Source of the DNA: an uncultured Clostridia bacterium
Lineage (GTDB): Bacteria > Bacillota > Clostridia > Oscillospirales > Oscillospiraceae
Reading direction: 5' to 3'
Assembly (NCBI GenBank): GCA_947164825.1
Contig: CAMUYE010000001.1
Location: 1-60,812 of the forward strand
DNA length: 60,812 nucleotides
Shown here: positions 1-60,812 of the stretch, piece after piece
Layout of the letters: every line of letters begins with the position of its first letter
Numbering within the stretch: the first letter of the stretch is position 1
Position numbers and translations under genes: made by a program
The notes under the pieces: generated by a model
What the model saw: only the letters and a program-made list of their open reading frames with translations
What the model was told of the DNA's origin: nothing
Database searches by the model: none

Positions 1-672
1 GCGGTAGACCTGCATTTCGATGTCCTCGGGGCGGATGTCCACCTCGGCGGCCTCCATCTCGGGCAGCACCGCCACCGTGGCGGTGGAGGTGTGGATGCGG
101 CCGCCAGATTCCGTCTCCGGCACCCGCTGGACCCGGTGGACCCCGGATTCAAACTTCATGCGGGAAAAGGCGCCGTCGCCGCAGATCAGGAAGTCCGCCT
201 CCTTGACGCCGCCCAGCTCGGTCTCGTTGTAGTTCAGCAGCTCCAGGGTCCAGCCCTTGGAGGCCGCGTACATGGAGTACATCCGGAACAGCGAATGGGC
301 AAAGAGGGCGCTCTCCTCGCCGCCCACGCCGCCGCGGATCTCCACGATGACGTTCTTGTCGTCGTTGGGGTCCCGGGGCAGGAGCAGAATGCGGAGCTCG
401 TCCTCCAGAGCCTCGGCGTCGGCCTTGGCGGCCTGGTACTCGTCCTGAAGGAAGTCCTTCATCTCGGGCTCCTCGGCCATCATGGAGAGGGCTTCGGCCA
501 TGTCGGCCTTCGCCTGCTTCCAGCGGCGGAAGGCCGTCACCACGGGCTCCAGCTCCCGCTGCTCCTTCAGATACTTCGCCGCCAGCTTCGGGTCGGCAAA
601 GAAATCCGGCTGCTCCGAGCGGGCGCAGAGCTCCTCATACTTATTCTCAAGCTGCGCTAATTTTTCTTCCAT
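1..672 (-). CDS. prfA: peptide chain release factor 1, N-terminal ~224 aa (gene continues beyond window start)
   Basis: Absent from the ORF track because it has no stop in the window. Minus-strand translation from ATG (670-672) reads MEEKLAQLENKYEELCARSEQPDFFADPKLAAKYLKEQRELEP...LRILLLPRDPNDDKNVIVEIRGGVGGEESALFA...GVHRVQRVPETESGGRIHTSTATVAVLPE, the RF-1 pattern. The + strand ORFs 91..660 and 482..1045 are antisense artefacts. Confidence 0.9.
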   Translation of the reverse strand, partial: MEEKLAQLENKYEELCARSEQPDFFADPKLAAKYLKEQRELEPVVTAFRRWKQAKADMAEALSMMAEEPEMKDFLQDEYQAAKADAEALEDELRILLLPRDPNDDKNVIVEIRGGVGGEESALFAHSLFRMYSMYAASKGWTLELLNYNETELGGVKEADFLICGDGAFSRMKFESGVHRVQRVPETESGGRIHTSTATVAVLPEMEAAEVDIRPEDIEMQVYR

Positions 673-706
673 GGAATTCTCCAATCAATTGATAGCTTTA
701 CGGGGT

Positions 707-736
707 ATTATACCATATTCGCGGTCCGATTTTCAA
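707..736 (-). promoter_or_regulatory. sigma-70-type promoter upstream of prfA
   Basis: On the minus strand: TTGAAA (736-731), 18-nt spacer ending in TGg, TATAAT (712-707), about 35 nt upstream of the prfA ATG. Confidence 0.55.
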
Positions 737-796
737 TCGTTCCGGAAAAAATCTTTATCGTCCGCCGCGCAAATCGGGGTTTGTCGGGATTCCTCC

Positions 797-873
797 GTAG
801 GGGCCGGCGTCCTCGACGGCCCGCAGGTATCAGTTACATGTACGTTCGGGGCGTCGAGGACGCCGCCCCCTAC
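797..873. repeat. REPIN-like doublet copy 1: two inverted GTAG-headed palindromic units 25 nt apart
   Basis: GTAGGGGCCGGCGTCCTCGACGGCCC (797-822, +) and GTAGGGGGCGGCGTCCTCGACGCCCC (873-848, read on the minus strand). Nearly identical arms recur at 2078-2154 and 36954-37030. Confidence 0.85.
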
Positions 874-894
874 GGTCTCACAAATCCGCATTCG

Positions 895-2037
895 TCACCC
901 CACAAAAAACGCTTCGATCGCTTTGCGGGGGGCGTTCACCCGGCCCTGGGCGAAGTTGGGCTTGCCGCCGCCGCGGCCGTTGAGGGCCGCGTTCATGTCT
1001 TTCACGAAGCTCCGCAGATCGCCGCCCTCCCAGCCGACGGCATAGGCCCAGCCGGTCTCGTCGTCGCCGGAGAAGGCCGCGCAGCGGCCGCCGCAGGTCT
1101 CCATGACCTCCACGCAGAGGCGGCGCAGGGCGTCCGGGGCCAGGCCCTCCTCAAAGAGGACCACGTTCCCCGCTCCACGCAGGGCCTCCGCCCGGGCGGC
1201 AGCGTACCGGCCCTCCCAGAAGGCCCGCTCCTGCTTCACGGCGTTCAATTCGCCCTGCATCCGTTCCACGGCCTTGGCCGTCTCCAAGGGCTTGGCGGAG
1301 AGCAGGCCGGAAACGCTCCGATTCTGTTCCATCACGGCGGCCAGATAGCTGTAGGCCCGTTTGCCGCAGAGCAGCTCCACCCGGATCCCCTGGTGGAATT
1401 TCACCGCGGAGAGCAGCTTTACAAGGCCGATCTCCCCCGTCCGTTTCACGTGGGTGCCGCAGCAGGCGCAAATGTCCACCCCCGGGAACTCCACCAGCCG
1501 CAGCGCGCCCTGGATGGCTTTCTTGCTCCGGTATTCCACCGGGCACTCGGCTTCCCCGGCATAGACCGTCACCCGGGTCTCCAGATCTTCCCAGATGGCC
1601 TGGTTGACCTGGAACTCGATCCAGCGCAGCCTGTCCCAGGACAGGACCCGGTCGAAGTCGATGGTGATTACCTCGGCGCCCATGTGAAAGCCCACGTTCT
1701 CACAGCCGTAGAACTGATGGGCCAGGCCGGAGACCAGGTGTTCGCCGGAGTGCTGCTGCATCAGGTCAAATCGCCACTCCCAGTCGATCATCCCGTAAAC
1801 TCTTCCGGACAGGGGCCGGTCTACCGTGTGGATCACGACGCCGTCCCGCTCCTGGACGTCCAGCACCCGGGCTTCTCCCAGTTCCCCCTGATCGCAGGGC
1901 TGTCCGCCCCCCTCGGGGTAGAACGCCGTCCGGTCCAATACCACGGCATAGCCGCCTTTCACGGCCTCGCAGGAGAGAACCTGCGCAGAGAAGGTTTTCA
2001 AATAAGCGTCGGTTTCGTAGAGTTTTTCGGTTATCAT
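895..2037 (-). CDS. alaX: alanyl-tRNA editing protein, AlaX-L type (AlaRS/ThrRS second additional domain + DHHA1-like C-terminus)
   Basis: ORF 895..2310 trimmed to ATG 2035-2037 (MITEKLYETDAYLKTF...). Zinc/editing motifs QQHSGEHL and ACCGTHV are present. The 91 upstream codons of the ORF read through repeat copy 2 and are rejected. Confidence 0.8.
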   Translation of the reverse strand: MITEKLYETDAYLKTFSAQVLSCEAVKGGYAVVLDRTAFYPEGGGQPCDQGELGEARVLDVQERDGVVIHTVDRPLSGRVYGMIDWEWRFDLMQQHSGEHLVSGLAHQFYGCENVGFHMGAEVITIDFDRVLSWDRLRWIEFQVNQAIWEDLETRVTVYAGEAECPVEYRSKKAIQGALRLVEFPGVDICACCGTHVKRTGEIGLVKLLSAVKFHQGIRVELLCGKRAYSYLAAVMEQNRSVSGLLSAKPLETAKAVERMQGELNAVKQERAFWEGRYAAARAEALRGAGNVVLFEEGLAPDALRRLCVEVMETCGGRCAAFSGDDETGWAYAVGWEGGDLRSFVKDMNAALNGRGGGKPNFAQGRVNAPRKAIEAFFVG

Positions 2038-2077
2038 GGGGATACCACCTTTATTGCAGATTGGGAGTTGTAAGGCC

Positions 2078-2154
2078 GTAGGGGGCGGCGTCCTCGACGC
2101 CCCGAACGTGTCGTTCTCTGATACCTGCGGGCCGTCGAGGACGCCGGCCCCTAC
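2078..2154. repeat. REPIN-like doublet copy 2 (reverse orientation relative to copy 1)
   Basis: GTAGGGGGCGGCGTCCTCGACGCCCC (2078-2103) ... GGGCCGTCGAGGACGCCGGCCCCTAC (2129-2154). The arms match the reverse complement of copy 1, and only the central ~10 nt differ. Confidence 0.85.
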
Positions 2155-2242
2155 GAAATTGTCTCGACAGCTCCCGATTTGCCGGGAACTTTCTGTGTGC
2201 TTCATCGTCAAAAGAACAAGTCCATAACAGGAGGGTGTGCAA

Positions 2243-2764
2243 ATGAAGGGCAAGAACAAATGCAAGATTCTCAAGGAGATCCGCCAGAAGATCGCCGACG
2301 AGAACGACATCCCCTACGTGACCCGGGAATGTACCTATCGGGGCGATTGTAAGGGGACCTGCCCGAAATGCGAGGCGGAGCTCCGCTATCTGGAACAGGA
2401 GCTGGAGAAGCGCCGCCGTCTGGGAAAGACCGTAGCCGTGGCCGCCGTGGCGGCGGGGCTGAGCCTCTCTTTGGCCGCCTGCACCCCCGGCGGAAGCTCC
2501 GGCGCGGGCAGCGGCGGAGATCTGGGCGGCGTCGCGGTCCCCTCCTACACGCTGCCCGTCCCCACAGACTCGAACACCGAGCGGCCCCTGGAGGGCGAGC
2601 CGGTGGAGTTGGAGGGCGACGTGGCCGCGCCTACGGAAACCGCGGAACCCCTGGTGGGAGAGTTCATTGAAAACACAACAGAAGATCCTCCTGAGCTCCT
2701 GGGAGACGTGGAGTACTTCCCCGAGACGCCGGATGATGTGCCGGAAACCACCGAAGCCCAATGA
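2243..2764 (+). CDS. hypothetical Cys-rich, single-pass membrane protein (cytoplasmic CX5CX3CX2C module, TM helix, acidic Pro/Glu/Thr-rich tail)
   Basis: AGGAGGG lies 7 nt before ATG 2243. Sequence MKGKNKCKILKEIRQKIADENDIPYVTRECTYRGDCKGTCPKCEAELRYLEQELEKRRRLGKTVAVAAVAAGLSLSLAAC.... The stop overlaps the next start (ATGA). Confidence 0.6.
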   Translation: MKGKNKCKILKEIRQKIADENDIPYVTRECTYRGDCKGTCPKCEAELRYLEQELEKRRRLGKTVAVAAVAAGLSLSLAACTPGGSSGAGSGGDLGGVAVPSYTLPVPTDSNTERPLEGEPVELEGDVAAPTETAEPLVGEFIENTTEDPPELLGDVEYFPETPDDVPETTEAQ

Positions 2765-3375
2765 GCGAGCTGAAATATCCCCTGCTGGCCCTGTCCCGGC
2801 ACCGGATGGAGGTGGACGGCGAGGGCGTGACGACCCTGGTCGCCGGGGCCGGCTGTCCCCTCTCCTGCGCCTATTGTATCAACAAAAGCCTGCTTCGGCA
2901 AGCCCCAAGTTTTGTGACGGCGGCGGAATTGTATGAAAAAGTCCGCATCGACGACCTCTATTTTCAGGCCACGGGAGGCGGCCTCTGCTTCGGCGGCGGC
3001 GAAAGCCTGCTGCACGCGGACTTCTATGAGGCCCTGCGGCCCCTCTGCTCCGGCTGGCGCTTCACCGCCGAGACCAGTCTGAACGTCTCCCCGGAGGCCG
3101 TCCGCCGGGCCGCCGAGATCTTTGACGCCTTCATCATCGACGTCAAGACCCTGGACCCGGCGATCTACGAGCGTTACACCGGAAAGCCTCAGGGGCCTGT
3201 AAAAGAAAACCTCTCCTGGCTGGCGGCAAACTTCGAACCGTCCCGCCTGCACGTTCGGGTGCCGCTGATTCCCGGGTACAACAGCGAAGCCGACCAGGCG
3301 CGAAACGAGGCCGTCTTGCGAGAGATGGGCTTTCCGCACATTGAGCGTTTCCCTTACGTGATTCGCCCATCGTAG
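2761..3375 (+). CDS. small radical SAM protein, activase-like (NrdG/PflA-type fold, 204 aa)
   Basis: CxxxCxxC cluster motif GCPLSCAYCINKS and a GGGE SAM-binding motif (FGGGESLLH). Translationally coupled to the upstream gene. Confidence 0.75.
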   Translation: MSELKYPLLALSRHRMEVDGEGVTTLVAGAGCPLSCAYCINKSLLRQAPSFVTAAELYEKVRIDDLYFQATGGGLCFGGGESLLHADFYEALRPLCSGWRFTAETSLNVSPEAVRRAAEIFDAFIIDVKTLDPAIYERYTGKPQGPVKENLSWLAANFEPSRLHVRVPLIPGYNSEADQARNEAVLREMGFPHIERFPYVIRPS

Positions 3376-3427
3376 CGGCGCACAGTATGCGTCATAACGA
3401 GCGCCCCAAAGCACGCAGAGACCCTGC

Positions 3428-3480
3428 AAACCGCCCGCGCCCCGGATGATCCCGGAGCGCGGGCGGTTTGATTTCGTTTG
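3428..3480. terminator. bidirectional intrinsic terminator between convergent genes
   Basis: AAACCGCCCGCGC (3428-3440) pairs with GCGCGGGCGGTTT (3457-3469), followed by GATTTCGTTT. Confidence 0.6.
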
Positions 3481-3487
3481 GGCTATG

Positions 3488-4009
3488 CTATTCCTCCGCG
3501 TTGAGAACAGCTTTGAAATAGTCGTTTACGGCGCCGCCGCCCCATTGACAAAGCTGCTTTGATCTTCTTTCGTAATGATCCTGGAAATTCATGCGTATGG
3601 CGGAAATGTCCGGATCGTCCGGTGCGAGGACAGACGCTTCCTCTACCATTTCCAGCCCTCTGTTCTGGATCTCGTCAACATCATCGCCGCGCTCCAAAAC
3701 GAACCAAAAGGGCTGGACGTGCATCAAGTATCCGAACAGAGCCAGGTAATCCGGATCATGCGGAAAACATTGATCCCCCGTCTCGGTAATCTCTTTTAAT
3801 CTTCTCATATACAGACCGAGATCGATCTCCCGATTGATAAACGGATGATCCCAGTAGCAGATCAGATACCAGATTTCCGCCCCGGCACACAGGATCCCAT
3901 TTTTGTCCTGGGGCTCCCTTTTCCACTGTTCATACAGATAATCCGCCGCTTCGATCCATTGATTTCTGTTTTCAAGCTCGATTGCGACCGGGTCGAAATG
4001 AAGAACCAT
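3488..4009 (-). CDS. hypothetical cytoplasmic protein, 173 aa, in a locally low-GC segment
   Basis: ORF 3488..4120 trimmed to ATG 4007-4009 with GGAGGAG upstream. MVLHFDPVAIELENRNQWIEAADYLYEQWKREPQDKNG.... By eye about 50% GC versus >60% in the flanks. No family recognised. Confidence 0.55.
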   Translation of the reverse strand: MVLHFDPVAIELENRNQWIEAADYLYEQWKREPQDKNGILCAGAEIWYLICYWDHPFINREIDLGLYMRRLKEITETGDQCFPHDPDYLALFGYLMHVQPFWFVLERGDDVDEIQNRGLEMVEEASVLAPDDPDISAIRMNFQDHYERRSKQLCQWGGGAVNDYFKAVLNAEE

Positions 4010-4077
4010 AATAAGTCTCCTCCTTTGCAGGCAAGCAATGCTTGTTCCTGTGGGCGGTGTTGGTCTTCGAGACACCA

Positions 4078-4134
4078 CCTCATCCGCCCCAGTGTGCGCA
4101 CTGGGGCACCTTCCCCTCAAGGGGAAGGCTTTTT
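4078..4134 (+). repeat. double-hairpin palindromic element (second copy lies inside a CDS at 47575-47622)
   Basis: CCTCATCCG + CCCCAGTG-TGCG-CACTGGGG + CA + CCTTCCCC-TCAA-GGGGAAGG + CTTTTT. The same order of modules, with a different first stem, occurs at 47575-47622. Confidence 0.7.
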
Positions 4135-5417
4135 CAGGCCCAGAACACCCAGATGAACAGGTAGCCTACCAGGACGGCGGTGAGGGTGAAGGGGATGCCG
4201 ATGCGGGCGAAGTCCTTGAATTTCACCTCGTAGCCCTGCTTGCGCAGCAGACCGGTGGCGGTGATATTGGCGGAGGCTCCCACGGGGGTCAGGTTGCCCC
4301 CCAGGGTGGCGCCGCAGAGCAGGCCGAAGTAGAGCAGATAAGGCTCCACCCCCAGCCGGGCCGTCACCACGGACAGCACCGGGAGCATGGTGGCCACGTA
4401 GGGGATATTGTCCACAAAGGCGGAGATCAGCACCGAGCCCCAGACGATCAGGGTATAGAGCAGGAAGAGATTGCTGCCGCCCACCTTGACGATCCACTGG
4501 GCGAAGTCGTCGATAATGCCGATGTTGGTGATGCCGGCGATGACGCAGAACAGGGCGGTGAGCAGCAGCAGTGTCTCGAAGTCCACGCTCTTCACGGCCC
4601 CCACGATGCCCTTGCCGCTCTTCTCGCGGCAAAGCTCCAGCACCATGGTGATCAGGGCCAGGGCCATGCAGATCAGGCCGTTGGTGACCTCGGGCTTATT
4701 GGGGATGAAGGAGGCGGCGATCAACAGCACCACCATGAGCACCAGAGTCACGGAGGGGATATAGTCCCGGACCTCGGTGTGGGCGTCGGAGTGGACGGGC
4801 TGCTTGTCCTTCCGGAAGAGGAACATCATAATGGGCACCGTGGCCAGGGCGCCCAGCTCCACGGCGAAGAACATGCCGGGGCGGCCCTCCATCCAGAAGA
4901 AGCTCATGAAATCCATTTTGGCGTGGGCCGCCAGCATGATGGAGGTGGTGTCCCCCACCAGGGTGGCCGCGCCCTGGAGATTGGAGGAGACGGCGATGGA
5001 GAGGATCATGCCCACGGGGTTGATCTTCAGCTTCTTGCAGACGGCGATGCCCACGGGGGCCACCATGAGGACCGTGGCCACGTTGTCGATGAAGGCGGAG
5101 ACCACGCCGGAGAACAGGGACATGAGGATGGTGACCCACATGACGTTGGAGGCCTTCCGCAGCAGGCCGTCGGCGATCTTGTTGGGCATCTGGGACTCGA
5201 TGAAGTAGTAGACGATGAGCATGGTGCCCGCGATCATCATGAGGGCGTTCCAGTTGATGGCCCCCAGGATCTGATCCAGGGGCAGGACCCCCAGGATCAC
5301 GAAGATCACGGCCACGGCCAGGGCCACCCAGGTCTTGAACCTGGAGAAGCCGATGATGCCCACGTACATGAGGCCAAAGAGGACCAGAGCAACGATTTTC
5401 AGAGTTGATTCAGACAT
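4134..5417 (-). CDS. ArsB/NhaD (CitMHS/SLC13-like) superfamily permease, 427 aa
   Basis: Polytopic membrane protein MSESTLKIVALVLFGLMYVGIIGF...SAFIDNVATVLMVAPV...SAFVDNIPYVATMLPV (duplicated hairpin motif typical of this superfamily). RBS GGAAGG. Confidence 0.75.
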   Translation of the reverse strand: MSESTLKIVALVLFGLMYVGIIGFSRFKTWVALAVAVIFVILGVLPLDQILGAINWNALMMIAGTMLIVYYFIESQMPNKIADGLLRKASNVMWVTILMSLFSGVVSAFIDNVATVLMVAPVGIAVCKKLKINPVGMILSIAVSSNLQGAATLVGDTTSIMLAAHAKMDFMSFFWMEGRPGMFFAVELGALATVPIMMFLFRKDKQPVHSDAHTEVRDYIPSVTLVLMVVLLIAASFIPNKPEVTNGLICMALALITMVLELCREKSGKGIVGAVKSVDFETLLLLTALFCVIAGITNIGIIDDFAQWIVKVGGSNLFLLYTLIVWGSVLISAFVDNIPYVATMLPVLSVVTARLGVEPYLLYFGLLCGATLGGNLTPVGASANITATGLLRKQGYEVKFKDFARIGIPFTLTAVLVGYLFIWVFWA

Positions 5418-5435
5418 AAGTACCTTCCTTTCGGG

Positions 5436-5580
5436 AGAAAAAGGGCGAGACCTCTGCCGCGGCGCGCAGCAAGGCTGCGAGGCGGCAAAGGTCTCGCCTC
5501 TTCGTCCCGGCGCCGGGTCCTGAGACCGTACTGACGGCGGCGGGAGCGTCCCGGTGGACGCTGGCTACTCCCCAATGTCG
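5436..5580 (-). promoter_or_regulatory. riboswitch-like leader with intrinsic terminator; candidate yybP-ykoY (Mn2+) class
   Basis: Minus-strand RNA starts ...AUUGGGGAGUAGCCAGCGUCCACCGGGACGCU... and later has ...GAGGCGAGACCUUUGCCGC. GGGGAGUAGC and GAGACC resemble the two conserved strands I recall for the Mn2+ riboswitch. The 3' strand is also the left arm of a terminator: GGCGAGACCUUUGCCGC/GCGGCAGAGGUCUCGCC followed by CUUUUUCU (5498-5436). Confidence 0.45.
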
Positions 5581-5585
5581 AAGAC

Positions 5586-5614
5586 AATATAACAGATTTT
5601 CGGGGGCTTGTCAA
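5586..5614 (-). promoter_or_regulatory. sigma-70-type promoter of the permease leader
   Basis: Minus strand: TTGACA (5614-5609), 17-nt spacer, TATATT (5591-5586). The GGGGAGUAGC motif begins about 13 nt downstream. Confidence 0.65.
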
Positions 5615-5638
5615 GAGCGAACACGGCGCAGTTGAAAA

Positions 5639-5748
5639 CTGGGATTTGTAGGGGCCGTAGGGAGGCATCCCTTGATGCCTCCGCCGATGACGATGCGCGG
5701 AGCGATGTGGGCATCGCTCCCTACGGCGCTGCGCGACAAATCCCAATT
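5639..5748. repeat. REPIN-like doublet with outer inverted arms
   Basis: TGGGATTTGT...GTAGGGAGGCATC-CCTT-GATGCCTCC (5657-5682), a 16-nt spacer, then GGAGCGATG-TGGG-CATCGCTCCCTAC (5699-5724)...ACAAATCCCA. Both outer and inner arms are inverted repeats. Confidence 0.85.
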
Positions 5749-5757
5749 TGGCGCGCT

Positions 5758-7119
5758 CTATGCCGCGGCGCGGCGCAGCTTCCGCCAGATGACGAAATAC
5801 ATGGTGGTGAAGCAGGCGGATGCGCCGCAGAGCTGGCTGATGAACTCGGCCCAGAAGACGCCCTCGACGCCCAGACCCAGGCTGGGGAGCAGGAGGGTCA
5901 GGGGCGCTACCAGGATCAGCTTGCGCAGGGTGGAGAAGAAGAGGGCGTGCTTGGGGCGGTTCAGAGCCACAAAGGTGTGCTGGCCCGTGACCTGGAGGGC
6001 CATGAAGGGGAAGGCCCCAAAGTAGATCCGGGCGCAGCGGATCGTCAGCGCCACCAGGTCCTCGTCGTCAGTGAAGATCCGGATCAAAGGCTGGGGGAAG
6101 AACATGGCCATGGTCCACATGAGGGTATTGATAATCAGACCGCCCAGAAGAACGAAACGGATGCCGTCGGAGACCCGGCGGTAGAGCTTCGCGCCGTAGT
6201 TGTAGCTCATAACGGCCTGGCCGCCCTGGGTCACGCCGTTGATGGGCAGGCTCATAATCTCCCGCATGGAGTTGATGAGGCCCATGGCTCCGATGTAGAG
6301 GCTTTCCGCTCCGCCCCAGGTCTTGAGCATGACGTTGACAATGGCCTGGGTAATCGAGTTGGTAACCTTGAACATAAAGCCGGTGACGCCCAGCTTGACC
6401 ACGTTTTTGAGCTCCCTGCCGTCGATCCCCAGGCCCAGCAGACGGACCGGGGGCCGCTTACCCGTCAGGAAGCGAAGGACCCAGAGGGCGCTGACGGTCT
6501 GGGACAGGACCGTCGCCAGGGCCGCGCCCCGGACGCCCATGCCAAAGGCATAGATAAACAAGGGGTCCAAAGCGATGTTCAGAGCCGCGCCGAGGAGCAC
6601 CGTCATCATGCCCACCCGGGGAAAGCCCTGGGAGTTGATAAAGGCGTTCATGCCCAGGCTGATGAGGACCGGGATCGTCCCGACCACGTAAATCCGAAAA
6701 TAGTCCAGGGCGTAGGGCAGGGTGATCTCGTTGCCGCCGAGGACCGTCAGGGTCCAGGGCGCCGTGACAAAGAGCAGGACCATCAGGATCCCGCCGACAA
6801 TGAGCAGGAAGGTGAAGGCCGTCTGCATGATCCGTCCGGCCCGCTCGTCGTCCCCCTCGCCCCGGGCGATGGTGCAGAGGGTGGCCCCGCCGGTGCTGCT
6901 CAGGTTGGCGAAGGCCCCGATCAGCGTGATCAGCGGAAAGCAGACCCCGAGCCCGACCAGGGCGTTGGTGCCCTCCGGCTTCGGCAGGTGGCCGATGTAC
7001 ATGCGGTCCACGATGTTGTAGAGCACGTGGACCAGCTCCGCCAGCATGATGGGCAGCCCCAAGCGGAGGCTCAGGGAAGAAACCTTCCCCTGGGAAAAAT
7101 CACCTTTTGCGGCGGTCAT
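5758..7119 (-). CDS. MATE family efflux transporter
   Basis: 453 aa, 12-TM pattern. N-terminus KVSSLSLRLGLPIMLAELVHVLYNIVDRMYIGHL is typical of MATE/NorM-like pumps. RBS AAGGAG. Confidence 0.85.
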   Translation of the reverse strand: MTAAKGDFSQGKVSSLSLRLGLPIMLAELVHVLYNIVDRMYIGHLPKPEGTNALVGLGVCFPLITLIGAFANLSSTGGATLCTIARGEGDDERAGRIMQTAFTFLLIVGGILMVLLFVTAPWTLTVLGGNEITLPYALDYFRIYVVGTIPVLISLGMNAFINSQGFPRVGMMTVLLGAALNIALDPLFIYAFGMGVRGAALATVLSQTVSALWVLRFLTGKRPPVRLLGLGIDGRELKNVVKLGVTGFMFKVTNSITQAIVNVMLKTWGGAESLYIGAMGLINSMREIMSLPINGVTQGGQAVMSYNYGAKLYRRVSDGIRFVLLGGLIINTLMWTMAMFFPQPLIRIFTDDEDLVALTIRCARIYFGAFPFMALQVTGQHTFVALNRPKHALFFSTLRKLILVAPLTLLLPSLGLGVEGVFWAEFISQLCGASACFTTMYFVIWRKLRRAAA

Positions 7120-7134
7120 ATCGGATCTCCTTTG

Positions 7135-8670
7135 TCAAAACCATTTTTTCAAAACGCCCAGGATGCCTCTTGTGAAGGAGCGGCCGACCTCGCGGCCCAC
7201 GGCGTTGAGGGCGGAGTTGGCGACCTTTCCCGCGGCGGAGTTTTTCTTCTTCGCTCTTTTGGCCTTTTCTTCCTTTTCTTTCTCTTTGGCGGCCTTGGCC
7301 GCTTCTTTTTCCGCCTGTTCCTTTTCCTTCTGGGCCTGCTTTTCCGCCTCCGCCCGGGCGGCGGCTTCCTCCGCCTGCTGTCGGTCGGCGGTGATGATTT
7401 CGTAGGCGGACTCGTTGTCCACGGCGGTCTCGTACTTGCCGAAGAGCTCGTCGTACTGGATCTCCGCCCGGCGCCGTCCCTCATCAATGGGTCCCATCTG
7501 GGACTGGGGCGGCAGGATCGTGGCCCGCTCCACAACGGAAGGACGGCCCTTCTCGTCCAGGAAGCTCACCAGGGCCTCGCCGGTGCCCAGATCCAAAATG
7601 GCCTCCCGGGTGTCAAATTTCGGGTTGGGCCGGAAGCCGTCGGCGGCTGCCCGGACGGCCTTCTGCTCGTTGGGGGTGTAGGCCCGCAGGGCGTGCTGCA
7701 CCTTGTTGCCCAGCTGGGCCAGGACGGAATCCGGCACGTCGGAGGGCTGCTGGGTGATGAAAAAGACGCCCACGCCCTTGGAGCGGATCAGCTTGACCAC
7801 CTGCTCCACCTTCTCCACCAAGGCCTTCGGCGCGCCTTTGAAGAGCAGATGCGCCTCGTCGAAGAAGAAGACCAGTTTGGGCTTTTCCGGGTCGCCAACC
7901 TCGGGCAGCCGCTCGAAGAGCTCCGCCAAAAGCCAGAGCAGGAAGGTGGAATAGAGCAGCGGAGACTGATAGAGCTTCTCGCAGTGGAGGATGTTGATGT
8001 AGCCCCTCCCCTTCTCATTGCACTGAAACCAGTCCATGAGATCGATGTCCGGCTCCCCGAAGAAGCGCTCGCCGCCGGCATCCTCCAACTGGAGCAGGGC
8101 CCGCTGGATGGCCCCGGCGGACTGCTTGGAGACGTTGCCGTACTGGACGCTGAGCTCCGGGGCGTGTTCGGCCACCCAGGCCACCATGGCCCGGAGATCC
8201 TTGAGGTCGATGAGCAGCCAGCCCTTGTCGTCCGCCACCCGGAAGACGATGGTCAGCACGCCGGTCTGCACGTCGGTGAGATCCAGAAGCCGCGCCAGCA
8301 GCGGTGCGCCCATCTCGCTGACGGTGGTGCGGACCGGATGGCCCATCTCGCCGAAGACGTCCCAGAAACGGACCGGGAAGGGATGATAGGCGAAGCTCTC
8401 CGGGTCCAGGCCCAGCTTGCTCAGCCGCTTGTCGATGGACTCGCTGCGTTCACCGGTCCTGGCGCAGCCCGCCAGGTCGCCCTTGACGTCGGCCAGGAAG
8501 ACCGGGACGCCCAGCTCCGAGAAGGACTCGGCCATGACCTTCAGGCTGATGGTTTTGCCGGTGCCGGTGGCGCCGCAGATCAGGCCGTGGCGGTTCGCCA
8601 TCTTCGGCAGCAGATACGCGGGGCTCTCCCCCACGCCGATGAGTAGTTTGTCGTCTTGGAGCATGATCAT
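7135..8670 (-). CDS. DUF853 (YjgR/HerA-like) P-loop ATPase with Lys/Glu-rich C-terminal tail
   Basis: Walker A GATGTGKT and FFDEAHLLF (Walker B region). The true start may be the second ATG at 8664, judging by RBS spacing. Confidence 0.8.
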   Translation of the reverse strand: MIMLQDDKLLIGVGESPAYLLPKMANRHGLICGATGTGKTISLKVMAESFSELGVPVFLADVKGDLAGCARTGERSESIDKRLSKLGLDPESFAYHPFPVRFWDVFGEMGHPVRTTVSEMGAPLLARLLDLTDVQTGVLTIVFRVADDKGWLLIDLKDLRAMVAWVAEHAPELSVQYGNVSKQSAGAIQRALLQLEDAGGERFFGEPDIDLMDWFQCNEKGRGYINILHCEKLYQSPLLYSTFLLWLLAELFERLPEVGDPEKPKLVFFFDEAHLLFKGAPKALVEKVEQVVKLIRSKGVGVFFITQQPSDVPDSVLAQLGNKVQHALRAYTPNEQKAVRAAADGFRPNPKFDTREAILDLGTGEALVSFLDEKGRPSVVERATILPPQSQMGPIDEGRRRAEIQYDELFGKYETAVDNESAYEIITADRQQAEEAAARAEAEKQAQKEKEQAEKEAAKAAKEKEKEEKAKRAKKKNSAAGKVANSALNAVGREVGRSFTRGILGVLKKWF

Positions 8671-8863
8671 ATCCCCTTTTCCCGCAGCGCACTGAACGCT
8701 GCCGCATTTTATTTATTATACCAGACATTTTCCGCGCTATCAAGTGAAAAAATACGCTTCCTTTCCGGCGAAGAGAAATTAAGCTTCGACTAAGGCAGAA
8801 CTTAAGTTCCGCTTAAGGTACCCCTGTTATGATGGCGTCAGAAAACACAAGGAGGCGCTTTCC

Positions 8864-9613
8864 ATGCTGCAGTCGATCACTTCTCCCACAACGCTGAACG
8901 CGGAAAACCCCATCGCGGTCATGCAGCGTCGGGAGCTGAAATATATCCTCACCCGGGAGCAGACCGCTCTGCTCCGACAGGCCATGGCGGGCCATATGGA
9001 GGCTGACCAGTTCGGTCGGACAACCATCGGCACGCTGTACTATGACACCCCGGACTACCGGCTGATCCGCGCCTCCATCGAAAAACCGGAATACAAGGAA
9101 AAGCTCCGGCTGCGGAGCTACGGCAGAGCCGGGGAGAACTCCCCCGTCTTCCTGGAACTGAAGCGGAAGTACGAGGGCGTCGTCTACAAGCGGAGAGTGA
9201 AGACCACCGTGGGCGGCGCGGCCGCCTTCCTCCGCCGGGATACGGACGGACCGGACGACGGCCAGATCAGCCGGGAGCTCACAGCCTTCCGCGAGCACTA
9301 CGGCGCGCTGATCCCCAGCTGCATGATCATCTATGACCGGACCGCCTACGTGGAGCGCGGCGGAGATCTTCGGCTGACCATTGATGAGAACCCCCGCTAC
9401 CGGGTCCGGGATCTGGATCTGACCCGTCCCATGGACGGCACGCCCCTGCTGCGCGATGGCTGCGCCATTCTGGAGCTGAAGGTCCAGAGCGCGATCCCCC
9501 TCTGGCTGAGCCGGGTGCTCAGCGAGGGCCGCATCTACAAGGCCAGCTTCTCCAAGTACGGCGAAGCCTACCGCCGCGAACTGCTGCGCCGCACGCTGCG
9601 CAGCGCATCCTGA
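8864..9613 (+). CDS. VTC-domain (polyphosphate polymerase-like, CYTH/triphosphate tunnel) protein
   Basis: MQRRELKYILTREQ...TIGTLYYDTPDYRLIRASIEKPEYKEKLRLRSYG...FLELKRKYEGVVYKRR, the bacterial VTC-domain pattern. RBS AAGGAGG. Confidence 0.75.
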   Translation: MLQSITSPTTLNAENPIAVMQRRELKYILTREQTALLRQAMAGHMEADQFGRTTIGTLYYDTPDYRLIRASIEKPEYKEKLRLRSYGRAGENSPVFLELKRKYEGVVYKRRVKTTVGGAAAFLRRDTDGPDDGQISRELTAFREHYGALIPSCMIIYDRTAYVERGGDLRLTIDENPRYRVRDLDLTRPMDGTPLLRDGCAILELKVQSAIPLWLSRVLSEGRIYKASFSKYGEAYRRELLRRTLRSAS

Positions 9614-9633
9614 TCGGAAAGGATTGATTCTAT

Positions 9634-10320
9634 TTGAGTATCTTGTTTGATTCGATTTATTCCTCCACCGTGACCGCCCCGCAGTTCTTCCTGATGGCGG
9701 GCGTCGCCCTGGCCAGCGGCCTGCTCTTTGCCTGGTTCCTCTCCTTCCGCATCCGCGCCCAGGACCGCTTCTTCCTGGTAAGCGCCCTGGTGCCCTTTGT
9801 GGTGGCCTTTGTGATCACCTTCGTCAAGGGCAACATCGGCGCGGGCGTAGCCCTGGGCGGCGGCTGCTTCGGCCTGATTCGCTTCCGCTCCGCCCAGGGC
9901 ACGGCGGATGAGCTGGCCGCGGTCCTGATCGGCATGGCCTCCGGCGTTGCCTTCGGCATGGGCTACGTGGGCTACGGCGTGGTGATCCTGCTGGCGCTGG
10001 CCTTGCTCTGGCTGCTGCTTTCTTCCGCAAATCTCTTCCGGCACAGGTCCATGGCCGCCGATCAGCTCCTGCACATCACGATCCCCGAGACCCTGGAATA
10101 CAACGGCGCTTTCGATGAGACCTTCGCCCGTTATCTCCGGTCGGCAGAGCCCGTGGGCGTCAAGACCACCGGCATGGGCTCTATGTTCCGTCTGTCCTAC
10201 AAGGTGCAGCTCAAGGATCCCGCCGAGGAAAAGGCTTTGATCGACGAGCTTCGGACCCGCAACGGTAATCTGGAAATCGCGCTGCTGCCCTATTTTGAGA
10301 GCTCCTCCCTCCAGCTTTGA
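9634..10320 (+). CDS. DUF4956-type membrane protein (usual partner of bacterial VTC-domain proteins)
   Basis: TTG start. 3-4 TM helices followed by a soluble C-terminal domain ...MFRLSYKVQLKDPAEEKALIDELRTRNGNLEIAL. Confidence 0.65.
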   Translation: MSILFDSIYSSTVTAPQFFLMAGVALASGLLFAWFLSFRIRAQDRFFLVSALVPFVVAFVITFVKGNIGAGVALGGGCFGLIRFRSAQGTADELAAVLIGMASGVAFGMGYVGYGVVILLALALLWLLLSSANLFRHRSMAADQLLHITIPETLEYNGAFDETFARYLRSAEPVGVKTTGMGSMFRLSYKVQLKDPAEEKALIDELRTRNGNLEIALLPYFESSSLQL

Positions 10321-10367
10321 TTGTTTTCATTCTCGTCTCCTTTTTCAGTTCCCCCCTTCGCAAACGA

Positions 10368-10405
10368 AGCGAGGCAATTCCATGTGAATTGTCTCGCTTT
10401 GTTCG
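10368..10405 (+). terminator. intrinsic terminator after the VTC/DUF4956 pair
   Basis: AGCGAGGCAATTC-CATGT-GAATTGTCTCGCT (one mismatch) followed by TTGTTCG. Confidence 0.5.
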
Positions 10406-10439
10406 TCCGATTCTCTGAAATCCCGCAAAAAACGCAAAA

Positions 10440-10474
10440 TAATGCGTGCTTCCCGGGCTGTTATGGTGTATAAT
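10440..10474 (+). promoter_or_regulatory. candidate promoter of fbp (-10 only is convincing)
   Basis: GGTGTATAAT with TATAAT at 10469-10474, 32 nt upstream of the ATG. The -35 is poor. Confidence 0.35.
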
Positions 10475-10506
10475 AGAAGAAAATATACGCGAAAGGGGTC
10501 AAAATC

Positions 10507-12471
10507 ATGGAACATGATCCGAAGCTGCCCGAGCTGTCCTGGCTCGATCTGCTGGCCGAGCAGTATCCGACGGTAGAAGCCGCCTCCGCCGAGATGGTAC
10601 GGCTGCGGGCCTTCCTGCAGCTGCCAAAGGGGACGGAATACTATTTCAGCGACCTGCACGGAGAACACGAGGCCTTTATCCACCTGCTGCGCTCCGCCTC
10701 GGGCACCATCCGCGACAAGATCAACGCCATCCATGGCGCCGCCCTGCTGGAAACGGATCTGGACGAGCTGGCCTCCCTGATCTACTACCCGGAGCAGGTC
10801 ATCCGCCATCGGCGGGCGTCGGGGGAGGTCGATGAATGGGAGCGGCTGATGATCTTCCGGCTCATGCCCGTGCTCCAGGAGGTCTGCCGGAAGTACGCCC
10901 ACGACCACGTGGACGAGCTCACCAGCAGCAAGTACCGCTTCGTGATCCGGGAGCTCATGGGTTCTTCCGAGGACCCGGCCAAGTCGGTCTATTACCGGGA
11001 GCTTATCGCGGCGGCGGTGGACGCCGGCATCGGCGACGGCCTCATCGCCAATCTCTGCTACCAGATCCAGCAGGTGGCGGTGGACAATCTCCATATCATC
11101 GGCGACCTCTATGACCGGGGGCCCGGTCCCCACAAGATCCTGGACGAGCTGCTCTACCACCACAACGTGGATATCCAGTGGGGCAACCACGACATCGACT
11201 GGATCGGCGCGGCGGCAGGCAATCCGGTCAACCTCTTCTCGGTGCTGCGCAAGGCCATCAGCTACAACAATTTCGACATGCTGGAGGACGGCTACGGCAT
11301 CAACCTCCGGCCCCTTTCCATGTTCGCCGACGAGGTCTACGCCGGGGACCCCTGCAAGGCCTTCCGGCCCCACATCCTGGATGAGAACAAGTACGACCCC
11401 GTGGACCCCGCTCTGGCCGCCAAAATGCACAAGGCCGTGGCCATCATCATGTTCAAGCTGGAGGGCCAGCTGATCCGCCGGAATCCGGGCTTCGGCCTGG
11501 ACCACCGGCTGCTGCTGGACAAGCTGGACCTGGAAAAGGGCGTGCTGCGGATCGACGGGGCGGAATACCCCCTCTGCGACACCAACTTCCCCACCCTGGA
11601 CCCCGCGGATCCCTACGCTTTGACGGACCGCGAGCAGGCCCTGGTGGACATCCTCCGGACCTCTTTCCGCCATTCCTCCGTCCTGAAGCGGCACATGGAT
11701 TTCCTCATGAGCCACGGCTCCATGTACAAGGCCATCAACGGCAATCTGCTCTACCACGGCTGCATCCCCATGGAGGCCGACGGCAGCTTCTCCGCCCTGG
11801 AGCTGGACGGAACGCTCTGCCGCGGCAAGGCCATGCTGGACGCCCTGGACAATATCGTCCGCCGGGCCTACTACCAGCATGAGCCCGCTTGCGTGGACTT
11901 TATGTGGTATCTCTGGAGCGGGGCCAAGTCTCCCCTCTTCGGCAAAGCGCGGATGACCACCTTCGAGCGCTACTTTACCGCCAAGGATCTGCCGGAGGCG
12001 GACCGGCTGCGCCACGAATCCAAGGACCCCTATTACAGCCTCTACGAGCAGCCGTCCACGGTCCGGGCGATCCTGACGGACTTCGGTCTGGACCCGGAGC
12101 ATTCCCACATCATCAACGGCCACGTCCCCGTCAAGAAGGGCGAAAGCCCCATCAAGTGCGAAGGCCGGCTCTTCGTCATCGACGGGGGGATCTCCAAGGC
12201 CTACCAGTCCACCACCGGCATCGCGGGCTATACGCTGATCTTCAACTCGCACAGTCTGACCCTGGCCGAGCACCGCCCCTTCCAAAAGGCCACGGGAAGC
12301 TCCATCGCCCAGACCTTTACCAAAACCCGGGTGGTGGAGGCCATGCCCCACCGGATCCTGATGGCGGAGACCGACGAGGGAAAGGCCCTGACCGCCAGGA
12401 TCGCCGCCCTGGAGGCCCTGCTCCGCAGCTATCGGGACGGCCTGATCCGGGAACAGCGGCCCGGACGTTAG
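10507..12471 (+). CDS. fbp: fructose-1,6-bisphosphatase, class 3
   Basis: 654 aa. LAEQYPTVEAASAEMVRLRAFLQLPKGTEYYFSDLHGEHEAF...GDLYDRGPGPHKILD...WGNHDI (metallophosphoesterase core of Firmicutes FBPase III). Confidence 0.92.
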   Translation: MEHDPKLPELSWLDLLAEQYPTVEAASAEMVRLRAFLQLPKGTEYYFSDLHGEHEAFIHLLRSASGTIRDKINAIHGAALLETDLDELASLIYYPEQVIRHRRASGEVDEWERLMIFRLMPVLQEVCRKYAHDHVDELTSSKYRFVIRELMGSSEDPAKSVYYRELIAAAVDAGIGDGLIANLCYQIQQVAVDNLHIIGDLYDRGPGPHKILDELLYHHNVDIQWGNHDIDWIGAAAGNPVNLFSVLRKAISYNNFDMLEDGYGINLRPLSMFADEVYAGDPCKAFRPHILDENKYDPVDPALAAKMHKAVAIIMFKLEGQLIRRNPGFGLDHRLLLDKLDLEKGVLRIDGAEYPLCDTNFPTLDPADPYALTDREQALVDILRTSFRHSSVLKRHMDFLMSHGSMYKAINGNLLYHGCIPMEADGSFSALELDGTLCRGKAMLDALDNIVRRAYYQHEPACVDFMWYLWSGAKSPLFGKARMTTFERYFTAKDLPEADRLRHESKDPYYSLYEQPSTVRAILTDFGLDPEHSHIINGHVPVKKGESPIKCEGRLFVIDGGISKAYQSTTGIAGYTLIFNSHSLTLAEHRPFQKATGSSIAQTFTKTRVVEAMPHRILMAETDEGKALTARIAALEALLRSYRDGLIREQRPGR

Positions 12472-12532
12472 GCGTCCGGGACCCGACGGGCCCCGAAGCA
12501 CAGCCCCCATCTTCTCATAACGAGGTGATTTT

Positions 12533-13681
12533 ATGGCTTTTCCCAAGCTCTCTCCGCCTGACCAGGAAGAACGGGTCCCCTGGCTGGACGCCGCGCGTGC
12601 GTTGGCGATTCTCTCCGTGACCTGCAACCACGCCTTTATCCTGGCATATCCCGCCATGCGGAATATGAAGGACTATTACCAGGCCGCTTCCCTGCCGATC
12701 TCCGGTGCGGCGGCCCTGTTCTTTGTGTTCAGCCGTCTGGGCGTTCCCCTGTTTCTGATGATCTCCGGCGCTCTGCTGCTGGACCGGGACTACACGAAGC
12801 CCGGGGCGCTGAAGCGGTTCTACACCCACAACTGGCTCCGGCTGCTGCTGGTCACTGAGCTCTGGAATGTGCTGATCTATCTGGTTTTCCCGCTGATTTA
12901 CGGTTTCTTCGGACCCAGGCCCGGGCTGCGCGCTCTTCTGACAAATCTGGGAAAAGCGCTGCTCTTTCTCAACGCGGACGACGTGGGCAGCCGCTGGTAC
13001 ATGGCAATGATCCTCTGCGTCTATCCGCTGATCCCACCGCTGGCTGCCGCCCTGCGGCGGCTGCCGGGGAAGGCCTTCCTCCTGCCCGGTCTCGCCGTGG
13101 TGATCTTTGCCTTTCTGATTCCCAACGTCAACACCGCCCTGGAAGCCGCGGGCCTGAAGCTTCAGCTGAACGCTTCTGTGACGGCCGCCTACCTGCTGCC
13201 CGTCTATGTGCTCTATCTGGTTTTGGGCTATTATTTGGATCGCGGGCTGCTGGCAAACCGCTCCGTCTGGTTTTTAGTCCCCGGCTTCGCGCTGAGCTTC
13301 CTCGCCACGGGACTTTTCCAGCTCTGGATCTTCTCCGCGGGGACAGGGTACGGGGTGCGCTACGCGGACCTGGGGATCCTGGTCAGCTCCGTCTTCCTCT
13401 TTGCTCTGCTGCGGCGGATCAGGGCCGGACGTCTGCTCCGGGGGATCCCCGCCCGGGTCACGGCAAGCTGCGCCCTGGGGATCTTCTTCCTGCACATCCC
13501 TCTGATCCGGTACTGTGTGACGCTTCCCTTTCACAGGGTTCTCAGCACTTACGTCTTCCGCTATTTTCTGATCCTCTGGGCTGCTGGCTTCTTCGGCAGT
13601 CTGCTGGTAGTCTGGCTGACCGGGAAGCTCCCCCTTGTGGGAAAGTGGCTGTACCTCATGCGGCCGCGTAAAAAGGATTGA
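12533..13681 (+). CDS. acyltransferase-3 family membrane O-acyltransferase
   Basis: 382 aa, ~10 TM. N-terminal VPWLDAARALAILSVTCNH motif of acyltransferase 3. RBS GAGGTGA. Confidence 0.75.
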   Translation: MAFPKLSPPDQEERVPWLDAARALAILSVTCNHAFILAYPAMRNMKDYYQAASLPISGAAALFFVFSRLGVPLFLMISGALLLDRDYTKPGALKRFYTHNWLRLLLVTELWNVLIYLVFPLIYGFFGPRPGLRALLTNLGKALLFLNADDVGSRWYMAMILCVYPLIPPLAAALRRLPGKAFLLPGLAVVIFAFLIPNVNTALEAAGLKLQLNASVTAAYLLPVYVLYLVLGYYLDRGLLANRSVWFLVPGFALSFLATGLFQLWIFSAGTGYGVRYADLGILVSSVFLFALLRRIRAGRLLRGIPARVTASCALGIFFLHIPLIRYCVTLPFHRVLSTYVFRYFLILWAAGFFGSLLVVWLTGKLPLVGKWLYLMRPRKKD

Positions 13682-13709
13682 TCCCAGCGAATCTGCAACG
13701 GGATAAAAT

Positions 13710-13753
13710 GAGCGAGGCCCCGCGGGACCTCGCTCGTTTCGTTTTATTTTTTT
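13710..13753 (+). terminator. intrinsic terminator between convergent acyltransferase and metG
   Basis: GAGCGAGG-CCCCGCGGGA-CCTCGCTC followed by GTTTCGTTTTATTTTTTT. Confidence 0.7.
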
Positions 13754-13761
13754 GCGTAGGA

Positions 13762-15828
13762 TCAGCACAGGCGGCTGCCCGCAGGGATGGCGTCGTCCAG
13801 GATCAGCAGGTGCAGCTGCTCGCCGCGCTCGGCGGAGAGGAGCATCCCGCAGCTGAGCTGGCCCATCATCTTCCGGGGGGCCAGGTTGGTGACGGCCACC
13901 AGGGTCTTGCCGATCAGCTCCTCGGGCTTGTAGAACTTGGCGATGCCGGAGAGGATCTGCCGGGGGGTGCCGCTGCCGTCGTCCAGCTGGAACTTCAACA
14001 GCTTCTCGGACTTCTTCACGTTCTCGCAGGCCAGGACCTTGACGACGGTCATCTCGACCTTGGTGAAGTCGTCGAAGGCGATGGGCGGCAGAGGCTCGGG
14101 CAGGGGGGCGTCCTCGTCGGAGGGAGGGCCGATGTGGGCATCGGCCCCTACGGCGGCGTCCTCCTGTGGCGCACAGTGTGCGCCGCTGTCGGCGTCCCCT
14201 GTTGCCTGTTGCCTGTTGCCTGTTGCCTCAGCAGCCTGGGCGGCCTGGAGCTTCTCGAGCTCCTCCAGCTCCTTGGCGGCGTCGATGCGGGGGAAGAGGG
14301 CGGGGCCGTTCTCCACCTTGGCGTCCCGGTAGAGGGTGCCGAAGAAGCCCAGGGAGTCCCAGTCGTACTCCGTCGCGCCGATGCGCTTCATAATTTCGGC
14401 GGAGGTGTCAGGCATGAAGGGCTGCAGCAGGCCGCCGCAGATGCGGACGGTCTCCAGCAGGTTGTAGAGCACCCGGGCCAGGCGGGGCTTCAGGGCCTCG
14501 TCTTTGGCCAGCTTCCAGGGCTCGTTCTCGTCGATATACTTGTTGGCCCGGCCGATGACCTTAAAGATCTCGCCCAGGGCGTTCTGGAAGGCGTACTTCT
14601 CCATCTGCTCCTCATAGACGTGGACCAGGTCGCAGGCCATGGTGATGAGCTCGTCGTCCTTCTCCTCGTCCTCCTGCTGCTCCAGGGGAAGCTGCCCGCC
14701 GAAATACTTGCCCACCATGGCCACGGTGCGGCTGACCAGGTTGCCCAGGTCGTTGGCCAGGTCCACGTTGATGCAGGAAATCAGGCTCTCGTTGGTGAAA
14801 TTGCCGTCGGAGCCGAAGGGGAAGGTCCGGAGCATGAAGAAGCGCAGGGCGTCCACGCCGTAGCGCTCCGCCAGCAGGTAGGGATCCACCACGTTGCCCT
14901 TGGACTTGGACATTTTATCGCCGTTAAAGTTCAGCCAGCCGTGGCCGTAGATCTTCTTCGGCAGGGGCAGACCCATGCTCATGAGGAAGGCGGGCCAGTA
15001 GATGGCGTGGAAGCGGACGATCTCCTTGCCGATGAAGTGGACGTCGGCGGGCCAGAAGCGCTTCCAGTCCTCGCCGTTGTCGTTCAGGTAGCCCAGGGGG
15101 GACAGATAGCTGAACAGGGCGTCCAGCCATACGTAGACCACGTGCTTCCCGTCGAAATCCACGGGCACGCCCCAGGTGAAGCTGGTGCGGGAGACGCAGA
15201 GGTCCTGCAGGCCGCCTTCGCAGTCGATGAAGTTGTTGACCATCTCGTTGACCCGGCTCCTGGGCTCCAGGAAGTCGGTTTCGGTGAGGAGCTTGCGCAC
15301 CTGATCCGCATACTTGCTTGCGCGGAAGAAGTAGGCTTCCTCCCGGGCGGGCTGGACCTCGCGGCCGCAGTCGGGGCACTTGCCGTCCTTGAGCTGGCTC
15401 TCGGTCCAGAAGGACTCGCAGGGAGTGCAGTACAGGCCCTCGTAGCTGCTCTTGTAGATGTCGCCCTTCTCGTACATGGTCCGGAAGACGGTCTGGACGG
15501 TCTTCAGATGGCTTTCGTCGGTGGTGCGGACGAAGCGGTCATAGGAGACGTTCATCAGCTTCCACAGATCCTTGACGCCCTTGGGGGCCTCCACGATGGA
15601 GTCCACGAACTGCTTGGGGGTCACGCCGGCCTCTTTGGCCTTGTTTTCGATCTTCTGGCCGTGCTCGTCGGTGCCGGTGAGGAAGATCACGTCGGCGCCC
15701 CGCATTCGCTTATACCGGGCCATGACGTCCGTGGCCACGGTGCAGTAGGCATGGCCGATGTGGAGCCGGCTGGAGGGATAATAGATGGGGGTCGTGATAA
15801 AGAATTTCTCTTTGCACTGGTCGCACAT
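13762..15828 (-). CDS. metG: methionine--tRNA ligase with C-terminal tRNA-binding (EMAP/Trbp111-like) domain
   Basis: Trimmed to ATG 15826-15828 (AGGAGGAAATCACT upstream). ITTPIYYPSSRLHIGHAY (HIGH), KMSKSKGN (KMSKS), zinc knuckle CPDCG. The C-terminal FTKVEMTVVKVLACENVKKSEKLLKFQLD is an OB-fold. The linker carries a repeat element (see 14126-14229). Confidence 0.95.
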   Translation of the reverse strand: MCDQCKEKFFITTPIYYPSSRLHIGHAYCTVATDVMARYKRMRGADVIFLTGTDEHGQKIENKAKEAGVTPKQFVDSIVEAPKGVKDLWKLMNVSYDRFVRTTDESHLKTVQTVFRTMYEKGDIYKSSYEGLYCTPCESFWTESQLKDGKCPDCGREVQPAREEAYFFRASKYADQVRKLLTETDFLEPRSRVNEMVNNFIDCEGGLQDLCVSRTSFTWGVPVDFDGKHVVYVWLDALFSYLSPLGYLNDNGEDWKRFWPADVHFIGKEIVRFHAIYWPAFLMSMGLPLPKKIYGHGWLNFNGDKMSKSKGNVVDPYLLAERYGVDALRFFMLRTFPFGSDGNFTNESLISCINVDLANDLGNLVSRTVAMVGKYFGGQLPLEQQEDEEKDDELITMACDLVHVYEEQMEKYAFQNALGEIFKVIGRANKYIDENEPWKLAKDEALKPRLARVLYNLLETVRICGGLLQPFMPDTSAEIMKRIGATEYDWDSLGFFGTLYRDAKVENGPALFPRIDAAKELEELEKLQAAQAAEATGNRQQATGDADSGAHCAPQEDAAVGADAHIGPPSDEDAPLPEPLPPIAFDDFTKVEMTVVKVLACENVKKSEKLLKFQLDDGSGTPRQILSGIAKFYKPEELIGKTLVAVTNLAPRKMMGQLSCGMLLSAERGEQLHLLILDDAIPAGSRLC
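14126..14229 (-). repeat. composite element inside metG: (GGCAACA)x4 heptad array + GC hairpin + GTAG-headed REP
   Basis: Minus strand: GAG GCAACAG GCAACAG GCAACAG GCAACAG GGGAC...GGCGCAC-ACT-GTGCGCC...CCGTAGGGGCCGATG-CCCA-CATCGGCCC. Translated in frame as EATGNRQQATGDADSGAHCAPQEDAAVGADAHIGPP. Confidence 0.85.
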
Positions 15829-15908
15829 AGTGATTTCCTCCTTTGTGTTCAGGGATGGCATGTATTATATCCGTTTTACAGGCAAAATGCAAGCATTTTT
15901 TGCAGGAA

Positions 15909-15941
15909 GCGCGGGAGAACCTTACAGAGGTTCTCCCGCGC
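15909..15941 (-). terminator. strong GC hairpin after the upstream gene (no clear U-tract)
   Basis: GCGCGGGAGAACC-7 nt-GGTTCTCCCGCGC, 17 nt after the stop at 15958. On the minus strand it is followed by TTCCTGCAAAAAA, so a canonical intrinsic terminator is doubtful. Confidence 0.35.
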
Positions 15942-15957
15942 TTCCCGCTCCGTCCCG

Positions 15958-17220
15958 TCAACGGACGGTTTGTTCCGTATACGTCCCGTCCGACATCGTC
16001 AGCTCGGCGGGAAGCTCCGTGTGATAGAGGGTATTTCCCTCGCACCAGATGGCGGCGATCTCCGTCTCCGGAAGCGCGGCAACGGCGGCCGCATCCCAGG
16101 TCTCCGCTGTGAGCGCGGGCAGGGCGGAAAGGGCCAGCTCTCCGCAGGAGGCCGTCGGAGAGAGGAGGGTCAGGTCCCAAATCACAGCCCGGCTTTCGCC
16201 GGTGACGGGATTGAGATAGGGTGTCACCATCCTGCCGTTGCGATACGTATAGAAGTAGTCGATCAGCCTGTCGGACTGGTCGCCGGGCTGGAGGTCGGGG
16301 CCGCTGTAGCTGTGGAGGCAGGCCAGACTCATGGGGCCCCGGATCTGCAGGCTGGCGGGCAGCCTGATCCCGTCGGCTTCCAGCGCCTGGATCCGCAGGG
16401 TGTATTCGTCCTCGGCGGAGTCCAAATAGCGGCAGAAGCCCTCCCGGCTGGCCAGATAGCCCCGCCGGAAGCCCTGCTCCCCCAGTTTGGCTGCAATATC
16501 GTCCAGGACAAAGGCATTTTTCAGCCAATAAAAGTCCAGGAAGGCGTCGATCCCGTTTTCGGTAGCATAGCGCAGATAGTCCTCCCGGACCTTGAGCCGC
16601 ACCCGGTTCTCCCCCAGCAGATCCAGGGAGATAGCCTCAGGATCGGAGACGAAGCCCATGACCTCGGCCACATAGGCCGCAGCCTCCTCGCTGTAAGCCG
16701 GATCGTAGGCGGCCGCCTCGTCGTCGCTGAGGCTGCGGAACACGGCGTCGTACTGGGCGCAGACCGGAGCCAGGAAGAGGACGCGGCTGCCCTTGGCCTG
16801 CAGCAGCTCAAAGGCCCGGTAGAGTTCCGGCTCCACCGTACGTTCCTGATTCGGCGCGGCGTTGACGGACTGGAGGTTCCCCAGCCCGGTAAAGGCTTCC
16901 GTCGGATGGTAGACCTGCCAGGCCCGGAGGCTGGTTTCGGTGTAAAGCTTCGTCAGCAGCTTATACTCCATCGTGGCGTTGCTGCTCAGGCAGTACTCAA
17001 AATCCAGGTCCGCGCTGGCCTGAGCCGGGGAGCTGCTGTCTGCCTCGATCCGGGTCCAGCCGGACTCCCGGGTGAGAAGGCCCTTTACCCCGAAGTAGAC
17101 GCCTGCCAAGGCGATGCCAATGAACAGAACCATCAAAACGACCCGGAGCGCGATATTCTTCCCGGACAATTCGATGTTCTTCCGCGGCTTCAGCGCCCTG
17201 GCGTCCTTTTTCCCGAACAT
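15958..17220 (-). CDS. membrane-anchored extracytoplasmic protein, possibly a divergent ApbE (FMN transferase)-like fold
   Basis: N-terminal TM (IALRVVLMVLFIGIALAGVYFGV). The C-terminal segment YLNPVTGESRAVIWDLTLLSPTASCGELALSALPAL loosely resembles the ApbE pattern IDPxTGxP...ADALSTA. RBS GGAGGAAG. Confidence 0.4.
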   Translation of the reverse strand: MFGKKDARALKPRKNIELSGKNIALRVVLMVLFIGIALAGVYFGVKGLLTRESGWTRIEADSSSPAQASADLDFEYCLSSNATMEYKLLTKLYTETSLRAWQVYHPTEAFTGLGNLQSVNAAPNQERTVEPELYRAFELLQAKGSRVLFLAPVCAQYDAVFRSLSDDEAAAYDPAYSEEAAAYVAEVMGFVSDPEAISLDLLGENRVRLKVREDYLRYATENGIDAFLDFYWLKNAFVLDDIAAKLGEQGFRRGYLASREGFCRYLDSAEDEYTLRIQALEADGIRLPASLQIRGPMSLACLHSYSGPDLQPGDQSDRLIDYFYTYRNGRMVTPYLNPVTGESRAVIWDLTLLSPTASCGELALSALPALTAETWDAAAVAALPETEIAAIWCEGNTLYHTELPAELTMSDGTYTEQTVR

Positions 17221-17282
17221 GGATCTTCCTCCTATCCTGCATTAGGGTTTGTGCGTTACGATCGCAGGCTTGCGGATCTGCG

Positions 17283-17320
17283 AAAAGCCGCTCTGCCGGC
17301 GCGCCGGCAGAGCGGCTTTT
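17283..17320. terminator. bidirectional intrinsic terminator ending Opp-like operon 1
   Basis: AAAAGCCGCTCTGCCGGC-GC-GCCGGCAGAGCGGCTTTT, a perfect 14-bp GC-rich stem flanked by an A-run and a T-run. Confidence 0.85.
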
Positions 17321-17350
17321 GGATTTGCTTTGCCGCGTCGGATGACGTGG

Positions 17351-18676
17351 TTAGATAGCTGCGATCACCAGCAGGATCGCCAGGATCAAAATCAAGACAC
17401 CAATGACGATCAAGCCTGCGATGGCGCCCTTCTTGAGCATCTTGTAGGTCCGAAGGTAGTTTGCCTTCTTGAGGATGACGCCCACAAGCAGGGCCAGGAT
17501 CGGCAGCAGGAAGCCCAGGATGGCAAACAGCTTGCTGCCGGAGTCGTGGATCGGCGTGTCGAGGATGTAGTTGCTGCCGGACAGGTCGGCTTCCTTGTTC
17601 CGCTGCTCTTCCTCGTAGGCCGCCATCTCCTCGTCGTTGAGGATGGTGATGGACTTCATGCGGATGCCCGCTTCGCGGGTCCGCTTGTATTCCTCGATCT
17701 CCTTCTTGCTGCCCCGGACGAAGTGGTTGTGGCCGATGTCCACAAGCTCCGGCTGCTCCTCGCCGTAATTGTGCATGGAGGGGTCGTAGGTGAAGAGGAC
17801 CTTGTGCTTCTCCAGCTTGGGGTCGGGGATGGGGATGGCGGAGATCAGAGAATGGGTGTAGGGGTGCAGGGGGTAGTCGAAGAGCTCTTCGGTGTCCGCA
17901 ATCTCCACGATGTCGCCCTTATAGATGACCGCGATGCGGTCGGAGACAAAGCGGACGATGGACAGGTCGTGGGCGATGAAGAGGTAGGTCAGACCGCGTT
18001 CGCGCTGGAACTTCTTCATCAGGTTCAGGACCTGGGCACGGATGGACACGTCCAGGGCGGAGATGGGCTCGTCGGCAATGACAAGCTCCGGCTCCATGAC
18101 CATGGCGCGGGCCAGACCGATACGCTGGCGCTGGCCGCCGGAGAACTCATGGGGGTAACGGGTCAGATGCTCGGGCAGCAGACCGACCTCTTCGATGATG
18201 TTCTCCACCTTCTGGACCCGGTCCGCCTCGTTCTCATAAAGGTGGAAGTTGTACAGGCCCTCGGAGATGATGTAGTCGACGGTGGCGCGCTCGTTCAGAG
18301 AGGCTGCCGGGTCCTGGAAGACCATCTGGATGTTGCGGATGACCTCCCGGTCCAGAGAACGGGGGATCTTGCCGGAGATGCGGACGCCCTTGTAGAGAAT
18401 CTCACCGGCGGCGCAGGGGTTGACGCGGATCACGGCACGGCCGATGGTGGTCTTGCCGGAGCCGGACTCGCCGACCAGGGAGAAGGTCTCGCCCTTGTGG
18501 ATATCAAAGCTGGCGTTCTTGACCGCGCGGACAGCATTTTCGCCCTTGCCGAAGGTGATGTCCACGTTCCGGACCTGGAGAAGGATCTCTCTTCCGTCCT
18601 TGTCGATGGGACCGTGCTCCGGCAGGTGAGACTGGGTCTGCGACGGCTGAGTCTTTTTCACTTCATTCTTTGCCAC
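17351..18676 (-). CDS. Opp/Dpp-type ABC ATPase (OppF-like) with ~110-aa C-terminal extension ending in two TM helices
   Basis: GTG start after AAGGAGGG. Walker A GESGSGKT, signature FSGGQRQR, Walker B LVIADEP. The tail ...[63 protein letters not shown] is strongly hydrophobic. Confidence 0.85.
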
Positions 18677-18689
18677 AGTCAGTCCCTCC

Positions 18690-20480
18690 TTAAATGTTGT
18701 GCGCGTGCATCAGCTTTTCGTGGATGTTGTGGATGATCTCCGGCTTCTCGGTCTTCGGCGCTCTGGGGTCAAGAAGCCAAGTCTTGGCGAAGTGGGTCTC
18801 CGTGACCTGGAACATGGGTGGCTCCGCCAGGGTATCGATCTTCATGCAGTACGGGTTGCGGGGCGCGAAGGCGTCGCCGACGATCTTGTTGTAGAGCGAA
18901 GGCGGGGTGCCGGTGATGGAATAGAGCTTCGTATCCCGCTCGGCCAGCTGAGGCAGGGAGGACAGCAGCGCCCAGGTGTAGGGGTGCTGCGGATCGTAGA
19001 AGACCTCTTCCACGTTGCCCAGCTCGATGACCTGGCCGGCATAGAGCACGGCCACGCGGTCGGCCACGTTGGCGACCACGCCCAGGTCGTGGGTGATGAA
19101 GACGATGGTGTAGCTGTACTCCTTCTGCAGATCCTTCAACAGCTTGAGGATCTGGGCCTGGATGGTGACGTCCAGGGCCGTGGTGGGCTCGTCGCAGATC
19201 AGGATCTTGGGCTGGCAGGACAGGGCGATGGCGATAACGATACGCTGCCGCATGCCGCCGGAGTACTGGAAGGGATAGTCGTCAAAGCGCTTGTCGGGGT
19301 TGGGGATACCGACCTTGTGCATCAGCTCCAGGGCACGGTCGCGGGCCTCGGCCTCGGTGCAGTCCTGGTGCTTCAGGATGACGGAGGTGATCTGCTTGCC
19401 GATGGTCAGAACCGGGTTCAGAGAGGTCATGGGGTCCTGGAAGACGGTGGCGATACGGTAGCCGCGGATCTTGGACCACTCCTTGGGGTTCTTGATCTTG
19501 GTCATGTCGATGACGCGGCGGCCATGGAGGACCTCATCGGCGCTTCTCACGTTCAGCTTCTTGAGCTCTTCCTCGGAAACAGGCGTCTCATCCAGATAGC
19601 AGTACAGGGTGATATCGCCGAAGACTCTGGCGCGGGCTTCCTTGGTGCTCAGATCGGCACCCATCATCATGGCCTTCTTGGCGGCCGCTTTGAGCTGGCG
19701 CAGAATCTTCACGCGCTTGAAGGAGCTGTAGCTGCTTGCCGAGAGGTAGAATTCCTTCGCAATGGTCAGGTTGCGTTCGACAGTCTCAGGGCTGATTTCG
19801 CCCGTGATTTGCCCGGCGTGGATCGACTTCAGTTCGGCCATGCGCTGGTTGTAGGCTGTATTATAAGCTGTATCGCTCATGACGGCGGTCTTATGGGCCC
19901 TGAGCGTGGCTTCCTTCTCAGCCTCTTTGCTCTTGATCTGCTTTTCCAGCATATCGATCTGCGCAGTGAGTTCCCGGATCTTGTCCTTCTCGCGCTTGGG
20001 GTCGAGGGTCTGCTTGAGGTTGCCGGCTTCCGTCTTCTGGAAGACCATCTCCTTGATGGCCTCGTCGATGCTGGCCTCTTCCTCTTCGGTCAGGCCGAGT
20101 CTGCGCTCCCGCTCAGACTTCATCTCAACCATTTCGCGGTAGGATTCCGCGCCGAACTCCAGCTTGGAGTACTCGTTCAGCTTGTCCGCGATCCGCTGGA
20201 TCTGGCCCTTGCCGGAGGATTCGAGCCTGACCTTGATATCGGCCAGCTCGTCGTCGTCAAAGACGATGGAGCCTTCGCTGATAAAGCCGTTGGCGTCCAG
20301 CATGCCCGCAAAGGTCTTGGTGAAGACGGATTTACCGGAGCCGGACTCGCCCACGATGGCGATGGACTCGTTCTCGTAGATGTCCAGGGAGATGTTGCGG
20401 ATGGCGGTCAGGATTCTTCCGCGGACGCGGAACTTGACCGACAGGTTCTTGACGGACAGTAATACTTTATTCTCGTTCAT
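18690..20480 (-). CDS. Opp/Dpp-type ABC ATPase (OppD-like) with ~250-aa charged insertion between Walker A and Q-loop
   Basis: Walker A GESGSGKS at aa 44-51 and Q-loop VFQDP at aa ~347. In ordinary OppD as I recall it, the gap is roughly 45-50 residues. Signature YSGGMRQR, Walker B ILICDEP. Confidence 0.85.
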
Positions 20481-20492
20481 ATCGCTGCCCTC

Positions 20493-21479
20493 CTACATAT
20501 GGGTTCTGGGGTCGGAGGCGTCGCCGAGGTTCTGACCGGCCACATAGAGGCTGATGGTCAGGACGGCGGTGACAAGCACCGGGCTCCAGAATTCGAAGCC
20601 CCAGCCGGGGGTCAGCATGGCGGACTGCGCCGCGCCGATCAGACGGCCCAGGGACATGTCGGAAATACCCATGCCGATGAAGGCCAGGAAGGTCTCGTAG
20701 GAAATGTAGGACGGGATCTCGGTGGCCAGCATGGTCACGATGACGGAGGTCATGAAGGGCAGGATGTTCTTGGTGGCGATCCGCGTGATGGGAGTGCCCA
20801 GGCAGCGGGAGGCCAGGTTGTACTCGCGGTCACGGATGATGATGACCTGGGTACGGATGAAATAGGCGATGGCCATCCAGCCTGTGACCGTCAGGGCGAA
20901 GACCATGGTCCAGAAGCTGGGGCTGATGACCAGGACCAGCACGGCGATCAGCAGGGTGTAGGGGACGTTGGCGACGATGTTGTAGACCTCGGTCATGAAG
21001 ATATCGAACTTCTTGCTGAAGCCCCAGACGGCGCCCAGCAGCACGCCGATGGTCATGTTGATGGCGGCGCAGATCAGAGCCAGGGACAGGGAGATCCGTG
21101 CGCCGAACCAGACGGCGTCAAAGGTGGGCTGGCCGGAGGCGCCGGCGCCGAAGATCCAGTGGATGCTGGCGCCGAACTTCTCGAAGGCCTGGGCCGGGGT
21201 CAGGTGCTTGGCCGTGGAGTCCATCAGGTTCGCAAAGGGATCGTAGTCCACCAGGGCGGGATAGACGTAGGTAAACAGCAGCAAAAGCGCCAGGATACCG
21301 AGGATGACAAGGTTGATCTTCTTGCGGAAGAAGACGCGGAACACCGATCTCCAGTAGGAGTAGCGGGGCGCGGTGATCTTCTCAGATTCCAGCGCACTGT
21401 GATCCACGTGGGCGAAGAGCTCCTCGTCGGTGTAGCCCTCGATGGTAAAGAGTTCGTTCTTTTGTTCCACGTCTGTCAC
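20493..21479 (-). CDS. Opp/Dpp-type ABC permease (OppC-like)
   Basis: GTG start overlapping the upstream stop (GTGA). 328 aa, 6 TM, EAA-loop region DREYNLASRCLGTPITRIATKNILPF. Confidence 0.85.
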   Translation of the reverse strand: MTDVEQKNELFTIEGYTDEELFAHVDHSALESEKITAPRYSYWRSVFRVFFRKKINLVILGILALLLLFTYVYPALVDYDPFANLMDSTAKHLTPAQAFEKFGASIHWIFGAGASGQPTFDAVWFGARISLSLALICAAINMTIGVLLGAVWGFSKKFDIFMTEVYNIVANVPYTLLIAVLVLVISPSFWTMVFALTVTGWMAIAYFIRTQVIIIRDREYNLASRCLGTPITRIATKNILPFMTSVIVTMLATEIPSYISYETFLAFIGMGISDMSLGRLIGAAQSAMLTPGWGFEFWSPVLVTAVLTISLYVAGQNLGDASDPRTHM

Positions 21480-23059
21480 CTCGCTTTCGCCGTGAAGTTG
21501 ATTCTGGGATCCACCAGGGACATGAGCACGTCGCCCAGGATCAGAGAAACGACAGAGATCGTGGCATAGAACAGGGTAACGCCCACAATGACGCCGTTAT
21601 CGTACTGGTTGATGGCGTTGATCAGCAGGCCGCCGATACCGGGGACGGTATAGACTTTTTCTGTGATGAACGCGCCGGCCATGGCGCCCAGGATCGCGCC
21701 GGGGATGCCGTGTACGATGGGGATCATGGCGTTTTTGAAGATGTGCTTGCGGAAGATCTCATTCTCGGACAGACCGCCGGACCGGGCGAACTTGACGTAG
21801 TCGGAGTTCATCTGGTCGATCATGTAGCGGCGCAGCCAGCGCATGAGACTGGCGACCCAGGGAAGGGCCAGGGAGACGATGGGCAGGACCCAGTAGGAGA
21901 TGTTGCTGTTTGCTTCGGTCATCTGGAAGGTCGTCTTCAGACCCAGGGCCGCGCCGGCGGCCTTGAACATCAGGATGTAGCCGACGCCGGGAACGGCGGT
22001 GATGAAGACGATGTAGGCCGTGCCGATCTTATCGATCAGCTTGTCCTTCTTCAGAGCCATCCACAGACCGATGGGCAGGCCGATCAGATAGGCCAGGACG
22101 GTGGAGATGATGGCGATGACGAAGGAGTAGCCGATCCGGGAGAAGCTGTCCTTGACCGTCTGGGTGCTGGTATAGTTGTCGGTAAAGCGATCCTGTAGGA
22201 CAGGGTTGCCCTCCAGGGAGCCCGCCACGTAGACCGCGGTGTGCAGGTCGTCGGCGGAATTTTCCACAAGGCCGGTGGGATAGGTGATCACGGACTGGAC
22301 CCAGTTGCCCTGGGTGGTGGTCATGATCTCGTAAACGTCCTGGTCCTTGTTGTTGCCGGAGTAGGATTTGCCGAGGTTCAGGAATAGCAGATTCTGGTGA
22401 ATGAAGGGAAACTTGTTGGTGCAGTAGAGCAGATACTTATGGGTGGTACCGTTGCCCATGACGGCCGGAGAGAACTTCTCGCCGCCGTAGGCCGGATCCT
22501 TCCAGGTAAAGCTGAGCTTGCGCTCGCCATCAAATTCCGGATCCTCCACGTTGTGGATGTTATCCACCTGGATCAGCCCGGAGAAGTAGGTCCACAGACG
22601 CAGGAGCAGAGAGCGGTCGCGGTAGGCAAAGAGCTGCTGCGCACCGCCGGGGGCCAGCTTTTTGCGGTTGGTCACGGCGTTCAGACGCTGGACCGTATAG
22701 CCGTTTTCAGCACAGTAGGCCTCGAACTTGGCGATGTACTCGGTGACGATCTCGGAGTCATTTTCCGGCTTGCGGCCGAAGCTGGCAGCGGCGCGCCGGG
22801 TCTCCTCGTCGATCTCGCCCTTGTTGCAGAGGTCCTGAAGCCAATCGGTATAGGGCACATAGTCGATATAGCCGTAGTTTTTCCAGTTGCGGTATTTGTA
22901 AATAACCTGCTGATTGTTCGATACCTTGGTGTACATGGGATCCTGTGCGAAGATCATATCCCGGTTGAGCAGGGAGTAGATCAGGATCATAACGATGGCC
23001 ACCACGATGACAATCGAGACCAGGCTACGCAGGATTCGCTTTATCAGATATTGTTTCAT
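21476..23059 (-). CDS. Opp/Dpp-type ABC permease (OppB-like) with ~270-aa extracytoplasmic insertion after TM1
   Basis: MKQYLIKRILRSLVSIVIVVAIVMILIYSLL, then a long soluble segment, then the permease core ...SDYVKFARSGGLSENEIFRKHIFKNAMIPIV. The start was moved from TTG 23065 to ATG 23059. Confidence 0.8.
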   Translation of the reverse strand: MKQYLIKRILRSLVSIVIVVAIVMILIYSLLNRDMIFAQDPMYTKVSNNQQVIYKYRNWKNYGYIDYVPYTDWLQDLCNKGEIDEETRRAAASFGRKPENDSEIVTEYIAKFEAYCAENGYTVQRLNAVTNRKKLAPGGAQQLFAYRDRSLLLRLWTYFSGLIQVDNIHNVEDPEFDGERKLSFTWKDPAYGGEKFSPAVMGNGTTHKYLLYCTNKFPFIHQNLLFLNLGKSYSGNNKDQDVYEIMTTTQGNWVQSVITYPTGLVENSADDLHTAVYVAGSLEGNPVLQDRFTDNYTSTQTVKDSFSRIGYSFVIAIISTVLAYLIGLPIGLWMALKKDKLIDKIGTAYIVFITAVPGVGYILMFKAAGAALGLKTTFQMTEANSNISYWVLPIVSLALPWVASLMRWLRRYMIDQMNSDYVKFARSGGLSENEIFRKHIFKNAMIPIVHGIPGAILGAMAGAFITEKVYTVPGIGGLLINAINQYDNGVIVGVTLFYATISVVSLILGDVLMSLVDPRINFTAKAR

Positions 23060-23283
23060 AATCAATCACTCAGCCTATCAGATTGATTGTCACAGGCCCT
23101 GCACTGCAGGATGCCTGTGACGAACGGGGGAAGCCGGACCCGGAAGGGCGCACAGCGCTTCCGGCTCCGGCTTCCGGTCCGGCGAACTACCCGTGTTTCG
23201 CGTCGGGGAGAATGAGTTTATGCCCATTCTCCCCTTCGCTGTTACTTATTCAAAGGAGTTGCGGATTTCCGGTTTCCCGGGGA

Positions 23284-25566
23284 TTAATACATACCGCAGG
23301 ACTTGACCATGCCGCCGGGGGCGGGAGTCATGGTAGCCAGGTAGGTCTGAGGATCGCCGTAGTCGGGGCCCCAGCCGGAGACGTCCATGAGGTCGGCGTT
23401 CATCTGATAGCCGAAGTCAGGATAGTAACCAGCGTACAGCCAGCCGGCGGTGTCGACGCAGTCCAGCAGACGGACCTCGACGAAGTTGTCGAGGGTGGTC
23501 TCGAAGCTCTGCTTGAAGACGTTGGCGCGGTTGGTGCGGACCTCGCTGTTGCCGGCGTAGGGGATCTCCATGACGATGGGATCTTCCTTGGTGATGATAA
23601 CGCCGACCTTGGCGAGCTCTTCGATGGCGATCGCCAGCTCAGCCTTGGCGTACTCGGGGTTGTACCAGCCGTCGTAGCCGTCGCCGGAGCCGATGCCGCC
23701 GTCAGCCTCGGGATCCCAAACCTTGAAGGCAACGCCGTCAGCGTCCAGCTGAGCCTGCACGATCTCGCCGTAGTTGGTGCCGGCGGGGAAGGTCATGTTG
23801 GTGCCGTTGATCTCGACGGTGTACTCCTCGGGCAGGGAGACGAAGTTGCCGGGGACGTAGGAGTTACGCAGGTTGTTATACTTGAGGTCTTCGCCCACGG
23901 ACTGCGCGTTGTAGGAGCCGCGGTCGAGGGAGGCGGCCATGGCGCGGCGGAAGTGGACGTTCTGCATAGCCAGGTTGTAGCGCTCGGCGTCGTACATGGT
24001 CTTGGTGGACACGCCGACGGAAGCGTCGTTGAAGTTGGCGTAGGCCTTACGGTTGATGTTGAAGAAGGCCATGTAGGAGGTGGCGTCGGTGTCGGAAATG
24101 TAGGCGTACTTGTCGAACAGGCCGTCCTTCTTGGCAGCCTCGGCAGCGGAGGTGTTCAGACCGCAGCCAGCGATGGTGCCGGCCTTCGCATCGTTGTAAG
24201 CCTTCAGATCATCGGAGCCGTCGTTGAACAGCCAGGTGATGGTCTTGATGGTGATGTTGTCCTTGTTCCAGTACTCGGGGTTGGCCTGGAAGACGATGGT
24301 GTTGGACTCGGTGGCGTTGGTGACCAGGTAGGGACCGCAGTAAGCGATGTGGTCGGGATCCTTGCCGTAAAGGTAGCCGGGATCCTCGGCGTCGTACTCA
24401 GCGCCGAACTTGCCGCCCTGGGAGGTGTAGTAGGAACGGCACATGGGGGCGAAGATGTTGTAGCCCAGCATGGAGGTGAAGAAGGGGACGTTCTCCTCCA
24501 GGGTGTACTCCAGGGTGTACTCGTCAAGGGCCTTGACGCCGACCTCGGCGAAATCGGTGATCTCGCCGTCGATATACTTCTGGGCATTCAGGATCTTGGC
24601 GCCGTCGTCGGCAGCCAGAGTCTCGAGGCCGCCCTGGGCGTCGAGCAGGTGCTGCAGAGCGGCGACGAAGTCGTCGGCGGTCAGGTCAGCAACCTTACGG
24701 CCCTGGGAGTCGGTCCACACGACACCCTGACGGATCTTGAAGGTGTAGACAGTGCCGTCCTCGTTGACGGTGTAGGACTCGGCAATGGCGGGCTGCTGCA
24801 CGTTCTCCAGATCGTACTCCAGCAGGCCGTCGTAGGTGTTGACAATGGCCTCGGAGTCAGCGGAACGGTAGGTGTTCAGGGGGTCCCAGGTCTGGGGGTC
24901 AGAGGTGTAGCCCAGGGTGTAGGTATCCTGGATCTCGTAGCCCTTGCTGACCACGAACTCGCGGACCCAGGCTTCGAAGGTGCCGGTGCCCTTGAGCTCG
25001 GCCCACTTGGCCTTGATCTCGTCGCGGAGCTCGGGGGTCAGGAAGTCGTTCAGGACGACCACGTTGTGGAAGCGGTCGCTGTCGTTGCCCCAGAGGGTGG
25101 TGTTGGCGGTCTTGGGAACCACGCGGGTGATGGCGTAGTTACCGCCCTTGGTGGTGGTGGGGATCATGATGGCGGAGCCCAGCAGCTTGGCCTCGGCAAT
25201 GGCCTGCAGAGCGTAACGCTCGGCCATGCTGGTGGCCTCGAAGGACTTCATGTAGTACTCGTAGTACTCGCCGAGGGTCTCGTCGTACAGCTTGTCGGAC
25301 TCATCGTACCAGCCCTCGGGGCTGTACTCAAAGGCCTCAACAGCCAGACGGGGGTCATCCTCGATGGGAGGCAGGGTCTCTTCGGGCTCAGTGGTCTCGG
25401 GAGGCTGCTCGTCAGTGTTGACGGGCGTAGTGTCCGTCTTGGTGTCCGGGGGGGTGGTGTCCTTGCCGCCGGTAGTCGTGGTGGGGTTCTCCTGGCAGCC
25501 GACGAAGAGCGCGGCGACCATGACGACCACGAGCAGGAGCGCAAGAAGCTTCTTGATGTTCTTCAT
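23284..25566 (-). CDS. family-5 (OppA/DppA-like) substrate-binding lipoprotein, 760 aa
   Basis: Lipobox LFVGC and a Thr/Pro/Glu-rich linker. The SBP_bac_5-like core is much longer than the ~500-600 aa I recall as usual. RBS AAGGAGGAA. Confidence 0.85.
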   Translation of the reverse strand: MKNIKKLLALLLVVVMVAALFVGCQENPTTTTGGKDTTPPDTKTDTTPVNTDEQPPETTEPEETLPPIEDDPRLAVEAFEYSPEGWYDESDKLYDETLGEYYEYYMKSFEATSMAERYALQAIAEAKLLGSAIMIPTTTKGGNYAITRVVPKTANTTLWGNDSDRFHNVVVLNDFLTPELRDEIKAKWAELKGTGTFEAWVREFVVSKGYEIQDTYTLGYTSDPQTWDPLNTYRSADSEAIVNTYDGLLEYDLENVQQPAIAESYTVNEDGTVYTFKIRQGVVWTDSQGRKVADLTADDFVAALQHLLDAQGGLETLAADDGAKILNAQKYIDGEITDFAEVGVKALDEYTLEYTLEENVPFFTSMLGYNIFAPMCRSYYTSQGGKFGAEYDAEDPGYLYGKDPDHIAYCGPYLVTNATESNTIVFQANPEYWNKDNITIKTITWLFNDGSDDLKAYNDAKAGTIAGCGLNTSAAEAAKKDGLFDKYAYISDTDATSYMAFFNINRKAYANFNDASVGVSTKTMYDAERYNLAMQNVHFRRAMAASLDRGSYNAQSVGEDLKYNNLRNSYVPGNFVSLPEEYTVEINGTNMTFPAGTNYGEIVQAQLDADGVAFKVWDPEADGGIGSGDGYDGWYNPEYAKAELAIAIEELAKVGVIITKEDPIVMEIPYAGNSEVRTNRANVFKQSFETTLDNFVEVRLLDCVDTAGWLYAGYYPDFGYQMNADLMDVSGWGPDYGDPQTYLATMTPAPGGMVKSCGMY

Positions 25567-25670
25567 GTGGGTTTTTCCTCCTTAAAATTTTATATTCACA
25601 GACGCGGAAAGCCACGCCGCAAATACCAAAGGGATTGTCATGGAACTCCACATTCCAATAACCATACTGT

Positions 25671-25699
25671 ATCTTACCACATCTTTGCGCATATTTCAA
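25671..25699 (-). promoter_or_regulatory. candidate promoter of Opp-like operon 1
   Basis: Minus strand: TTGAAA (25699-25694), 17-nt spacer ending TGg, TAAGAT (25676-25671), leaving a ~100-nt leader. Confidence 0.5.
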
Positions 25700-25770
25700 T
25701 TCCTATTTGCAATTTTTTTGGATTTCTTGTGCAAAATTTCAAATATTTTTCTGTATATTTTGTAAAAAAC

Positions 25771-25810
25771 AGCAAAAAACTCGCCATTGTCCGCTTGGAC
25801 AATGGCGAGT
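25771..25810 (-). terminator. intrinsic terminator ending Opp-like operon 2
   Basis: Minus strand: ACTCGCCATTGTCC-AAGC-GGACAATGGCGAGT followed by TTTTTTGCTG. Confidence 0.88.
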
Positions 25811-25853
25811 TCCTTCTGTTCGCGTGCTGCCGGTCCCCTGTTTCGGACGGCGC

Positions 25854-26111
25854 TCAGCGGTTGAAGAGGTAGAGCAGGATCAGGATCACGATGGCGAAGA
25901 AGACCGCAAACACGGCCACCACCGATAACGCGGCGGCCAGGGCGCCCCACATATAGGCGCGGCCCTCCTGCTTGTTCATCTGATAGGCGGGACCGGACGG
26001 GCCCTTGTCGGCGTCATGGAGACGGTCGATGTACCAGGGCATGCCGTCCACGTCCATCCTGGCAATGACCTTGCCGTCGTCGCCTTCGGGAAGACGGGAT
26101 TTCTTCTTCAT
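25854..26111 (-). CDS. small single-pass membrane protein (85 aa), last gene of Opp-like operon 2
   Basis: RBS AAGGAGG. MKKKSRLPEGDDGKVIARMDVDGMPWYIDRLHDADKGPSGPAYQMNKQEGRAYMWGALAAALSVVAVFAVFFAIVILILLYLFNR. Confidence 0.6.
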   Translation of the reverse strand: MKKKSRLPEGDDGKVIARMDVDGMPWYIDRLHDADKGPSGPAYQMNKQEGRAYMWGALAAALSVVAVFAVFFAIVILILLYLFNR

Positions 26112-26149
26112 AGTTGTGCCTCCTTACCGCAGGACGGGAAACCCGTCCC

Positions 26150-27265
26150 CTACTTCTGCCCTGCTTCGGCGGCCTGCTCGGCGCGCTTTTGCTCCTCCAT
26201 CACCTTGCCAAGCTCGGCCTGGCGTTCGGGGGAGTCATACAGATGGCAGGCGCAGTAGTGCTCGGGCTCCACCTCGATGAAGTCGGGCGCACAGTACTTG
26301 CAGACCTCCATGCACTCGCGGCAGCGGGTGTGGAACTTACAGCCGCTGGGCGGGTTGGCGGGAGAGGGAATGCTGCCTTCCAGGATGATCCGGTTCATCT
26401 TGTAGTCGGGATCCGGCACGGGAATGGCGGAGAACAGGGCCTTGGTATAGGGATGGAGGGGCTTGGAGAAGAGCTTGTCGGTCTCCGCGTACTCCACCAG
26501 GTTGCCCAGGTACATGACGCCGACGGTGTCGGAGATGTGCTCGACCACGGACAGGTCGTGGGAGATGAACAGGTAGGTCAGGCCGAACTGCTTCTGCAGA
26601 TCCCGCAGCAGGTTGATGATCTGGGCCTGAATGGACACGTCCAGAGCGGAAACGGGCTCGTCGCAGAGGATGAAGTCCGGGTTCAGGGCCAGGGCGCGGG
26701 CGATGCAGATACGCTGGCGCTGGCCGCCGGAGAACTCATGGGGATAGCGGTCCTTGTGGTACTCCGCCAGGCCGCAGGCCTCCATGACGCGGGTGATGTA
26801 GTCGTCGTACTCTTCCTTGGGCACGATGTTGTGCTCCCGGACCGCTTCGCCAATGATCTCACCCACGGGGATTCTGGGAGACAGGGAGGAATAGGGATCC
26901 TGGAAGATGATCTGGATGTCGGGGCGGGCGTGGCGCAGCTCACGCTTGGAGAGCTTGAACACGTCCTTGCCGTTGAAGAAGACCTCGCCCTCCGTCTTAT
27001 CGATCAGACGGAGAATGGTACGGCCGATGGTGGACTTGCCGCAGCCGGACTCGCCCACGAGGCCCATGGTGGTGCCCTTCTTGATGACGAAGGAGACGCC
27101 GTCCACGGCCTTGACGTTGCCGACGGTCAATTTGAAGAAGCTGGACTTGATGGGGAAATACTTCTTCAGGTTCTTTACCACCACGAGGTTTTCGGGATTT
27201 TTCTCCGCGTCCTTAAAGAGATCCGCAGAATAGGCGTCATGGGTCTGAATCGTTTTCTCAGCCAT
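26150..27265 (-). CDS. Opp/Dpp-type ABC ATPase (OppF-like) with Cys-rich oligopeptide-transporter C-terminal domain
   Basis: Walker [10 protein letters not shown], signature FSGGQRQR, Walker B FILCDEP. The C-terminus is CKFHTRCRECMEVCKYCAPDF. Confidence 0.9.
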   Translation of the reverse strand: MAEKTIQTHDAYSADLFKDAEKNPENLVVVKNLKKYFPIKSSFFKLTVGNVKAVDGVSFVIKKGTTMGLVGESGCGKSTIGRTILRLIDKTEGEVFFNGKDVFKLSKRELRHARPDIQIIFQDPYSSLSPRIPVGEIIGEAVREHNIVPKEEYDDYITRVMEACGLAEYHKDRYPHEFSGGQRQRICIARALALNPDFILCDEPVSALDVSIQAQIINLLRDLQKQFGLTYLFISHDLSVVEHISDTVGVMYLGNLVEYAETDKLFSKPLHPYTKALFSAIPVPDPDYKMNRIILEGSIPSPANPPSGCKFHTRCRECMEVCKYCAPDFIEVEPEHYCACHLYDSPERQAELGKVMEEQKRAEQAAEAGQK

Positions 27266-28535
27266 TGTTCATGCCCTCCCCTTCCTGATTTTTCGGTTTC
27301 AGCAGCTCTTCCACGTCCACGGTCTTGGGGTAGCCCAGGATCTCGCCGGTCTCATAGTAGCGGTAGCAGGAGACCACGTGGGTGTCGCTGATCCGGATCT
27401 CGGGAGGATACTTGCCGGAGCAGTGCTCGCAGTGCATCTCGCAGCGATCGCGGAAATAGCAGTAGTTGGGCATATCCACGGGGTTGGGGACGGAGCCGGG
27501 GATGTTGTAGAGCTCGTCCACCTTCTTGCCGACCACAGGCTTGGATTTCATCAGGCCGATGGTGTAGGGGTGCGCGGGATGGTGGAAGATGTCGTCGGCG
27601 GTGCCCTTCTCGATGACGCGGCCGGCGTACATGACCACAACATAGTCCGCCATGCCCGCCACGACGCCCAGGTCGTGGGTGATGAGCATGATGGAGGAGT
27701 TGATCTTGTCCTTCAGATTCTGGAGCAGGTCCAGGATCTGGGCCTGAATGGTCACGTCCAGAGCGGTGGTGGGCTCGTCGGCGATGATCAGACCGGGACG
27801 GCAGGCCAGAGCGATGGCGATGCAGACACGCTGCCGCATACCGCCGGACAGCTCGTGGGGGTACATCTGATAGACGCCTTCCTTGTTGGCGATGCCGACC
27901 AGCTCCAGCATTTCCAGGGTGCGGGCCTTGACCTCTTCCTCGGTCATGTCGGGGTTGTGGAGCTCAATGACCTCGTTGACCTGACGGCCGATGCGGAACA
28001 CCGGGTTCAGGGCGGTCATGGGCTCCTGGAAGATCATGGAGATGTAGTTGCCGCGGAGCTCCTGCATCTTGTCGATGGGCGTGTTGACAATGTTCAGCGC
28101 GGTGCCGTCGCCCATGTTCAGGCGAATCTCGCCGCCCACGGTCTGGCCCGCGGGCCGCTGGAGCAGCTGCATCAGGGACAGGGAGGTGACGGACTTGCCG
28201 CAGCCGGACTCGCCCACGACGCCGACAGTGGAGCACTTGGGAACGTCGAAGCTGATGCCGTCGACGGCCTTGACCGTGCCCACGTCGGAGAAGAAGTAGG
28301 TGCACATGTTGTCGAACTCGACCACGTTGTTGGGATCCCGCATTTTCGTGGTGTAAGCGGCGGGGTTCCTGCCGGCCTGCTCGCGGTCCCTCTCGAGCTT
28401 CTTGGTGATCTTGCGGTTGAACTTGGTGATGCGGCGGGAATCCTTGGCGGAGATATAGGAAGTCTTTTTCTTCTTGTTCTCCTTCTCCTCGGGCTCGCCG
28501 ACAGAGGTTTTCTTCAGTTCTTCTTTGTCAGACAT
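27258..28535 (-). CDS. Opp/Dpp-type ABC ATPase (OppD-like) with ~85-aa Lys-rich N-terminal extension
   Basis: Trimmed to ATG 28533-28535 (AAGGAGG upstream). Walker A GESGCGKS, signature LSGGMRQR, Walker B LIIADEP. Confidence 0.88.
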
Positions 28536-28548
28536 TTCAAAAACCTCC

Positions 28549-30795
28549 TTATCTCTTGCCCTTCGGGTCGAAGGCGTCACGCAGACCGTCGCCCACGAAG
28601 TTGAAGGCGATAACGGTGAAGCAGATCAGCAGACCCACAGGGATCCAGATGTAGGCGTACTGCTCCATGGCAGCCGCGCTGGACACGGAGTTGATCATCG
28701 AGCCCCAGGTAGCCAGGGGGTGCTTGACGCCCAGACCCAGGAAGGACAGGGTGGACTCGGAAAGGATGGTGGAGCCCAGACCCATGGTGGCGGAGACGAT
28801 CAGCTGCGGCATGACGTTGGGAACCAGATGCCGGAAGATCCGGCGGGAGGTCGGAAGACCGGTGGCCTCGGCGGCAGTCATGAACTCCTGTTCACGCAGG
28901 GACAGGATCTGGCCGCGGACCAGACGGGCGACGCCGGCCCAGCCCATGATGCCCATGGCGGCCATCAGAACGAAGAGTCGGACAATCACGTCCATGCGGC
29001 TGGCGTCCATCATGGCGCCGACGATGATCATGATCGGCATGAAGGGCAGGCAGTAGAAAATATCGACCAAACGCATGATGATATTGTCTACCCAGCCGCC
29101 GAAGAAGCCGGCCAGGCCGCCCATGATGATGCCGAGGAAGCACTCCAGGAAGACAACAACAAAGCCGACCATCAGGGAGATCCGGCCGCCGTACATGATA
29201 CGGGCCAGAACGTCGAAGCCGTCGCCGTCGGTGCCCATGACGTGGGCCGAGGAGGGAGGCGCAAACTTGTCGATGAGGTGGCGGCGCTGGGTGGCTTCCA
29301 CCACGTATTCGCTCTCGGTGCGGCGGTTGACCGTCATCTGGGAGTTGGCGTACTTGAGCTTGCCCTCTTCGTCGTAGGCGTTTCTGCCGTAGTCGTCCTG
29401 CTCGGGAATCTGGAACTCCATCTTCTCGGAGCTGGCCTTGGTGGCCATCATATCCAGGACGGTATCACGAATGGCATGCTTCAGATCCAGGTCCATGGTG
29501 TCGTCGCCGTTGTAGCGGCGGACCACCAGGGTGTTCAGCTCGGCATAGGGGGTGCCGTCCTCCTTGGAGATGACGAACACGCCCTCACGCTCTGCGGAGG
29601 GGGCCACGGTGAACTTCGCGTTGACGAAGTCCGCACCCTCGGGGATCTCCTCGCCTTCGCCCTCGCCGGTAGCTGCAGGCTCGGTTTCGGCAGGCTCGGT
29701 GTCGGCGGGCTCGTCCTCACCCACAGGGTTCACGTCCTCGTGGACGGACTCCTGAGCGGCACGGGCCTTATCGGCGAGCTGCTTCTGGAAGGCGTCGGTA
29801 TTGACAATGGCTTCGGCCTCAAAGCTGCCCTCGCCGTAGACGGCGTTCAGCGCGCCCAGCTTGAAGGAATCGCTCAGAGGCAGAGAGGTAACGCAGGTGT
29901 CAAAGCCGTACTGGGTGTAGATCCGGAAGGTCGCGGCGTCAGCCAGGCTGTAGACTTCGAAGCTGTCCTTCTCGGGGGAGATGACGGCGTACTTAGCACC
30001 GTTGATCTCCACGCTCTCGCCGACGTTGGCAGCCTGCACGGCGGCCTCGAAGTCAGCGCCCAGGTTCTGGCCGATGAAACGGAAGTTCTCCTCGGGCTCG
30101 GTGAAGATCACGAAGGTCTTCTTGGCAGAGCCGGGCTCAAAGGTATAGGTTCTTCCCTCGAACTCGAAGCTGCCGCCCTTGCCCTTGCAGTTTTCCTTCG
30201 CGGCCTGCAGGAAGGCATCGCCCAGGTCCTCGTCTTCGTAGTCGATGGCCTTTTTCACGCCGTCATAGGTGCCGATCTCCACAAGACCCGCGCCGAAGGC
30301 AGCGACCTTGGTGGGAGTCGCCTGGGCCAGGGTATAGATGCTCTCGCCTTCCTTGTTGAGGATGTAGAGCTTGTTGTCGGAACCCATAAAGACCAGATTG
30401 GTCTGGCCGTTCTTTGCCATGGCGTTGATGTTGGAGTTGGTCTTCGCCACAGCGTTGCGGTTGGCGGTGACGTTCTCATCGAGGACGTAGCCGGTGTACT
30501 CGGTGCGCTGCTGCACGAAGGCGTAGGAGGAGACCATGGTATCGTACTTATAGATGGTCTCCGACTGGCCGTAGGAGTAGAAGATCGGGCCGATGAAGCA
30601 GAAGATGAACATGATCGCCAGGGTCACGGTGCCGAAGATGGCCAGACGGTTGCGCATGAAGCGCTTCATGACCTGACGCATGGGAGACAGGACCTTGACA
30701 CGGGCAGTATCGCCCAGATCCATCTCCTTCTTTTCGTCCTTCTTTTGGAGGGCGGCGCGCTGCTTCAGAATCTCATTCAGATTATAGGATGCCAT
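28549..30795 (-). CDS. Opp/Dpp-type ABC permease (OppC-like) with ~445-aa extracytoplasmic domain after TM1
   Basis: 748 aa. TM1 is LAIFGTVTLAIMFIFCFIGPIF and the canonical core starts at MGTDGDGFDVLARIMYGGRISL (aa ~520). The ectodomain is encoded by about 29239-30579. Confidence 0.85.
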   Translation of the reverse strand: MASYNLNEILKQRAALQKKDEKKEMDLGDTARVKVLSPMRQVMKRFMRNRLAIFGTVTLAIMFIFCFIGPIFYSYGQSETIYKYDTMVSSYAFVQQRTEYTGYVLDENVTANRNAVAKTNSNINAMAKNGQTNLVFMGSDNKLYILNKEGESIYTLAQATPTKVAAFGAGLVEIGTYDGVKKAIDYEDEDLGDAFLQAAKENCKGKGGSFEFEGRTYTFEPGSAKKTFVIFTEPEENFRFIGQNLGADFEAAVQAANVGESVEINGAKYAVISPEKDSFEVYSLADAATFRIYTQYGFDTCVTSLPLSDSFKLGALNAVYGEGSFEAEAIVNTDAFQKQLADKARAAQESVHEDVNPVGEDEPADTEPAETEPAATGEGEGEEIPEGADFVNAKFTVAPSAEREGVFVISKEDGTPYAELNTLVVRRYNGDDTMDLDLKHAIRDTVLDMMATKASSEKMEFQIPEQDDYGRNAYDEEGKLKYANSQMTVNRRTESEYVVEATQRRHLIDKFAPPSSAHVMGTDGDGFDVLARIMYGGRISLMVGFVVVFLECFLGIIMGGLAGFFGGWVDNIIMRLVDIFYCLPFMPIMIIVGAMMDASRMDVIVRLFVLMAAMGIMGWAGVARLVRGQILSLREQEFMTAAEATGLPTSRRIFRHLVPNVMPQLIVSATMGLGSTILSESTLSFLGLGVKHPLATWGSMINSVSSAAAMEQYAYIWIPVGLLICFTVIAFNFVGDGLRDAFDPKGKR

Positions 30796-30807
30796 GCGCG
30801 CACCTCC

Positions 30808-31800
30808 TTAGGACAGACGGACGCGGGGGTCGGCTGCGGCGTACAGCAGGTCCGCCAACAGGTTGCCCAACAACGTCAGGATGGAGATAAACATCAGATA
30901 GAACATGGTGAAGGGAATGTCGCCCACGACCATGGACTGATAGGAGGCCTGGCCGATACCGGTGAGGCCGAAGAGCTGCTCGGTGATGATGGCGCCGGAG
31001 AAGAGGCTCACCAGAGAGCCGCCCAGAATGGTGATCAGGGGGATCAGAGTGTTGCGGAAAGCGTGGGAATAGATAACCTTGCGCTCCGGCACACCCTTGG
31101 CCCGGGCCGTGCGGATATAGTCGGAGGACAGAACCTCCAGCATGTTGGTACGCGTATAACGCATCAGACCGCCGATGGAGATGATCGTGATGGTAATGAC
31201 AGGCAAAACGTAGTGTTTTGCGATGTCCAGGAATTTTCCAAAGTCAGAGAGACTGTCATGAATACGCGGGTCGATCATGCCCGTGAGGTCGAACCACTTC
31301 AGCTTCACGGCGAAGACCAGCTTCAGGACAGTAATCAGGAAGAAGGATGGCATGGAGATACATACCATCGAGAAGACGGTGGCGAAGTAGTCGGCAAAGC
31401 CGTACTGCTTCCGGGCCGCGTGGATGCCGAGGGGGATGGCGATAATAATCTCGAAGAACATGGTGATGACGTTCAGCGCGAAGCTGTACCAGATACGCTC
31501 GGAAAACACCTTCGTACAGGCCTTGTTCCACTTCCAGCTGTCGCCAAAATCCAGTTTCACAGCGCTTTTCAGCCAGGTAAAATAGCCCTTGATAATACCC
31601 TGATCCATGCCGTACTGCCGATTCAGGTCGGCCAGCCACTCGTCGGCGCTCTTGGTGGCGCCGGGTTTGGTGGCAAGCTCCATGGCCTTGGTCTGCACAT
31701 AGTTGCCGGGCATCACGTACATCAGCGTGTAGATGATGAACATGACGAAGAGCAGGATGATCGCGCTGTAAAGCAAACGCTTGACGGAATACTTCAGCAT
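30808..31800 (-). CDS. Opp/Dpp-type ABC permease (OppB-like), ordinary size
   Basis: 330 aa. MLKYSVKRLLYSAIILLFVMFIIYTLMYVMPGN...SDYIRTARAKGVPERKVIYSHAFRNTLIPLIT. Confidence 0.9.
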   Translation of the reverse strand: MLKYSVKRLLYSAIILLFVMFIIYTLMYVMPGNYVQTKAMELATKPGATKSADEWLADLNRQYGMDQGIIKGYFTWLKSAVKLDFGDSWKWNKACTKVFSERIWYSFALNVITMFFEIIIAIPLGIHAARKQYGFADYFATVFSMVCISMPSFFLITVLKLVFAVKLKWFDLTGMIDPRIHDSLSDFGKFLDIAKHYVLPVITITIISIGGLMRYTRTNMLEVLSSDYIRTARAKGVPERKVIYSHAFRNTLIPLITILGGSLVSLFSGAIITEQLFGLTGIGQASYQSMVVGDIPFTMFYLMFISILTLLGNLLADLLYAAADPRVRLS

Positions 31801-31833
31801 GAGGGATTCACACTCTCTTTCATTTGTTTACAG

Positions 31834-31873
31834 CTTAGAAAAGCGCCGATCAGGTTTCACGCGGATCGGCGCT
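31834..31873 (-). terminator. intrinsic terminator/attenuator between the binding-protein gene and the permease genes of operon 2
   Basis: Minus strand: AGCGCCGATC-12 nt-GATCGGCGCT followed by TTTTCT. Two more hairpins lie at 31891-31915 and 31931-31948. Confidence 0.65.
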
Positions 31874-31959
31874 TCTCTATTGGACAGGACAGAGGGGGCG
31901 TATTGCAGCCCCCTCCGGCCTTTGTTTTGTGTGCTGCGTATCAAACGCAGAAATGGAAC

Positions 31960-34338
31960 TTAGTTGAGCTCGATCTTCTCGATCTCGTCGGCCCAGCCGT
32001 AGAACGGGGTCATGTCAGCGGGCAGGGTGTTGACGTTCACGCGCTCGGTGGAGAACACGGTGGCGTCCTTTCTCTGGTACAGAGGCAGCTCAACGCCCCA
32101 GGAGAGGATGATCTCAAGGGCTTCCTTGTAAGCGGACTTACGATAGGTGTTGTCAGCAGAGGAACGAGCGTCCATGATGATCTCATCAAGTTCGGCGTCC
32201 TTGATCTGATAGTGGTTGGAGTTGGTGCCCTTGCCGTCAGCATTGGAGCTGTGGTAGACCTGGTACATGTCGGGGTCAGCGGAGGACTGCCAGGCAGCGG
32301 CCCACATATCAGCAGTGTTGGCATTCAGCTGGGCATTCCAGACAGAGGTGCCGACGTCGTTGATGCGGATGACGTAGCCGATGTTGCCCAGGAGCTCCTT
32401 CGCCTTGACGGCGATGCCGTAGGCGGGGTGATCCTGCTGGCCCTGGCCGGGGATCATGATCTCGTAGGAGTCCTCTTCGCTCATGCCCTTGGCGCCCTGA
32501 GGAGCTTTGGTGACCTTGCCGTTCTCGACGGTGAAGCCAGCGGCCTCGAGGTAAGCCAGAGCAGCCTGCGTAGCGGCCTCGTACTTATCCTCTTCGCTCA
32601 TGTCGTCGGTGTAGATGGGGTTGCCGTCCACGCCGATGGAGTAAGCGTTGTGGTAGCCCTCGTCGGTGGGACGGGGAGCAGCCCAGGAGGTGTTGGAGAT
32701 GGGGTACTGGATGACAGCGGCGCGGTCGCCGTAGTAGGAGGCGATAACGGTGTCACGGCAGACGGACAGGACGGTCATGATGGCCAGACGGAGGTACTTG
32801 GACTCCTGGCTGGAGCCGTCTTCGCCGACAGCGACGCGGTTGCCGTTGATGCCCAGGTAGCCGTAGCCACGGTAGTCAACCAGCTTGGTGGTGAGGACGT
32901 CGCCCTCGAGCTCGCCGTTGGAGTTGCCCTTCTTGATGGACTCCACGACAGTGTCGTTCAGAGAGGGAGAAGCGATGTCGAAGTTGCCGGCCTGGATGCC
33001 GGGGATGTAGTCGGAGTCAACGGATTCCTGATACTTGACGTACTTGACCTTGGGCTCGCCCTTGAAGTAGTTGGGGTTGGCCTCGAGGGAAGCAACGCTG
33101 TTGGCATAGCCCTGATAGATGTAGGGACCGCAGCCCATGGGGTTGGTGGTCTTTTCCTTCACGATGCGAAGGTCGCCCTTGGGGAAGCCGAAGGAGTTGT
33201 TGTCGTAGTCATACAGGGAGGCGTCGCCGTAGTAGTGCATGGGGGCAACAGGGAAGCCCATGCTGTAGATGGCGGTGGCGTCGAACTTGGTGCAGTGGAT
33301 GCGCATGCTGTAATCACCGGTCTTGATGACGCCGGAGATGTTGGCAGCGCCGGCACCGGTGGAGACGCCGGCCTGGTAGTCGGGACCCAGAGCGTTCTTG
33401 GTCAGGCCAACACGGTCGGAGCCGGCAGACTCAGTGGCCTCAGCTTCTTCGACGGTGTCGTAGGCAGCCACGATGGCTTCCCAGAAGGCCTGGTAGTCGG
33501 CGTCCTCGGCCAGCTCAAAGCCCCAGTTGGCAGCGCAGGCGGCGACGGAGTCGTCGGGAGCGTTGTAGCCGTTGCTGATGCAGTAGTCGCAGATTTCCTT
33601 GGCGAAATCAGCGCCGGCGTTCTCGTTGTAGTAGGTCCAGAACTCGTCGTACTGTTCCTTGGTGTAAAGCTCGGTCTCGGTGTAGCCGTCGGGGCCGGCA
33701 GCGAAGATGACGTCGCCGCGGGCTTCCATGCCGGAGCGGTACTCTTCCATACCCTCGATGGGCAGGGAGTAGATGGTGGAGGAGCCGTCGTAGGTGGGAT
33801 CGGCCATGACGTAGATGCCGAAGATCACGTCGTCAATGGTGGCGGGGGTGCCGTCGGAGAACTTGACATCGTCGCGCATGGTCAGGTCGTAGTCGACAGT
33901 GCCATCGTCATTCTGGGTGATCACGCAGTTGCCCAGAGTGTAGTAGGTGTAGTCCACGCCGTTGTAGGCACGGGTCTCACCCTCAATGGCATTGAGGAGC
34001 ATGTTGCCCTCGCGGTCGCTGCTCAGCAGGTAGCCGGTGACGAGGTTGGCAATGTCTCCGTCGTAAACGGTGGTGTAGAAGAAGGGGCTGAACTTCTGCT
34101 CCATGGAGCTGGTAGCAATGACCATGGTGTCGTTCTTGGGAGCAGGGGGCTCGGTGGTGTCGACGGGAGTCGTGTCGGCAGTGGTGTCGACAGGCTTGTC
34201 GGTGGCGGGAGTGGTGTCGGTCTTGGTGTCTGCGGGCTTCTCGGTGGTGGTAGTGGGCTCAGAGACACAGCCGGCAAACAGACCGGCAACCATGACCAGA
34301 GCCAGCACCAGAGCCAGAAGCTTGGTGATGTTGCGCAT
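31960..34338 (-). CDS. family-5 (OppA/DppA-like) substrate-binding lipoprotein, 792 aa
   Basis: Lipobox LFAGC, a Thr/Pro-rich linker and a long SBP_bac_5-like core. Paralog of 23284..25566. Confidence 0.85.
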   Translation of the reverse strand: MRNITKLLALVLALVMVAGLFAGCVSEPTTTTEKPADTKTDTTPATDKPVDTTADTTPVDTTEPPAPKNDTMVIATSSMEQKFSPFFYTTVYDGDIANLVTGYLLSSDREGNMLLNAIEGETRAYNGVDYTYYTLGNCVITQNDDGTVDYDLTMRDDVKFSDGTPATIDDVIFGIYVMADPTYDGSSTIYSLPIEGMEEYRSGMEARGDVIFAAGPDGYTETELYTKEQYDEFWTYYNENAGADFAKEICDYCISNGYNAPDDSVAACAANWGFELAEDADYQAFWEAIVAAYDTVEEAEATESAGSDRVGLTKNALGPDYQAGVSTGAGAANISGVIKTGDYSMRIHCTKFDATAIYSMGFPVAPMHYYGDASLYDYDNNSFGFPKGDLRIVKEKTTNPMGCGPYIYQGYANSVASLEANPNYFKGEPKVKYVKYQESVDSDYIPGIQAGNFDIASPSLNDTVVESIKKGNSNGELEGDVLTTKLVDYRGYGYLGINGNRVAVGEDGSSQESKYLRLAIMTVLSVCRDTVIASYYGDRAAVIQYPISNTSWAAPRPTDEGYHNAYSIGVDGNPIYTDDMSEEDKYEAATQAALAYLEAAGFTVENGKVTKAPQGAKGMSEEDSYEIMIPGQGQQDHPAYGIAVKAKELLGNIGYVIRINDVGTSVWNAQLNANTADMWAAAWQSSADPDMYQVYHSSNADGKGTNSNHYQIKDAELDEIIMDARSSADNTYRKSAYKEALEIILSWGVELPLYQRKDATVFSTERVNVNTLPADMTPFYGWADEIEKIELN

Positions 34339-34358
34339 TGAATGTTCCTCCTATAAAA

Positions 34359-34386
34359 ATTTTATATTTATCAGCACGATTGTCAT
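34359..34386 (-). promoter_or_regulatory. candidate promoter of Opp-like operon 2
   Basis: Minus strand: ATGACA (34386-34381), 16 nt, TAAAAT (34364-34359). The block CATGACAATC...ATATAAAATTTT..AGGAGGAA is shared with the leader of operon 1. Confidence 0.4.
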
Positions 34387-34396
34387 GCCGTAAATA

Positions 34397-34936
34397 TCAA
34401 TCTGATACGATCTCCGTCTTCAGCACGCGCCGCAGGCGGAAGATCAGGAAGGTCAGGACGCTCAGGGCCAGCGCGTCCGCCGTGTAGAGGGCCGTGGGAA
34501 GCGTCACGCCGTTGAGGATGAGCTGCACCGCGCAGGCAATCAGCGAAAGCAGGGCGAAGGCGAAAAAGCCGAAGCTGAAGGCGGGCAGCCGGTTGCAGAT
34601 CCGATCCCGCTGCCGGAGGGTCATCTTCTCGGGAGCGGTCCAGAGCCGGGCCACGCCCATTCCCGTCCCGAAGGCCGGGATGACGTTGAACGCCATGGGC
34701 AGGATCAGCCAGCGGCGCTCCCGGTCCATGAGATCCGTGAACCAGAGCTGAACCAAAAGCAGGATCACCGCCGCGGCGGTCAGGATCAGATAAGTCCGCC
34801 TGGCCCGGGCCAGCTCTTCCCGCTCCGCGGTGAAGCTGTGGTAGGCGCCGACGTAACTTGCCGCGGGAGACAGACGCCCCTTGGCTGTGACTTCCGGTGT
34901 GAGCTGGTAGTCTTTGAGATATTTCCGCGACCGCAT
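34397..34936 (-). CDS. hypothetical 4-TM membrane protein (179 aa)
   Basis: Trimmed to ATG 34934-34936 (GAGGAGGGAAGCC upstream). MRSRKYLKDYQLTPEVTAKGRLSPAASYVGAYHSF.... Confidence 0.55.
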   Translation of the reverse strand: MRSRKYLKDYQLTPEVTAKGRLSPAASYVGAYHSFTAEREELARARRTYLILTAAAVILLLVQLWFTDLMDRERRWLILPMAFNVIPAFGTGMGVARLWTAPEKMTLRQRDRICNRLPAFSFGFFAFALLSLIACAVQLILNGVTLPTALYTADALALSVLTFLIFRLRRVLKTEIVSD

Positions 34937-35005
34937 GGCTTCCCTCCTCGGTGCTCCGACGTCGGAAACCCCGCAAACGGACGCACGTCTCCTTATCTGA
35001 CTTAA

Positions 35006-35034
35006 AGAATACCACATTTTCCGGCATTATGCAA
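35006..35034 (-). promoter_or_regulatory. candidate promoter of the 34397..34936 gene
   Basis: Minus strand: TTGCAT (35034-35029), 17-nt spacer ending TGg, TATTCT (35011-35006), within an AT-rich spacer. Confidence 0.45.
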
Positions 35035-35135
35035 TACGAAATTTAACACTTTTTTCACATTTTACAAATTTCGTCTATTTGCTGAAAAATGCAAGTATAA
35101 ATGTGTATATACTGAATAATAAACAGCTTTCCGGT

Positions 35136-35852
35136 CTACAGCTCCCGGAAAACGTCGCCCAGCTTCTCGTGGAGGACCAAATCGGCCTCGCCGTCGAAGG
35201 GAGTCTCGTCCCGGTTGATCAGCACCAGGCGTTTACCCCGGTAGTAGCGGATCATGCCCGCGGCAGGCCAGACCGTCAGGGAGGTGCCTGCCACGATCAG
35301 CAGGTCGGCCTCGGAAATGGCCCGGGCAGCCCGGTACATCACGTCCTGGTCCAGGCTCTCCTCGTAGAGCACCACGTCGGGCTTGACGATCCCGCCGCAG
35401 TCGCAGAGGGGCACGCCCTTGCTGTTTTTGACGAACTCGGCGGAGTAGCTCTTATGGCATCGGACGCAGTAGTTCCGCAGGACGGAGCCGTGGAGCTCCA
35501 GGACGTTTCGGCTGCCGGCCTTCTGATGGAGGCCGTCGATATTCTGGGTAACCACGGCCAGGAGCTTCCCTTCCCGCTCCCAGCGGGCCAGGACCTTGTG
35601 GGTCACGTTGGGCTCGAAGCCCAGGGGCAGCATCTTCTCCTTGTAGAACTCGTAGAACTCCTCGGGCTTCCGCTCAAAGAAGGAGTGGGAGATGATGGTC
35701 TCGGGGGGATACTTGAATTTCTGGTTGTACAGACCGTCCACGCTGCGGAAGTCGGGGATGCCGCTCTCGGTGGAGACCCCGGCGCCGCCGAAGAAGACGA
35801 TCTTTCGGGCCTCATCGACCCAGGTTTTCAGCGTATCTAATTTGGAACTCAT
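35136..35852 (-). CDS. cobB: NAD-dependent protein deacylase, Sir2 family
   Basis: Trimmed to ATG 35850-35852 (GGAGGAGG upstream). GAGVSTESGIPDFRS, QNIDGLH, and zinc ribbon CVRCHKSY...CDCGG. The start lies 41 nt inside the trmD 3' end. Confidence 0.88.
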   Translation of the reverse strand: MSSKLDTLKTWVDEARKIVFFGGAGVSTESGIPDFRSVDGLYNQKFKYPPETIISHSFFERKPEEFYEFYKEKMLPLGFEPNVTHKVLARWEREGKLLAVVTQNIDGLHQKAGSRNVLELHGSVLRNYCVRCHKSYSAEFVKNSKGVPLCDCGGIVKPDVVLYEESLDQDVMYRAARAISEADLLIVAGTSLTVWPAAGMIRYYRGKRLVLINRDETPFDGEADLVLHEKLGDVFREL

Positions 35853-36597
35853 GGTCTTCCTCCTCCAATTCCTGAATGAATTTCTTTTCGGCCTTGGTTT
35901 TGTCGGGCAGGCGGAGCCGGGCGAAGAGGTCCGGGCGGCGGCGCATGGTGCGGAGAATGGACTGCTTCCGCCGCCAGCGGGCCACCTTGGCGTGGTCACC
36001 GGAGGTCAGGATCTCCGGCACGGGGCGGTCGTGCCAGACGGCGGGGCGGCTGTACTGGGGGTATTCCAGCAGGCCGTTCCAGTGGCTCTCCTCCTCAAAG
36101 CATTCCGGGTCCGAGAGCACGCCCGGCAGCAGGCGGCAGACCGCGTCGGTGATCGCCATGGCCGCGATCTCTCCGCCCGTCAGGACGAAATCGCCCAGGG
36201 AGAGCTCCTCGTCCACGCACTCGTCGATGAAGCGCTGGTCGATGCCCTCGTAGTGGCCGCAGACCAGGATCAGGTTCTCGTAGGCGGCAGCCAGGCGGCG
36301 GGCGCAGCCCTGGTCGAAGACCTGGCCGCAGGGGGACATATAAATCGTATGCGGACGGAGGCCGATTTCTTCGCAGATATGGGCCCAGCAGCGGTAGAGC
36401 GGGTCCGCCTGCATGACGGCTCCCCGGCCCCCGCCGTAGGGATAGTCGTCCACCTGGTTCTGCTTGTTGGTGGTGTAGTCCCGGATCTGGTGGGTGCGGA
36501 TCGTGATAAAGCCCCGCTCCTGGGCCCGGCCCAGGATCGATTCGGACAGCACGTCTCCCACAGTATCCGGGAAGAGGGTCATAATGTCAATTCTCAT
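35812..36597 (-). CDS. trmD: tRNA (guanine37-N1)-methyltransferase
   Basis: MRIDIMTLFPDTVGDVLSESILGRAQERGFITIRTHQIRDYTTNKQNQVDDYPYGGGRGAVM...VLTGGEIAAMAITDAV (trefoil-knot SAM site). Confidence 0.95.
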   Translation of the reverse strand: MRIDIMTLFPDTVGDVLSESILGRAQERGFITIRTHQIRDYTTNKQNQVDDYPYGGGRGAVMQADPLYRCWAHICEEIGLRPHTIYMSPCGQVFDQGCARRLAAAYENLILVCGHYEGIDQRFIDECVDEELSLGDFVLTGGEIAAMAITDAVCRLLPGVLSDPECFEEESHWNGLLEYPQYSRPAVWHDRPVPEILTSGDHAKVARWRRKQSILRTMRRRPDLFARLRLPDKTKAEKKFIQELEEEDHEFQIRYAENLGR

Positions 36598-37153
36598 CCG
36601 TCTCCATCCCTTCGATCAGGTTCACGTTGACGTAACCAAGGGTGAGGTCGATGGCGGGGACGAAGGTCTTCACGTTGGGGATCATATACGCCTTCTCCCC
36701 TTTTACGACCCAGACGTCGGAGGACGGCATGGAGAGGATCTCGGTGATCCTGCCGATCTCCGCGCCGTCGGCCCGGACCGGCATGCCGATCAGGTCCGCC
36801 TGGAAGACCGTGCCCGCAGGGATGCGGGAATCGTCCCGGGCGATGGAGAGCACCTTGTCCCGGAGCTTCTGGGCGTCCTCCACGGTGTCGACGCCCTTGA
36901 ATTTGATCAACACGCAGCTCTTCTGGACGCGGCTCGATTCCACCGCCAGCGCCGTAGGGGTCGGCGTCCCCGACGGCCCGCGGGTATCAGAAATCGACAG
37001 GTTCGGGGCGTCGAGGACGCCGCCCCCTACGAGATAAAAGGTCTTGAACCGGGTCAGAAATTCCGGGCTGTCGGCCCAGGGCAGGACCTTGACCTCACCC
37101 CGGATCCCGTGGGTGGAGACGATCTTCCCGGCTTCAAGGTATGTTTCATTCAT
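36587..37153 (-). CDS. rimM: 16S rRNA processing protein RimM carrying an in-frame REPIN-like insertion
   Basis: Trimmed to ATG 37151-37153. The N-terminal barrel (LEAGKIVSTHGIRGEVKVLPWADSPE) and the PRC barrel (FQADLIGMPVRADGAEIGRITEILSMPSSDVWVVKGE) are in the same frame on both sides of aa 41-68 (LVGGGVLDAPNLSISDTRGPSGTPTPTA), which is encoded by the repeat. Confidence 0.88.
   Translation of the reverse strand: MNETYLEAGKIVSTHGIRGEVKVLPWADSPEFLTRFKTFYLVGGGVLDAPNLSISDTRGPSGTPTPTALAVESSRVQKSCVLIKFKGVDTVEDAQKLRDKVLSIARDDSRIPAGTVFQADLIGMPVRADGAEIGRITEILSMPSSDVWVVKGEKAYMIPNVKTFVPAIDLTLGYVNVNLIEGMETDEN
36954..37030. repeat. REPIN-like doublet copy 3, located inside the rimM reading frame
   Basis: GTAGGGGTCGGCGTCCCCGACGGCCC (36954-36979), 25 nt, GGGGCGTCGAGGACGCCGCCCCCTAC (37005-37030). 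Same architecture and spacing as copies at 797-873 and 2078-2154. Confidence 0.85.
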
Positions 37154-37182
37154 GCTTCGGTCTCTCCTTCCGGGAGGTTTTT

Positions 37183-37398
37183 GCGGGCAGATTGCCCGCG
37201 CTGCAGTTCTCATACTGAACTCCCATAGAAACCTTTAATCTGTTTCGGCAGAAATTGTGTCATACTTCGTTGTCGTCCTTGCCGGGCGTCAAGCCCGCCT
37301 GCGTCCTCCGCCTCGTCTGACGCAATTCCTGCACGGAACATTTTTCAATCTTTCTATGGGAGTTCAGTATCAATTCTCAATTTTCAATTCTAAATTCC
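37183..37398. repeat. palindromic core + 7-bp array, interrupted by a MITE-like insertion
   Basis: GCGGGCAGATTGCCCGCGCTGCAGTTCTC [159-bp insert] CAATTCTCAATTTTCAATTCTAAATTCC. The same core GCGGGCAGATTGCCCGCGCTAC followed by a heptad array occurs at 46941-47001. Confidence 0.75.
37212..37370. mobile_element. MITE-like element, 159 bp, 20-bp perfect terminal inverted repeats, no coding capacity
   Basis: ATACTGAACTCCCATAGAAA (37212-37231) is the exact reverse complement of TTTCTATGGGAGTTCAGTAT (37351-37370). The flanks CAGTTCTC (37204-37211) and CAATTCTC (37371-37378) match at 7 of 8 positions as direct repeats. Confidence 0.6.
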
Positions 37399-37435
37399 AA
37401 AAAGGGCCGCTGCTCTTGAAGCAGCAGCCCTTTTT
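37399..37435 (-). terminator. intrinsic (bidirectional) terminator after the KH-domain gene
   Basis: AAAAAGGGCCGCTGCTC-TTGA-AGCAGCAGCCCTTTTT, directly after the stop at 37439. Confidence 0.75.
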
Positions 37436-37438
37436 GGC

Positions 37439-37666
37439 TTAATCTACGATCTCCACGCTGACACGGATGCCCTGGCGCTGCGCCACGGACTTCATAATCG
37501 CGCGGATTTCTCTGGCGATCCGGCCCTCGCGGCCAATGACCTTGCCCATATCCTCGGGGGCAACACGAAGCTCCAGGACCAGGGGGTCGCCCTCATAGGA
37601 CTCCACCGTGACCTGCTCCGGATGCTCCACCAGGTTGCGGGCGATATAGAGCAACAGTTCCTTCAT
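37439..37666 (-). CDS. KH-domain RNA-binding protein (YlqC/UPF0109 family)
   Basis: 75 aa. MKELLLYIARNLVEHPEQVTVESYEGDPLVLELRVAPEDMGKVIGREGRIAREIRAIMKS. Conserved position between rpsP and rimM. Confidence 0.9.
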   Translation of the reverse strand: MKELLLYIARNLVEHPEQVTVESYEGDPLVLELRVAPEDMGKVIGREGRIAREIRAIMKSVAQRQGIRVSVEIVD

Positions 37667-37683
37667 CGTTCAGCCCTCGGTTC

Positions 37684-37923
37684 TTACAGAACGCCGGCCT
37701 TCTTCAGCAGTCCTCTGACAGTATCGGTGGGTTGCGCGCCGTTCTTGATCCAGGTCTGGGCCTTCTCCGCGTCCACGGTGATGGCAGAGGGATTGGCCTG
37801 GGGATCGTAGGTGCCGATCTCTTCGATGCAGCGGCCGTCGCGGGGGCTGCGGGAGTCAGCGACAACAATGCGGTAGTAGGGGTTCTTCTTGGCGCCCATG
37901 CGTCTCAGTCTGATTTTAACCAT
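37684..37923 (-). CDS. rpsP: 30S ribosomal protein S16
   Basis: [41 protein letters not shown].... Confidence 0.97.
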
Positions 37924-37953
37924 GATGATTCTCCTTATTGTTTATAATGATTA

Positions 37954-37995
37954 TTTCATTTTCAACTTTCAATTTTCATTTCAACTTTCAACTTT
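37954..37995. repeat. AT-rich 7-bp tandem array (ATTTTCA/ACTTTCA) between ffh and rpsP
   Basis: ATTTCATTTTCAACTTTCAATTTTCATTTCAACTTTCAACTTTT, abutting the ffh stop codon (37996-37998). Confidence 0.8.
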
Positions 37996-39357
37996 TTACA
38001 TGCCCGGGAAGCCGCCCATGCCTGGGAAGCCGCCGCGCTTCTGCAGCTTTTTCAGTTTCTTGTTGGCTCCCTTGCCGGAGAACTGCTTGATCATCTGCTG
38101 CATGGTCTGGAATTGCTTCAGCAGCTTGTTCACGTCCTCCACCCGGGTGCCGCTGCCGGCGGCGATGCGCTTTTTGCGGCTGGAACCCAGGACGTTGGGA
38201 TTCTCCCGTTCGTAGGGCGTCATGGACCGGATGATGGCTTCGGTGCGGCCCATGGCCTTTTCGTCCACCTGGACGTCCTTCATGGCTCCCATGCCGGGGA
38301 TCATGCCGATGAGGTCCTGGAGGTTGCCCATGTTTTTGAGCTGGTTGAGCTGGTCCAGGAAATCCGTCAGGGTGAACTTGTTCTGGCGCAGGCGCTCCTC
38401 CAGCTCGGCGGCCTTCTTTTGGTCGATGGCCTGCTCCGCCTTTTCGATGAGAGAGAGCACGTCGCCCATGCCCAGGATCCGGCCTGCCATGCGGCCGGGA
38501 TGGAAGGGCTCGATCTGATCCAGCTTCTCGCCCACGCCGATGAACTTGATGGGCTTGCCGGTGACGGCCTTGACGGACAGGGCCGCGCCGCCCCGGGCGT
38601 CGCCGTCCAGCTTGGTGAGCATGACGCCGTCGATGTCCAGCCGCTCGTTGAAGCTCTGGGCAGCGTTCACCGCGTCCTGGCCGGTCATGGCGTCCACCAC
38701 CAGCAGGATCTCCGTGGGCCTGAGCTCGGCCTTGATGGCCTGCAGCTCCTGCATGAGCTTTTCATCCACGTGCAGACGGCCCGCGGTATCCAGGAACACC
38801 ATGTCGTTGCCGTGCTGCTGGGCGTGGCGCAGACTGGCCTTGGCGATCTTCACGGGATCGTCCTGCCCCATCTGGAAAACGGGGATGTCCAGCTGGCCGC
38901 CCACCACCTCCAACTGCTTGATGGCGGCGGGGCGGTAGACGTCGCAGGCCACCAGCAGGGGGCGCTTGTTCTGGGTCTTCTTGAACCAGCCGGCGAGCTT
39001 GGCGCCGTTGGTGGTCTTGCCCGCGCCCTGGAGGCCCACCAGCATCACGATGGTGGGGCCGTTGGAAGCCATGGTCAGCTTCTGGTTCTCGCCGCCCATC
39101 ATGGCGGTGAGCTCCTCGTTGACGATCTTGACCACCATCTGAGCGGGATTCAGACCCTCCAGCACGTCGCTGCCCACGCAGCGCTCCGTGACGGTCTTGG
39201 TGAAGTCCTTGACGACCTTGTAGCTCACGTCCGCTTCCAGCAGAGCCATCTTGATCTCGCGCATGGCCTCCTTGACGTCGGCAGGCGTCAGGCGGCCCTT
39301 GCTCCGCAGCCGCTGAAAGGCGGCGGAGAGCTTTTCAGTTAAGCCTTCGAATGCCAC
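37996..39357 (-). CDS. ffh: signal recognition particle protein
   Basis: GTG start after AAGGAG. GLQGAGKTT, DTAGRL, TKLDGDARGG, and a Met-rich M domain with C-terminal GFPGMGGFPGM. Confidence 0.97.
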   Translation of the reverse strand: MAFEGLTEKLSAAFQRLRSKGRLTPADVKEAMREIKMALLEADVSYKVVKDFTKTVTERCVGSDVLEGLNPAQMVVKIVNEELTAMMGGENQKLTMASNGPTIVMLVGLQGAGKTTNGAKLAGWFKKTQNKRPLLVACDVYRPAAIKQLEVVGGQLDIPVFQMGQDDPVKIAKASLRHAQQHGNDMVFLDTAGRLHVDEKLMQELQAIKAELRPTEILLVVDAMTGQDAVNAAQSFNERLDIDGVMLTKLDGDARGGAALSVKAVTGKPIKFIGVGEKLDQIEPFHPGRMAGRILGMGDVLSLIEKAEQAIDQKKAAELEERLRQNKFTLTDFLDQLNQLKNMGNLQDLIGMIPGMGAMKDVQVDEKAMGRTEAIIRSMTPYERENPNVLGSSRKKRIAAGSGTRVEDVNKLLKQFQTMQQMIKQFSGKGANKKLKKLQKRGGFPGMGGFPGM

Positions 39358-39389
39358 AGGCGCGATCTCCTTTCGTTAGGGTTCGTTTT

Positions 39390-39550
39390 CGGAATTGAAA
39401 ATTGAAAGTTGAAAATTGAAAATGGAGGTGTTTTTCAGATTGCCATCTGAAAAGCAGAAATGAAACCGGCTTGAAAGCTGATCTCTATCTTTTCAGCGTT
39501 CAAATGGCAATTTGAACGATCCCTCAACTTTCAACTATCAATTATCAATT
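39390..39550. repeat. composite element: left array (GAAAATT/GAAAGTT) + two AT-rich hairpins + right array (inverted)
   Basis: GGAATTGAAAATTGAAAGTTGAAAATTGAAAAT ... GGAG..TTTTCAGAT-TGCC-ATCTGAAAA ... GTTCAAAT-GGCA-ATTTGAAC ... CCTCAACTTTCAACTATCAATTATCAATTT. The right array encodes the last residues and the stop of ylxM. Confidence 0.8.
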
Positions 39551-39888
39551 TGCCGCAGAGCCGCCGCAGCGTTCCGGAGGGCTTCTTCCGTTTCCCGCCG
39601 GCTCATATCCTGCAGGGAAGCGGCCAGCGCCTCCAGGCGGGCGGCGATCTGCAGATCCCGGCGCTCCCGGTCCAGGCAGCCCGTGACCTCTTCGTAGCGC
39701 AGAAGCTGAGCCTCGGCCCGGGTCACCGCGTCGTGGATGCCCTGCCGGCTGGTGCCCTGGAGCTCGGCGATCTCCGCCAGGGTCAGGTCCTGGTTGCAGT
39801 AGAGGTCGAAGCAGTCCCGCTGCTTTTCCGTCAGCAGCTCTCCGTAGCAGTCCAGCAGCAGCGCCATGGTCAGCTTGTCCGGTTTCAT
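39538..39888 (-). CDS. ylxM: YlxM/UPF0122 putative DNA-binding protein (sigma-70 region-4-like HTH) preceding ffh
   Basis: Trimmed to ATG 39886-39888. LLLDCYGELLTEKQRDCFDLYCNQDLTLAEIAELQGTSRQGIHDAVTRAEAQL. Confidence 0.88.
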   Translation of the reverse strand: MKPDKLTMALLLDCYGELLTEKQRDCFDLYCNQDLTLAEIAELQGTSRQGIHDAVTRAEAQLLRYEEVTGCLDRERRDLQIAARLEALAASLQDMSRRETEEALRNAAAALRQIDN

Positions 39889-39942
39889 GGGAAGGACCTC
39901 CTTGCGAGAGCATGTCAAGGTCAATTCTTTGACAGCTCGCAC

Positions 39943-39971
39943 AGTATAGCACAGCGCGGGGCGTTTGTCAA
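39943..39971 (-). promoter_or_regulatory. sigma-70-type promoter of ylxM-ffh
   Basis: Minus strand: TTGACA (39971-39966), 17 nt, TATACT (39948-39943). Confidence 0.65.
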
Positions 39972-40040
39972 GGGAAAAAATTTGACAGTTTACGGGTCCC
40001 TGCAGAGAAGCTGACAGTTTGACCGTCTCCTGCCGCCGCC

Positions 40041-40496
40041 TTAATGCAGATCCTCGGGGGTAAGATCCGGGGCTTCGGTGGTGTTCAAGGGGATATCCTC
40101 GCCGCTGTCGTCGGAGGGAACGCCGGACGAAGCGGGTTCGGACGCCGCGGATTCGGAGGGATCGGGATCGGACTGGCCGGGATTGGGCTGGGACGGGTTC
40201 GTCTGATCCTTGTCGGGCTTGCTTTCGCCGGTGCTTTCTCCCGGATCCTTGCCGGGCTGCTCGTCAGAGGCGTCGACCTTTGTGGCCGCGGCGGGATCGG
40301 CGGCAGTGTCGGAAGGCGTATTCTCCTCTCCCTCCTTCGAGTCGTCCGCGGGGCGCTGACTTCCAACGGGATCCGCAATGCCGGGCAGGGTCGCCTGGGG
40401 CTGGCTCTCGTTTTCTCCCTCTCCGCCGCAGGCAGAGAAGAGCGACGCCATCAGCAGCAGCGTCAGCAAAACAGCGATCAGTTTCGAAAGTTTCAT
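40041..40496 (-). CDS. low-complexity secreted lipoprotein (151 aa)
   Basis: Signal peptide plus lipobox LFSAC, followed by a Pro/Asp/Ser/Glu-rich sequence. Confidence 0.6.
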   Translation of the reverse strand: MKLSKLIAVLLTLLLMASLFSACGGEGENESQPQATLPGIADPVGSQRPADDSKEGEENTPSDTAADPAAATKVDASDEQPGKDPGESTGESKPDKDQTNPSQPNPGQSDPDPSESAASEPASSGVPSDDSGEDIPLNTTEAPDLTPEDLH

Positions 40497-40520
40497 AGTT
40501 GTTTCCTCATACTTCTAATT

Positions 40521-40573
40521 TGTGCTTGTTGCTTGTTCTTCCGGCGCGGCGGCCTGAGGTCAGGCCGCCCTAC
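40521..40573 (-). repeat. GTAG-headed REP with adjacent short heptad array; its GTAG supplies the stop codon of the upstream gene
   Basis: Minus strand: GTAG GGCGGCCTGA-CC-TCAGGCCGCC GCGCCGGAA GAACAAG CAACAAG CACA. The TAG of GTAG (40570-40572) is the stop of CDS 40570..40779. Confidence 0.8.
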
Positions 40574-40779
40574 GGGCGGTCCTTTCGGGGCAGGGGCCGT
40601 TTGTTCCCCTTTTCGTCCACAAGCCAGGTGTGGTCCAGCTGGCCGGTCAGGCTGGCCTTGACCGCTGCGATGTATTCCTTGCGCAGCGCGTCCCGTTCGG
40701 CGATTTCCGCCTCGGTCAGCCCCTCGGCTTTGGCCTTCCGGGCCAGGACGTTGATGCGGTCGATTTTTTCCTGCTTCAT
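40570..40779 (-). CDS. DUF896 (YnzC/UPF0291) family protein
   Basis: MKQEKIDRINVLARKAKAEGLTEAEIAERDALRKEYIAAVKASLTGQLD.... Confidence 0.85.
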   Translation of the reverse strand: MKQEKIDRINVLARKAKAEGLTEAEIAERDALRKEYIAAVKASLTGQLDHTWLVDEKGNKRPLPRKDRP

Positions 40780-40799
40780 AATAATACCATCACAACTTA

Positions 40800-42575
40800 T
40801 TATCCAACCGCGTTGGAAACGGTTTTTATGACCTTCATGGTCTCCGGGTCGGTGACGCAGACCTCGCCGGGGCTGCAGATATAGAGAATGCCGTTCAGAA
40901 GCAGGGCCCGGGCGTCGGCAGGGACGTATTCCAGCTGGAAGGAGCCGTTGATCCGGAGCTTGGAGCCGTCCCAGGCGGCCAGCAGGTATTCGTTCCCGTT
41001 TTTCCCGGCTGTGGGGAAGCCGATGAGGCCGTTGACGGGATCGGTGAAAAAGGCGCCGGGATCCGAGAGGGAGGCCGTGGGGGCGTGCCCGCCCAGGTTC
41101 AGACTGGCCGCTTTGACCGGTTCGGCGGGGTCCGTCACGTCGTAGACCGCCAGCTCCCAGTCCTCCCCTTCCCCGGGCTCGGAGATGCCGAGGACACAGC
41201 CCTCCCCGAAGGACCGCAGCAGCAGGGTCTCCCCCGGGCAGGACAGGCTCCCGCTGGGGGCGGGGCGGGCGGGATCGGCGAGGTTCGCCAGGTAGACCGC
41301 GGCAGCGTCTCCCGCCGTGATCCAGGCCAGGCCGCCCACGAAGCGGCAGGCCCCGGCGTTTTGCTCTCCGCCCAGGGCGGTCAGGGCGCCGGTCACGTTC
41401 AGATCCCCGTCCAGCAGGGACAGGGCGGCGCTCCGGTTCAGGGAATGGAGCTCGTAGTTGGTCCAGCCATGGTTTTCGTCGGTGTAGGCCGAGAAGCTGC
41501 GGCTGTCCTTCTGGGTGAAGAGGCCGAGGCCGCTGCTCAGAAGCTCCAGAGCCGAAGGATCGGACAGGGCGCCCTCCAGGACGCAGCCGCCCTCCAGCCG
41601 GAGCTGATTGTTCTCCAGCCGGAGCTTCCGCAGCTCGGTCCGGGCCGCAGTGTCATAGTCCACGACCGTGTAAGGGGCCTCCTGCCGGGGGGCGGAGGCG
41701 GTCTCGGACCAGATCGTCCGGGCCAGCCAGAGGCAGTCGCCCGACGGGCGAACGGCGTCCACGCCGTCGGTAAAGGCCAGAGCGTCGGCGATCCGACCGT
41801 CGGAGAGCCGCACCGCGGCCGCGACGGTCAGGGCCGTCCGGGCCGGTTCGGGGGCGATATAGACGTCTCCTGCGGTCAGGCGCAGCTCCTTGCCGTTCTC
41901 CCAGAGCCGGGGCAGCAGCTCGTCGCCGGTTTCGGGCAGGGCCGACAGGGTCCGCCGGGTCACCAGGCAGAGGGTCCCGTTCAGCAGACAGGCCTCCGTC
42001 AGGCTCCCCTCCACAGCGGTCTCGGCCAGCAGAAGCGGCGCGTTTTTGTCGGACAGGTCCAGCAGGATCACCCGGGTCTCCGCGGCGTTGTACAGGGCCT
42101 CGCCGTCTTCGCCGGTCTCAGAGACCGAGCACACCACGGCGGCCCGGTCCCCCTCCACGTAGAGCCGCTCGGACCAGCCGCTCCCGCCCCGGTCCACCCG
42201 GGTGTAGGAGAGGATCTCGCTGTCGGCCCCGGCGGCGGAGCAGACGATCAGGCCGTAGCGGTCCAGCATGTACAGATAGGAGCCGTCCGTCGCCGCCGTA
42301 TCCTCGTCGGGTCCGGCGTCGGCGGCCAGCCGAAGCCGGGGCGCGGCCTCGGCCTCGCCCGCCCAGTCCGGAGCCAGGGTCTGGCCCACGGCGGAGAGGG
42401 AGGCCAGGACGGCCTCGGCGTTCCCCGCGGGGATCAGGGTCCCCAGGGGCTGCCGCTCCACACTCCCCCGCTCGGCAAAGAGGGATTCCCCCGCCGATTC
42501 GGGCTTCTTGCCGCAGGCGGTAAACAGCCCGGCCAGGAGGCAGAGGGCCAACAGCAGGCAAAGTGTCTTTTTCAC
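40800..42575 (-). CDS. secreted beta-propeller-domain lipoprotein (591 aa)
   Basis: GTG start after AAAGGAGGAA, lipobox LFTAC. TDGSYLYMLDRYGLIVCSA... and repeated strand-rich blocks fit the bacterial Beta_propel family. Confidence 0.7.
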   Translation of the reverse strand: MKKTLCLLLALCLLAGLFTACGKKPESAGESLFAERGSVERQPLGTLIPAGNAEAVLASLSAVGQTLAPDWAGEAEAAPRLRLAADAGPDEDTAATDGSYLYMLDRYGLIVCSAAGADSEILSYTRVDRGGSGWSERLYVEGDRAAVVCSVSETGEDGEALYNAAETRVILLDLSDKNAPLLLAETAVEGSLTEACLLNGTLCLVTRRTLSALPETGDELLPRLWENGKELRLTAGDVYIAPEPARTALTVAAAVRLSDGRIADALAFTDGVDAVRPSGDCLWLARTIWSETASAPRQEAPYTVVDYDTAARTELRKLRLENNQLRLEGGCVLEGALSDPSALELLSSGLGLFTQKDSRSFSAYTDENHGWTNYELHSLNRSAALSLLDGDLNVTGALTALGGEQNAGACRFVGGLAWITAGDAAAVYLANLADPARPAPSGSLSCPGETLLLRSFGEGCVLGISEPGEGEDWELAVYDVTDPAEPVKAASLNLGGHAPTASLSDPGAFFTDPVNGLIGFPTAGKNGNEYLLAAWDGSKLRINGSFQLEYVPADARALLLNGILYICSPGEVCVTDPETMKVIKTVSNAVG

Positions 42576-42602
42576 GCGCTTTCCTCCTTTCGGGGGAGTT
42601 CA

Positions 42603-42711
42603 TAAGTAAGAAGTAAGAAGTAAGAAGCAGGAAGTAAGCGGACAAGCGATGCTTGTCCCTACATTATAATTCTCAAGATAATTCTCATTTCTCACTTCTC
42701 AATTCTCAATT
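42603..42711. repeat. composite element: (GAAGTAA)n array + GTAG-headed REP + (AATTCTC)n array
   Basis: TAAGTAAGAAGTAAGAAGTAAGAAGCAGGAAGTAAG C GGACAAGC-GAT-GCTTGTCC CTAC ATTATAATTCTCAAGATAATTCTCATTTCTCACTTCTCAATTCTCAATTG. Confidence 0.85.
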
Positions 42712-42751
42712 GAAAAAGCTCCCCATGCAAGACGGGAGGCCCTGCATGGGG
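42712..42751 (-). terminator. intrinsic terminator after ispH-rpsA
   Basis: Minus strand: CCCCATGCA-13 nt-TGCATGGGG followed by AGCTTTTTC. Confidence 0.75.
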
Positions 42752-42767
42752 AACGGAGAATGTACGC

Positions 42768-44837
42768 TTACTGGGCCTCGACGGTCTCAGCGACCTCTTC
42801 CACAGCCTCGGCGGCGGGCTCGGCGGTCTCGACGACGGCCTCGGCGGCCTCCTCAGCCAGAGCCTTGGCCTGCTCCTCCACGGTGGGATTCAGCAGGGCG
42901 CGGATGGACAGGGAGATGCGCTTGTTCTCGGCGTCGATGTCGATGATCTTGGCGTCCACTTCCTGACCGACGGTCAGCACGTCCTCGGGCTTGGCAATGC
43001 GGCGATCCGCGATCTGGGAGATGTGGATCAGGCCGTCCACGCCGGGCACGATCTCGGCGAAGGCGCCGAAGGTCATCATCTTCACGACCTTGACCTTGGC
43101 CACGTCGCCCACGTTGTACTTGGCGGTGAACTGGTTCCAGGGGTTCATCTCGGCGGTCTTGTAGCCCAGGGAGATCTTGCGCTTCTCGGGATCCAGGGCG
43201 ATGACGTAGACGTCGATGACGTCGCCGACCTTGACGACCTCGGCGGGGTTCTTGATCCGCCGCCAGCTCAGCTCGGACACGTGAACCATGCCGTCCACGC
43301 CGCCGATGTCCACAAAGGCGCCGTAGGAAGTCAGGGACTTCACAACGCCGGTGTACTTCTTGCCGACCTCGATCTCGGACCAGATCTTCTCCTGCGCGGC
43401 CTTGCGCTCTTCGTTGGCCACGGCGCGGATGGAGCCCACCACGCGGCCGCCGCGGCGCTCGCGGTTGACCTCAGTGATGCGGACCTTCACGGTCTGACCC
43501 TTCAGTTCCTCCAGGTTGCCGCCACGGGCCACGCCGGAAGCGGAAGCGGGGATGAACACCCGGACGCCCTTGACGTTCGCCACCAGGCCGCCCTTGTTGG
43601 TCTCGGTGATTTTGGCTTCCACGGGAGTTTTGTTGTCGGCTGCTTCCTGCAGCTCGTCCCAGACGCGCATGCCGTCCAGCTTCTTGCGGCTGAGCTGAAC
43701 AGTGCCCTCCTGGTCGTTGACGCGGACGACGAAAACCTTGATCTCGTCGCCGACGTGGAGCACGTCCTCAGGCTTGACGTTGGGGTCCGCGCTCACTTCG
43801 TCACAGGGGATGTATCCGGCGTGCTTCGTCCCAAGGTCAACCTGGACTTCGGTGGTGCCGATGGCGACGACTGTACCTGTGACCGTATCTCCTGTGTTTA
43901 GAGTTTTGATACTTGCGTCCAGCAGCGCCTCAAAGCTTTCCTCCGTCGTTGCAGCAGTATCTGTAGTTTGGACTTCCTCCACTACTGTTTTGATTTCATC
44001 CATGGTTTGATTGACCTCCTTTATTATCCACGCAGGCGTCGATGCCCCTGCGGTGATGCCGATGGTATGAATGCCTGAAAAATCGCAGTCCGCCAGCTCG
44101 GCGGCGTTGTCCACCGCGAAGACCCTTCCGCAATGGGCCCTGCAGATGGCGGCCAGCTGTTTGGTATTGGAGCTGGTCCGGTCGCCGACTACGATCATGG
44201 CGTCGCTCTGCGCCGCCAGAAGAGCGGCAGCAGTCTGCCGATTTTCAGTCGCTTCGCATATTGTATCAAAAGTTTTGCAATTTGTACAGAGCGAATTTGC
44301 AATTTCTTCAACTTTTTTCCACAAATTTTGATTGGAAGTGGTCTGCGCGGCCAGTGCCAGGGGCTGATTTCGACGTTCGGGGGCCTCTTTCAGCCAGCGT
44401 TCCAGCTCTTCGGGGCTCTCCACCACCACTGGCTCGGCGCACCAGCCGCAGATCCCCACCACCTCGGGGTGGGTCCTTGTGCCGAAAATCACAGGCCTGC
44501 GGCCCTCGGCCTCGGCCATGCGAACCAGCTTGTGAATCCGCTCCACAAAGGGACAGGTGGCGTCCACCACGGCCAGCCCCCGGGCCTCCAGGGCCTCGTA
44601 GACGTCCCGGCCCACACCGTGGGCCCGGATGATGACCGCGGCGCCTTCGGGGACTTCGGCCACATCGGAGACCTCCCGGACCCCCAGGGCCCGGAAGCGC
44701 TCCACCACGTGCCGGTTGTGGACGATGGGCCCCAGGGTCACCACGGGCCTGCCCTCAGCGGCGGTCTTCTCCACGAGCTCCACCGCCCGGCGGACGCCGA
44801 AGCAGAAGCCGGCGTTTTCCGATAATGTCACTTTCAT
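42768..44837 (-). CDS. ispH: bifunctional 4-hydroxy-3-methylbut-2-enyl diphosphate reductase / ribosomal protein S1 fusion
   Basis: Trimmed to ATG 44835-44837. The N-terminus MKVTLSENAGFCFGVRRAVE...GPIVHN is IspH/LytB and the C-terminal half has four S1 OB repeats (e.g. GTVVAIGTTEVQVDLG, GVVKSLTSYGAFVDIG). I recall this fusion as common in Clostridia. Confidence 0.9.
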   Translation of the reverse strand: MKVTLSENAGFCFGVRRAVELVEKTAAEGRPVVTLGPIVHNRHVVERFRALGVREVSDVAEVPEGAAVIIRAHGVGRDVYEALEARGLAVVDATCPFVERIHKLVRMAEAEGRRPVIFGTRTHPEVVGICGWCAEPVVVESPEELERWLKEAPERRNQPLALAAQTTSNQNLWKKVEEIANSLCTNCKTFDTICEATENRQTAAALLAAQSDAMIVVGDRTSSNTKQLAAICRAHCGRVFAVDNAAELADCDFSGIHTIGITAGASTPAWIIKEVNQTMDEIKTVVEEVQTTDTAATTEESFEALLDASIKTLNTGDTVTGTVVAIGTTEVQVDLGTKHAGYIPCDEVSADPNVKPEDVLHVGDEIKVFVVRVNDQEGTVQLSRKKLDGMRVWDELQEAADNKTPVEAKITETNKGGLVANVKGVRVFIPASASGVARGGNLEELKGQTVKVRITEVNRERRGGRVVGSIRAVANEERKAAQEKIWSEIEVGKKYTGVVKSLTSYGAFVDIGGVDGMVHVSELSWRRIKNPAEVVKVGDVIDVYVIALDPEKRKISLGYKTAEMNPWNQFTAKYNVGDVAKVKVVKMMTFGAFAEIVPGVDGLIHISQIADRRIAKPEDVLTVGQEVDAKIIDIDAENKRISLSIRALLNPTVEEQAKALAEEAAEAVVETAEPAAEAVEEVAETVEAQ

Positions 44838-44865
44838 TCTCTGTCGGTTCCTCTCCCGGATTCGG

Positions 44866-44954
44866 ATGAAGTATCGTTTTATTCTGCGAATAAAACGATG
44901 AATGATGAATAATGTAAGATATGGCGAAGCCATACTTCATATGCGAAGCATACT
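44866..44954. repeat. AT-rich composite palindromic element between plsC and ispH
   Basis: ATGAAGTAT CGTTTTATTC-TGC-GAATAAAACG ATGAATGATGAATAATGTAAGAT ATGGC-GAA-GCCAT ACTTCAT ATGCGAAGCATACTTCA. The outer arms ATGAAGTAT and ATACTTCAT are inverted. Confidence 0.7.
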
Positions 44955-45611
44955 TCACGCCTTCCCCAAGGCATAGATCTTCTTCATCAGCTCCGCGGTC
45001 TTCTCTTCCAGCTCCGCGGCGTCGGGGCGGCTGCAGCTCCAATCCGGGGTATAGGCCTCGCCCATGATAACCTTGACGGGCCGGAAGGGCTTGCGGCCAT
45101 GGGTGATATAGACCGGCACCACAGGCACGCCGGTCCGCTGGGCCAGCATCACCGCGCCGGATTTGGGCTCGGATTTTTTGCCGTTTTTGACGCGGGTGCC
45201 CTCGGGGAAGATCAGCAGCTTCTCCCCGTTCTTCAGCACCGACAGCGACTTCTTGATGGCGGGCAGATCCACATTGTCCCGGTCCACCGGGAAAGCCCGG
45301 AAGGCTGCCAGGAAGCGGCCCAGAACCGGTTTTTCCATGACGGATTTCTTGGCCATGGTCCAGGGCGGGAGCCGGGTCCGCATCAGCAGGAAGACCCAGA
45401 GCGGATCTGCAAAGCCGGAATGGTTGCCGCAGATTACGCAGGGACCCTCCGGAAGATTTTCCCGGCCCCGGAAGGTCGGCCAATGGTACAGGCAGAGGAA
45501 GAAGCCGATCAGATCTCGGAAAAAGCGATACAAATGCTTGACGGCGAAACCCCTGCCGGGTTCGGCCTTCTTTTTGGCCGGGCGGGTCGTCAGTTCAGTC
45601 TGGCTTGCCAT
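44955..45611 (-). CDS. plsC: 1-acyl-sn-glycerol-3-phosphate acyltransferase
   Basis: Trimmed to ATG 45609-45611 (TAATG overlap with the cmk stop). NHSGFADP (HX4D) and FPEGTR motifs. Confidence 0.85.
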   Translation of the reverse strand: MASQTELTTRPAKKKAEPGRGFAVKHLYRFFRDLIGFFLCLYHWPTFRGRENLPEGPCVICGNHSGFADPLWVFLLMRTRLPPWTMAKKSVMEKPVLGRFLAAFRAFPVDRDNVDLPAIKKSLSVLKNGEKLLIFPEGTRVKNGKKSEPKSGAVMLAQRTGVPVVPVYITHGRKPFRPVKVIMGEAYTPDWSCSRPDAAELEEKTAELMKKIYALGKA

Positions 45612-46291
45612 TACGGCTGCACCTTCTTCCGAATAATGGCCTTCATCTCGGCCACCACCTGGTCGATGGTCAGATAGGAGCAGTCCAGAAGCTCCGCGTC
45701 GTCGGCGCACTTCAGGGGGGCGATCTTCCGGTTCATGTCCTGCTCGTCGCGCTTCACCACGTCGATGTAGACGTCCTCATATTTGACGTCCTGGCCCTTG
45801 GCGAGCAGCTCCTTCCAGCGGCGCTCGGCCCGGACCTCGGCGGAGGCGGTGAGGTAGACCTTGACAGTGGCGTCCGGCAGCACCACGGTGCCGATGTCCC
45901 GTCCGTCCATCACCACGTTGTGGGTCCGGGCCAGCTCCCGCTGCATATCCAGCAGATAGGCCCGGACGCAGGGCTGGGCCGAGACGCCCGAGGCCATCAT
46001 GGACATCTCCGGCGTGCGGATCAAATCCGTCACGTCCTGGCCGTTGAGGATCATGTGCTGGATCCCGTCATCCCGATACTCGATCTGGATGTTCACGTCG
46101 TCGATGCAGCGCTCGATGCCGTCCTTGTCCTTCGGGCCGATGCCCATGAGGCTCATGTGATAGCCCACGGTGCGGTAGATGGCCCCGGTGTCCACATAGA
46201 GCCAGCCCAGCTCGGCGGCCACCCGCTTGGCGATGGTGCTCTTCCCCGCCCCGGCGGGCCCGTCAATCGCCACAGATACGTATTTGTCCAT
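45611..46291 (-). CDS. cmk: cytidylate kinase
   Basis: Trimmed to ATG 46289-46291 (AGGAGG upstream). VAIDGPAGAGKSTIAKRVAAELGWLYVDTGAIYR. The 25 upstream ORF codons are heptad-array read-through. Confidence 0.93.
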   Translation of the reverse strand: MDKYVSVAIDGPAGAGKSTIAKRVAAELGWLYVDTGAIYRTVGYHMSLMGIGPKDKDGIERCIDDVNIQIEYRDDGIQHMILNGQDVTDLIRTPEMSMMASGVSAQPCVRAYLLDMQRELARTHNVVMDGRDIGTVVLPDATVKVYLTASAEVRAERRWKELLAKGQDVKYEDVYIDVVKRDEQDMNRKIAPLKCADDAELLDCSYLTIDQVVAEMKAIIRKKVQP

Positions 46292-46305
46292 ATGTACAAC
46301 CTCCT

Positions 46306-46375
46306 GTGAAGTGAGAAGTGAGAATTGAGAAGTGAGAAGTAAGATGTAAGATGTAGGGACAAGCATTGCTTGTCC
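46306..46375 (+). repeat. heptad array (GTGAGAA/TTGAGAA/GTAAGAT) + GTAG-headed REP
   Basis: GTGAAGTGAGAAGTGAGAATTGAGAAGTGAGAAGTAAGATGTAAGAT GTAG GGACAAGC-ATT-GCTTGTCC. The same REP stem occurs at 42640-42662. Confidence 0.85.
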
Positions 46376-46385
46376 GCAGCTTGAC

Positions 46386-46898
46386 CTAAGGCAATTCCTC
46401 GATATATACGATCACGTTGCGTCCGAAGAACTCTGTATAGCCGATTTTCAGATGCTGGCCGTCACCGGTGATCACGCCGCCGAGGGATCTGGCGTTGTGA
46501 TAGCCGGATTGACTCTCAAAATCGCTGTATGCAAAACAGACGCCGTTGATCGTAAAGGATTCCCTGGCGTGTCCCGTTGCCGGCATGGGGTCAAACTCCG
46601 TTACGTATCCCTCCACCGTCTGATACTCGCCCCGTTGATAGGCTCCGACTGTGGCCTGATACATAGCGGCGTGGTAGAAGATAAGTATCGCTGTGAAAAG
46701 CGCAAGCTGGATCGCAAGACCTCCGCTGAAGATCATTCCGATCTGAATTCCGGTCTTCGAGACGCGGTCTGCAGCGGAATCCCGTTTCTTTTTTACAAAG
46801 ACGAGGAAGGCGATCAGGCTGGCGAAAAAGAGAAGCGGTACAACCAGAAGCGCAAAATCAAGCTCAAAGGCCGCCTCGTATAATACACGCGGTTCCAT
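46386..46898 (-). CDS. hypothetical 2-TM membrane protein with C-terminal soluble domain (170 aa), locally low GC
   Basis: Trimmed to ATG 46896-46898 (AAAGGAGAG upstream). MEPRVLYEAAFELDFALLVVPLLFFASLIAFLVFV.... Confidence 0.55.
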   Translation of the reverse strand: MEPRVLYEAAFELDFALLVVPLLFFASLIAFLVFVKKKRDSAADRVSKTGIQIGMIFSGGLAIQLALFTAILIFYHAAMYQATVGAYQRGEYQTVEGYVTEFDPMPATGHARESFTINGVCFAYSDFESQSGYHNARSLGGVITGDGQHLKIGYTEFFGRNVIVYIEELP

Positions 46899-46940
46899 GA
46901 AAAGCTCTCCTTTCGGTTCGGCGCAAAAGTCAGCAGACAT

Positions 46941-47001
46941 GCGGGCAGATTGCCCGCGCTACATTGTCTCCTGTCACTTGTCACCTGTCACCTGTCACTT
47001 G
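46941..47001 (-). repeat. GTAG-headed REP + (GTGACAG/GTGACAA) heptad array; array overlaps the 3' end of the flavoprotein gene
   Basis: Plus strand: GCGGGCAGATTGCCCGCGCTAC ATTGTCTCCTGTCACTTGTCACCTGTCACCTGTCACTTG. On the minus strand the array encodes ...SDR-TGA of CDS 46988..48361. Confidence 0.85.
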
Positions 47002-48361
47002 CGGCAGCGTTGGCCGCGGCGTACGCCGTCGCCCACGCGATCTGCAGGTTGAAGCCGCCGGTGTAGGCGTCCACGTCGATGACTTCCCCGGCGAAGTAGA
47101 GGCCGGGGACCAGCTTGCTCTCCATGGTCTTCGGGTCGATCTCCTTCACCGACACGCCGCCGGAGGTGACGATAGCCTCCTCCACCGGGCGCAGGCCGGA
47201 GATTTTGACGGTAAACTGCTTCGTCAGTTCCAGAAGGCTGCGGCGCTGTTCCTTGGTGACGGAATTCACCTTCGTGTCGCCGGGGATGCCGGAGCGCTCC
47301 ACGATCACCGGGATCATGGTCTTGGGATAGAGCCCCGAGAGGGCGTTCTCGAAGCTGCGGTTTTTGGCCGCGGCGAAGTCCCGCAGGATCCGGGCGTCCA
47401 GGGTGGCCTCGTCCAGGGCGGGCTTCAGGTCTATCGAGATTATGTAAACCTTGTCCTGCTCCATGTGGGCCGAGGCCGAGAGGATCACCGGCCCGGAGAG
47501 GCCGAAGTGGGTAAAGAGGAGTTCGCCGAATTCCTCGTAGACGGGTTTTCCGACGGCTCTCGCCCGGGTCGTCCCCTCATCCGTCGGCTGCGCCGACACC
47601 TTCCCCCCAGGGGGAAGGCTTTCATACAGCCGCAGGTTGACGTTTTTCAGGGCCAGGCCCTGCATGCGGGCGCACCAGGGGCCGTCCTCCACCAGGGGCA
47701 CCAGGGAGCCCACGGGGGGAACGATGGTATGGCCCAGGGCCTTTGCCATCCGGTAGCCGTCGCCGGTGGAGCCGGTGGCGGGGTAGGATTTGCCGCCGGT
47801 GGCCAGGATCACGGCGGGGGCATGGAAGTCGCCCCGGTCCGTGCGGACGCCGGTGACAACGGGGGACGGGGGATACGGATTGCCACGACCAGTCTGCGGA
47901 CTGGTCTCGCAATGACAGGATCGGGACGTTTCTGCCGCAGGAGGCGCGGTCAGGATCTCCTTGGCTCTTGCGCGGCGGAGCTCGACCCCGGCGTAACCCA
48001 GGGCGGTTTTCAGGGCGTCCACCACGGAGGCGGACTTGTCGGACACCGGGAAGACCCGGTTCCCCCGCTCGGTCTTGGTCTCGCAGCCGTGGGACTCGAA
48101 AAATGTGATCGCGTCGGCGGGGGTGAAGCCCGAGAGGACGGAATAGAGGAAGCGGGGGTTCCGGGGGACGTTCTTCAGGACCTCCTGCCAGGAGCAGTCG
48201 TTGGTCAGGTTGCAGCGTCCCTTGCCGGTGATGTAGAGCTTTTTGCCCAGCCGCTCGTTGGGCTCCAGCAGCAGGACCTTTGCCCCGGCATAGCCCGCCT
48301 GGATCGCGGCGAACATCCCCGCGGCGCCGCCGCCCACTACGATAACGTCGTATTCATTCAT
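46988..48361 (-). CDS. HI0933/YhiN-family NAD(P)/FAD-dependent oxidoreductase with two in-frame palindromic insertions
   Basis: Trimmed to ATG 48359-48361. MNEYDVIVVGGGAAGMFAA (GxGxxG)...GLYFAGEVIDVDAYTGGFNLQIAWATAYAAA. It is 457 aa, versus roughly 400-420 aa as I recall for this family. Confidence 0.85.
   Translation of the reverse strand: MNEYDVIVVGGGAAGMFAAIQAGYAGAKVLLLEPNERLGKKLYITGKGRCNLTNDCSWQEVLKNVPRNPRFLYSVLSGFTPADAITFFESHGCETKTERGNRVFPVSDKSASVVDALKTALGYAGVELRRARAKEILTAPPAAETSRSCHCETSPQTGRGNPYPPSPVVTGVRTDRGDFHAPAVILATGGKSYPATGSTGDGYRMAKALGHTIVPPVGSLVPLVEDGPWCARMQGLALKNVNLRLYESLPPGGKVSAQPTDEGTTRARAVGKPVYEEFGELLFTHFGLSGPVILSASAHMEQDKVYIISIDLKPALDEATLDARILRDFAAAKNRSFENALSGLYPKTMIPVIVERSGIPGDTKVNSVTKEQRRSLLELTKQFTVKISGLRPVEEAIVTSGGVSVKEIDPKTMESKLVPGLYFAGEVIDVDAYTGGFNLQIAWATAYAAANAAASDR
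47575..47622 (+). repeat. double-hairpin element (family of 4078-4134) inside the flavoprotein CDS
   Basis: CCTCATCCG GTCGGC-TGC-GCCGAC ACC TTCCCC-CCAG-GGGGAA GGCTTT. Translated on the minus strand as ...SLPPGGKVSAQPTDEG.... Confidence 0.7.
47877..47916. repeat. nested palindrome inside the flavoprotein CDS
   Basis: GGATTGC CAC GACCAGTC-TGCG-GACTGGTC TC GCAATGAC. The stem-loop CCAGTNTGCGNACTGG also occurs at 4090-4107. Translated as ...SCHCETSPQTGRGNP.... Confidence 0.65.
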
Positions 48362-48375
48362 AAAGGTTTTCCTCT

Positions 48376-48477
48376 GAATTGAGAATTGAGAGTTGAGAAT
48401 TGAGAATTTTCGGAGTTTCGCAAATTGCAATTTGCGAAACACATCCATTTTCAATTCTCAATTCTCAGTTCTCAATT
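48376..48477. repeat. composite element: (GAATTGA)n array + GGAG + perfect 26-nt palindrome + inverted (ATTCTCA)n array
   Basis: GAATTGAGAATTGAGAGTTGAGAATTGAGAATTTT CGGAG TTTCGCAAATTGCAATTTGCGAAA CACATCC ATTTTCAATTCTCAATTCTCAGTTCTCAATTG. The right array encodes QLRTEN-TGA of rluB. Confidence 0.88.
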
Positions 48478-49171
48478 GCCGCAGTTCCGCCTCAGTCAGA
48501 TATCGCCATTGCCCCGATTTCAGGTCGCCCAGGGAGATCGGGCCTTCGGCGATGCGCTGGAGGCGGGTGGTCTTCAGGCCCGCGGCCTCGGCCATCCGCC
48601 GGATCTGGCGGTTCCGTCCCTCGTGGATGGTAATCTCCAGCAATGCCGTTCCGTCACGCTGCCACATCAATCGCAGCTCCGGCGCTTGGATGCTTCGGCC
48701 ATCCAGGACGATGGGGCGGCGCAGGAGCGCGAGGGCGCCTTCGTGCCAGCCGGAGACCCAGAGACGGTAGGTTTTGCGGACCTCCCCGGCGGGGTGGGTC
48801 AGGCGCTGGGCCAGGGCTCCGTCGTTGGTCATCAGCAGCAAGCCCTCGGAGAACTGATCCAGCCTGCCCACGGGGTAGAGCCGCCCCAGCGCCGGGGGCA
48901 GGAGCTCCGCAACCGTTTGGCGGCCCTTCTCGTCGGAGAGGGTGGTGACGACGCCCCGGGGCTTGTAGAGCAGCACGGTGACCGTCTCGGCGGGAACGGC
49001 GGGCAGGGGCTTGCCGTCGATCAAAACCAGGTCGGTCTCCGGATCCGCCGTATCGCCAAGGCGGGCAAGGCCTCCGTTCACGGTGACCTTGCCCTGGACA
49101 ATCCATTCCTCCGCACGCCGCCGGGAACAGAGCCCCGCAGCGGAGATTATCTTCTGAACACGTTCTTTCAT
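48458..49171 (-). CDS. rluB: pseudouridine synthase, RsuA/RluB family (S4 domain + catalytic domain)
   Basis: MKERVQKIISAAGLCSRRRAEEWIVQGKVTVNG (S4)...YPVGRLDQFSEGLLLMTNDG (catalytic Asp motif). Confidence 0.9.
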   Translation of the reverse strand: MKERVQKIISAAGLCSRRRAEEWIVQGKVTVNGGLARLGDTADPETDLVLIDGKPLPAVPAETVTVLLYKPRGVVTTLSDEKGRQTVAELLPPALGRLYPVGRLDQFSEGLLLMTNDGALAQRLTHPAGEVRKTYRLWVSGWHEGALALLRRPIVLDGRSIQAPELRLMWQRDGTALLEITIHEGRNRQIRRMAEAAGLKTTRLQRIAEGPISLGDLKSGQWRYLTEAELRQLRTEN

Positions 49172-49192
49172 TTCTTTTTGTTCTTGCGATAT

Positions 49193-49294
49193 GAAGTTGA
49201 AAGTTGAGAATTAAAAATTGAAAGTGATCGGAGTTTTGCAGATTGCAATCTGCAAAACACATTCATTTTCAACTTTCAACTATCAATTTTCAAC
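49193..49294. repeat. composite element homologous to 48376-48477
   Basis: GAAGTTGAAAGTTGAGAATTAAAAATTGAAAGTG ATCGGAG TTTTGCAGATTGCAATCTGCAAAA CACATTC ATTTTCAACTTTCAACTATCAATTTTCAAC. The right array supplies the dacB stop (TGA, 49290-49292). Confidence 0.88.
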
Positions 49295-50294
49295 TGGCGG
49301 GTGGCCAGGAAACGGGCACCTCGGCGACGCATTTGCCGTTCAGGTACACTTTGACCGTACCGGCGTGGGGAAAATCCGGGACGTAGACCAGGCGGGGCTC
49401 CTCTCCGGGAGCGAGGGAGAGCGTCAGATCCGCCTGCGCGATCAGGGTCAGGTCACCGACCCGCATGATCGGCTGGCCTTTGACCGCCGTCTGCTCCTGC
49501 CGGAATTGGGCGAAGCCCCAGTCCAGCAGGGCCATGTGGTCCTGCCAGTCGGCGGGATCGTTGACCGTGACGCAGATCAGGGTCCGGCCCTCCCGCTCCG
49601 CCGCGCTGACCAGGAGCCGCCCCGCCGCCCGGGTATACCCGGTCTTCACCCCGATGCAGCCGGGGCAGCGCCAGAGGAGCTTATTGTGGTTGGTCAGCAT
49701 CCGATCCCCGGACACGACAGCCGTCTTCGCGGCGGCGATGCGCCGGAACTCCGGATTCTGCAGAGCCGCCGCCGTCAGCAGGGCCAGATCCCGGGCGGAG
49801 CCGTAGTTGCCCTCCTGATCCAGGCCGTGCGGGTTGGCGTAATGGGTGTTTTGCAGGCCGAGCCTGCGGGCTGCTTCGTTCATGCGATCCACGAAGGCCG
49901 TCTCGCTGCCCGCCGTGTCAATGGCCAGGGCCAGGGCGGCGTCGTTGCCGGAATGGAGCATGGTGCCGAGAAGCAGCTCCTCCCGGGTCAGGGTCTCCCC
50001 TTCCTGCAGGTACAGAGACGAGCCCTCCACCCCCACGGCCTCCGGGGGGACGGTCACGGGACGGTCCAGATCCCCGGCCTCACAGGCCAGCCAGGCTGTC
50101 ATGATCTTTGTGGTGGAGGCGATCAGCCCGGGATCGTCCGGGTGCCGGGACCAGAGCAGCGCTCCGGTGTCGGCGTCCATCAGCACGCCGCGTCCTGCGG
50201 AGACGGAAGGCGCGGCCTCAGCGGCGGCCGCGGGCAGGCAGAGACTGCCGACAGCGAAAAGGAGTGCCGTCAGCAGAAAGAAAAGTCGTTTCAT
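49290..50294 (-). CDS. dacB: D-alanyl-D-alanine carboxypeptidase (peptidase S11, PBP5-type)
   Basis: Signal peptide and SxxK active site (ASTTKIMT), SGN (HSGND), KTG (VKTGYT). The dacB assignment rests on its position next to scpA/scpB and rluB, as I recall for Bacillus. Confidence 0.8.
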   Translation of the reverse strand: MKRLFFLLTALLFAVGSLCLPAAAAEAAPSVSAGRGVLMDADTGALLWSRHPDDPGLIASTTKIMTAWLACEAGDLDRPVTVPPEAVGVEGSSLYLQEGETLTREELLLGTMLHSGNDAALALAIDTAGSETAFVDRMNEAARRLGLQNTHYANPHGLDQEGNYGSARDLALLTAAALQNPEFRRIAAAKTAVVSGDRMLTNHNKLLWRCPGCIGVKTGYTRAAGRLLVSAAEREGRTLICVTVNDPADWQDHMALLDWGFAQFRQEQTAVKGQPIMRVGDLTLIAQADLTLSLAPGEEPRLVYVPDFPHAGTVKVYLNGKCVAEVPVSWPPAS

Positions 50295-50379
50295 CCTTCA
50301 TCACCCGTTCCAGTTTCCCCGAAACGGGTCGAACTATGCGTTATTTTTCAAATTCGAAATTTGTCAAACGCATTCGCAG

Positions 50380-50405
50380 GGGCCGATGTGGGCATCGGCC
50401 CCTAC
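50380..50405 (-). repeat. GTAG-headed REP, identical to the unit inside metG
   Basis: GGGCCGATG-TGGG-CATCGGCCCCTAC, flanked by AT-rich palindromes (CAAATT-CGA-AATTTG at 50349-50363). Confidence 0.85.
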
Positions 50406-50429
50406 GGCTCCGCAATCCGAATTCGCAGT

Positions 50430-50822
50430 TCAGGCCTCGGTCTTGGGCTTGAAGCCATCCAGGAAGTCGGCCAGCTTGTCGATCAGCTCGGGGGCCTGCT
50501 CCAGGAGACGGTCCGCGGTGCTGGAGGCGGGCTCCGCCACGGGCAGCATCCGCACGGAATCGCCCTTGATGATGAGGAAGGCCACGGGATCGATGTTCAC
50601 GCCGCCGCCGATGCCGCCGCCGAAGGGATCCTTCTTGGCCGCCAGCGCGTTCTTGGTGGCAAAGTCGCTGCCGCCGCCGCCCACGCCGATACGGACCTTG
50701 GAAATCGGAACGACCGTCACGCCGCCCACGTCCACCGGCGCGCCGATGATGGTGTTGACGTCCACCATCTTCTGCATCTTCTCCATCGTGGAGGCCAGCA
50801 TTTCGGAGATGTTGTTATTCAT
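50430..50822 (-). CDS. ytfJ: sporulation protein YtfJ (GerW family)
   Basis: MNNNISEMLASTMEKMQKMVDVNTIIGAPVDVGGVTVVPISKVRIGVGGGGSDF.... Confidence 0.88.
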   Translation of the reverse strand: MNNNISEMLASTMEKMQKMVDVNTIIGAPVDVGGVTVVPISKVRIGVGGGGSDFATKNALAAKKDPFGGGIGGGVNIDPVAFLIIKGDSVRMLPVAEPASSTADRLLEQAPELIDKLADFLDGFKPKTEA

Positions 50823-50864
50823 ATCTGATACCCAACCTTTCTGGTATTTTTCTTCGGTATGATG

Positions 50865-51581
50865 TTACGCAACCGCGTTCTTGCCGGTTTCTTTCTCTTT
50901 GTCTTCTTTTTCTTTGTCTTTTCCGCCGGCGAGTTTTTGACGGATGAAAAGCGCCAGGGCTTTGCCCGCAAATTTCAGGAGCAGGAGCACGACGCCGCCG
51001 ATCCGGAGCCGGACCCGCAGTTCCGCCTCCAGGTCGGTCTTGGAGGCTGTGAAGTCGGGATACACCGCGATCTTCTTTTCCTTGATCCGGAACGCTTGCT
51101 CCAGGATCGGCATGGCGATGCCGATGGCCTCCCAGGCCTTGCCGATGGTCTCGGCGGTTTTGGCCGGGTCGCCTCCCGCCAGGGCGGCGCGGACCCGGAG
51201 CCGGGTGACCGTAAGCTTCCGGTGGAAGAACTGGCCGACAAATTTCGCGCCCAGCTTCGCCCAGGGGATGATCTCTCTGACCTTCTCCGGCAGGGGCTTC
51301 TTGGGCTTTTCCGGCTCTTCGGGCTTGGCGATCAGGCTTTGCGCCTGTTTCTTTTTCTTCTTTTTCTCCTTGGCCGCGGCCTTCTTGGCGTCCTTCTTTG
51401 CTTTCTTCGCTTCGGCCTTTTCCCGCTTCTTCCGGGACATCGGCTTCTTCGGCAGGATGCCGATCCGGATGAAGAGGATCGTCAGCTTCAATTCGATCTC
51501 GTCATGGTATCGGAAAATGACGCCCACGGGGATGCATCCGATCAGGAAGATGACGGCGGCAATGATCAGGAATACCCTCAT
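50865..51581 (-). CDS. DUF2953 (YtfI-like) sporulation-associated membrane protein with Lys-rich linker
   Basis: An N-terminal TM, ILFIRIGILPKK, a long KKxKK linker and a C-terminal TM. Its position upstream of ytfJ matches my recollection of Bacillus. Confidence 0.7.
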   Translation of the reverse strand: MRVFLIIAAVIFLIGCIPVGVIFRYHDEIELKLTILFIRIGILPKKPMSRKKREKAEAKKAKKDAKKAAAKEKKKKKKQAQSLIAKPEEPEKPKKPLPEKVREIIPWAKLGAKFVGQFFHRKLTVTRLRVRAALAGGDPAKTAETIGKAWEAIGIAMPILEQAFRIKEKKIAVYPDFTASKTDLEAELRVRLRIGGVVLLLLKFAGKALALFIRQKLAGGKDKEKEDKEKETGKNAVA

Positions 51582-52234
51582 TCAGCCTTCGCCTCCTCTG
51601 CCGGTTGATCGGAGGCTTCTGCCTCGGGCGGGCGGCCAATGGCCGCCCCTACGGCGCGGTCCCCTGTTGCCTGTTGCCCGCTGCCTGTTGCCTCGCCGCC
51701 GTCCTCGGCGGCGGTGCTGAACTGCACCTTCTCCATCTCCGGCAGCTCGTCCAGGGACTCCAGACCGAAGGTGCGGAGGAAGTCGGGGGTGGTGCGGTAG
51801 AGGATGGGGCGGCCCGGGGCTTCCAGGCGGCCGTCTTCCTCGATGAGCTTCTTGTTCAGCAGAGCCGAAACGGAATACGCGCTGTCCACCCCCCGGAGCT
51901 TCTCCACGAAGGCCTTGGTGGTGGGCTGGTAGTAGGCGATAATGGTGAGGGTCTCCAGCTGGGAGGCCGAGAGCTTCGGGGGCTTGCGGGTCTCCAGGGC
52001 ACGGGTGACCCAGGGGGCCAGGTCGTTCTGGGAGCACATCTGCCAGCTGTCCTCCAGCCGGAGGATGCGGATGCCCCGGCGCTCGAAGGCGTAGAGGTCC
52101 ATGAGCTCCTTCATGACGGCCCGGATCTCGTCGGGGTCGGTCTCGGTGACGAAGCTGAGCCGCTCCGTCTCCACCGGCTCCCCGGCGGCGAACAATACTG
52201 CCTCGCAGATGCGGGCAAGCTCCTTATGATCCAT
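51578..52234 (-). CDS. scpB: segregation and condensation protein B with repeat-encoded C-terminal tail
   Basis: ICEAVLFAAGEPVETERLS...LSASQLETLTIIAYYQPTTKAFVEKLRGVDSAYSVSALLNKKLIEE (two winged helices). The tail GGEATGSGQQATGDRAVGAAIGRPPE is encoded by 51630-51694. Confidence 0.9.
   Translation of the reverse strand: MDHKELARICEAVLFAAGEPVETERLSFVTETDPDEIRAVMKELMDLYAFERRGIRILRLEDSWQMCSQNDLAPWVTRALETRKPPKLSASQLETLTIIAYYQPTTKAFVEKLRGVDSAYSVSALLNKKLIEEDGRLEAPGRPILYRTTPDFLRTFGLESLDELPEMEKVQFSTAAEDGGEATGSGQQATGDRAVGAAIGRPPEAEASDQPAEEAKAE
51630..51694 (-). repeat. composite element inside scpB: (GGCAACA)-type heptad array + GTAG-headed REP
   Basis: Minus strand: GAG GCAACAG GCAGCGG GCAACAG GCAACAG GGGAC CGCG CCGTAG GGGCGGCC-ATT-GGCCGCCC. 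Same module order and same reading frame as the metG copy. Confidence 0.85.
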
Positions 52235-53015
52235 TCGCTTCCTCCTTTCCCGGCACCCGCAGCAGCCGGACGGCGGTCTCTCCGCCCTCCTCGCTCAGCT
52301 CCACGGCGTTGGTCCGGCACAGCTCCAGCACGGCCAGGAAGGTCGCCACGATCTCAGAGCGGCTGCGGCAGCCCCGGAAGAGGCGGCGCAGGGCGCTGAC
52401 GCCCCGGAGAACCAGCTTTTTCAGCAGCTCCGCGGTCTTTTTCGTGACGGGGTAGGGCTCCCGGCCCACGATGCCCTCGAAGCTGGCCCGGGGCGGCGGG
52501 AGCTGGGCCTTGCTGCGCTCGGAAATGCTCTCGAAGGCCCGCAGCAGGTCCGCGGGCTCGTGGCGGTAGCGGTAGGTCCTGTCCCGCTCAAAGGGCTCCG
52601 GGGCCTTGGGAAATAGGCCCAGGCCCAGCTCGTTCCGCCCCTCCAGGAAGGCCGCGGCGGTCCGGACCCGGTCGATGGCCTCCTGGCGCTGACGCTCCTG
52701 GAGAGACTGGATCAGCTGTTCCATCTCGGACAGGGCCTCGGCCTGCTCGGCGGCGGAGAGCAGCATCTTGGTCTTGATGAGCATGAGATGAGAGGCCATG
52801 GCGATAAACTCGCTGGCGATCTCCATGTCCATGCGCTTCATCTCTTCCATCCAGGCCAGGTACTGCTCCAGGATCGCCGTGATCGACACGTCCTGGATCT
52901 CAATTTTGTTTTTGCTCAGCAGGAGCAGGATCAGGTCCAGGGGGCCGTCGAAATCCCCGGCGGTCTCGTCATGGGCCTTCATCACACCTGTGAGGTGGTA
53001 ATTCGGTTCGTTCAT
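52224..53015 (-). CDS. scpA: segregation and condensation protein A
   Basis: The last 263 codons of ORF 52224..53729, from ATG 53013-53015. FDGPLDLILLLLSKNKIEIQDVSITAILEQYL.... The upstream part of the ORF overlaps the M50 gene out of frame and is rejected. Confidence 0.9.
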   Translation of the reverse strand: MNEPNYHLTGVMKAHDETAGDFDGPLDLILLLLSKNKIEIQDVSITAILEQYLAWMEEMKRMDMEIASEFIAMASHLMLIKTKMLLSAAEQAEALSEMEQLIQSLQERQRQEAIDRVRTAAAFLEGRNELGLGLFPKAPEPFERDRTYRYRHEPADLLRAFESISERSKAQLPPPRASFEGIVGREPYPVTKKTAELLKKLVLRGVSALRRLFRGCRSRSEIVATFLAVLELCRTNAVELSEEGGETAVRLLRVPGKEEANGS

Positions 53016-53056
53016 ACGGGAAACTCCGTTTCCGAATGCAGAATAATGAGGCGGCG

Positions 53057-53782
53057 CTATACGCCCGTGATCAGCCTCGCAATCGGCTCGGCGACGGCGG
53101 CGACGACGTACATCAAACCGCCCACCAGGTAGCTCAGGGGCTTGTCCAGGACGCCGGTAAAAAGCAGGACCGCCAGGATGATAAAGCCGTACTTCTCGTA
53201 GCGCATGAGCCAGGCGTAGGCCTTGTTCGGCAGGACGATGGCAAAGATCTTGGAACCGTCCAGGGGAGAGACAGGGATCAGGTTGAAGACCGCCAGGCCG
53301 GCATTCAGCAGGAAACACCGAAACAGGAAGAGGCCGAGATAGTCGCGCCATCCGGAGGCAGAAATGTAATAACCCCATTCCAGCCAATACGGCCAGTAGA
53401 TGGGATACAAGACGATGAAATATCCGATCCCGAAGAGGAAGGCCAGGATCACGTTGGAAATGGGTCCCGCGGCGGCGGTGAGGGCCATGCCGACCTTGGG
53501 GTTCTTGACCTTCGTCATGCGGTAGGGATTGATGGGCACGGGCTTGGCCCAGCCGAAGTGGGCCACCACCATCATGAGGAAGCCCACCGGATCCAGGTGG
53601 CGCAGCGGGTTCAGGCTGATGCGGCCCATGCGCTTGGCGGTGTCGTCCCCCAGCCAGAGGGCCGACAGGGCGTGACAGCTCTCGTGGACGCAGATGGCGA
53701 TGAGCGCCGCCGCGGCAAACATGAGCCATTCAATGATGCGGTTCAGATCGATGCCCTGGAACCAGTTGGTCAAAGCGGTCAT
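53057..53782 (-). CDS. site-2 protease family (peptidase M50) membrane metalloprotease
   Basis: Trimmed to ATG 53780-53782. HExxH (VHESCHALSA), LNPLRHLDPVG and NLIPVSPLDGSK motifs. Confidence 0.85.
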   Translation of the reverse strand: MTALTNWFQGIDLNRIIEWLMFAAAALIAICVHESCHALSALWLGDDTAKRMGRISLNPLRHLDPVGFLMMVVAHFGWAKPVPINPYRMTKVKNPKVGMALTAAAGPISNVILAFLFGIGYFIVLYPIYWPYWLEWGYYISASGWRDYLGLFLFRCFLLNAGLAVFNLIPVSPLDGSKIFAIVLPNKAYAWLMRYEKYGFIILAVLLFTGVLDKPLSYLVGGLMYVVAAVAEPIARLITGV

Positions 53783-53986
53783 AGGAATCCCCCAATAAAC
53801 ACAGTACTCCAATTTACAGGATATTGTACCATAGTTTTCCCGGATGTGCAAGGGTGGTAACCGGGTTTTGGAAATTTTTCTTTTTTGGCCCGTGATCCCT
53901 CAGCTTCTTCCGCGGCGGGGCATTTCGCATTCATTTCCCGCCGTACCCGCCGCATAGACTTTCTTGAAAAGCTGGGAGGTGCGGAT

Positions 53987-54241
53987 ATGACAGATACCAT
54001 CGACGAGCGGGCACGGGAGCTGGGGCTTTACGTGCTGGAGACCGGGGCCACGGTCCGGGCCGCGGCGGAGCGCTTCGGCGTGTCCAAGTCCACGGTGCAC
54101 AAGGATCTGACCGAGCGCCTGGAGCGGGCTGACCGGCTGCTCTGGCTTCGGGTCCGGGTCGTGCTGGACCGGAACAAGGCCGAGCGCCACCTGCGGGGCG
54201 GCGAGGCCACCCGGCGGCGCTACGAAAGGATCCGGGATTAG
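53987..54241 (+). CDS. spoIIID: sporulation transcriptional regulator SpoIIID
   Basis: Trimmed to ATG 53987 (GGGAGG upstream). ...VRAAAERFGVSKSTVHKDLTERL...RHLRGGEATRRRY matches the SpoIIID HTH and basic tail closely. Confidence 0.92.
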   Translation: MTDTIDERARELGLYVLETGATVRAAAERFGVSKSTVHKDLTERLERADRLLWLRVRVVLDRNKAERHLRGGEATRRRYERIRD

Positions 54242-54283
54242 AAATTCAGGTTCGGGGATTCGGGGAAGCAGCGTGCAAAATGA

Positions 54284-54312
54284 TTGACAAAACCGCGAAA
54301 ATGCGGCATAAT
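54284..54312 (+). promoter_or_regulatory. sigma-70-type promoter of the pyrophosphatase/trxB unit
   Basis: TTGACA (54284-54289), 17 nt, CATAAT (54307-54312). Confidence 0.65.
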
Positions 54313-54359
54313 AGAATAGATATAGTATTCGCATTCATTCCCATACAAAGGAGGTCACT

Positions 54360-55976
54360 ATGGATCAAGTCTTCGTTACCGGCCATCGGAACCCGGATAC
54401 GGATTCCATCGTCTCGGCCATGTCCTATGCCGCCCTGCAGAACGCGCTGGGCGAACGGGGCTACGTTGCGAGCCGTTTGGGCCATCTGAACGACGAGTCC
54501 AAACGCATTCTGGAACGCTTTGGCTTTGAACCGCCCGTCTACATCAAGGATATGCGGACCCAGGTTCTGGATCTGGACTACGACACGCCCCCCGCTCTGA
54601 GCGCCGCCCTCACCGTGGGCCGGGGCTGGGACATCCTGCGCAACGACCCCGCCATCACGGCGATCCCCGTGACCAACGAGGACGGCAGCCTCTACGGAAT
54701 GCTCTCCTCCGGCGACGTGGCCAGCTACGACATGCAGACCATCGAGGACCCCATGGTGCGGGACGTGCCGCTCTTCAACCTGCTTTCCGTGCTGGAGGGC
54801 CGGGTGCTGAACGACGCCGGGGCCTGTGTGGACAGCGTCTCGGGCGAGCTCATTCTGGGCCTGCCCAAGGGGGCCGACCAGCAGCTCTTCGACCATGAGA
54901 ACTACATCGCCGTCTGCGGCGACCAGCCCGAGGTCATCCGCTGGGCTCTGGAGTCCAACATCCACGTCCTGATTCTCTGCGAGGCGGAGCTGAGCCCCGA
55001 GCTGCGGAACCTGGAGACCCGGACCTGCATCATCTCCACCCCCTTCTCCGCCTACCGGGCGGCGCGGCTGATCTTCCAGTCCATCCCCATCGCCCGGATC
55101 TGCCAGACCGAGAACCTGGTGACCTTCCGGCTCACCGACTGGCTGGACGACGTGAAGGAAGTGGTCTCCAAGACCCGCTACCGCTGCTACCCGATCCTGG
55201 ACGAGAAGGACCAGGTCGTGGGGACTCTGTCCCGCTACCACCTGATCAAGCCCCGGCGCAAAAAGGTCGTGCTGGTGGACCACAACGAGGCGGCCCAGTC
55301 CGTCCCCGGTCTGGATCAGGTGGAGATCCTGGGCATCATCGACCACCATCGGCTGGCGGATATCCAGTCCACGAACCCGATCTTCTTCCGGAACGAGATC
55401 GTGGGCAGCACCAACACCATCGTGGCGGAGATGTACCAGGAGAAGGGCCTGATGCCCTCGAAGAAGATGGCCGGCCTCATGTGCGCCGCCATCCTCTCGG
55501 ACACGGTCATCTTCAAGTCCCCCACCGCCACCCCCCGGGACCGGGCCATCGCGGAGCGGCTGGCCCGCATCGCCGGTGTGGATCTGGAGGAGCTGGGCAA
55601 ATTCATCTTCGCCTCCTCCCTGGGCGAGGGCAAAACCGCCCGGGATCTGCTCTACACCGATTTCAAGGACTTCCACATCGCGGGTCACTATCTGGGTGTG
55701 GGTCAGATCACCTGCGTGGACTCCGTCTCCATCCTGTCCCGGAAGGACGAGTTCCTGGCGGAGATGGAGAAGGCCCGGACCGAGAAGGGCTACAGCATCA
55801 TGATCCTGATGCTCACCGACGTGCTGCTGGAGGGCACCCAGATCATCTTCCTGGGCGACCCCGACGACATCGCCCAGGCCTTCGGCGCGGAGCCCAAGGA
55901 CAACACCCTCTTCCTCCCCGGGGTCATGAGCCGCAAAAAGCAGGTCATCCCCATGCTGTCGGCCCTCTGGGGATAA
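54360..55976 (+). CDS. family II (DHH/DHHA2) inorganic pyrophosphatase with CBS-pair/DRTGG insertion
   Basis: MDQVFVTGHRNPDTDSIVSA (DHH motif I)...DHNE...IIDHHR...GSTNTIV...SDT...a long insertion between DHH motifs...DHHA2 C-terminus. Confidence 0.88.
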   Translation: MDQVFVTGHRNPDTDSIVSAMSYAALQNALGERGYVASRLGHLNDESKRILERFGFEPPVYIKDMRTQVLDLDYDTPPALSAALTVGRGWDILRNDPAITAIPVTNEDGSLYGMLSSGDVASYDMQTIEDPMVRDVPLFNLLSVLEGRVLNDAGACVDSVSGELILGLPKGADQQLFDHENYIAVCGDQPEVIRWALESNIHVLILCEAELSPELRNLETRTCIISTPFSAYRAARLIFQSIPIARICQTENLVTFRLTDWLDDVKEVVSKTRYRCYPILDEKDQVVGTLSRYHLIKPRRKKVVLVDHNEAAQSVPGLDQVEILGIIDHHRLADIQSTNPIFFRNEIVGSTNTIVAEMYQEKGLMPSKKMAGLMCAAILSDTVIFKSPTATPRDRAIAERLARIAGVDLEELGKFIFASSLGEGKTARDLLYTDFKDFHIAGHYLGVGQITCVDSVSILSRKDEFLAEMEKARTEKGYSIMILMLTDVLLEGTQIIFLGDPDDIAQAFGAEPKDNTLFLPGVMSRKKQVIPMLSALWG

Positions 55977-55994
55977 ATAAAAAAGGAGAACCCT

Positions 55995-56900
55995 ATGATA
56001 TACGACATTCTGATCGTTGGCGCGGGTCCCGCGGGGCTCACCGCCGCCATTTACGCGCGCCGGGCGGGGAAATCCGTGCTGGTGCTGGAAAAAGATACCT
56101 TCGGCGGGCAGATGACCTTCTCGCCCAAGCTGGAAAACTACCCCGGCTTTGAGACCATCTCGGGCAACGACCTGGCCCAGCGGATGCTGGAACAGGCCAT
56201 GGCCCTGGGCGTCGACGTGGACATGGACACGGTGACCGGCGTTGAAAACGGCCCGGTGAAGACCGTGACCGGCGAAAACGGGAGCTATGAGGCCCGGGCC
56301 GTCATCGTCGCCGCCGGAGCCCGCCACCGCCGCCTGGGCCTGCCCCGGGAGGAGGACTTCATCGGAAACGGCCTGTCCTTCTGCGCGGTCTGCGACGGGG
56401 CCTTCTACCAGGGCGGACACGTGGCCGTCATCGGAGGCGGCAACACCGCCCTGCAGGAGATCCTGCTGCTCTCTGAAACCTGCGGCAAGGTCACGGTGGT
56501 CCAGAATCTGGCCTTCCTCACCGGCGAGCAGGCCATGATCGACCGGGTGCTGGCCCGGCCCAACGTGGAGATCCTCTATTCGACGATTTGCGTGGGGTAC
56601 GAGGGCGAGGAGGCCCTGAGCGGCCTGCGGCTGCGCAGCGAACTGGACGGAAGCGAATCCCGGCTGGCCGTGGACGGCGCCTTCCTGGCCATCGGCACGG
56701 AGCCCGAGAACGGCGCTTTCGCGGCCCTGGCCCCACTGAACGAGTTCGGGTACATCGTCTCCGACGAGAGCTGCCTGACCCCCACCGAGGGCGTCTTCGC
56801 CGCCGGTGACTGCCGCACGAAGCGTTACCGCCAGATTGCCACCGCCGTGGCCGACGGCGCCAACGCGGCCCTGAACGCCTGCCGGTATCTGGACCGATAA
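55995..56900 (+). CDS. trxB: thioredoxin-disulfide reductase
   Basis: YDILIVGAGPAGLTAAIYA, redox-active CAVCDG, GGGNTALQE, and a C-terminal GVFAAGDC...RQIATAVADG. Confidence 0.92.
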   Translation: MIYDILIVGAGPAGLTAAIYARRAGKSVLVLEKDTFGGQMTFSPKLENYPGFETISGNDLAQRMLEQAMALGVDVDMDTVTGVENGPVKTVTGENGSYEARAVIVAAGARHRRLGLPREEDFIGNGLSFCAVCDGAFYQGGHVAVIGGGNTALQEILLLSETCGKVTVVQNLAFLTGEQAMIDRVLARPNVEILYSTICVGYEGEEALSGLRLRSELDGSESRLAVDGAFLAIGTEPENGAFAALAPLNEFGYIVSDESCLTPTEGVFAAGDCRTKRYRQIATAVADGANAALNACRYLDR

Positions 56901-56966
56901 TGCAGCTCCGCAGCGGCTGCGCAGCTGCGCGGTCCCTGCGGAGATTCCGCGAAAGGAGGCGTCCGT

Positions 56967-59564
56967 TTGATTTTCATATTCGTGCTGGCGGCCGCCTCCC
57001 TTCTGGGCGGCCTCCTTGGCTCCGTGCTCTCGAACCAGCCCCGCCGGAAGGCCCCCCTGGCCGCCCTGCTCCTGGCCCTGACCGCGGCGGCCCTCTTCCT
57101 GGGGGGACTCTGCCTGTGGGCCCGGTCCACGGAGCTGACGGCGGTCGTCGACCGCTTCTTCCCGGACCGCCCCGCCAAGCTTCTCGGCTGCGGCCTGCTT
57201 TTTGCCCTCTGCTGCCTCCTGGGCCTTCTGCTCGGCGTTCTCCGTTCCGGGGGCCTGGGGCGGTATTTCCGCCGGATCGCGGGCAGCCGCGTTCACCGGA
57301 CCGCGTTTTTCGCCGCCCTGGGCGGCGGCCTGGTCCTGGCCGCGGCCTGGGCCTTCCTGACCTGGGTTCCGACCCCCGCACCCATCCGGCTCAACGAAGT
57401 CTGCTGCGCCAACTTCTCCCGCCCGGACCCCGATACGGGAGAGTACGCCGACTATATTGAATTGATCAACACCGGATCCGCCCCCGCGGAGCTGGACGGT
57501 TACTATATTTCCGACAATCCCAAAAAGCGGAATCGCTTCCGCCTCCCCGCCCGGACCCTGGAGCCGGGCCAGACGCTCCTGCTCTGGGCCGACGGCACGG
57601 GCAAGTCCGGCGTGCAAAGCGGCGAAACGATTCACCTGAGCTTTTCTCTGAAGCCCGGCGAAACGGTTTATCTCAGCTCCCCCCAAGGAGCCCTGCTGGA
57701 CGAAGCCCCGGTCCCGGAGCGGCACAAGGACGTCTCCCTCTCCCGGCTGGACGGGGCCTGGACCCTGGCCGAGGCCACCCCCGGCGGTCCCAACGAGGAC
57801 GCCGCTCCCTGGACCGTCCCGACCCTTGACCCGCCCAGCCTCAGCCTGCCCTCCGGCTTCTACGACGGACCCCAGAGCCTGCGCCTGACCGCCGCCCCCG
57901 GCTGCGAGATCCGCTATACCCTGGACGGCTCCCGCCCCGGGTTGGAGAGCCCGCTTTATGAAGGCCCCCTGGCCCTGAAGGATATCTCCGATCAGCCCAA
58001 CCGGGTCGTCAGCCAGCCCAACACCACTCTGGACCGCAGCGGCGCAATCACCGAACCCGTGGACAAGGGCACGGTCCTCCGGGCCGCCTGCTTCGACGCT
58101 GCGGGCAATTGCAGCGAGCCCATCACTGCCGTCTACTTCATCGGCAAGGAGCGCTTCGCCAAATACGAGGGCAGGGTCGTGCTCAACGTCACCGCCGACC
58201 CCAAGGAGCTCTTCGGCGACGCGGGGATCCTGGTCACCGGCCCCGCCTACGACGCCTGGCTGGAGGCCGGCGGCAAGGGCGAGGCCCCCGTCGCCAACTT
58301 CCAGCGCAGCGGCCGGGAATCGGAACGGGAGGCCGCCCTTCTGCTCTGGGACGAGGCCCGTTCTCCCCTGCTGGACTGCCCCTGCGGCCTTCGGGTCCAG
58401 GGCAGCTCCACCCGGGTCTACGCCATCAAGCGTCTGAGCTTCTACGCCCGCCCGGCCTACGGGACGGACCGGCTCTTTTCCGCCCCCATCTTTGCAAGCG
58501 GCCCCTCTCACGCCTTCTTCACCCGTTCCCTGGCCCACGAGCCCATGGCCCAGGCCCTGGCTGCCAAGCGGGGCCTCGGAGGCCAGGACGCCCGCCGGGC
58601 GGCGGTCTTCGTCAACGGGGAATTCTACTGCGAGACCTGGCTGCGGGAACGCTACGACGCCCAATACTTTGAAAATCACTACGGCGTGTCCGAAAAGGAA
58701 ATGATCCTCATCGAAAACCAGCTCGCCGACATCGGCAGCCCGGAGGACTACAACGACTACGCGGCTCTGATGGATCGGATCCTGGCGGGGGATTGCTCGG
58801 ACCCGGCCTTCTATTCCGAGGTCTGCCAAAGCATCGACCCGGAGAGCTTCGCGGCCTTCATGGCCGTCAACCTCTACCTGAAAAACACGGACTGGAGCGA
58901 GCTGGTCAACTACAAGCTCTGGCGGACCCGGAGTCGGCTGGGCGAAGGCGTCCTGGACGGGCGCTGGCACTGGCTGGCCTTCGATATGGACAGCTGCTTC
59001 TGGACCCGGGAAGCCTTCGGCGACGCCCCCCGGGCCTCCTACGACATCTTCTCCTACCCCTCGGTCCTCACAGGCCGCAGCTTCGAGGAAATGCCCCTCT
59101 TCCGGGCCCTGCTGCGGAGCCCGGAGTTCCGGGAGCTCTTCGCCCGAACCTGGCTGGAGCTGCTGAACGTCAGCTTCAGCTACGAGAATTCTCTGCCCCT
59201 GCTGGAGCGCTTCGGCCTCACGGAGGACGCCTTCTGGCCCGAATTCCTCCGGGATCGCCCGGCTTACGCCACAGACCAGCTCATCAAACACATCCTTCCC
59301 GACGCCTCCCCCTGCGCCCTGAGCCTCTCCGCATCCGATCCCGACGGCGGCTGCCTTCGCCTGGATGATCTTTCCGAAGCGATTGCCCTTCCCTGGAACG
59401 GCGCCTGGGTCACCGGCGTCCCCCTGAAGCTCACCGCCGTCCCTGCCGAGGGCTGGCGCTTCCTCCGCTGGGAGGGCTCTGTCGAAAGCACCGAAGAAAC
59501 AATCACCCTGACCCCCGCCGCCGACCTAACCCTGACCGCGGTTTTTGAACGAACAACGCCGTAG
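56967..59564 (+). CDS. CotH-family kinase-like protein with 4 N-terminal TM helices, lamin-tail domain (LTD), chitobiase-C-like domain and C-terminal InlB-B-repeat-like domain
   Basis: TTG start 6 nt after GAAAGGAGG. The LTD is IRLNEVCCANFS...YIELINTGSAPAELDGYYISDN...LLLWADG. FYDGPQSLRLTAAPGCEIRYTLDGS is present, the CotH core is ...FVNGEFYCETWLRERYD...NLYLKNTDWSELVNYKLWR..., and the C-terminus is GWRFLRWEG. Confidence 0.8.
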   Translation: MIFIFVLAAASLLGGLLGSVLSNQPRRKAPLAALLLALTAAALFLGGLCLWARSTELTAVVDRFFPDRPAKLLGCGLLFALCCLLGLLLGVLRSGGLGRYFRRIAGSRVHRTAFFAALGGGLVLAAAWAFLTWVPTPAPIRLNEVCCANFSRPDPDTGEYADYIELINTGSAPAELDGYYISDNPKKRNRFRLPARTLEPGQTLLLWADGTGKSGVQSGETIHLSFSLKPGETVYLSSPQGALLDEAPVPERHKDVSLSRLDGAWTLAEATPGGPNEDAAPWTVPTLDPPSLSLPSGFYDGPQSLRLTAAPGCEIRYTLDGSRPGLESPLYEGPLALKDISDQPNRVVSQPNTTLDRSGAITEPVDKGTVLRAACFDAAGNCSEPITAVYFIGKERFAKYEGRVVLNVTADPKELFGDAGILVTGPAYDAWLEAGGKGEAPVANFQRSGRESEREAALLLWDEARSPLLDCPCGLRVQGSSTRVYAIKRLSFYARPAYGTDRLFSAPIFASGPSHAFFTRSLAHEPMAQALAAKRGLGGQDARRAAVFVNGEFYCETWLRERYDAQYFENHYGVSEKEMILIENQLADIGSPEDYNDYAALMDRILAGDCSDPAFYSEVCQSIDPESFAAFMAVNLYLKNTDWSELVNYKLWRTRSRLGEGVLDGRWHWLAFDMDSCFWTREAFGDAPRASYDIFSYPSVLTGRSFEEMPLFRALLRSPEFRELFARTWLELLNVSFSYENSLPLLERFGLTEDAFWPEFLRDRPAYATDQLIKHILPDASPCALSLSASDPDGGCLRLDDLSEAIALPWNGAWVTGVPLKLTAVPAEGWRFLRWEGSVESTEETITLTPAADLTLTAVFERTTP

Positions 59565-59606
59565 GGCGGTCATACTTCGTGACTCTTACGAGTTCGACCG
59601 CCCTAC
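59561..59606. repeat. GTAG...CTAC palindromic REP between the two CotH paralogs; its GTAG supplies the stop of the first
   Basis: GTAGGGCGGTC ATACTTCGTGACTCTTACGAGTTC GACCGCCCTAC. TAG at 59562-59564 is the stop of CDS 56967..59564. The inner CATACTTCGT also occurs at 37261-37270. Confidence 0.85.
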
Positions 59607-59631
59607 CACCCCCCGGAAAGGAGGCGTCCGT

Positions 59632-60812
59632 TTGATTTTTCTGTTCCTCCTGGCAGCCGCCTCTCTTCTGGGCGGTCTCCTTGGCTCCGTTCTCTCGAAT
59701 CAACCCCGCCGCCGGCTCCTCCTGACCGCCCTGTTCCTGGCCCTGGCTGCGGCGGCCCTGTTCCTGGGGGGACTTTGCCTGTTGGCCCGGACCGCGAGCC
59801 TCACCGCCGCCATCGACCGCTTCTTCCCGGACCGCCCCGCCAAGCTCCTGGGCTGCGGCCTGCTCCTCGGCCTCTGCGTCCTGCTGGGCCTCCTGCTCGG
59901 CGTCCTCCGGTCCAAGGGCCTGCGCCGCTATTTCCGTAGCGTGTCCGGCAGCCGCTCCCATCGGGCCGCGATCCTCGCCGCCCTGGGCGGCAGCCTGCTC
60001 CTGTTCGCGGGCTGGGCCTTTCTGACCTGGACCCCGACCCCAGCGCCCATCTGCCTCAACGAGCTCTGCTGCGCCAACTTCTCCCTGTTCTCCGACGAAA
60101 ACGGGAACTGCGGCGACTACATTGAACTCATCAACACCGGCGACGCCCCCGCGGATCTGGAGGGCTATTACCTCTCCGACAACCCCAAACACCGGGATCG
60201 CTTCCGCCTCCCCGCCCGGACCCTGGAGCCGGGGGAAATCCTCCTGCTCTGGGCCGACGGCACGGGCAAGTCCGGCGTCGACACCGGCGGCAGCATTCAC
60301 CTAAGCTTTTCCCTGAACTCCGGCGAAACGGTCTATCTCAGCTCCCCCCGGGGAACCCTCCTGGATCAGATCACAGTCCCGGAGCGATACAAGAATATCT
60401 CCCTCTCCCGGCTGGACGACCAGTGGGTTCTGGCCCAAGGCACGCCTACGATGGACAACGGCAGGGGCGCCCTCTTCACGCCTCCAACCCTCGATCCCCC
60501 GACCCTCAGCCTGGCTGCGGGCTTCTATGAAGAACCCCAGACCCTGACCCTCACCGCCGCCCCCGGCTGCGAGATCCGCTATACCCTGGACGGTTCTCCC
60601 CCGGGGTTGGACAGCCTGCTCTATGAAGGCCCCCTGACTCTGACGGATCTCTCCGACCAGCCCAACCGGGTCGTCAGCCAGCCCAACACCACCCCGGACC
60701 GCAGCGGCGCGATCACGGAGCCCGTGGACAAGGGTACGGTGCTCCAGGCCGCGGCCTTCGACGCGGCGGGCAGCCGCAGCGAGACCGTCACCGCCGTCTA
60801 CTTCATCGGCGA
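59632..60812 (+). CDS. second LTD-CotH family paralog, N-terminal ~393 aa (runs off the window end)
   Basis: Not in the ORF track (no stop in window). TTG 59632 follows the same GGAAAGGAGGCGTCCG leader. MIFLFLLAAASLLGGLLGSVLSNQPRR...ICLNELCCANFS...YIELINTGDAPADLEGYYLSDN...FYEEPQTLTLTAAPGCEIRYTLDGS... is collinear with 56967..59564. Confidence 0.8.
   Translation, partial: MIFLFLLAAASLLGGLLGSVLSNQPRRRLLLTALFLALAAAALFLGGLCLLARTASLTAAIDRFFPDRPAKLLGCGLLLGLCVLLGLLLGVLRSKGLRRYFRSVSGSRSHRAAILAALGGSLLLFAGWAFLTWTPTPAPICLNELCCANFSLFSDENGNCGDYIELINTGDAPADLEGYYLSDNPKHRDRFRLPARTLEPGEILLLWADGTGKSGVDTGGSIHLSFSLNSGETVYLSSPRGTLLDQITVPERYKNISLSRLDDQWVLAQGTPTMDNGRGALFTPPTLDPPTLSLAAGFYEEPQTLTLTAAPGCEIRYTLDGSPPGLDSLLYEGPLTLTDLSDQPNRVVSQPNTTPDRSGAITEPVDKGTVLQAAAFDAAGSRSETVTAVYFIG

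Follow-up and report, generated by a model that had tools for sequence, protein, structure and literature searches.

Small GTAG-headed palindromes are scattered through a 60.8-kb stretch of DNA from an uncultured Clostridia bacterium (the whole stretch analysed, referred to here as the window). Are they REP elements, and if so, what moves them? A first-pass annotation had read them as a REP/REPIN system mobilized in trans by a RAYT transposase. Unit anatomy, over-representation, polymorphism at orthologous sites and a RAYT-like gene in relatives support that reading: it is likely that the units are REP elements of a family widespread in Oscillospirales and other Clostridia, and that their best candidate mobilizer is a RAYT subclass 2.4 / Group 4 enzyme.

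GTAG-headed hairpins in the window

Our analysis confirmed that the small GTAG-headed hairpins of the window form a real repeat family (REP/REPIN elements). All 16 units first reported are present at their given positions and strands, and they show the anatomy proposed for them, in which GTAG is followed directly by a 7–10 bp stem, a 2–4 nt loop and the complementary stem; units of the GGCG...CGAC type carry a single conserved G·A mismatch inside the stem. The list was incomplete, however, having overlooked a unit at 26132–26153(−) and degenerate relics at 3372–3393(+), 4029–4053(−) and about 14170–14191(−). Some units stand alone, others pair into inverted REPIN-like doublets, and one element has a “double-foot” form. 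The four inverted doublets, described as having spacers of 16–25 nt, measure 25, 25, 16 and 25 nt.

Shuffling of the window bears out the over-representation of the units: CCGTAGGG occurs 12 times versus 1.68 ± 1.18 expected (0 of 100 dinucleotide shuffles reach 12), GTAGGG 35 times versus 19.7, and the 26-nt degenerate unit pattern nine times versus 0.00. Perfect hairpins with stems of at least 8 bp number 26, versus 7.1 in shuffles, and 9 of these 26 are GTAG-headed. A covariance model built from 68 distinct units, drawn from other genomes and the window, and searched with filters off, found 12 window units with E ≤ 1e-4; two 8-3-8 units scored E = 0.18, and there were no further strong units in the window beyond those already known. 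As single-stranded DNA, single units are predicted to fold with −8 to −14.5 kcal/mol and a whole doublet with −39 kcal/mol.

Placement of the units relative to genes

Two of the doublets are copies of one another in opposite orientation. In the first (797–873, +), which lies 22 nt past the stop of an alaX-like gene, a 25-nt spacer separates unit A (797–822, +; GTAGGGGCCGGCGTCCTCGACGGCCC) from unit B (848–873, −; GTAGGGGGCGGCGTCCTCGACGCCCC), with covariance-model E-values of 5e-10 and 8e-10; in the second (2078–2154, −), B (2078–2103, +) precedes A (2129–2154, −) between divergent genes, 41 nt upstream of the alaX-like start codon (ATG at 2037). A third doublet (5657–5724, +), 34 nt past the stop of a MatE gene (5758–7119, −), joins two different unit types, GGAGGCATC/GATGCCTCC and GGAGCGATG/CATCGCTCC, across its 16-nt spacer. 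Among the single units, an 8-3-8 unit at 42640–42662 (−; GTAGGGACAAGCATCGCTTGTCC; E 0.18) lies downstream of ispH-S1, past that gene’s own intrinsic terminator and between period-7 arrays, and the unit at 50380–50405 (−), 25 nt past the ytfJ stop, is identical to one at 14126–14151. Another 8-3-8 unit (46353–46375, +) has a period-7 array 5′ of its GTAG, and a unit with a GTAGCG head (46941–46962, −; GTAGCGCGGGCAATCTGCCCGC) has a (GTGACAG)n array 5′ of it; relative stretch L124 contains GTAGCGCGGGCAATCTGCCCGC once, in identical form, and the related GTAGCGCGGGCTATTAGCCCGC in three tandem copies. Period-7 arrays stand 5′ of GTAG at several window units. The units at 46353–46375 and 46941–46962 bracket an ORF (46386–46940) with low GC at third codon positions.

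Four window units donate the TAG stop codon of a gene. These are the degenerate unit at 3372–3393 (+; GTAGCGGCGCACAGTATGCGTC; 5/7 stem pairs), which ends a radical-SAM gene (2761–3375) and has an intact relative, GTAGCGGCGCACACTGTGCGCC, in relative stretch L126; the overlooked 7-3-7 single unit at 26132–26153 (−; GTAGGGGACGGGTTTCCCGTCC), which ends an ABC ATPase gene (26150–27265, −) and has a near-identical counterpart in relative stretch L122 with one extra base at its 3′ end; a 10-2-10 single unit at 40548–40573 (−), which ends a DUF896 gene (40570–40779, −); and the double-foot element at 59561–59606 (+; GTAGGGCGGTC...GACCGCCCTAC; folding −15.9 kcal/mol, z −6.1), which ends a CotH-like gene (56967–59564).

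These positions bear on a quite different explanation, namely that the hairpins are host regulatory structures (terminators, attenuators or mRNA 3′-end stabilizers) that are kept by selection site by site and do not move. The majority of units sit just 3′ of genes, GTAG is on the upstream gene’s sense strand in 8 of 9 single units, the hairpins are stable, and the four donated stop codons point the same way. However, no unit has a T tract, none was called terminator-like, and at ispH-S1 a canonical terminator of the gene itself precedes the unit. Nor are the units strictly extragenic. In metG, a single unit (14126–14151, −) encodes AVGADAHIGPP in the methionyl-tRNA synthetase linker, with a (CAACAGG)4.4 array and a degenerate unit ahead of it; in scpB, a single 8-3-8 unit (51630–51652, −) encodes AVGAAIGRPP in the ScpB C-terminal tail, with a (CAACAGG)n array ahead; and in rimM, a doublet of A-like and B units (36954–37030, +) forms a 26-codon in-frame insertion that reads VGGGVLDAPNLSISDTRGPSGTPTPT on the gene’s minus strand.

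The unit family and its sites in related genomes

Searching with the 26-nt pattern located Y-GTAG-hairpin-G units in Clostridia genomes, among them Oscillospiraceae, Ruminococcaceae and Acutalibacteraceae; at least 118 stretches contain them. Of 364 units, 92% have a pyrimidine at position −1 and 80% have G at position +1. Stems covary, with changes on both sides at 8 of 9 stem pairs; the percentage paired in this sample is circular because its units were preselected for pairing. REPs are usually species-specific; here, atypically, identical 26-mers recur across many species in many genera.

Comparison of orthologous sites, a check proposed along with the original claim, showed units present or absent in related genomes. 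Downstream of ispH-S1 the window has a single unit, L119 and L120 lack one, L122 has a doublet and L126 has three units, those in L122 and L126 being of other types than 42640–42662. Tandem unit arrays are found in L124, and L125 has almost no units; arrays of up to nine units occur. Within genes, the RimM loop is empty in homologues of 166–167 aa and is occupied in others by at least four REP types, two loops of a flavoprotein are alternately empty or filled by units, and the L090 MetRS lacks the unit found in the window’s metG. The empty or differently filled intergenic sites and protein loops support the view that the units are mobile. With these differences among relatives, the in-frame units in rimM, metG, scpB and the flavoprotein, and the nine-unit arrays, we consider it unlikely that the hairpins are immobile regulatory structures. 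Putative secondary effects on the host after insertion, such as mRNA 3′-end structures or the donated TAG stop codons, are possible.

A RAYT-like HUH/Y1 gene with units inside it

No transposase gene had been noticed in the window, and we agree: tblastn with 120 RAYT proteins found no RAYT gene or remnant in its 60.8 kb, and the link between units and a RAYT therefore rests on other genomes, mostly of different species. In 10 of the 118+ stretches, units lie in frame inside a gene for an HUH/Y1 protein of ~165 aa (ORF range 160–185 aa). Its product matches NCBIfam NF047646 (REP-associated tyrosine transposase) with E 1e-13 to 1e-16 and Pfam Y1_Tnp weakly, the matches to curated RAYT and Y1 models falling under those models’ cut-offs. 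The family profile matches E. coli TnpArep (PDB 4ER8) with E 1.4e-8 versus 7e-3 for ISDra2 TnpA, and the top Foldseek match of an AF2 model (pLDDT 85.9) is also 4ER8 (TM 0.58–0.60). The protein carries NHIH, WQ and Y..NP motifs and has >1200 homologues (1214 with a first query and 627 with a second; the sets may overlap), some of them named “REP element-mobilizing transposase RayT”. Judging from these matches, related gut and rumen Clostridia appear to encode a matching REP-type transposase. One such RAYT has a fixed chromosomal position, following gyrA and rnhA in 12 contigs; among the dispersed units elsewhere on the same contig is one identical to its internal unit 1. Among 240 homologues inspected, no RAYT had internal units of the window’s 8-3-8 types (VGTSIACP, VGAAIGRP).

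REPs insert in many protein loops, and their presence in RAYT loops could therefore be incidental: the repeats might be real but spread by recombination, gene conversion or another nuclease, with the in-gene copies being two more insertions. The unit-encoded peptides do lie in loops, and the unit-2 loop is of low model confidence. This reading is nevertheless very improbable. The family alignment displays 24 full-length homologues, each with both positions filled, and no clear case without in-gene units emerged when the 120 retrieved first-query homologues were screened by peptide pattern. The two units of one gene are always of the same type, and their peptides co-vary (VGGGVLDAP with GSSGTPTPT, VGGDALIAP with GPMKASAPT, VGRGLAP with AAGASPRPT); an independent RAYT subfamily has its own matching unit type in the gene. 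Moreover, only one enzyme is known to bind GTAG hairpins, and the RAYT-like protein shares its fold and motifs.

The doublets share the layout of the RAYT gene (unit+, spacer, unit−) and encode its peptides (VGGGVLDAP...GxSxTPxPT), as would be expected if the dispersed units were remnants of RAYT genes that had decayed, or internal-deletion derivatives of what lies between the two in-gene hairpins, and were not copied themselves. We find this extremely hard to credit: the 120 RAYT proteins gave no tblastn matches in the window or near dispersed units, the REPIN spacers (gcaggtatcag...acgttc), conserved from copy to copy and between genomes, bear no similarity to the sequence adjoining in-gene units, and single units and tandem unit arrays occur as well.

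We favor mobilization by a RAYT. The enzyme would be a single-copy, domesticated HUH/Y1 protein of RAYT subclass 2.4 / Group 4, presumably encoded elsewhere in this genome. By analogy with E. coli TnpArep, it is predicted to bind the folded hairpin in single-stranded DNA, to read GTAG at the hairpin foot, and to cut and rejoin beside it, probably at Y|GTAG or hairpin-G. Cutting and rejoining would allow units to be copied or exchanged at replication forks, and mobility would proceed via ssDNA.

Relationship to known REP systems

The first-pass annotation was aware of no such system characterized in this lineage. Our literature search indeed found no paper on REP/RAYT in Clostridia or Oscillospiraceae, but the RAYT class is already published (PMC6006769); this is a known REP system extended to a new lineage, not a new kind of system. 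TnpA-Y1 subclass 2.4 (Quentin et al., 2018, PMC6006769), the RAYT Group 4 of Bertels et al. (2017), has an HuH motif of the form NH[IFV]H, a WQ motif and a Y motif YIxxNP. Its REPs are long, with GTAG, a stem starting with G-C pairs and “double-foot” GTAG...CTAC forms, and they are also found within the tnpAREP gene itself, in frame and past the HuH motif (PMC6006769). The Clostridia gene appears to fit this class when compared with the published description, as distinct from the authors’ subclass models: the NHIH/WQ/Y..NP motifs, long GTAG REPs with stems that begin with G-C pairs, “double-foot” REPs, in-gene REPs and low gene copy number are all shared. It differs in its hosts, which are Oscillospiraceae and other Clostridia rather than mainly Cyanobacteria, Bacteroidetes, Chlorobia and Caldilineae (PMC6006769), in its shorter proteins (about 160–175 aa versus a median of 194), and in having a second in-gene unit, of co-varying type, that precedes the HuH motif, between beta1 and alphaA, so that the two units bracket the HuH-coding segment.

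With E. coli REP/BIME elements the units share the GTAG foot, the imperfect palindrome, inverted pairs and a mostly intergenic location, and E. coli TnpArep (RayT/YafM, 4ER8; RAYT Group 2 / subclass 2.2), which has the HUH/Y1 fold, is the best match in sequence and structure. However, the motifs of the E. coli RAYT are DHLH and YIHYNP, REPs flank its gene instead of lying within it, and E. coli REPs are species-specific, whereas the Clostridia 26-mers are identical across many genera. Like Pseudomonas REPINs (Bertels and Rainey, 2011), the doublets are inverted, have a conserved spacer, occur in several near-identical copies and are predicted to form a long hairpin. Unlike those, their arms differ by a compensatory pair (GGCC versus GGGC cores), each arm keeping its own stem and the long hairpin having two mismatches, and, at 78 nt including one flanking base, they are tolerated as in-frame insertions in genes. 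Rickettsia RPEs and the intragenic REPs of Di Nocera et al. (2013) are likewise small palindromic repeats in frame in housekeeping genes, with tRNA synthetases among the targets and GTAG supplying TAG stops; what differs here is that a given protein loop (in RimM or the flavoprotein) is alternately empty or filled by several repeat families across relatives.

GTAG-headed hairpins form a genuine repeat family

The first-pass annotation had listed 16 GTAG palindromes in the window, and we found all of them where it had placed them and on the strands it had assigned. Each of these units (REPs) is a hairpin, with a stem of 7-10 bp and a loop of 2-4 nt, that begins immediately after GTAG. In the commonest type, GGCG..CGAC, one internal G.A mismatch is conserved. 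GTAG occupies the 5′ foot of the hairpin in every listed unit and is invariant in a set of 68 distinct units, from which we built a covariance model (R1). Run without filters over the whole window, R1 returned 12 units at E≤1e-4, two units with 8-3-8 stem-loop-stem lengths at E=0.18, and no new strong unit. One additional unit at 26132-26153 (-) and three decayed ones at 3372-3393, 4029-4053 and ~14170-14191 had not been listed. With these, the 60.8 kb of the window contain 17 units and 3 relics, clearly more than expected by chance, and three sites lie inside genes.

The over-representation proposed as a check on the family is clear within the window, whose G+C content is ~62%: CCGTAGGG occurs 12 times against 1.68 expected, a count reached by none of 100 shuffles. 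GTAGGG is found 35 times (19.7 expected) and a 26-nt degenerate unit pattern 9 times (0 expected), and perfect hairpins with stems of at least 8 bp number 26, of which 9 are GTAG-headed, against 7.1 in shuffles. Stem positions changed on both sides in 8 of 9 pairs, a statistic with some circularity, since pairing had been a criterion in choosing the units. Four doublets, each consisting of two inverted units, are present, three of them with a common 25-nt spacer that is also kept in stretches from two other genomes (L025 and L120). The repeats are a genuine family with solid statistical support.

Gene context of the units

Our rough gene map, drawn from third-position G+C and then checked against Pfam, shows housekeeping and sporulation genes (alaX-like, metG, an opp-type transporter, rimM, ffh, ispH-S1, cmk, scpA/B, ytfJ and spoIIID); a tRNA scan and an Rfam search at gathering threshold found no tRNA gene and no Rfam match in the window. 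The units usually lie shortly 3′ of stop codons, and in four cases the TAG within GTAG is the stop codon of the gene before it (3373-3375, 26150-26152, 40570-40572 and 59562-59564). This placement might suggest intrinsic (Rho-independent) terminators, a role that we rejected: the units have no T tract, and none was called terminator-like. True terminators occur elsewhere; ispH-S1, for example, has its own canonical one upstream of the unit at 42640.

At three sites the units lie in frame within genes. The rimM doublet (36954-37030) is an in-frame 26-codon insertion, VGGGVLDAPNLSISDTRGPSGTPTPT; the MetRS unit (14126-14151) is part of the linker that joins the anticodon and tRNA-binding domains; and the ScpB unit (51630-51652) is in the tail of that protein. 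The repeats add peptides of 8-26 residues to housekeeping proteins, among them RimM, MetRS and ScpB.

Mechanical ORF calls run upstream across the units in three cases, 895-2310(-), 36587-37213(-) and 45611-46366(-). In the first of these, the alaX-like ORF, the real ATG is at 2037, the call was extended to 2310, and the doublet was read as VGAGVLDGPQVSENDTFGASRTPPPT. By causing such spurious N-terminal extensions, the repeats are likely to affect the automatic annotation of REP-bearing genomes of this sort. They also donate stop codons and break assemblies: many contigs that carry RAYT or RimM genes are shorter than 2 kb.

Two genes flanked by inverted units were considered as transposase candidates and rejected. 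The gene at 895-2037, between two inverted doublets, was a candidate REPtron but encodes an AlaX-type editing protein, and the ORF at 46386-46940 encodes a membrane protein without a Pfam match. The latter has a low third-position G+C (0.62), as does the ORF at 3488-4020 (0.57; also without a Pfam match), against more than 0.8 in their neighbors. The first is bracketed by the units 46941-46962(-) and 46353-46375(+) as well as by inverted period-7 arrays, and the second by the relics 3372-3393(+) and 4029-4053(-). The region upstream of cmk differs among relatives, with ~1.8 kb there in L120. Both ORFs may be genes acquired at repeat-rich hot spots.

Matching sites are filled in some relatives and empty in others

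Among metagenome contigs syntenic with the window (window 35-52 kb, protein identity 81-91%), unit content is very different, from tandem arrays of nine and five units in L124 to nearly none in L125. The insertion polymorphism anticipated for a mobile family is indeed seen at orthologous sites, in comparisons made between species or genera rather than strains. At the site downstream of ispH-S1, where a single unit is present in the window, L122 has a doublet and L126 three units, and no unit is present in L119 or L120. The MetRS of L090 is without the MetRS unit. After FKTFYL, the RimM loop is a short turn in homologues of 166-167 aa; elsewhere it holds the doublet found in the window, a DAHI-type unit (we name unit types by the peptide encoded), VGAAIGRP..GGRPMAAPT, a TSIACP element or members of other repeat families. 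Two loops of an HI0933-like flavoprotein are empty in L125 and hold GVLD doublets in L124 and non-GTAG repeats in the window, and in L120 a TSIACP doublet occupies one of the two. L025 also carries the doublet (88% identity over 124 nt), but could not be used for orthologous-site comparison because it is not syntenic with the window.

The same protein loops thus repeatedly hold different repeat families in different relatives. A loop filled repeatedly in this way provides a natural set of cases in which to study how insertion sites are chosen and how well loops tolerate mobile hairpins.

The same units occur across Clostridia

A scan with the 26-nt pattern, taking one genome per species, matched at least 118 stretches, from Oscillospiraceae, Ruminococcaceae, Acutalibacteraceae and other Clostridia; the matches listed include Gemmiger formicilis, Ruminococcus flavefaciens, Flavonifractor and Intestinimonas. 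Among these listed matches, the commonest 26-mers are identical in many species, and variants differ by compensatory stem changes. The two arrays of L124, a close relative, are each in one orientation: nine copies of GTAGGGACGGCAC(T/C)(C/T)TGCCGTCC with a 32-nt period at 3046-3324, and five GVLD-type units with a 51-nt period at 4229-4458. These periods and the near-identical short linkers do not fit a CRISPR.

A RAYT-like gene carries the units within its reading frame

Clustering the ORFs of the at least 118 matched stretches gave one recurrent family of 160-185 aa, present in 10 stretches. In searches with its profile, E is 1.4e-8 for E. coli TnpArep (4ER8) but 7e-3 or worse for IS200/IS605 transposases; the match to the NCBIfam model "REP-associated tyrosine transposase" (E 1e-13 to 1e-16) is below that model's cut-off, and that to Pfam Y1_Tnp is weak. 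The AlphaFold model has a pLDDT of 85.9, and its top Foldseek match is again 4ER8 (TM 0.58-0.60). Little or no variation is seen at the predicted catalytic residues H85 and H87 (NHIH) and Y154, or at the NP that comes after Y154 at 158-159; the consensus motifs are MPNHIHLL, NIWQRSY and YIDxNP. One query found 1214 homologues at E≤1e-10 and another 627 at E≤1e-8, more than 1200 in all, in sets that may overlap; names on some of them include "REP element-mobilizing transposase RayT". Flavonifractor plautii is among the species with such a gene.

Every full-length RAYT-like gene of these 10 stretches has GTAG units inside its reading frame. Unit 1, which is on the coding strand and falls between the first beta-strand and helix of the protein, encodes VGGGVLDAP or VGGDAHIAP and is modeled as a beta-hairpin loop. 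Unit 2 is inverted, lies directly after the HUH motif in all displayed homologues, encodes GSSGTPTPT or GPMWASAPT, and is modeled as a low-confidence loop. The two units of one gene are of the same type, and a second subfamily has its own matched pair, VGRGLAP with AAGASPRPT. On L199 an exact copy of the gene's unit 1 is found among the dispersed units of the same contig, and some RAYT-like genes have further flanking units (L092, L073).

In 12 contigs one member of the family sits at one fixed locus, dnaA-dnaN-recF-gyrB-gyrA-...-rnhA-RAYT. On L199 (9567-10516; likewise L200-L202) this gene and the stop of the RNase H gene overlap by 4 nt. Its place is ~1 kb 3′ of gyrA in this origin-proximal cluster, and its two GC-rich in-frame hairpins stand out from an AT-richer gene body.

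The physical association of RAYT gene and REP was seen in other genomes. The first-pass annotation saw no transposase gene in the window, and our Pfam-checked map agrees, with neither tnpA nor tnpB; tblastn with 120 homologues found no RAYT remnants there. Among 240 homologues inspected, none carried the 8-3-8 types of the window (VGTSIACP, VGAAIGRP). Classification as an IS200/IS605 insertion sequence was rejected, given the lack of tnpA/tnpB in the window and the fixed locus of the related gene, which is closer to RAYT than to IS200 TnpA.

Comparison with known REP/RAYT systems

The closest published counterpart is subclass 2.4 of the TnpA-Y1 proteins, equivalent to RAYT Group 4 of Bertels et al. 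2017 (Quentin et al. 2018, PMC6006769). Its motifs are NH[IFV]H, WQ and YIxNNP (PMC6006769, Table 1), its REPs include long GTAG forms and "double-foot" GTAG...CTAC forms, and it alone has in-frame REPs within tnpAREP, between HuH and Y; it is reported to be abundant in Cyanobacteria and Bacteroidetes and scattered elsewhere (PMC6006769). Judged by motifs and REP features, the Clostridial system is similar: the proteins have NHIH, WQ and YIDxNP, unit 2 is in frame after HuH, and the window contains a double-foot element at 59561-59606. Unlike subclass 2.4 as published, the Clostridial genes have an extra in-gene unit before HuH, so that the HuH-coding segment lies between the two units. Two further differences are the new host lineage and the unusual conservation of unit sequence from species to species.

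Di Nocera et al. 2013 described intragenic REPs and TAG stops donated by GTAG, without mention of Firmicutes or Clostridia, and our literature search found no paper on REP/RAYT in Oscillospiraceae. The REP/REPIN-RAYT reading proposed at first pass is supported by the GTAG hairpins, the inverted dimers, the site polymorphism and the REP-bearing RAYT-like gene of related genomes. This is a known kind of REP/RAYT system in a lineage without an earlier description. Work on such systems has been almost entirely on Proteobacteria, with surveys reaching Cyanobacteria and Bacteroidetes; it now extends to abundant, mostly uncultured Clostridia of gut and rumen.

Doublets and a possible mechanism

By analogy with E. 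coli TnpArep, the RAYT-like enzyme would probably bind the folded unit in single-stranded DNA, read GTAG, and then probably cut and rejoin beside it. In 364 units from all the DNA examined, a pyrimidine precedes GTAG in 92% and a G follows the hairpin in 80%; these conserved bases, at -1 and +1, may mark the positions of cutting and rejoining.

The arms of doublets, like the in-gene unit pairs of several RAYT genes, differ by compensatory pairs, which keep the stem of each arm but put mismatches into the long inter-arm hairpin. Although the long hairpin is thermodynamically favored (-39 kcal/mol), this pattern of changes points to the single hairpin as the structure under selection. Doublets might have arisen as internal-deletion derivatives of the RAYT gene, its two units being inverted; however, the doublet spacers, conserved among copies and genomes, have no similarity to the RAYT sequence beside the in-gene units, so the doublets are not simple deletion derivatives.

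The inverted pair around the HUH-coding segment, locked into the RAYT reading frame, may be a conserved reference copy that couples enzyme and substrate, which, if true, would account for the identical 26-mers kept across many genera.

Period-7 arrays and other repeat families

Directly 5′ of the GTAG head we observed tandem arrays of period 7, with 4-5 copies of variable sequence (TTGAGAA, GTGACAG, GGCAACA, GTAAGAA). They lie at 42604-42638, 42680-42711, 46308-46355, 46965-46998, 14198-14228 and 51663-51693 in the window, and occur also in L034, L086, L092, L113 and L120-L126. An array is found within 70 nt on the 5′ side of 30 of 346 units; on the 3′ side the count is 6 of 346, and among random segments 7 of 3000 (0.2%). 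The 5′ enrichment holds for period 7 only. Many arrays score as -35/-10-like (20 promoter-like matches against 2.9 expected in window 36-55 kb). The MetRS linker and the ScpB tail each contain a (CAACAGG)n array plus unit in frame (EATG..QQATGD..AVGA). A promoter-like array and its hairpin may form a composite cassette, laid down or expanded during RAYT-mediated insertion, in which case promoters and hairpins would be moved about and protein loops of housekeeping genes remodeled. That the in-frame pair is an enzyme-substrate reference copy and the array plus hairpin a cassette of RAYT insertion, both together, seems to us rather improbable.

A second repeat family of ~100 bp has no GTAG head; an AT-rich central palindrome (GTTTCGCAAATTgcAATTTGCGAAAC or GTTTTGCAGATTgcAATCTGCAAAAC) lies between inverted period-7 arrays. 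Copies are at 48372-48480, 49190-49298 and 39390-39550 in the window and at 4987-5088 in L025; the copy in another Oscillospiraceae MAG has 85% identity, and one copy folds as a ~50-bp hairpin (-34.5 kcal/mol, z -10). Two more GC-rich palindromic families, likewise without a GTAG head, are seen at 47887-47906, 47599-47618 and 4086-4128: one is GACCAGTCtgcgGACTGGTC, encoding CHCETSPQTGRGNP, and the other is CCTTCCCCCcaGGGGGAAGG, encoding PPGGKVSAQPTDEG or PDATFPQGGRL. These GC-rich families are in frame in the two HI0933-like flavoprotein loops of the window, and also in the RimM loop of other species.

Follow-up and report, generated by a model that had tools for sequence, protein, structure and literature searches.

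In-frame GTAG-type REP palindromes and a heptad cassette form a variable mosaic in the MetRS interdomain linker of an Oscillospiraceae genome

Introduction

GTAG-type REPs are GC-rich palindromes of 20-40 nt that are mostly intergenic, often arranged as opposed dimers, and hypothesised to be mobilised by RAYTs (PMC3733652). In the same survey (Di Nocera, De Gregorio and Rocco 2013, BMC Genomics 14:522), units or dimers within genes contributed stretches of approximately 10-30 residues to proteins that seem to be functional. The palindromic elements of Rickettsia (RPEs; Ogata et al. 2000, 2002), as cited there, lie in frame in essential protein genes, are translated, and are tolerated because they land in surface loops or fold-neutral segments (PMC3733652). 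The classical REPIN/RAYT systems are extragenic by definition, and it was in Proteobacteria that they were described (Nunvar 2010, PMC2817692; Bertels and Rainey 2011, PMC3116915). In Geobacter metallireducens, a GC-rich element of four tandem heptanucleotides (GGGACCG) occupies 49 intergenic and intragenic sites, a second class contains five heptanucleotide repeats, and a regulatory role was proposed for the elements, either as RNA or as binding sites for regulators (Aklujkar et al. 2009, PMC2700814).

Here, a segment of metG from a gut Oscillospiraceae genome is described in which three modules form a mosaic, in frame, within the tether of MetRS: a heptad cassette of 36 nt, a GTAGC-type REP whose head has decayed, and a GTAGGG-type REP. 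The same modules compose the intergenic BIME-like repeats of this genome.

Results

Repeat modules are carried in frame by the MetRS linker

The coordinates of all features refer to the window, the whole 60,812-nt stretch of DNA that was analysed (Table 1). The minus-strand ORF containing metG (13762-15861) is open from 15861, and M12 corresponds to the start in the database gene model; the resulting MetG sequence was identical to protein collection entry P0361, and its homologs carry the name methionine--tRNA ligase [Oscillospiraceae bacterium]. Pfam assigned the domains tRNA-synt_1g, Anticodon_3 (residues 387-518) and tRNA_bind (residues 593-685), and placed the repeat segment between the latter two. 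The ORF runs through the segment, which is read as EATGNRQQATGDADSGAHCAPQEDAAVGADAHIGPP.

The inserted block spans approximately residues 533-574. Within it, residues 538-573 had pLDDT values below 50 in the AlphaFold2 model, and this stretch sits between helix 517-542, the last of the anticodon-binding domain, and the OB domain; the domains on the two sides were modelled with confidence. The modules are predicted, on translation, to add about 40 residues of disordered peptide to a disordered linker, at a site where insertion is predicted to leave the fold undisturbed. The preliminary description had placed the modules, including the REP, in frame in the interdomain linker, and the Pfam positions, the open ORF and the low pLDDT all agreed with this. 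The frame was also said to avoid a TAG stop; indeed, the head of the REP is read GTA-GGG, and a stop occurs in only one of the six REP frames.

Table 1. Location of metG, its repeat modules and related features of the window
Feature	Position	Strand	Remarks
metG, methionine--tRNA ligase	13762..15828	minus	688 aa from M12; ORF list, Pfam, protein match
48-nt block containing REP	14110..14157	minus	absent from L146; alignment of filled versus empty sites
GTAG-type REP GTAGGGGCCGATGCCCACATCGGCCC, 26 nt	14126..14151	minus	translated VGADAHIGP
Second REP unit, decayed head + palindrome GGCGCACA-C-TGTGCGCC	14168..14189	minus	translated (D)SGAHCAP
Heptad cassette GAGGCAACAGGCAACAGGCAACAGGCAACAGGGGAC, 36 nt = G + (AGGCAAC)x4 + AGGGGAC	14194..14229	minus	peptide EATGNRQQATGD
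Inverted REP doublet (REPIN-like) in rimM	36954..37030	minus	translated in frame as VGGGVLDAPNLSISDTRGPSGTPTPT
Intergenic copy of the metG REP	50380..50405	minus	stem extends to 11 bp
Translated composite in scpB C-terminal tail	51630..51694	minus	cassette + REP, read as EATGSGQQATGDRAVGAAIGRP

Both palindromes of the linker are GTAG-type REPs

On the coding strand, the metG REP consists of GTAG followed by GGGCCGATG-CCCA-CATCGGCCC, that is, a GC-rich palindrome in the 20-40 nt range with GTAG at one end, as in the GTAG superfamily. The repeat search returned it as a 9+4+9 palindrome (GGGCCGATG-TGGG-CATCGGCCC, 14126-14147) followed by CTAC. Two copies of the 26-mer, and no more, are present in the window (at 14126 and 50380), and it matched in 0 of 100 shuffles. 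The identity to an intergenic unit that had been noted earlier was in fact longer, extending on direct reading to 29 nt (14126-14154 = 50380-50408).

The hairpin that had been described upstream of this REP was recovered by the repeat search as a perfect 8+1+8 palindrome (14168-14184), but it did not stand as a separate class of element. It is itself a GTAG-type REP with a head decayed to ACAG: the head reads ACAGC in the window and GTAGC in orthologs. L144, an ortholog with 96% identity, keeps AGTAGC-GGCGCACAGTGTGCGCC at this position, and GTAGC-GGCGCACAGTGTGCGCC is found at the site in L004, L005 (two copies) and L144. At the centre of the loop, the window has C where L145, L144 and most others have G, exchanging H for Q in the peptide. 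The two metG REP units are singletons and share the same orientation.

The heptads form a discrete cassette of constant unit number

Four tandem GGCAACA heptads had been reported at this locus, and TRF confirmed them (CCTGTTG, 4.4 perfect copies with 100% match at 14198-14228; GGCAACA on the coding strand). They belong to a discrete cassette of 36 nt, however, and not to a free microsatellite. The metG cassette contains no stop in any of the six frames, and perfect copies of it are also present in other contigs. The general architecture was G-(AG+N5)x4-AGGRGAC, with almost always four units and sharply defined ends; the core pentamer varies among cassettes and the terminus is constant. The usual position is 3-10 nt 5' of a GTAG head. 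Heptad arrays in low-GC intergenic DNA have stops in three or four frames and were never seen in genes.

The arrays were also compared with HutP- or TRAP-like RNA-binding sites (NAG-N4 reading). Many fitted this pattern, but the units AATTGCG, TATCAAA and AAATTCA did not, and the candidate was rejected. As a side observation, such elements may extend further, as the similar four-unit heptads of Geobacter and matches in unrelated metagenome contigs hint.

A perfect 4.4-copy repeat of 7 nt in an essential gene could in principle be a slippage-prone contingency tract that produces phase-variable long and short forms of MetRS. Gaining or losing one or two units would put metG out of frame, and the loss of one unit would lead to a stop 24 codons later, ahead of the tRNA_bind domain; E. 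coli MetRS is active when C-terminally truncated. An ortholog of ScpB (P0255) does have seven units, though the three extra units keep the frame. This explanation is nonetheless very unlikely. Every MetG copy that has the array has exactly four units, as do 23 of the 30 cassettes of the metG architecture from unrelated contexts, and four units are short for high-frequency slippage. No frameshifted metG allele was seen among the 120 listed homologs and 13 further cluster members (L145, a partial sequence, is cut or diverges elsewhere). The contingency test found no variation in heptad number among the MetG copies examined, and instead the presence or absence of the whole 36-nt cassette. The earlier proposal that linker length might follow heptad slippage is unsupported because the heptad copy number is the same in all MetG copies examined, and close relatives differ instead by the presence or absence of whole modules.

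Modules turn over between close relatives

Orthologs with 71-78% identity (648-656 aa) have a short linker and no modules; the ancestral MetG linker had no insert. The alignment of orthologs that had been recommended for dating the insertion thus gave an absence at this distance and a changing mosaic in closer relatives. The module peptides did not occur in distant MetG proteins lacking the DNA repeats.

An independent assembly, L145 (GCA_024712465.1; catalytic body 99.6% identical), contains the 120-nt composite as well, and the single base in which it differs is the central one of the hairpin loop. L144 (catalytic body 96% identical) lacks exactly the 36-nt cassette and L146 (93% identical) lacks exactly the 48-nt REP block, indels that may each represent a gain or a loss. 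MetG cluster mates of 657, 677, 682, 688 and 715 aa differ by whole modules. Overall, relatives with 93-99.6% identity differ in modular fashion, with up to five modules per site, and in nine further orthologs the number of GTAG-headed palindromes ranged from 0 to 4, with several families and both orientations represented. Empty or partly empty linker sites were found in L003, L144 and L146. Even among very close relatives, a given module is either there as a complete unit or missing. In metG, palindromic insertions lie in an open frame of a conserved gene, and orthologs with empty sites exist.

An assembly artefact, in which a repeat-induced chimera placed intergenic sequence into metG, is extremely unlikely. 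In its favour, the sequence probably comes from a metagenome assembly, and a copy 36 kb away matches the REP exactly. Against it, the frame is uninterrupted and neither flanking domain is disrupted, the NCBI assembly L145 independently contains the composite, and other assemblies, which stem from different samples and pipelines, have each module at the same metG site.

Another possibility is that the hairpins persist because they serve the mRNA in some way, such as ribosome pausing between domains that helps co-translational folding, mRNA stability or a processing site, or separate expression of the C-terminal tRNA-binding domain. The stems are intact in most orthologs despite the hypervariable linker around them, and the 136-nt RNA was predicted to fold at -62 kcal/mol (z = -2.5 versus shuffles), with both palindromes forming in the minimum-free-energy structure. 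The z-score is modest, however, and is expected of any palindromic DNA; recent insertion explains intact stems equally well. One, two or all modules are missing from L003, L146, L144 and P0027-30, and no compensating structure was present, while families and orientation differ among orthologs. An Rfam scan of the whole window at the gathering threshold returned no family, and therefore no known structured RNA accounts for the hairpins. A function in the mRNA is considered improbable.

The REP family is widespread, and its stem varies by compensation

The GTAG REP family was found at a minimum of 119 loci in Oscillospirales genomes. The window alone contains 20 GTAG-headed hairpins, compared with approximately 2.5 expected, and most lie between genes. 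Among the matches listed, the two variable stem positions, which were the only ones free to vary as all other stem positions were set by the search pattern, were Watson-Crick paired in 164 of 173 copies, in 15 pair combinations. Classification by longest ORF was misled by shadow ORFs in this genome of 62% GC and was replaced by a test of open frame plus GC3; with this test, which is crude for low-GC genomes, 145 of the 147 evaluable copies among the matches listed for the scanned genomes and the window fell outside open coding frames. Beyond the window, 48 of 164 copies among the matches listed belonged to opposed pairs separated by at most 200 nt, with heads outward in 20 pairs and inward in 4. 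The window contains inverted doublets at 797-873, 2078-2154 and 36954-37030.

In five REP-bearing MetG orthologs, the 26-nt REP showed one difference in total, and the gene was approximately 91% identical (83% at third codon positions). By comparison of the copies, it is the stem, and not the peptide, that is the conserved part. The opposite reading, that the peptides VGADAHIGP, SGAQCAPQE and ATGNRQQATGD are selected linker motifs and the palindromy of the DNA is incidental, draws on the recurrence of the same peptides in MetRS, ScpB and RimM of many relatives. Amino-acid pairs nevertheless track the complementarity of the stem (VG-A-DAHI-G-P, VG-S-DAHI-A-P and VG-D-DAHI-V-P correspond to GC/GC, AG/CT and GA/TC), and insertion in the opposite orientation, which yields unrelated peptides (GPMWASAPT, GGRPMAAPT), was also found. 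In addition, most copies among the matches listed are intergenic, the region is predicted to be disordered, and the peptides are absent from distant orthologs. Selection for the peptides is highly unlikely.

scpB and rimM carry translated modules

The same units were found in intergenic DNA and in other genes. In scpB (51578-52234, minus strand), a cassette (GAGGCAACAGGCAGCGGGCAACAGGCAACAGGGGAC, 51659-51694) precedes a REP (GTAGGGGCGGCCATTGGCCGCCC, 51630-51652), in the same cassette-plus-REP order as in metG and with the cassette read in the same frame. The scpB cassette has ends identical to those of the metG cassette and differs from it by two substitutions. Pfam SMC_ScpB is limited to residues 9-166, and modules vary in the tails of ScpB orthologs. 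A candidate target-site duplication in scpB was rejected, as the 7-nt CGAGGCA belongs to the cassette start and the next module.

In rimM (36587-37153, minus strand), the doublet is built from a unit family that also builds the two intergenic doublets at 797-873 and 2078-2154. The Pfam RimM N-terminal domain is stretched at the doublet, with 101 residues for 83 profile positions, and RimM orthologs range from 164 to 229 aa, the length differences falling in the doublet loop.

Candidate RAYTs and the borders of the modules

Three ORFs near REPs (L034, L076 and L028) had 'REP-associated tyrosine transposase' (REP_Tyr_transpos) as the best NCBIfam family (E 5e-13 to 5e-20) and carry HUH and YxDHIIR motifs. 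They remain candidates, with 49-72 bits against an NCBIfam curated cut-off of 80, and 21.1 against 23 for Pfam Y1_Tnp. REPs occur inside and beside the candidate genes, and two of the candidates have in-frame REPs in their own coding sequence. No RAYT-like gene was detected in the 60.8-kb window by tblastn with the L034 RAYT-like protein as query.

The 48-nt REP block of metG is bordered by a 9-nt direct repeat, GAGGACGCC (14155-14163 and 14107-14115), which is single-copy in the empty site. The intergenic REP copy is bordered by an 8-nt direct repeat, ATTCGCAG. The two repeats lie at differing offsets from the REP, and therefore no constant element termini can be defined. Target duplications are not an expected product of IS200/RAYT-type transposition; the 9-nt repeat equally fits a different insertion mechanism or a deletion between microhomologies.

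These borders are relevant to a rival explanation in which the modules spread by homology- or microhomology-based copying (gene conversion, ectopic recombination between dispersed repeats, or template switching at hairpins during replication) and not by transposition, so that metG, scpB and rimM would trade cassettes with intergenic mosaics. The 9-nt repeat around the REP block, the differing offsets, the order and frame shared by metG and scpB, and a window without a transposase all speak for copying, as does the central base of the hairpin, which is complemented between strains with 99.6% identity as a hairpin flip would do. Against it, the cassette indel in L144 has no flanking microhomology, the units occur sharply bounded in hundreds of unrelated contexts in many genera, and in the clade the REP family occurs in association with RAYT-like genes. 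Spread by copying alone is possible but doubtful. Copying and transposition are compatible and not mutually exclusive.

Discussion

The metG segment is probably composed of translated passenger repeat modules at a permissive site. The units would arrive through the process that spreads REPs through these genomes; the likeliest agent would be a RAYT-like HUH tyrosine transposase that has single-stranded hairpins as its substrate. The step of RAYT-type mobilisation, taken alone, is proposed tentatively, at slightly less than an even chance; microhomology-mediated copying or recombination between repeats would be the alternative. New modules may tend to land beside resident ones. Selection would remove insertions that shift the frame, add a stop or strike a folded region, so that survivors would be concentrated in tethers, tails and loops, such as the MetRS linker, the ScpB tail and the RimM loop. 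The peptide would most likely be a passenger, assumed to be neutral, that merely lengthens the tether.

A further, rather speculative possibility is that the heptad cassette is a distinct miniature mobile module that acts with REPs, and that REPs and cassettes nest side by side and generate fast-evolving disordered segments in essential proteins across gut Oscillospirales. Since sites both with and without the cassette are available, the way in which it originates can be tested directly.

The passenger reading points to a source of intrinsically disordered linkers and tails in bacterial housekeeping proteins: in this clade, translated repeats of selfish or structural DNA would supply them and remodel them even between strains that are nearly identical. 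The range of intragenic REPs, which included Proteobacteria, Rickettsia and the PVC group, is extended to Clostridia of gut and rumen that are abundant and mostly uncultured. The peptides VGADAHIGP, SGAQCAPQE, ATGNRQQATGD and others are expected to recur in unrelated proteins, where they can suggest homology that does not exist, lead to odd 'hypothetical protein' calls and distort alignments during MAG annotation. The hypervariable MetG linker could also act as a strain marker. A full-text literature search with the peptides GADAHIGP, ATGNRQQAT, GSDAHIAP and LRSAQND returned no match, and nothing relevant was found in the literature search for REPIN/RAYT with Clostridia or Oscillospiraceae.

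The Rickettsia host of the RPEs is an intracellular alphaproteobacterium with a decaying genome, and RPE insertions are mostly old and common to several species, whereas the units described here vary near strain level. RPEs and the MetG modules are alike as in-frame palindromic repeats in essential genes at fold-tolerant sites; RPE-1 measures 100-150 nt and RPE-4 and RPE-6 are of the CGTC type (PMC3733652), whereas the units described here measure 23-36 nt and are of the GTAG type.

The Oscillospirales family resembles the REPIN/RAYT systems and BIMEs of Proteobacteria in its GTAG hairpins, its heads-outward inverted doublets and its mosaics with other short motifs (PMC2817692, PMC3116915). 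A single-copy HUH Y1 transposase relative in the genomes is a further likeness (PMC2817692, PMC3116915), here at the level of a candidate. Unlike the classical systems, the Oscillospirales family spans many genera with a nearly invariant core, and its candidate RAYTs fall below the family cut-off, two of them holding in-frame REPs. The Geobacter heptads differ from the MetG cassette in unit sequence and phylum, and no REP link, translation evidence or presence/absence polymorphism is given for them (PMC2700814).

The closest agreement is with the survey of Di Nocera and colleagues (PMC3733652), where the family is likewise GTAG-headed and mostly intergenic with occasional copies in genes. That survey, whose text contains neither the word Firmicutes nor Clostridia, highlights genes of DNA replication and repair, whereas the MetG case is from Oscillospiraceae and the hosts in this window are MetRS, ScpB and RimM. 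In contrast to the cases described there, the MetG site gathers up to five modules of several families that turn over between relatives with 93-99% identity, and the REPs of this window are joined to heptad cassettes. In-frame REPs are already known from Rickettsia RPEs and from this survey; the newer elements are the class of heptad cassettes and the turnover at a hotspot. The metG locus is a known type of event, recurring with unusually fast turnover.

Structure of the metG composite

The repeat composite lies on the minus strand within ORF 13762-15861, whose product, the methionine--tRNA ligase MetRS, has class I catalytic domains and, in the numbering of the 688-aa form, a domain for anticodon binding (residues 387-518) and, C-terminally, a tRNA_bind OB domain (593-685). 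An identical 688-aa MetRS, starting at M12 (15828), is present in the public protein collection. The heptad array, hairpin and REP (a short palindrome with a GTAG head) of the preliminary description were recovered as 4.4 perfect heptad copies at 14198-14228 (TRF) and perfect palindromes at 14168-14184 and 14126-14147 (repeat search). The claimed identity of the REP with an intergenic unit was also confirmed, the 26-mer having just two copies in the window, at 14126 and 50380, and none in 100 shuffles; by direct reading, the identity spans 29 nt. Translation of the ORF gave the expected peptide and codon phase GTA-GGG, and the chosen frame does avoid a TAG stop, which is present in just one of the six REP frames. 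A 1226-aa ORF (13678-17358, plus strand) antisense to metG and its neighbours was rejected as a shadow ORF, with GC peaking at first instead of third codon positions; shadow ORFs occur in this genome (62% GC).

Repeat features of the window
Feature	Position	Strand	Composition and setting
metG composite, first module	within 14229-14126	-	GAG-(GCAACAG)x4-GGGAC
metG composite, second module	within 14229-14126	-	GCC-GACAGC-GGCGCACA-C-TGTGCGCC-ACAGGAGGAC
metG composite, third module	within 14229-14126	-	GCCGCC-GTAGGGGCCGATG-CCCA-CATCGGCCC
rimM REP doublet	36954-37030	-	whole, inverted, in frame; translation VGGGVLDAPNLSISDTRGPSGTPTPT; gene 36587-37153
scpB composite	51630-51694	-	cassette and a different GTAG REP from that of metG, C-terminal tail; gene 51578-52234
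REP doublet	797-873		inverted, intergenic
REP doublet	2078-2154		inverted, intergenic
REP composite	5648-5724		intergenic; three GTAG units, including GTAGGGAGCGATGCCCACATCGCTCC
Heptad array	37370-37397		intergenic
Heptad array	37954-37995		intergenic
Heptad array	39393-39548		intergenic, low GC
Heptad array	42604-42711		intergenic
Heptad array	46308-46375		intergenic
Heptad array	46941-46998		intergenic
Heptad array	48376-48477		intergenic, low GC
Heptad array	49194-49295		intergenic, low GC
Tandem repeat	34154-34256		42-nt (also 30-nt) unit, ~2.2 copies; close to the start of a 792-aa gene (ORF 31960-34338, -); no relation to the REP modules

Recent insertion into a tether predicted to be disordered

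Among 120 MetRS homologs, those at 71-78% identity were all 648-656 aa long with short linkers (e.g. ...ALTEKPKAPEEDPLPEPLP), and those at 82-92% identity had linkers 10-50 residues longer, made of a few recurring peptide blocks; dating by orthologs, as had been proposed, thus places the insertion as recent. In an AlphaFold2 model (55-sequence alignment, mean pLDDT 83), pLDDT fell below 50 at residues 538-573, in the stretch joining helix 517-542 to the OB domain, and otherwise at just one short loop (307-312). The modules are a recent insertion into a tether predicted to be disordered.

The window MetRS falls in a 90%-identity cluster of varied linkers (identities refer to the catalytic body). 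The linker matched that of the window bar an H to Q change in L145/P0373 (99.6%), lacked EATGNRQQATGD in P0362-type proteins (96%), consisted of heptads, a different module and the hairpin in the P0003 type (96-97%), of the hairpin only in the P0367 type (93%), and of five modules in the 715-aa P0366 type (94%). At the DNA level, the related loci L144 and L146 cleanly lacked exactly 36 nt (14194-14229) and 48 nt (14110-14157) of the window sequence, respectively, and metG of L003 had no modules at all. An assembly artefact was ruled out by L145 (GCA_024712465.1, contig JAMQYI012598104.1), an independent NCBI assembly carrying the same composite. Beyond ...FDDFT (~4770 to the contig end), the L145 metG departs sharply from the window sequence, and its 608-aa product lacks the OB domain; the contig end may be chimeric, or the gene may be interrupted by a mobile element or truly truncated.

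The heptads form a cassette

Rather than a microsatellite, the metG heptads make up a cassette. The scpB tail (51659-51694) contains this 36-nt unit with two substitutions, bounded by identical ends (GAGGCAA...GGGGAC) and read in the metG frame; as in metG, a GTAG REP (51630-51652) follows a few bases 3' of it. A metagenome scan with (GGCAACA)3GGGGAC returned 15 contigs of unrelated contexts, some of them mosaics of the cassette, GTAGC REPs and other cassettes. Thirty cassettes in all DNA examined fitted (7-mer)n + AGGRGAC, and n was exactly four in 23 of them; their core pentamers varied (GCAAC, GCAAT, GTGAC, TCACC, GCATC) and the terminus was constant, a control terminus in its place yielding no cassettes in the same DNA. 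Slippage, suggested earlier as a source of MetG linker length variation, does not explain it, because the unit count is always four in MetG and a change of one or two units shifts the frame, loss of one leading to a stop 24 codons on. One ScpB ortholog had seven units, the three extra keeping the frame.

In one of these contigs, from an unrelated metagenome (L141, Ga0302325_10112389, ~2000-2100), a tgt-like (queuine tRNA-ribosyltransferase) ORF carried an in-frame insert of (GGCAACA)n-GGGGAC, a short hairpin and then CTGTTCC-type heptads, which form an imperfect reverse complement of the opening array. Cassettes of this type therefore seem to extend beyond Oscillospiraceae.

Arrays with a period of 7 and 4-5 copies occur generally in these genomes. 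The window contained 14, and 1.07 Mb of related DNA contained 73, versus seven with period 6 and three with period 8; 44% had a hairpin (8 bp or longer) no more than 30 nt away, versus 10% for random positions. The low-GC versions, heptads-hairpin-inverted heptads elements, have stops in three or four frames, and all six frames of the GGCAACA cassette are stop-free; this difference explains which arrays can survive inside genes. The intergenic arrays, of 4-5 heptanucleotides, were concentrated in the gaps of a co-directional gene cluster at 37-51 kb, and many were such hairpin-centred units or adjoined GTAG REPs.

The palindromes belong to a REP family

The metG linkers of nine orthologs held 0-4 palindromes each, headed by GTAG (CTAC if inverted) bar a few decayed copies, of the types GTAGGGGCCGATGCCCACATCGGCCC, GTAGC-GGCGCACA-G-TGTGCGCC, GTAGGGACGAGCA-N-TGCTCGTCC and, inverted, GGACAAGCAATGCTTGTCC-CTAC. 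The window 'hairpin' is therefore palindromic as described but not a plain hairpin: it is a second REP, its head mutated to ACAG in the window and retained as AGTAGC in L144.

GTAG-headed hairpins numbered 20 in the window (~2.5 expected), mostly between genes and several in inverted doublets. The unit GTAGGGAGCGATGCCCACATCGCTCC differs from the metG REP by compensatory stem changes (AG/CT). A scan with GTAGGGNNCGATGCCCACATCGNNCC, one genome per species, matched at least 119 loci, nearly all of those listed in Oscillospiraceae, Acutalibacteraceae, Ruminococcaceae and related Clostridia MAGs. When listed matches were pooled with window copies and ortholog loci, the two free stem positions were Watson-Crick paired in 164 of 173 copies (15 combinations), 145 of 147 evaluable copies lay outside any open coding frame, and 48 of 164 stood in opposed pairs, heads mostly outward. 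Such pairing, mostly noncoding placement and opposed pairs characterise a REP/REPIN family, with selection acting on the hairpin. Translated copies likewise show selection on the hairpin, since their peptides follow the stem variants (VG-A-DAHI-G-P, GC/GC; VG-S-DAHI-A-P, AG/CT; VG-D-DAHI-V-P, GA/TC); the inverted REP reads GPMWASAPT. The metG REP showed one base difference in total across five carrier orthologs, whose gene bodies were ~91% identical (83% at third codon positions).

Insertions in rimM and scpB

In-frame module insertion is general in this genome. The rimM doublet, built from the unit family that also forms the intergenic doublets at 797-873 and 2078-2154, adds 27 residues to a loop of the RimM N-terminal domain; RimM orthologs (164-229 aa) differ in length at this loop through the same and other repeat-derived peptides. 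Ortholog ScpB tails are likewise mosaics (EATGNRQQATGD, VGADAHIGP, VGSDAHIAP, VGAAIGRPPEAEAS and others).

Mobilisation of the modules

The modules are discrete, present or absent in close relatives, conserved at the DNA level, placed within genes at permissive sites predicted to be disordered, and subject to a frame filter. The machinery that spreads REPs would be their mobilising agent. Three ORFs adjoining REPs in related genomes (L034, L076, L028) carried HUH and YxDHIIR motifs, with NCBIfam 'REP-associated tyrosine transposase' (RAYT) as best family (49-72 bits, under the cut-off of 80); no RAYT-like gene was found in the window. The L034 gene (1572-2081, minus strand), directly downstream of metG in a Faecousia MAG, itself contains same-family REPs in frame on either side of the HUH motif (VGDDAHIVP ... 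GTMWASSPT), an arrangement repeated in L076 (1932-2399).

The metG REP block is bounded by a 9-nt direct repeat, GAGGACGCC (14107-14115 / 14155-14163), single-copy in the empty site, and the intergenic copy by an 8-nt one, ATTCGCAG (50372-50379 / 50421-50428), at different offsets from the identical REP. These repeats may be target duplications or microhomologies. The GAGGACGCC repeat counts against a simple RAYT model and fits a duplication-making insertion or a deletion between microhomologies. It also favours copying of modules by recombination or template switch, although the cassette indel (L144 versus window) had no flanking direct repeat; together these observations give that rival substantial weight. 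New modules would nest beside existing units, as suggested by the metG cassette, which lies five bases 5' of the GTAG head of the resident REP and recurs in that position elsewhere; such nesting would help explain the hotspots.

The analysis saw no evidence for a function of the peptide or mRNA hairpins: close relatives manage without any subset of modules, the RNA folding z-score of the metG segment was only -2.5, and an Rfam scan found nothing. The translated-repeat phenomenon is probably neutral.

Comparison with known systems

In-frame palindromic repeats within genes are known as intragenic GTAG/CGTC REPs of several phyla (PMC3733652) and, as cited there, as Rickettsia RPEs, so the kind is not new. 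The nearest precedent found for the cassette is the 'four tandem heptanucleotide' element of Geobacter metallireducens, with 49 intergenic and intragenic copies, unexplained (PMC2700814). New here are the lineage, gut and rumen Oscillospirales, not covered by the intragenic-REP survey (PMC3733652); the host sites (MetRS tether, ScpB tail, RimM loop); the stacking of several families at one site with turnover near strain level; and the association of the REPs with a defined heptad cassette.

Follow-up and report, generated by a model that had tools for sequence, protein, structure and literature searches.

How does a palindromic repeat of a kind that lies mostly between genes come to be translated in the middle of rimM, and what keeps it there? 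The question arises from a stretch of DNA of 60,812 nucleotides (referred to here as the window) from an uncultured bacterium of the Oscillospiraceae, where the first-pass annotation, made from the letters alone, had placed a complete REPIN-like doublet in frame inside the gene. We describe here the element itself, the loop that it would add to RimM, the corresponding loop in relatives (given L numbers below) and the evolution of the DNA that encodes it.

A GTAG-tagged REP doublet lies in frame within rimM

A repeat finder run over the 60.8-kb window returned an 80-nt family with three copies, at 795-874, 2076-2155 and 36952-37031. The third, which lies inside rimM, is 86% identical to the first and 92% complementary to the second. 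The palindrome proper, which runs from GTAGGG to CCCTAC, is 77 nt long, and its parts are listed in Table 1 together with the genes discussed below. Its 13-mer core, GGCGTCCTCGACG, has 30 matches at two or fewer mismatches versus 3.8 expected, i.e. it is about eight-fold over-represented, and none of 100 shuffles reached as many as 30 matches. Both units of the doublet read GTAGGGG from the outside in, the termini being GTAGGGG and CCCCTAC. The rimM doublet thus has the tag, the GC-rich self-folding palindrome and the genomic repetition, mostly between genes, by which GTAG REPs are recognised, and its two inverted REPs with a short spacer have the structure of a REPIN.

Table 1 Coordinates, in the window, of the rimM doublet, its intergenic copies and the genes discussed
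Feature	Position	Strand	Remarks
rimM in-frame GTAG-tagged REP doublet (REPIN-like)	36954-37030	-	77 nt; codons 42-67 (V42 to T67), 26 residues VGGGVLDAPNLSISDTRGPSGTPTPT; found by repeat family and inverted pairs
5' REP unit, mRNA sense, GTAGGGGGCGGCGTCCTCGACGCCCC	37005-37030	-	identical to family consensus
Spacer with weak inner stem-loop, sequence specific to the rimM copy	36978-37004	-	differs from spacers of the intergenic copies
3' REP unit, mRNA sense, GGGCCGTCGGGGACGCCGACCCCTAC	36954-36977	-	rimM-specific GGGGAC variant and one base private to the window
Intergenic doublet copy	797-873	-	G-variant REP first on minus strand
Intergenic doublet copy	2078-2154	+	closest to rimM copy (92%)
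AlaX-like ORF	895-2020		between the two inverted intergenic copies
rimM CDS	36587-37153	-	188-aa ORF, stop included in coordinates; overlaps trmD start by 11 nt
trmD	35812-36597	-	same operon
KH-domain gene	37439-37666	-	same operon
rpsP	37684-37923	-	same operon
ffh	37996-39357	-	same operon
MetRS ORF	13765-15864	-	REP in interdomain linker
ScpB-like ORF	51581-52294	-	REP in C-terminal tail

The intergenic copies have arms of 35-36 nt, 86-89% complementary and 7-11 nt apart, and the rimM copy has the identical layout. Among the three window copies the REP arms are near-identical, while the spacers are equal in length and differ in their central ~12 nt (GTGTCGATTTCTGATACCCGCGG is the rimM-type spacer); the copy population, in the few copies compared, likewise combines near-identical arms with different spacers. 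The claim that the three copies have the same arms and the same 25-nt spacer therefore holds for the arms, very nearly, and for the length of the spacer, and fails for its sequence. The 5' REP unit of the rimM copy is identical to the intergenic unit at 2078-2103, and two bases separate the rimM copy from the intergenic consensus. The first, GAGGAC to GGGGAC in the sense strand, is common to the type-A rimM copies described below (11 lineages) except L086 and L088, and its effect in the mRNA is to replace a U-A pair of the long hairpin by U.G. The second, GGCCCC to GACCCC, is private to the window copy; it puts a C.A mismatch into the small hairpin of that REP in the mRNA, and a G.T wobble is formed on the antisense strand only. 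Drift in this arm had been said to preserve the arm's own hairpin, which is true only in part.

The sole stop-free sense frame across the doublet is frame 1, since frame 2 opens with the TAG of GTAG and frame 3 meets a TGA in the spacer. Because the doublet sits in precisely this frame, it would be read through, adding a 26-residue disordered surface loop and leaving RimM intact. Its placement in frame is confirmed, and the translation given for it by the first-pass annotation agrees with the ORF. A stable hairpin in the mRNA had also been predicted: in mRNA sense the whole doublet folds at -61.4 kcal/mol (z = -5.2 versus 200 shuffles), and the 5' REP unit alone at -15.3 kcal/mol. A scan of the element against Rfam 15 gave no family at the gathering threshold, the sole match, to MIR1151 at 28.3 bits versus 90, being a chance match.

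REPINs have been described as extragenic: they consist of two inverted REPs with a short spacer that form a long hairpin, they are present in many copies, vertically inherited and long-lived, and one criterion for them is that the genome has a cognate RAYT gene, for a Y1 transposase, with these REPs on either side (Bertels and Rainey 2011, PMC3116915). The rimM doublet has the same layout but is intragenic, and no RAYT lies between the two inverted intergenic copies, since the gene there encodes an AlaX-like tRNA-editing protein and no transposase.

The doublet enlarges a turn of the RimM N-terminal barrel

The host gene lies in the order ffh-rpsP-KH-rimM-trmD, all on the minus strand, and its identity is clear. 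The ORF matches Pfam PF01782 (RimM N-terminal, E = 4.9e-18) and PF24986 (PRC_RimM, E = 1.8e-09), scores 105.6 bits with TIGR02273 against a cut-off of 66.2, and in Foldseek has RimM structures as its five best PDB matches (2f1l, 3h9n, 3a1p, 2qgg and 2dyi). With the N-terminal domain and PRC_RimM both found in the one ORF, the RimM homology noted in a single frame on both sides of the element is upheld.

The AlphaFold2 model, run on the alignment, has a mean pLDDT of 82 and falls below 50 at residues 44-62, a segment flanked in the N-terminal barrel by strands 38-41 and 67-77. The insert is predicted by this model to be an addition to a β-turn of the barrel, forming a disordered surface loop, and in this the structural check proposed earlier comes out in favour of a loop. 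Close orthologues free of inserts have 5-6 residues at the site (NNGTEA in L009, SDASP in L014 and DRGARP in L016), further repeat-free relatives with short loops are L018-L021 and L033, and H. influenzae RimM (3h9n) has 8 residues there. Since repeat-free orthologues have 5-6 residues, the 26-residue segment is specific to the lineage and is no homologous protein segment; the proposed alignment with orthologues thus also comes out in favour of the first-pass annotation. Candidate tryptic peptides of the insert region are TFYLVGGGVLDAPNLSISDTR and GPSGTPTPTALAVESSR. The probability of an assembly artefact or a pseudogene is practically nil, because 11 independent assemblies, taken from different studies, share the in-frame junction, always within an intact ORF that has both Pfam domains, and because the fold prediction is confident outside the loop.

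In E. coli, rimM is important but not strictly essential. A palindrome tolerated inside this gene had been called unusual; its occurrence stands, but the case is less exceptional than that, in-frame REPs having already been described (PMC3733652).

A single turn collects palindromic repeats of many families

The window falls, in a scan of species-representative genomes, among metagenome-assembled genomes of uncultured rumen Oscillospiraceae (sheep, cattle, goat and buffalo), the best match reaching 88% at the RimM level. A protein search returned 878 RimM relatives, and the best 120, which are 126-229 residues long, were analysed. All the variation in length lies at one point, between FKTFYL and ALAVESSRVQK, where ~100 of these best 120 proteins carry a loop insert, drawn from at least six repeat families and their composites. 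Short loops of seven residues or fewer, with no signature, account for 18/120. The window doublet, which we call type A (VGGGVLDAP...), is found in 17/120, type B, with two GTAG REPs and two small hairpins between them (VGSDAHIAPVIAAGNDAAAARRQEASGDASLR), in 15/120, type C, which is non-GTAG (KPSPSGEG..AVKAVTDEG), in 16/120, type D, another GTAG REP doublet (..GRPMAAPTA), in 18/120 and type F (HPSSGFRETPDATFP) in 7/120. Composites (D+F, D+E, A+B, B+C, C+D and B+D) make up a further 13/120 and reach 68 residues, the number encoded by the composite D+E+D+D. The remainder are degenerate remnants of eight residues or more that are unclassifiable (14/120) and two loops that were not parsed.

Every insert, seen as DNA, is made up of GC-rich hairpins. 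The same two junctions bound cassettes A, D, E+D and that of L017, which differ from one another in their interiors (CTC/GTAGGG on one side; CCCTAC/GGCG in L006 and L007, and CCCAAC in L017). Nearest neighbours by trmD are often of different type: the window (A) and L091 (B) at 97.3% DNA identity, L092 (B) and L085 (A) at 92.4%, L017 (D) and L011 (C) at 91.9%, and L008 (D-like) and L009 (no insert) at 90.7%. Judged by these pairs, the turnover of cassettes at the RimM loop is fast. The turn would thus be a permissive site at which GC-rich palindromic repeats accumulate, nest and decay.

Whole cassettes can be exchanged by short-tract recombination

A strain of the window's own species, L091 (GCA_024712465.1; 97% nucleotide identity), carries type B. 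It is 96.4-98.8% identical to the window over ~2.3 kb covering KH, the rimM flanks, trmD and the next gene, with a background divergence of ~2.5%. Differences cluster next to the insert: the 19 nt upstream contain four, and the 60 nt downstream about six together with an indel. The upstream variants of L091 match those of the B carrier L092. As read from these alignments, the cluster is the footprint of a ~180-nt recombination tract that brought in a foreign cassette. The direction was probably B replacing A, because L090 and L001 share the flanks of the window. Whole cassettes may be swapped between lineages in this manner, by homologous recombination over short tracts.

REPs lie in other disordered segments of these genomes

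That rimM is the unique gene with an in-frame REP is rejected, as two further cases, MetRS and a ScpB-like protein, are found in the window. In the MetRS interdomain linker, a GTAG REP translated VGADAHIGPP is accompanied by another hairpin and by heptad repeats; the linker is 67 residues long versus 27-33 in most orthologues, and two close relatives have other inserts there. In the C-terminal tail of the ScpB-like protein, a REP is translated VGAAIGRPP. Across 266 kb of the clade we counted 56 GTAG hairpin units, 41 outside ORF interiors and 15 inside ORFs; rimM accounts for ten of these 15, and a further two, in an over-extended AlaX-like ORF, are false positives. Permissive disordered segments collect REPs generally in these genomes, and among the examples found the RimM turn is the most saturated.

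The type-A cassette is the slowest-evolving DNA of rimM

Type-A rimM DNA was compared from 11 lineages (the window, L001, L002, L005, L032, L082, L085-L088 and L090). The doublet has the same site and orientation in all of them and the same spacer in 10/11, L088 being a decaying copy. The rimM-type spacer pattern matched four metagenome contigs, in each case inside rimM, whereas the intergenic doublets of the window and of L002 have other spacers and GAGGAC. Because site, orientation, the rimM-specific spacer and the GGGGAC variant are shared, we take the type-A cassette to be orthologous in at least 11 lineages. A single clade of type-A carriers did not emerge from a neighbour-joining tree of ffh+rpsP+KH+trmD, which was built with missing data and no bootstrap; for this reason more weight is given here to the trmD nearest neighbours and to the pair of the window and L091.

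Within the insert, DNA diversity is strikingly low. The mean pairwise diversity at third positions is 0.049 inside the insert versus 0.343 in the rest of rimM, and no other window of 26 codons in the gene falls below 0.246. At four-fold sites the values are 0.042 and 0.385, and once L088 is left out 0/14 such sites vary inside the insert versus 39/51 in the rest of rimM. L001 and L002 show 0/81 differences in the insert and 102/474 in the flanks. By codon position, the diversity inside the insert is 0.098/0.035/0.049, which is not how protein-level constraint would look. The low diversity ends close to the element: within 15 nt of it third-position diversity is 0.23-0.28, and the run of identical bases beside it has a median of 3 nt per side, equal to the random expectation (95th percentile 16 nt), with 24-60 nt of identical flank in a minority of type-A pairs.

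The 5' REP unit is invariant in the 11 type-A lineages, apart from two in which its first three bases differ. L088, whose 3' arm is decaying, retains it, and so does the A/B chimera L089, whose 3' arm has been replaced. In the hairpin as a whole no covariation was detected, as 0/31 pairs have both partners changed and the real alignment does no better than shuffles, so that there is no positive evidence of selection on base pairing itself; variable columns are marginally enriched at unpaired positions (p = 0.05-0.10).

Type B behaves in the same way as type A, as its third positions differ at 0-2/31 versus 37-53/155 in the flanks. Five positions of type B vary, a small number, and three of these fall in hairpin loops. 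Type C, the non-GTAG cassette, serves as an internal control: its divergence is 0.13-0.32 versus 0.13-0.25 in the flanks. Carriers of type A were recognised by sequence and strongly decayed descendants were filed as degenerate, an ascertainment bias that cannot by itself account for identical 81-nt stretches with flanks 21% different.

There are many decayed loop remnants, and the 3' arm is decaying in L088; any constraint is thus not universal.

Possible causes of the type-A conservation

Among the four causes that we weighed, selection on nucleic acid fits best, and recent horizontal spread is its main rival. On the favoured reading, the type-A nucleotides would have been held almost unchanged while the flanking codons diverged, by purifying selection whose target is the nucleic acid (the identity of the REP or of the hairpin) rather than the peptide. 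We infer this role of selection from the diversity values above. The constraint, if real, may act on a single REP unit rather than on the long hairpin, because the 5' unit is invariant where the 3' arm decays (L088) or is replaced (L089).

The rival account holds that a young type-A allele has spread between diverged species, by short-tract recombination or by an exchange specific to the element, and that its low diversity simply reflects its age. It is a real but minor possibility. The mode of transfer that it invokes is seen directly in the ~180-nt replacement tract that separates L091 from the window, and type-A cassettes are scattered among carriers of B, C, D and no insert, both in the tree of flanking genes and among trmD neighbours. 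The flat diversity across codon positions of the insert is also as for young neutral sequence, and some pairs share the 24-60 nt of identical flank mentioned above. However, homologous recombination is expected to carry at least 20 nt of flank per side, as it did in L091, whereas the valley of low diversity ends on average within a few bases of the element. The L002 insert is identical to those of L001 and L082 and yet differs from both at positions -4 and -7. Finally, an independent origin of the same low diversity would be needed for cassette B.

A functional cis-element, formed by co-option of a REP unit or of the long hairpin (about -55 to -61 kcal/mol), is in our view unlikely. Within the rimM-trmD mRNA, such an element could block 3' exonucleases, be cut by RNase III or act as a translational pause that sets RimM/TrmD output; as DNA, it could be bound by a RAYT or by a host protein. 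Nucleotides that are more conserved than the protein-coding core of the gene, with four-fold sites nearly invariant, are what this account would lead one to expect, and so is a 5' REP unit that stays invariant when its partner arm decays or is replaced. The position of cassette B's variable sites, three of five in hairpin loops, also points in this direction. A terminator-like hairpin follows the upstream KH gene, the sole such site nearby, so that rimM-trmD expression may be set separately. Against this account, the hairpin shows no covariation and matches no Rfam family at threshold, no T-run follows it, which rules out an intrinsic terminator, and close relatives fare well even where their loop holds another cassette or a decayed remnant, or lacks an insert altogether.

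We also considered concerted evolution, i.e. that the rimM copy is overwritten by ectopic gene conversion from the other copies and so kept at the consensus. The identity of the 5' REP unit with the family consensus (e.g. 2078-2103) agrees with this, and conversion would give sharp edges exactly at the ends of the element. But rimM has a spacer and a GGGGAC variant of its own, both conserved across lineages, the intergenic copies of the window and of L002 have other spacers and GAGGAC, and all four metagenome matches of the rimM-type spacer lie in rimM. On the strength of the rimM-specific spacer and variant we reject conversion as the cause of the conservation and regard it as very improbable.

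Least probable of the causes is a role of the loop at the protein level, such as a lineage-specific contact in 30S assembly, for which we see hardly any room. Most type-A proteins have nearly the same peptide, but synonymous sites are as conserved as replacement sites and the few changes mostly alter the amino acid (V52L, S55T/P, N51S, T65A and G62E). Moreover, the loop is predicted to be disordered, and relatives have unrelated peptides or none.

Together, these considerations lead us to the explanation that we hold to be probable overall: the rimM doublet is a tolerated passenger in a permissive loop, its DNA kept by selection on the nucleic acid. A GTAG-tagged REP doublet would have come to occupy the β-hairpin turn of the RimM N-terminal barrel in a genus-level clade of uncultured rumen Oscillospiraceae. 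A bolder reading, which we regard as doubtful, is that the RimM turn is a dedicated landing pad whose cassettes are exchanged between species, and that the GTAG types A and B are functional nucleic-acid elements under strong purifying selection across the genus. If true, it would make the doublet a REPIN whose function depends on its position within a coding sequence.

Relation to known palindromic elements

REPs of the GTAG/CGTC kind are short GC-rich stem-loops, mostly intergenic and often present as inverted dimers (Di Nocera, De Gregorio and Rocco 2013, BMC Genomics 14:522, PMC3733652). A minority, in several species, lie wholly inside ORFs, more than half of these as dimers or groups that encode 20-30 residues, and such inserts have been argued to be possibly neutral because of their location in flexible linkers or loops; two Xanthomonas species have different REPs at about the same site of recB (PMC3733652). 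The in-frame insertion of a REP, as an event, is already known, and the rimM doublet shares with these elements the tag, the GC-rich stem-loop, the inverted dimer, the position within an ORF and the placement in a loop. It differs from that description in three respects (PMC3733652). Firstly, one loop carries at least six repeat families and their composites across a clade. Secondly, cassettes are exchanged within a species by recombination. Thirdly, the cassette DNA is far more conserved than the silent sites of its host gene. Neither Firmicutes nor Clostridia, rimM or any word beginning with ribosom- occurs in the main text of that survey (PMC3733652), and a literature search on rimM together with repetitive extragenic palindromic sequences found nothing relevant. 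In the literature searched, we did not find the hot spot, the recombination-mediated exchange or the nucleotide conservation described.

Two other systems offer comparisons. Rickettsia palindromic elements (RPEs), the classic example of in-frame insertion, are read through in housekeeping genes, where they add a peptide while the protein stays functional, and are thought to land in surface-exposed positions. Ogata et al. reportedly described them, in 2000 and 2002, in frame inside protein genes, and the GTAG/CGTC survey cites them (PMC3733652). The likeness is one of mechanism and not of family: RPEs are unrelated in sequence and occur in many genes of an obligate intracellular alphaproteobacterium. 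The BIMEs of E. coli are mosaic clusters of REPs found between genes; the composite cassettes of the window's relatives likewise cluster different REP units and small hairpins (four hairpins in type B), but do so inside coding sequence.

In-frame palindromic repeats are a form of selfish DNA that lengthens proteins, and they reveal which parts of a protein tolerate arbitrary sequence. The findings presented here extend the phenomenon to gut and rumen Firmicutes, for which the GTAG/CGTC survey makes no mention of it (PMC3733652). They also provide a compact natural experiment, in which a single β-turn of one conserved protein holds ~100 sampled variants of 5 to 68 residues from at least six repeat families. 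The cassette is the slowest-evolving DNA of rimM, which the notion of tolerated junk does not predict, and this slowness points either to site-specific selection on REPs or to the spread of cassettes between species. The RimM loop could also have practical uses, in telling strains apart and as a ready permissive position for tags on RimM.

Cassette exchange in the RimM loop

L091 (GCA_024712465.1, contig JAMQYI010347173.1) belongs to the same species as the window, with 96.4-98.8% nucleotide identity over the aligned segments. Within positions 437-741, compared with window 36930-37215, its rimM contains the four-hairpin type-B cassette, in which two GTAG REPs enclose two small hairpins, instead of type A. 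This cassette lies inside a tract of ~180 nt that shows raised divergence from the window, and the variants found in the tract agree with those of another B-carrier, L092. The type-B cassette in L091 is a short-tract recombination import. The rimM loop of a further relative, L089 (protein P0070), is occupied by a chimeric cassette consisting of the type-A 5' REP unit, a 12-nt joint and then the last three type-B hairpins, showing that recombination or replacement also takes place within cassettes.

The region between the KH gene and rimM

Because a terminator-like hairpin with a T-run directly follows the KH gene and precedes rimM, either read-through or a promoter of its own may be needed for rimM-trmD expression. 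Between this terminator and rimM lies a MITE-like element with 19-nt terminal inverted repeats (TACTGAACTCCCATAGAAA) and a TGA duplicated at both ends. The conspecific contig L091 is without the element and has the empty site AATTGA|GAACTG. One of the element's terminal repeats is present in the related locus L090.

Intergenic REPs and other repeats in the window

Two oppositely oriented intergenic doublets (769-887 and 2064-2182), forming 119-nt arms that are 84% complementary, bracket one AlaX-like tRNA-editing gene (about 895-2020, minus strand). This layout is similar to that of a REP-flanked RAYT; the gene is not a transposase, and that identification was therefore rejected. Another intergenic site, at 5648-5725, resembles a BIME in clustering three GTAG-type hairpins of differing sequence (GTAGGGGCC, GTAGGGAGGCATCCCTTGATGCCTCC and GGAGCGATGTGGGCATCGCTCCCTAC), the last of which is also the REP unit with which the type-B rimM cassette begins in relatives.

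The repeat finder also returned tandem repeats of AT-rich heptamers (AATTGAR / AAGTGAG, together with the complements of both), which recur in many intergenic regions of the window, often as inverted pairs on either side of genes, and large diverged direct repeats. Among the latter, one pair shares 81-85% identity at a spacing of 2665 nt, and a second set has four copies, at 62-88% identity, resembling ABC-transporter ATPase genes. The large repeats are tandem or dispersed gene duplications.

Repeat features in the window
Feature	Position	Strand	Detail
MetRS ORF	13765-15864	minus	
GTAG REP in MetRS linker	14126-14161	minus	translated VGADAHIGPP
Second hairpin in MetRS linker	within 14100-14230	minus	GGCGCACACTGTGCGCC
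GCAACAG heptad repeats in MetRS linker	within 14100-14230	minus	
Terminator-like hairpin with T-run	37406-37428	minus	
MITE-like element	37213-37370		158 nt
ScpB-like ORF	51581-52294	minus	
C-terminal tail of ScpB-like ORF	51600-51700	minus	in-frame GCAACAGG repeats, then GTAG REP GTAGGGGCGGCCATTGGCCGCCC
AT-rich heptamer repeats	37365-37396, 37943-37988, 39392-39421, 42596-42711, 46301-46358, 48376-48477, 49264-49295		families D8, D10, I4, I5, I10, I15
Large diverged direct repeats	56951-58118, 59616-60783; also 17786-19277, 26375-27863		families D1-D4, D9

In-frame repeats in MetRS and a ScpB-like protein

In MetRS, the linker that joins the body of the protein to the C-terminal tRNA-binding domain contains three in-frame repeats and measures 67 aa in the window, compared with 27-33 in most orthologues; in two close relatives (P0124 and P0125), the same place holds other inserts. 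In the ScpB-like tail, the REP is translated as VGAAIGRPP. Since the tail and MetRS have in common the same combination of heptad repeats, GGGGAC and REP, we suggest that the repeats of both proteins belong to a composite repeat family.
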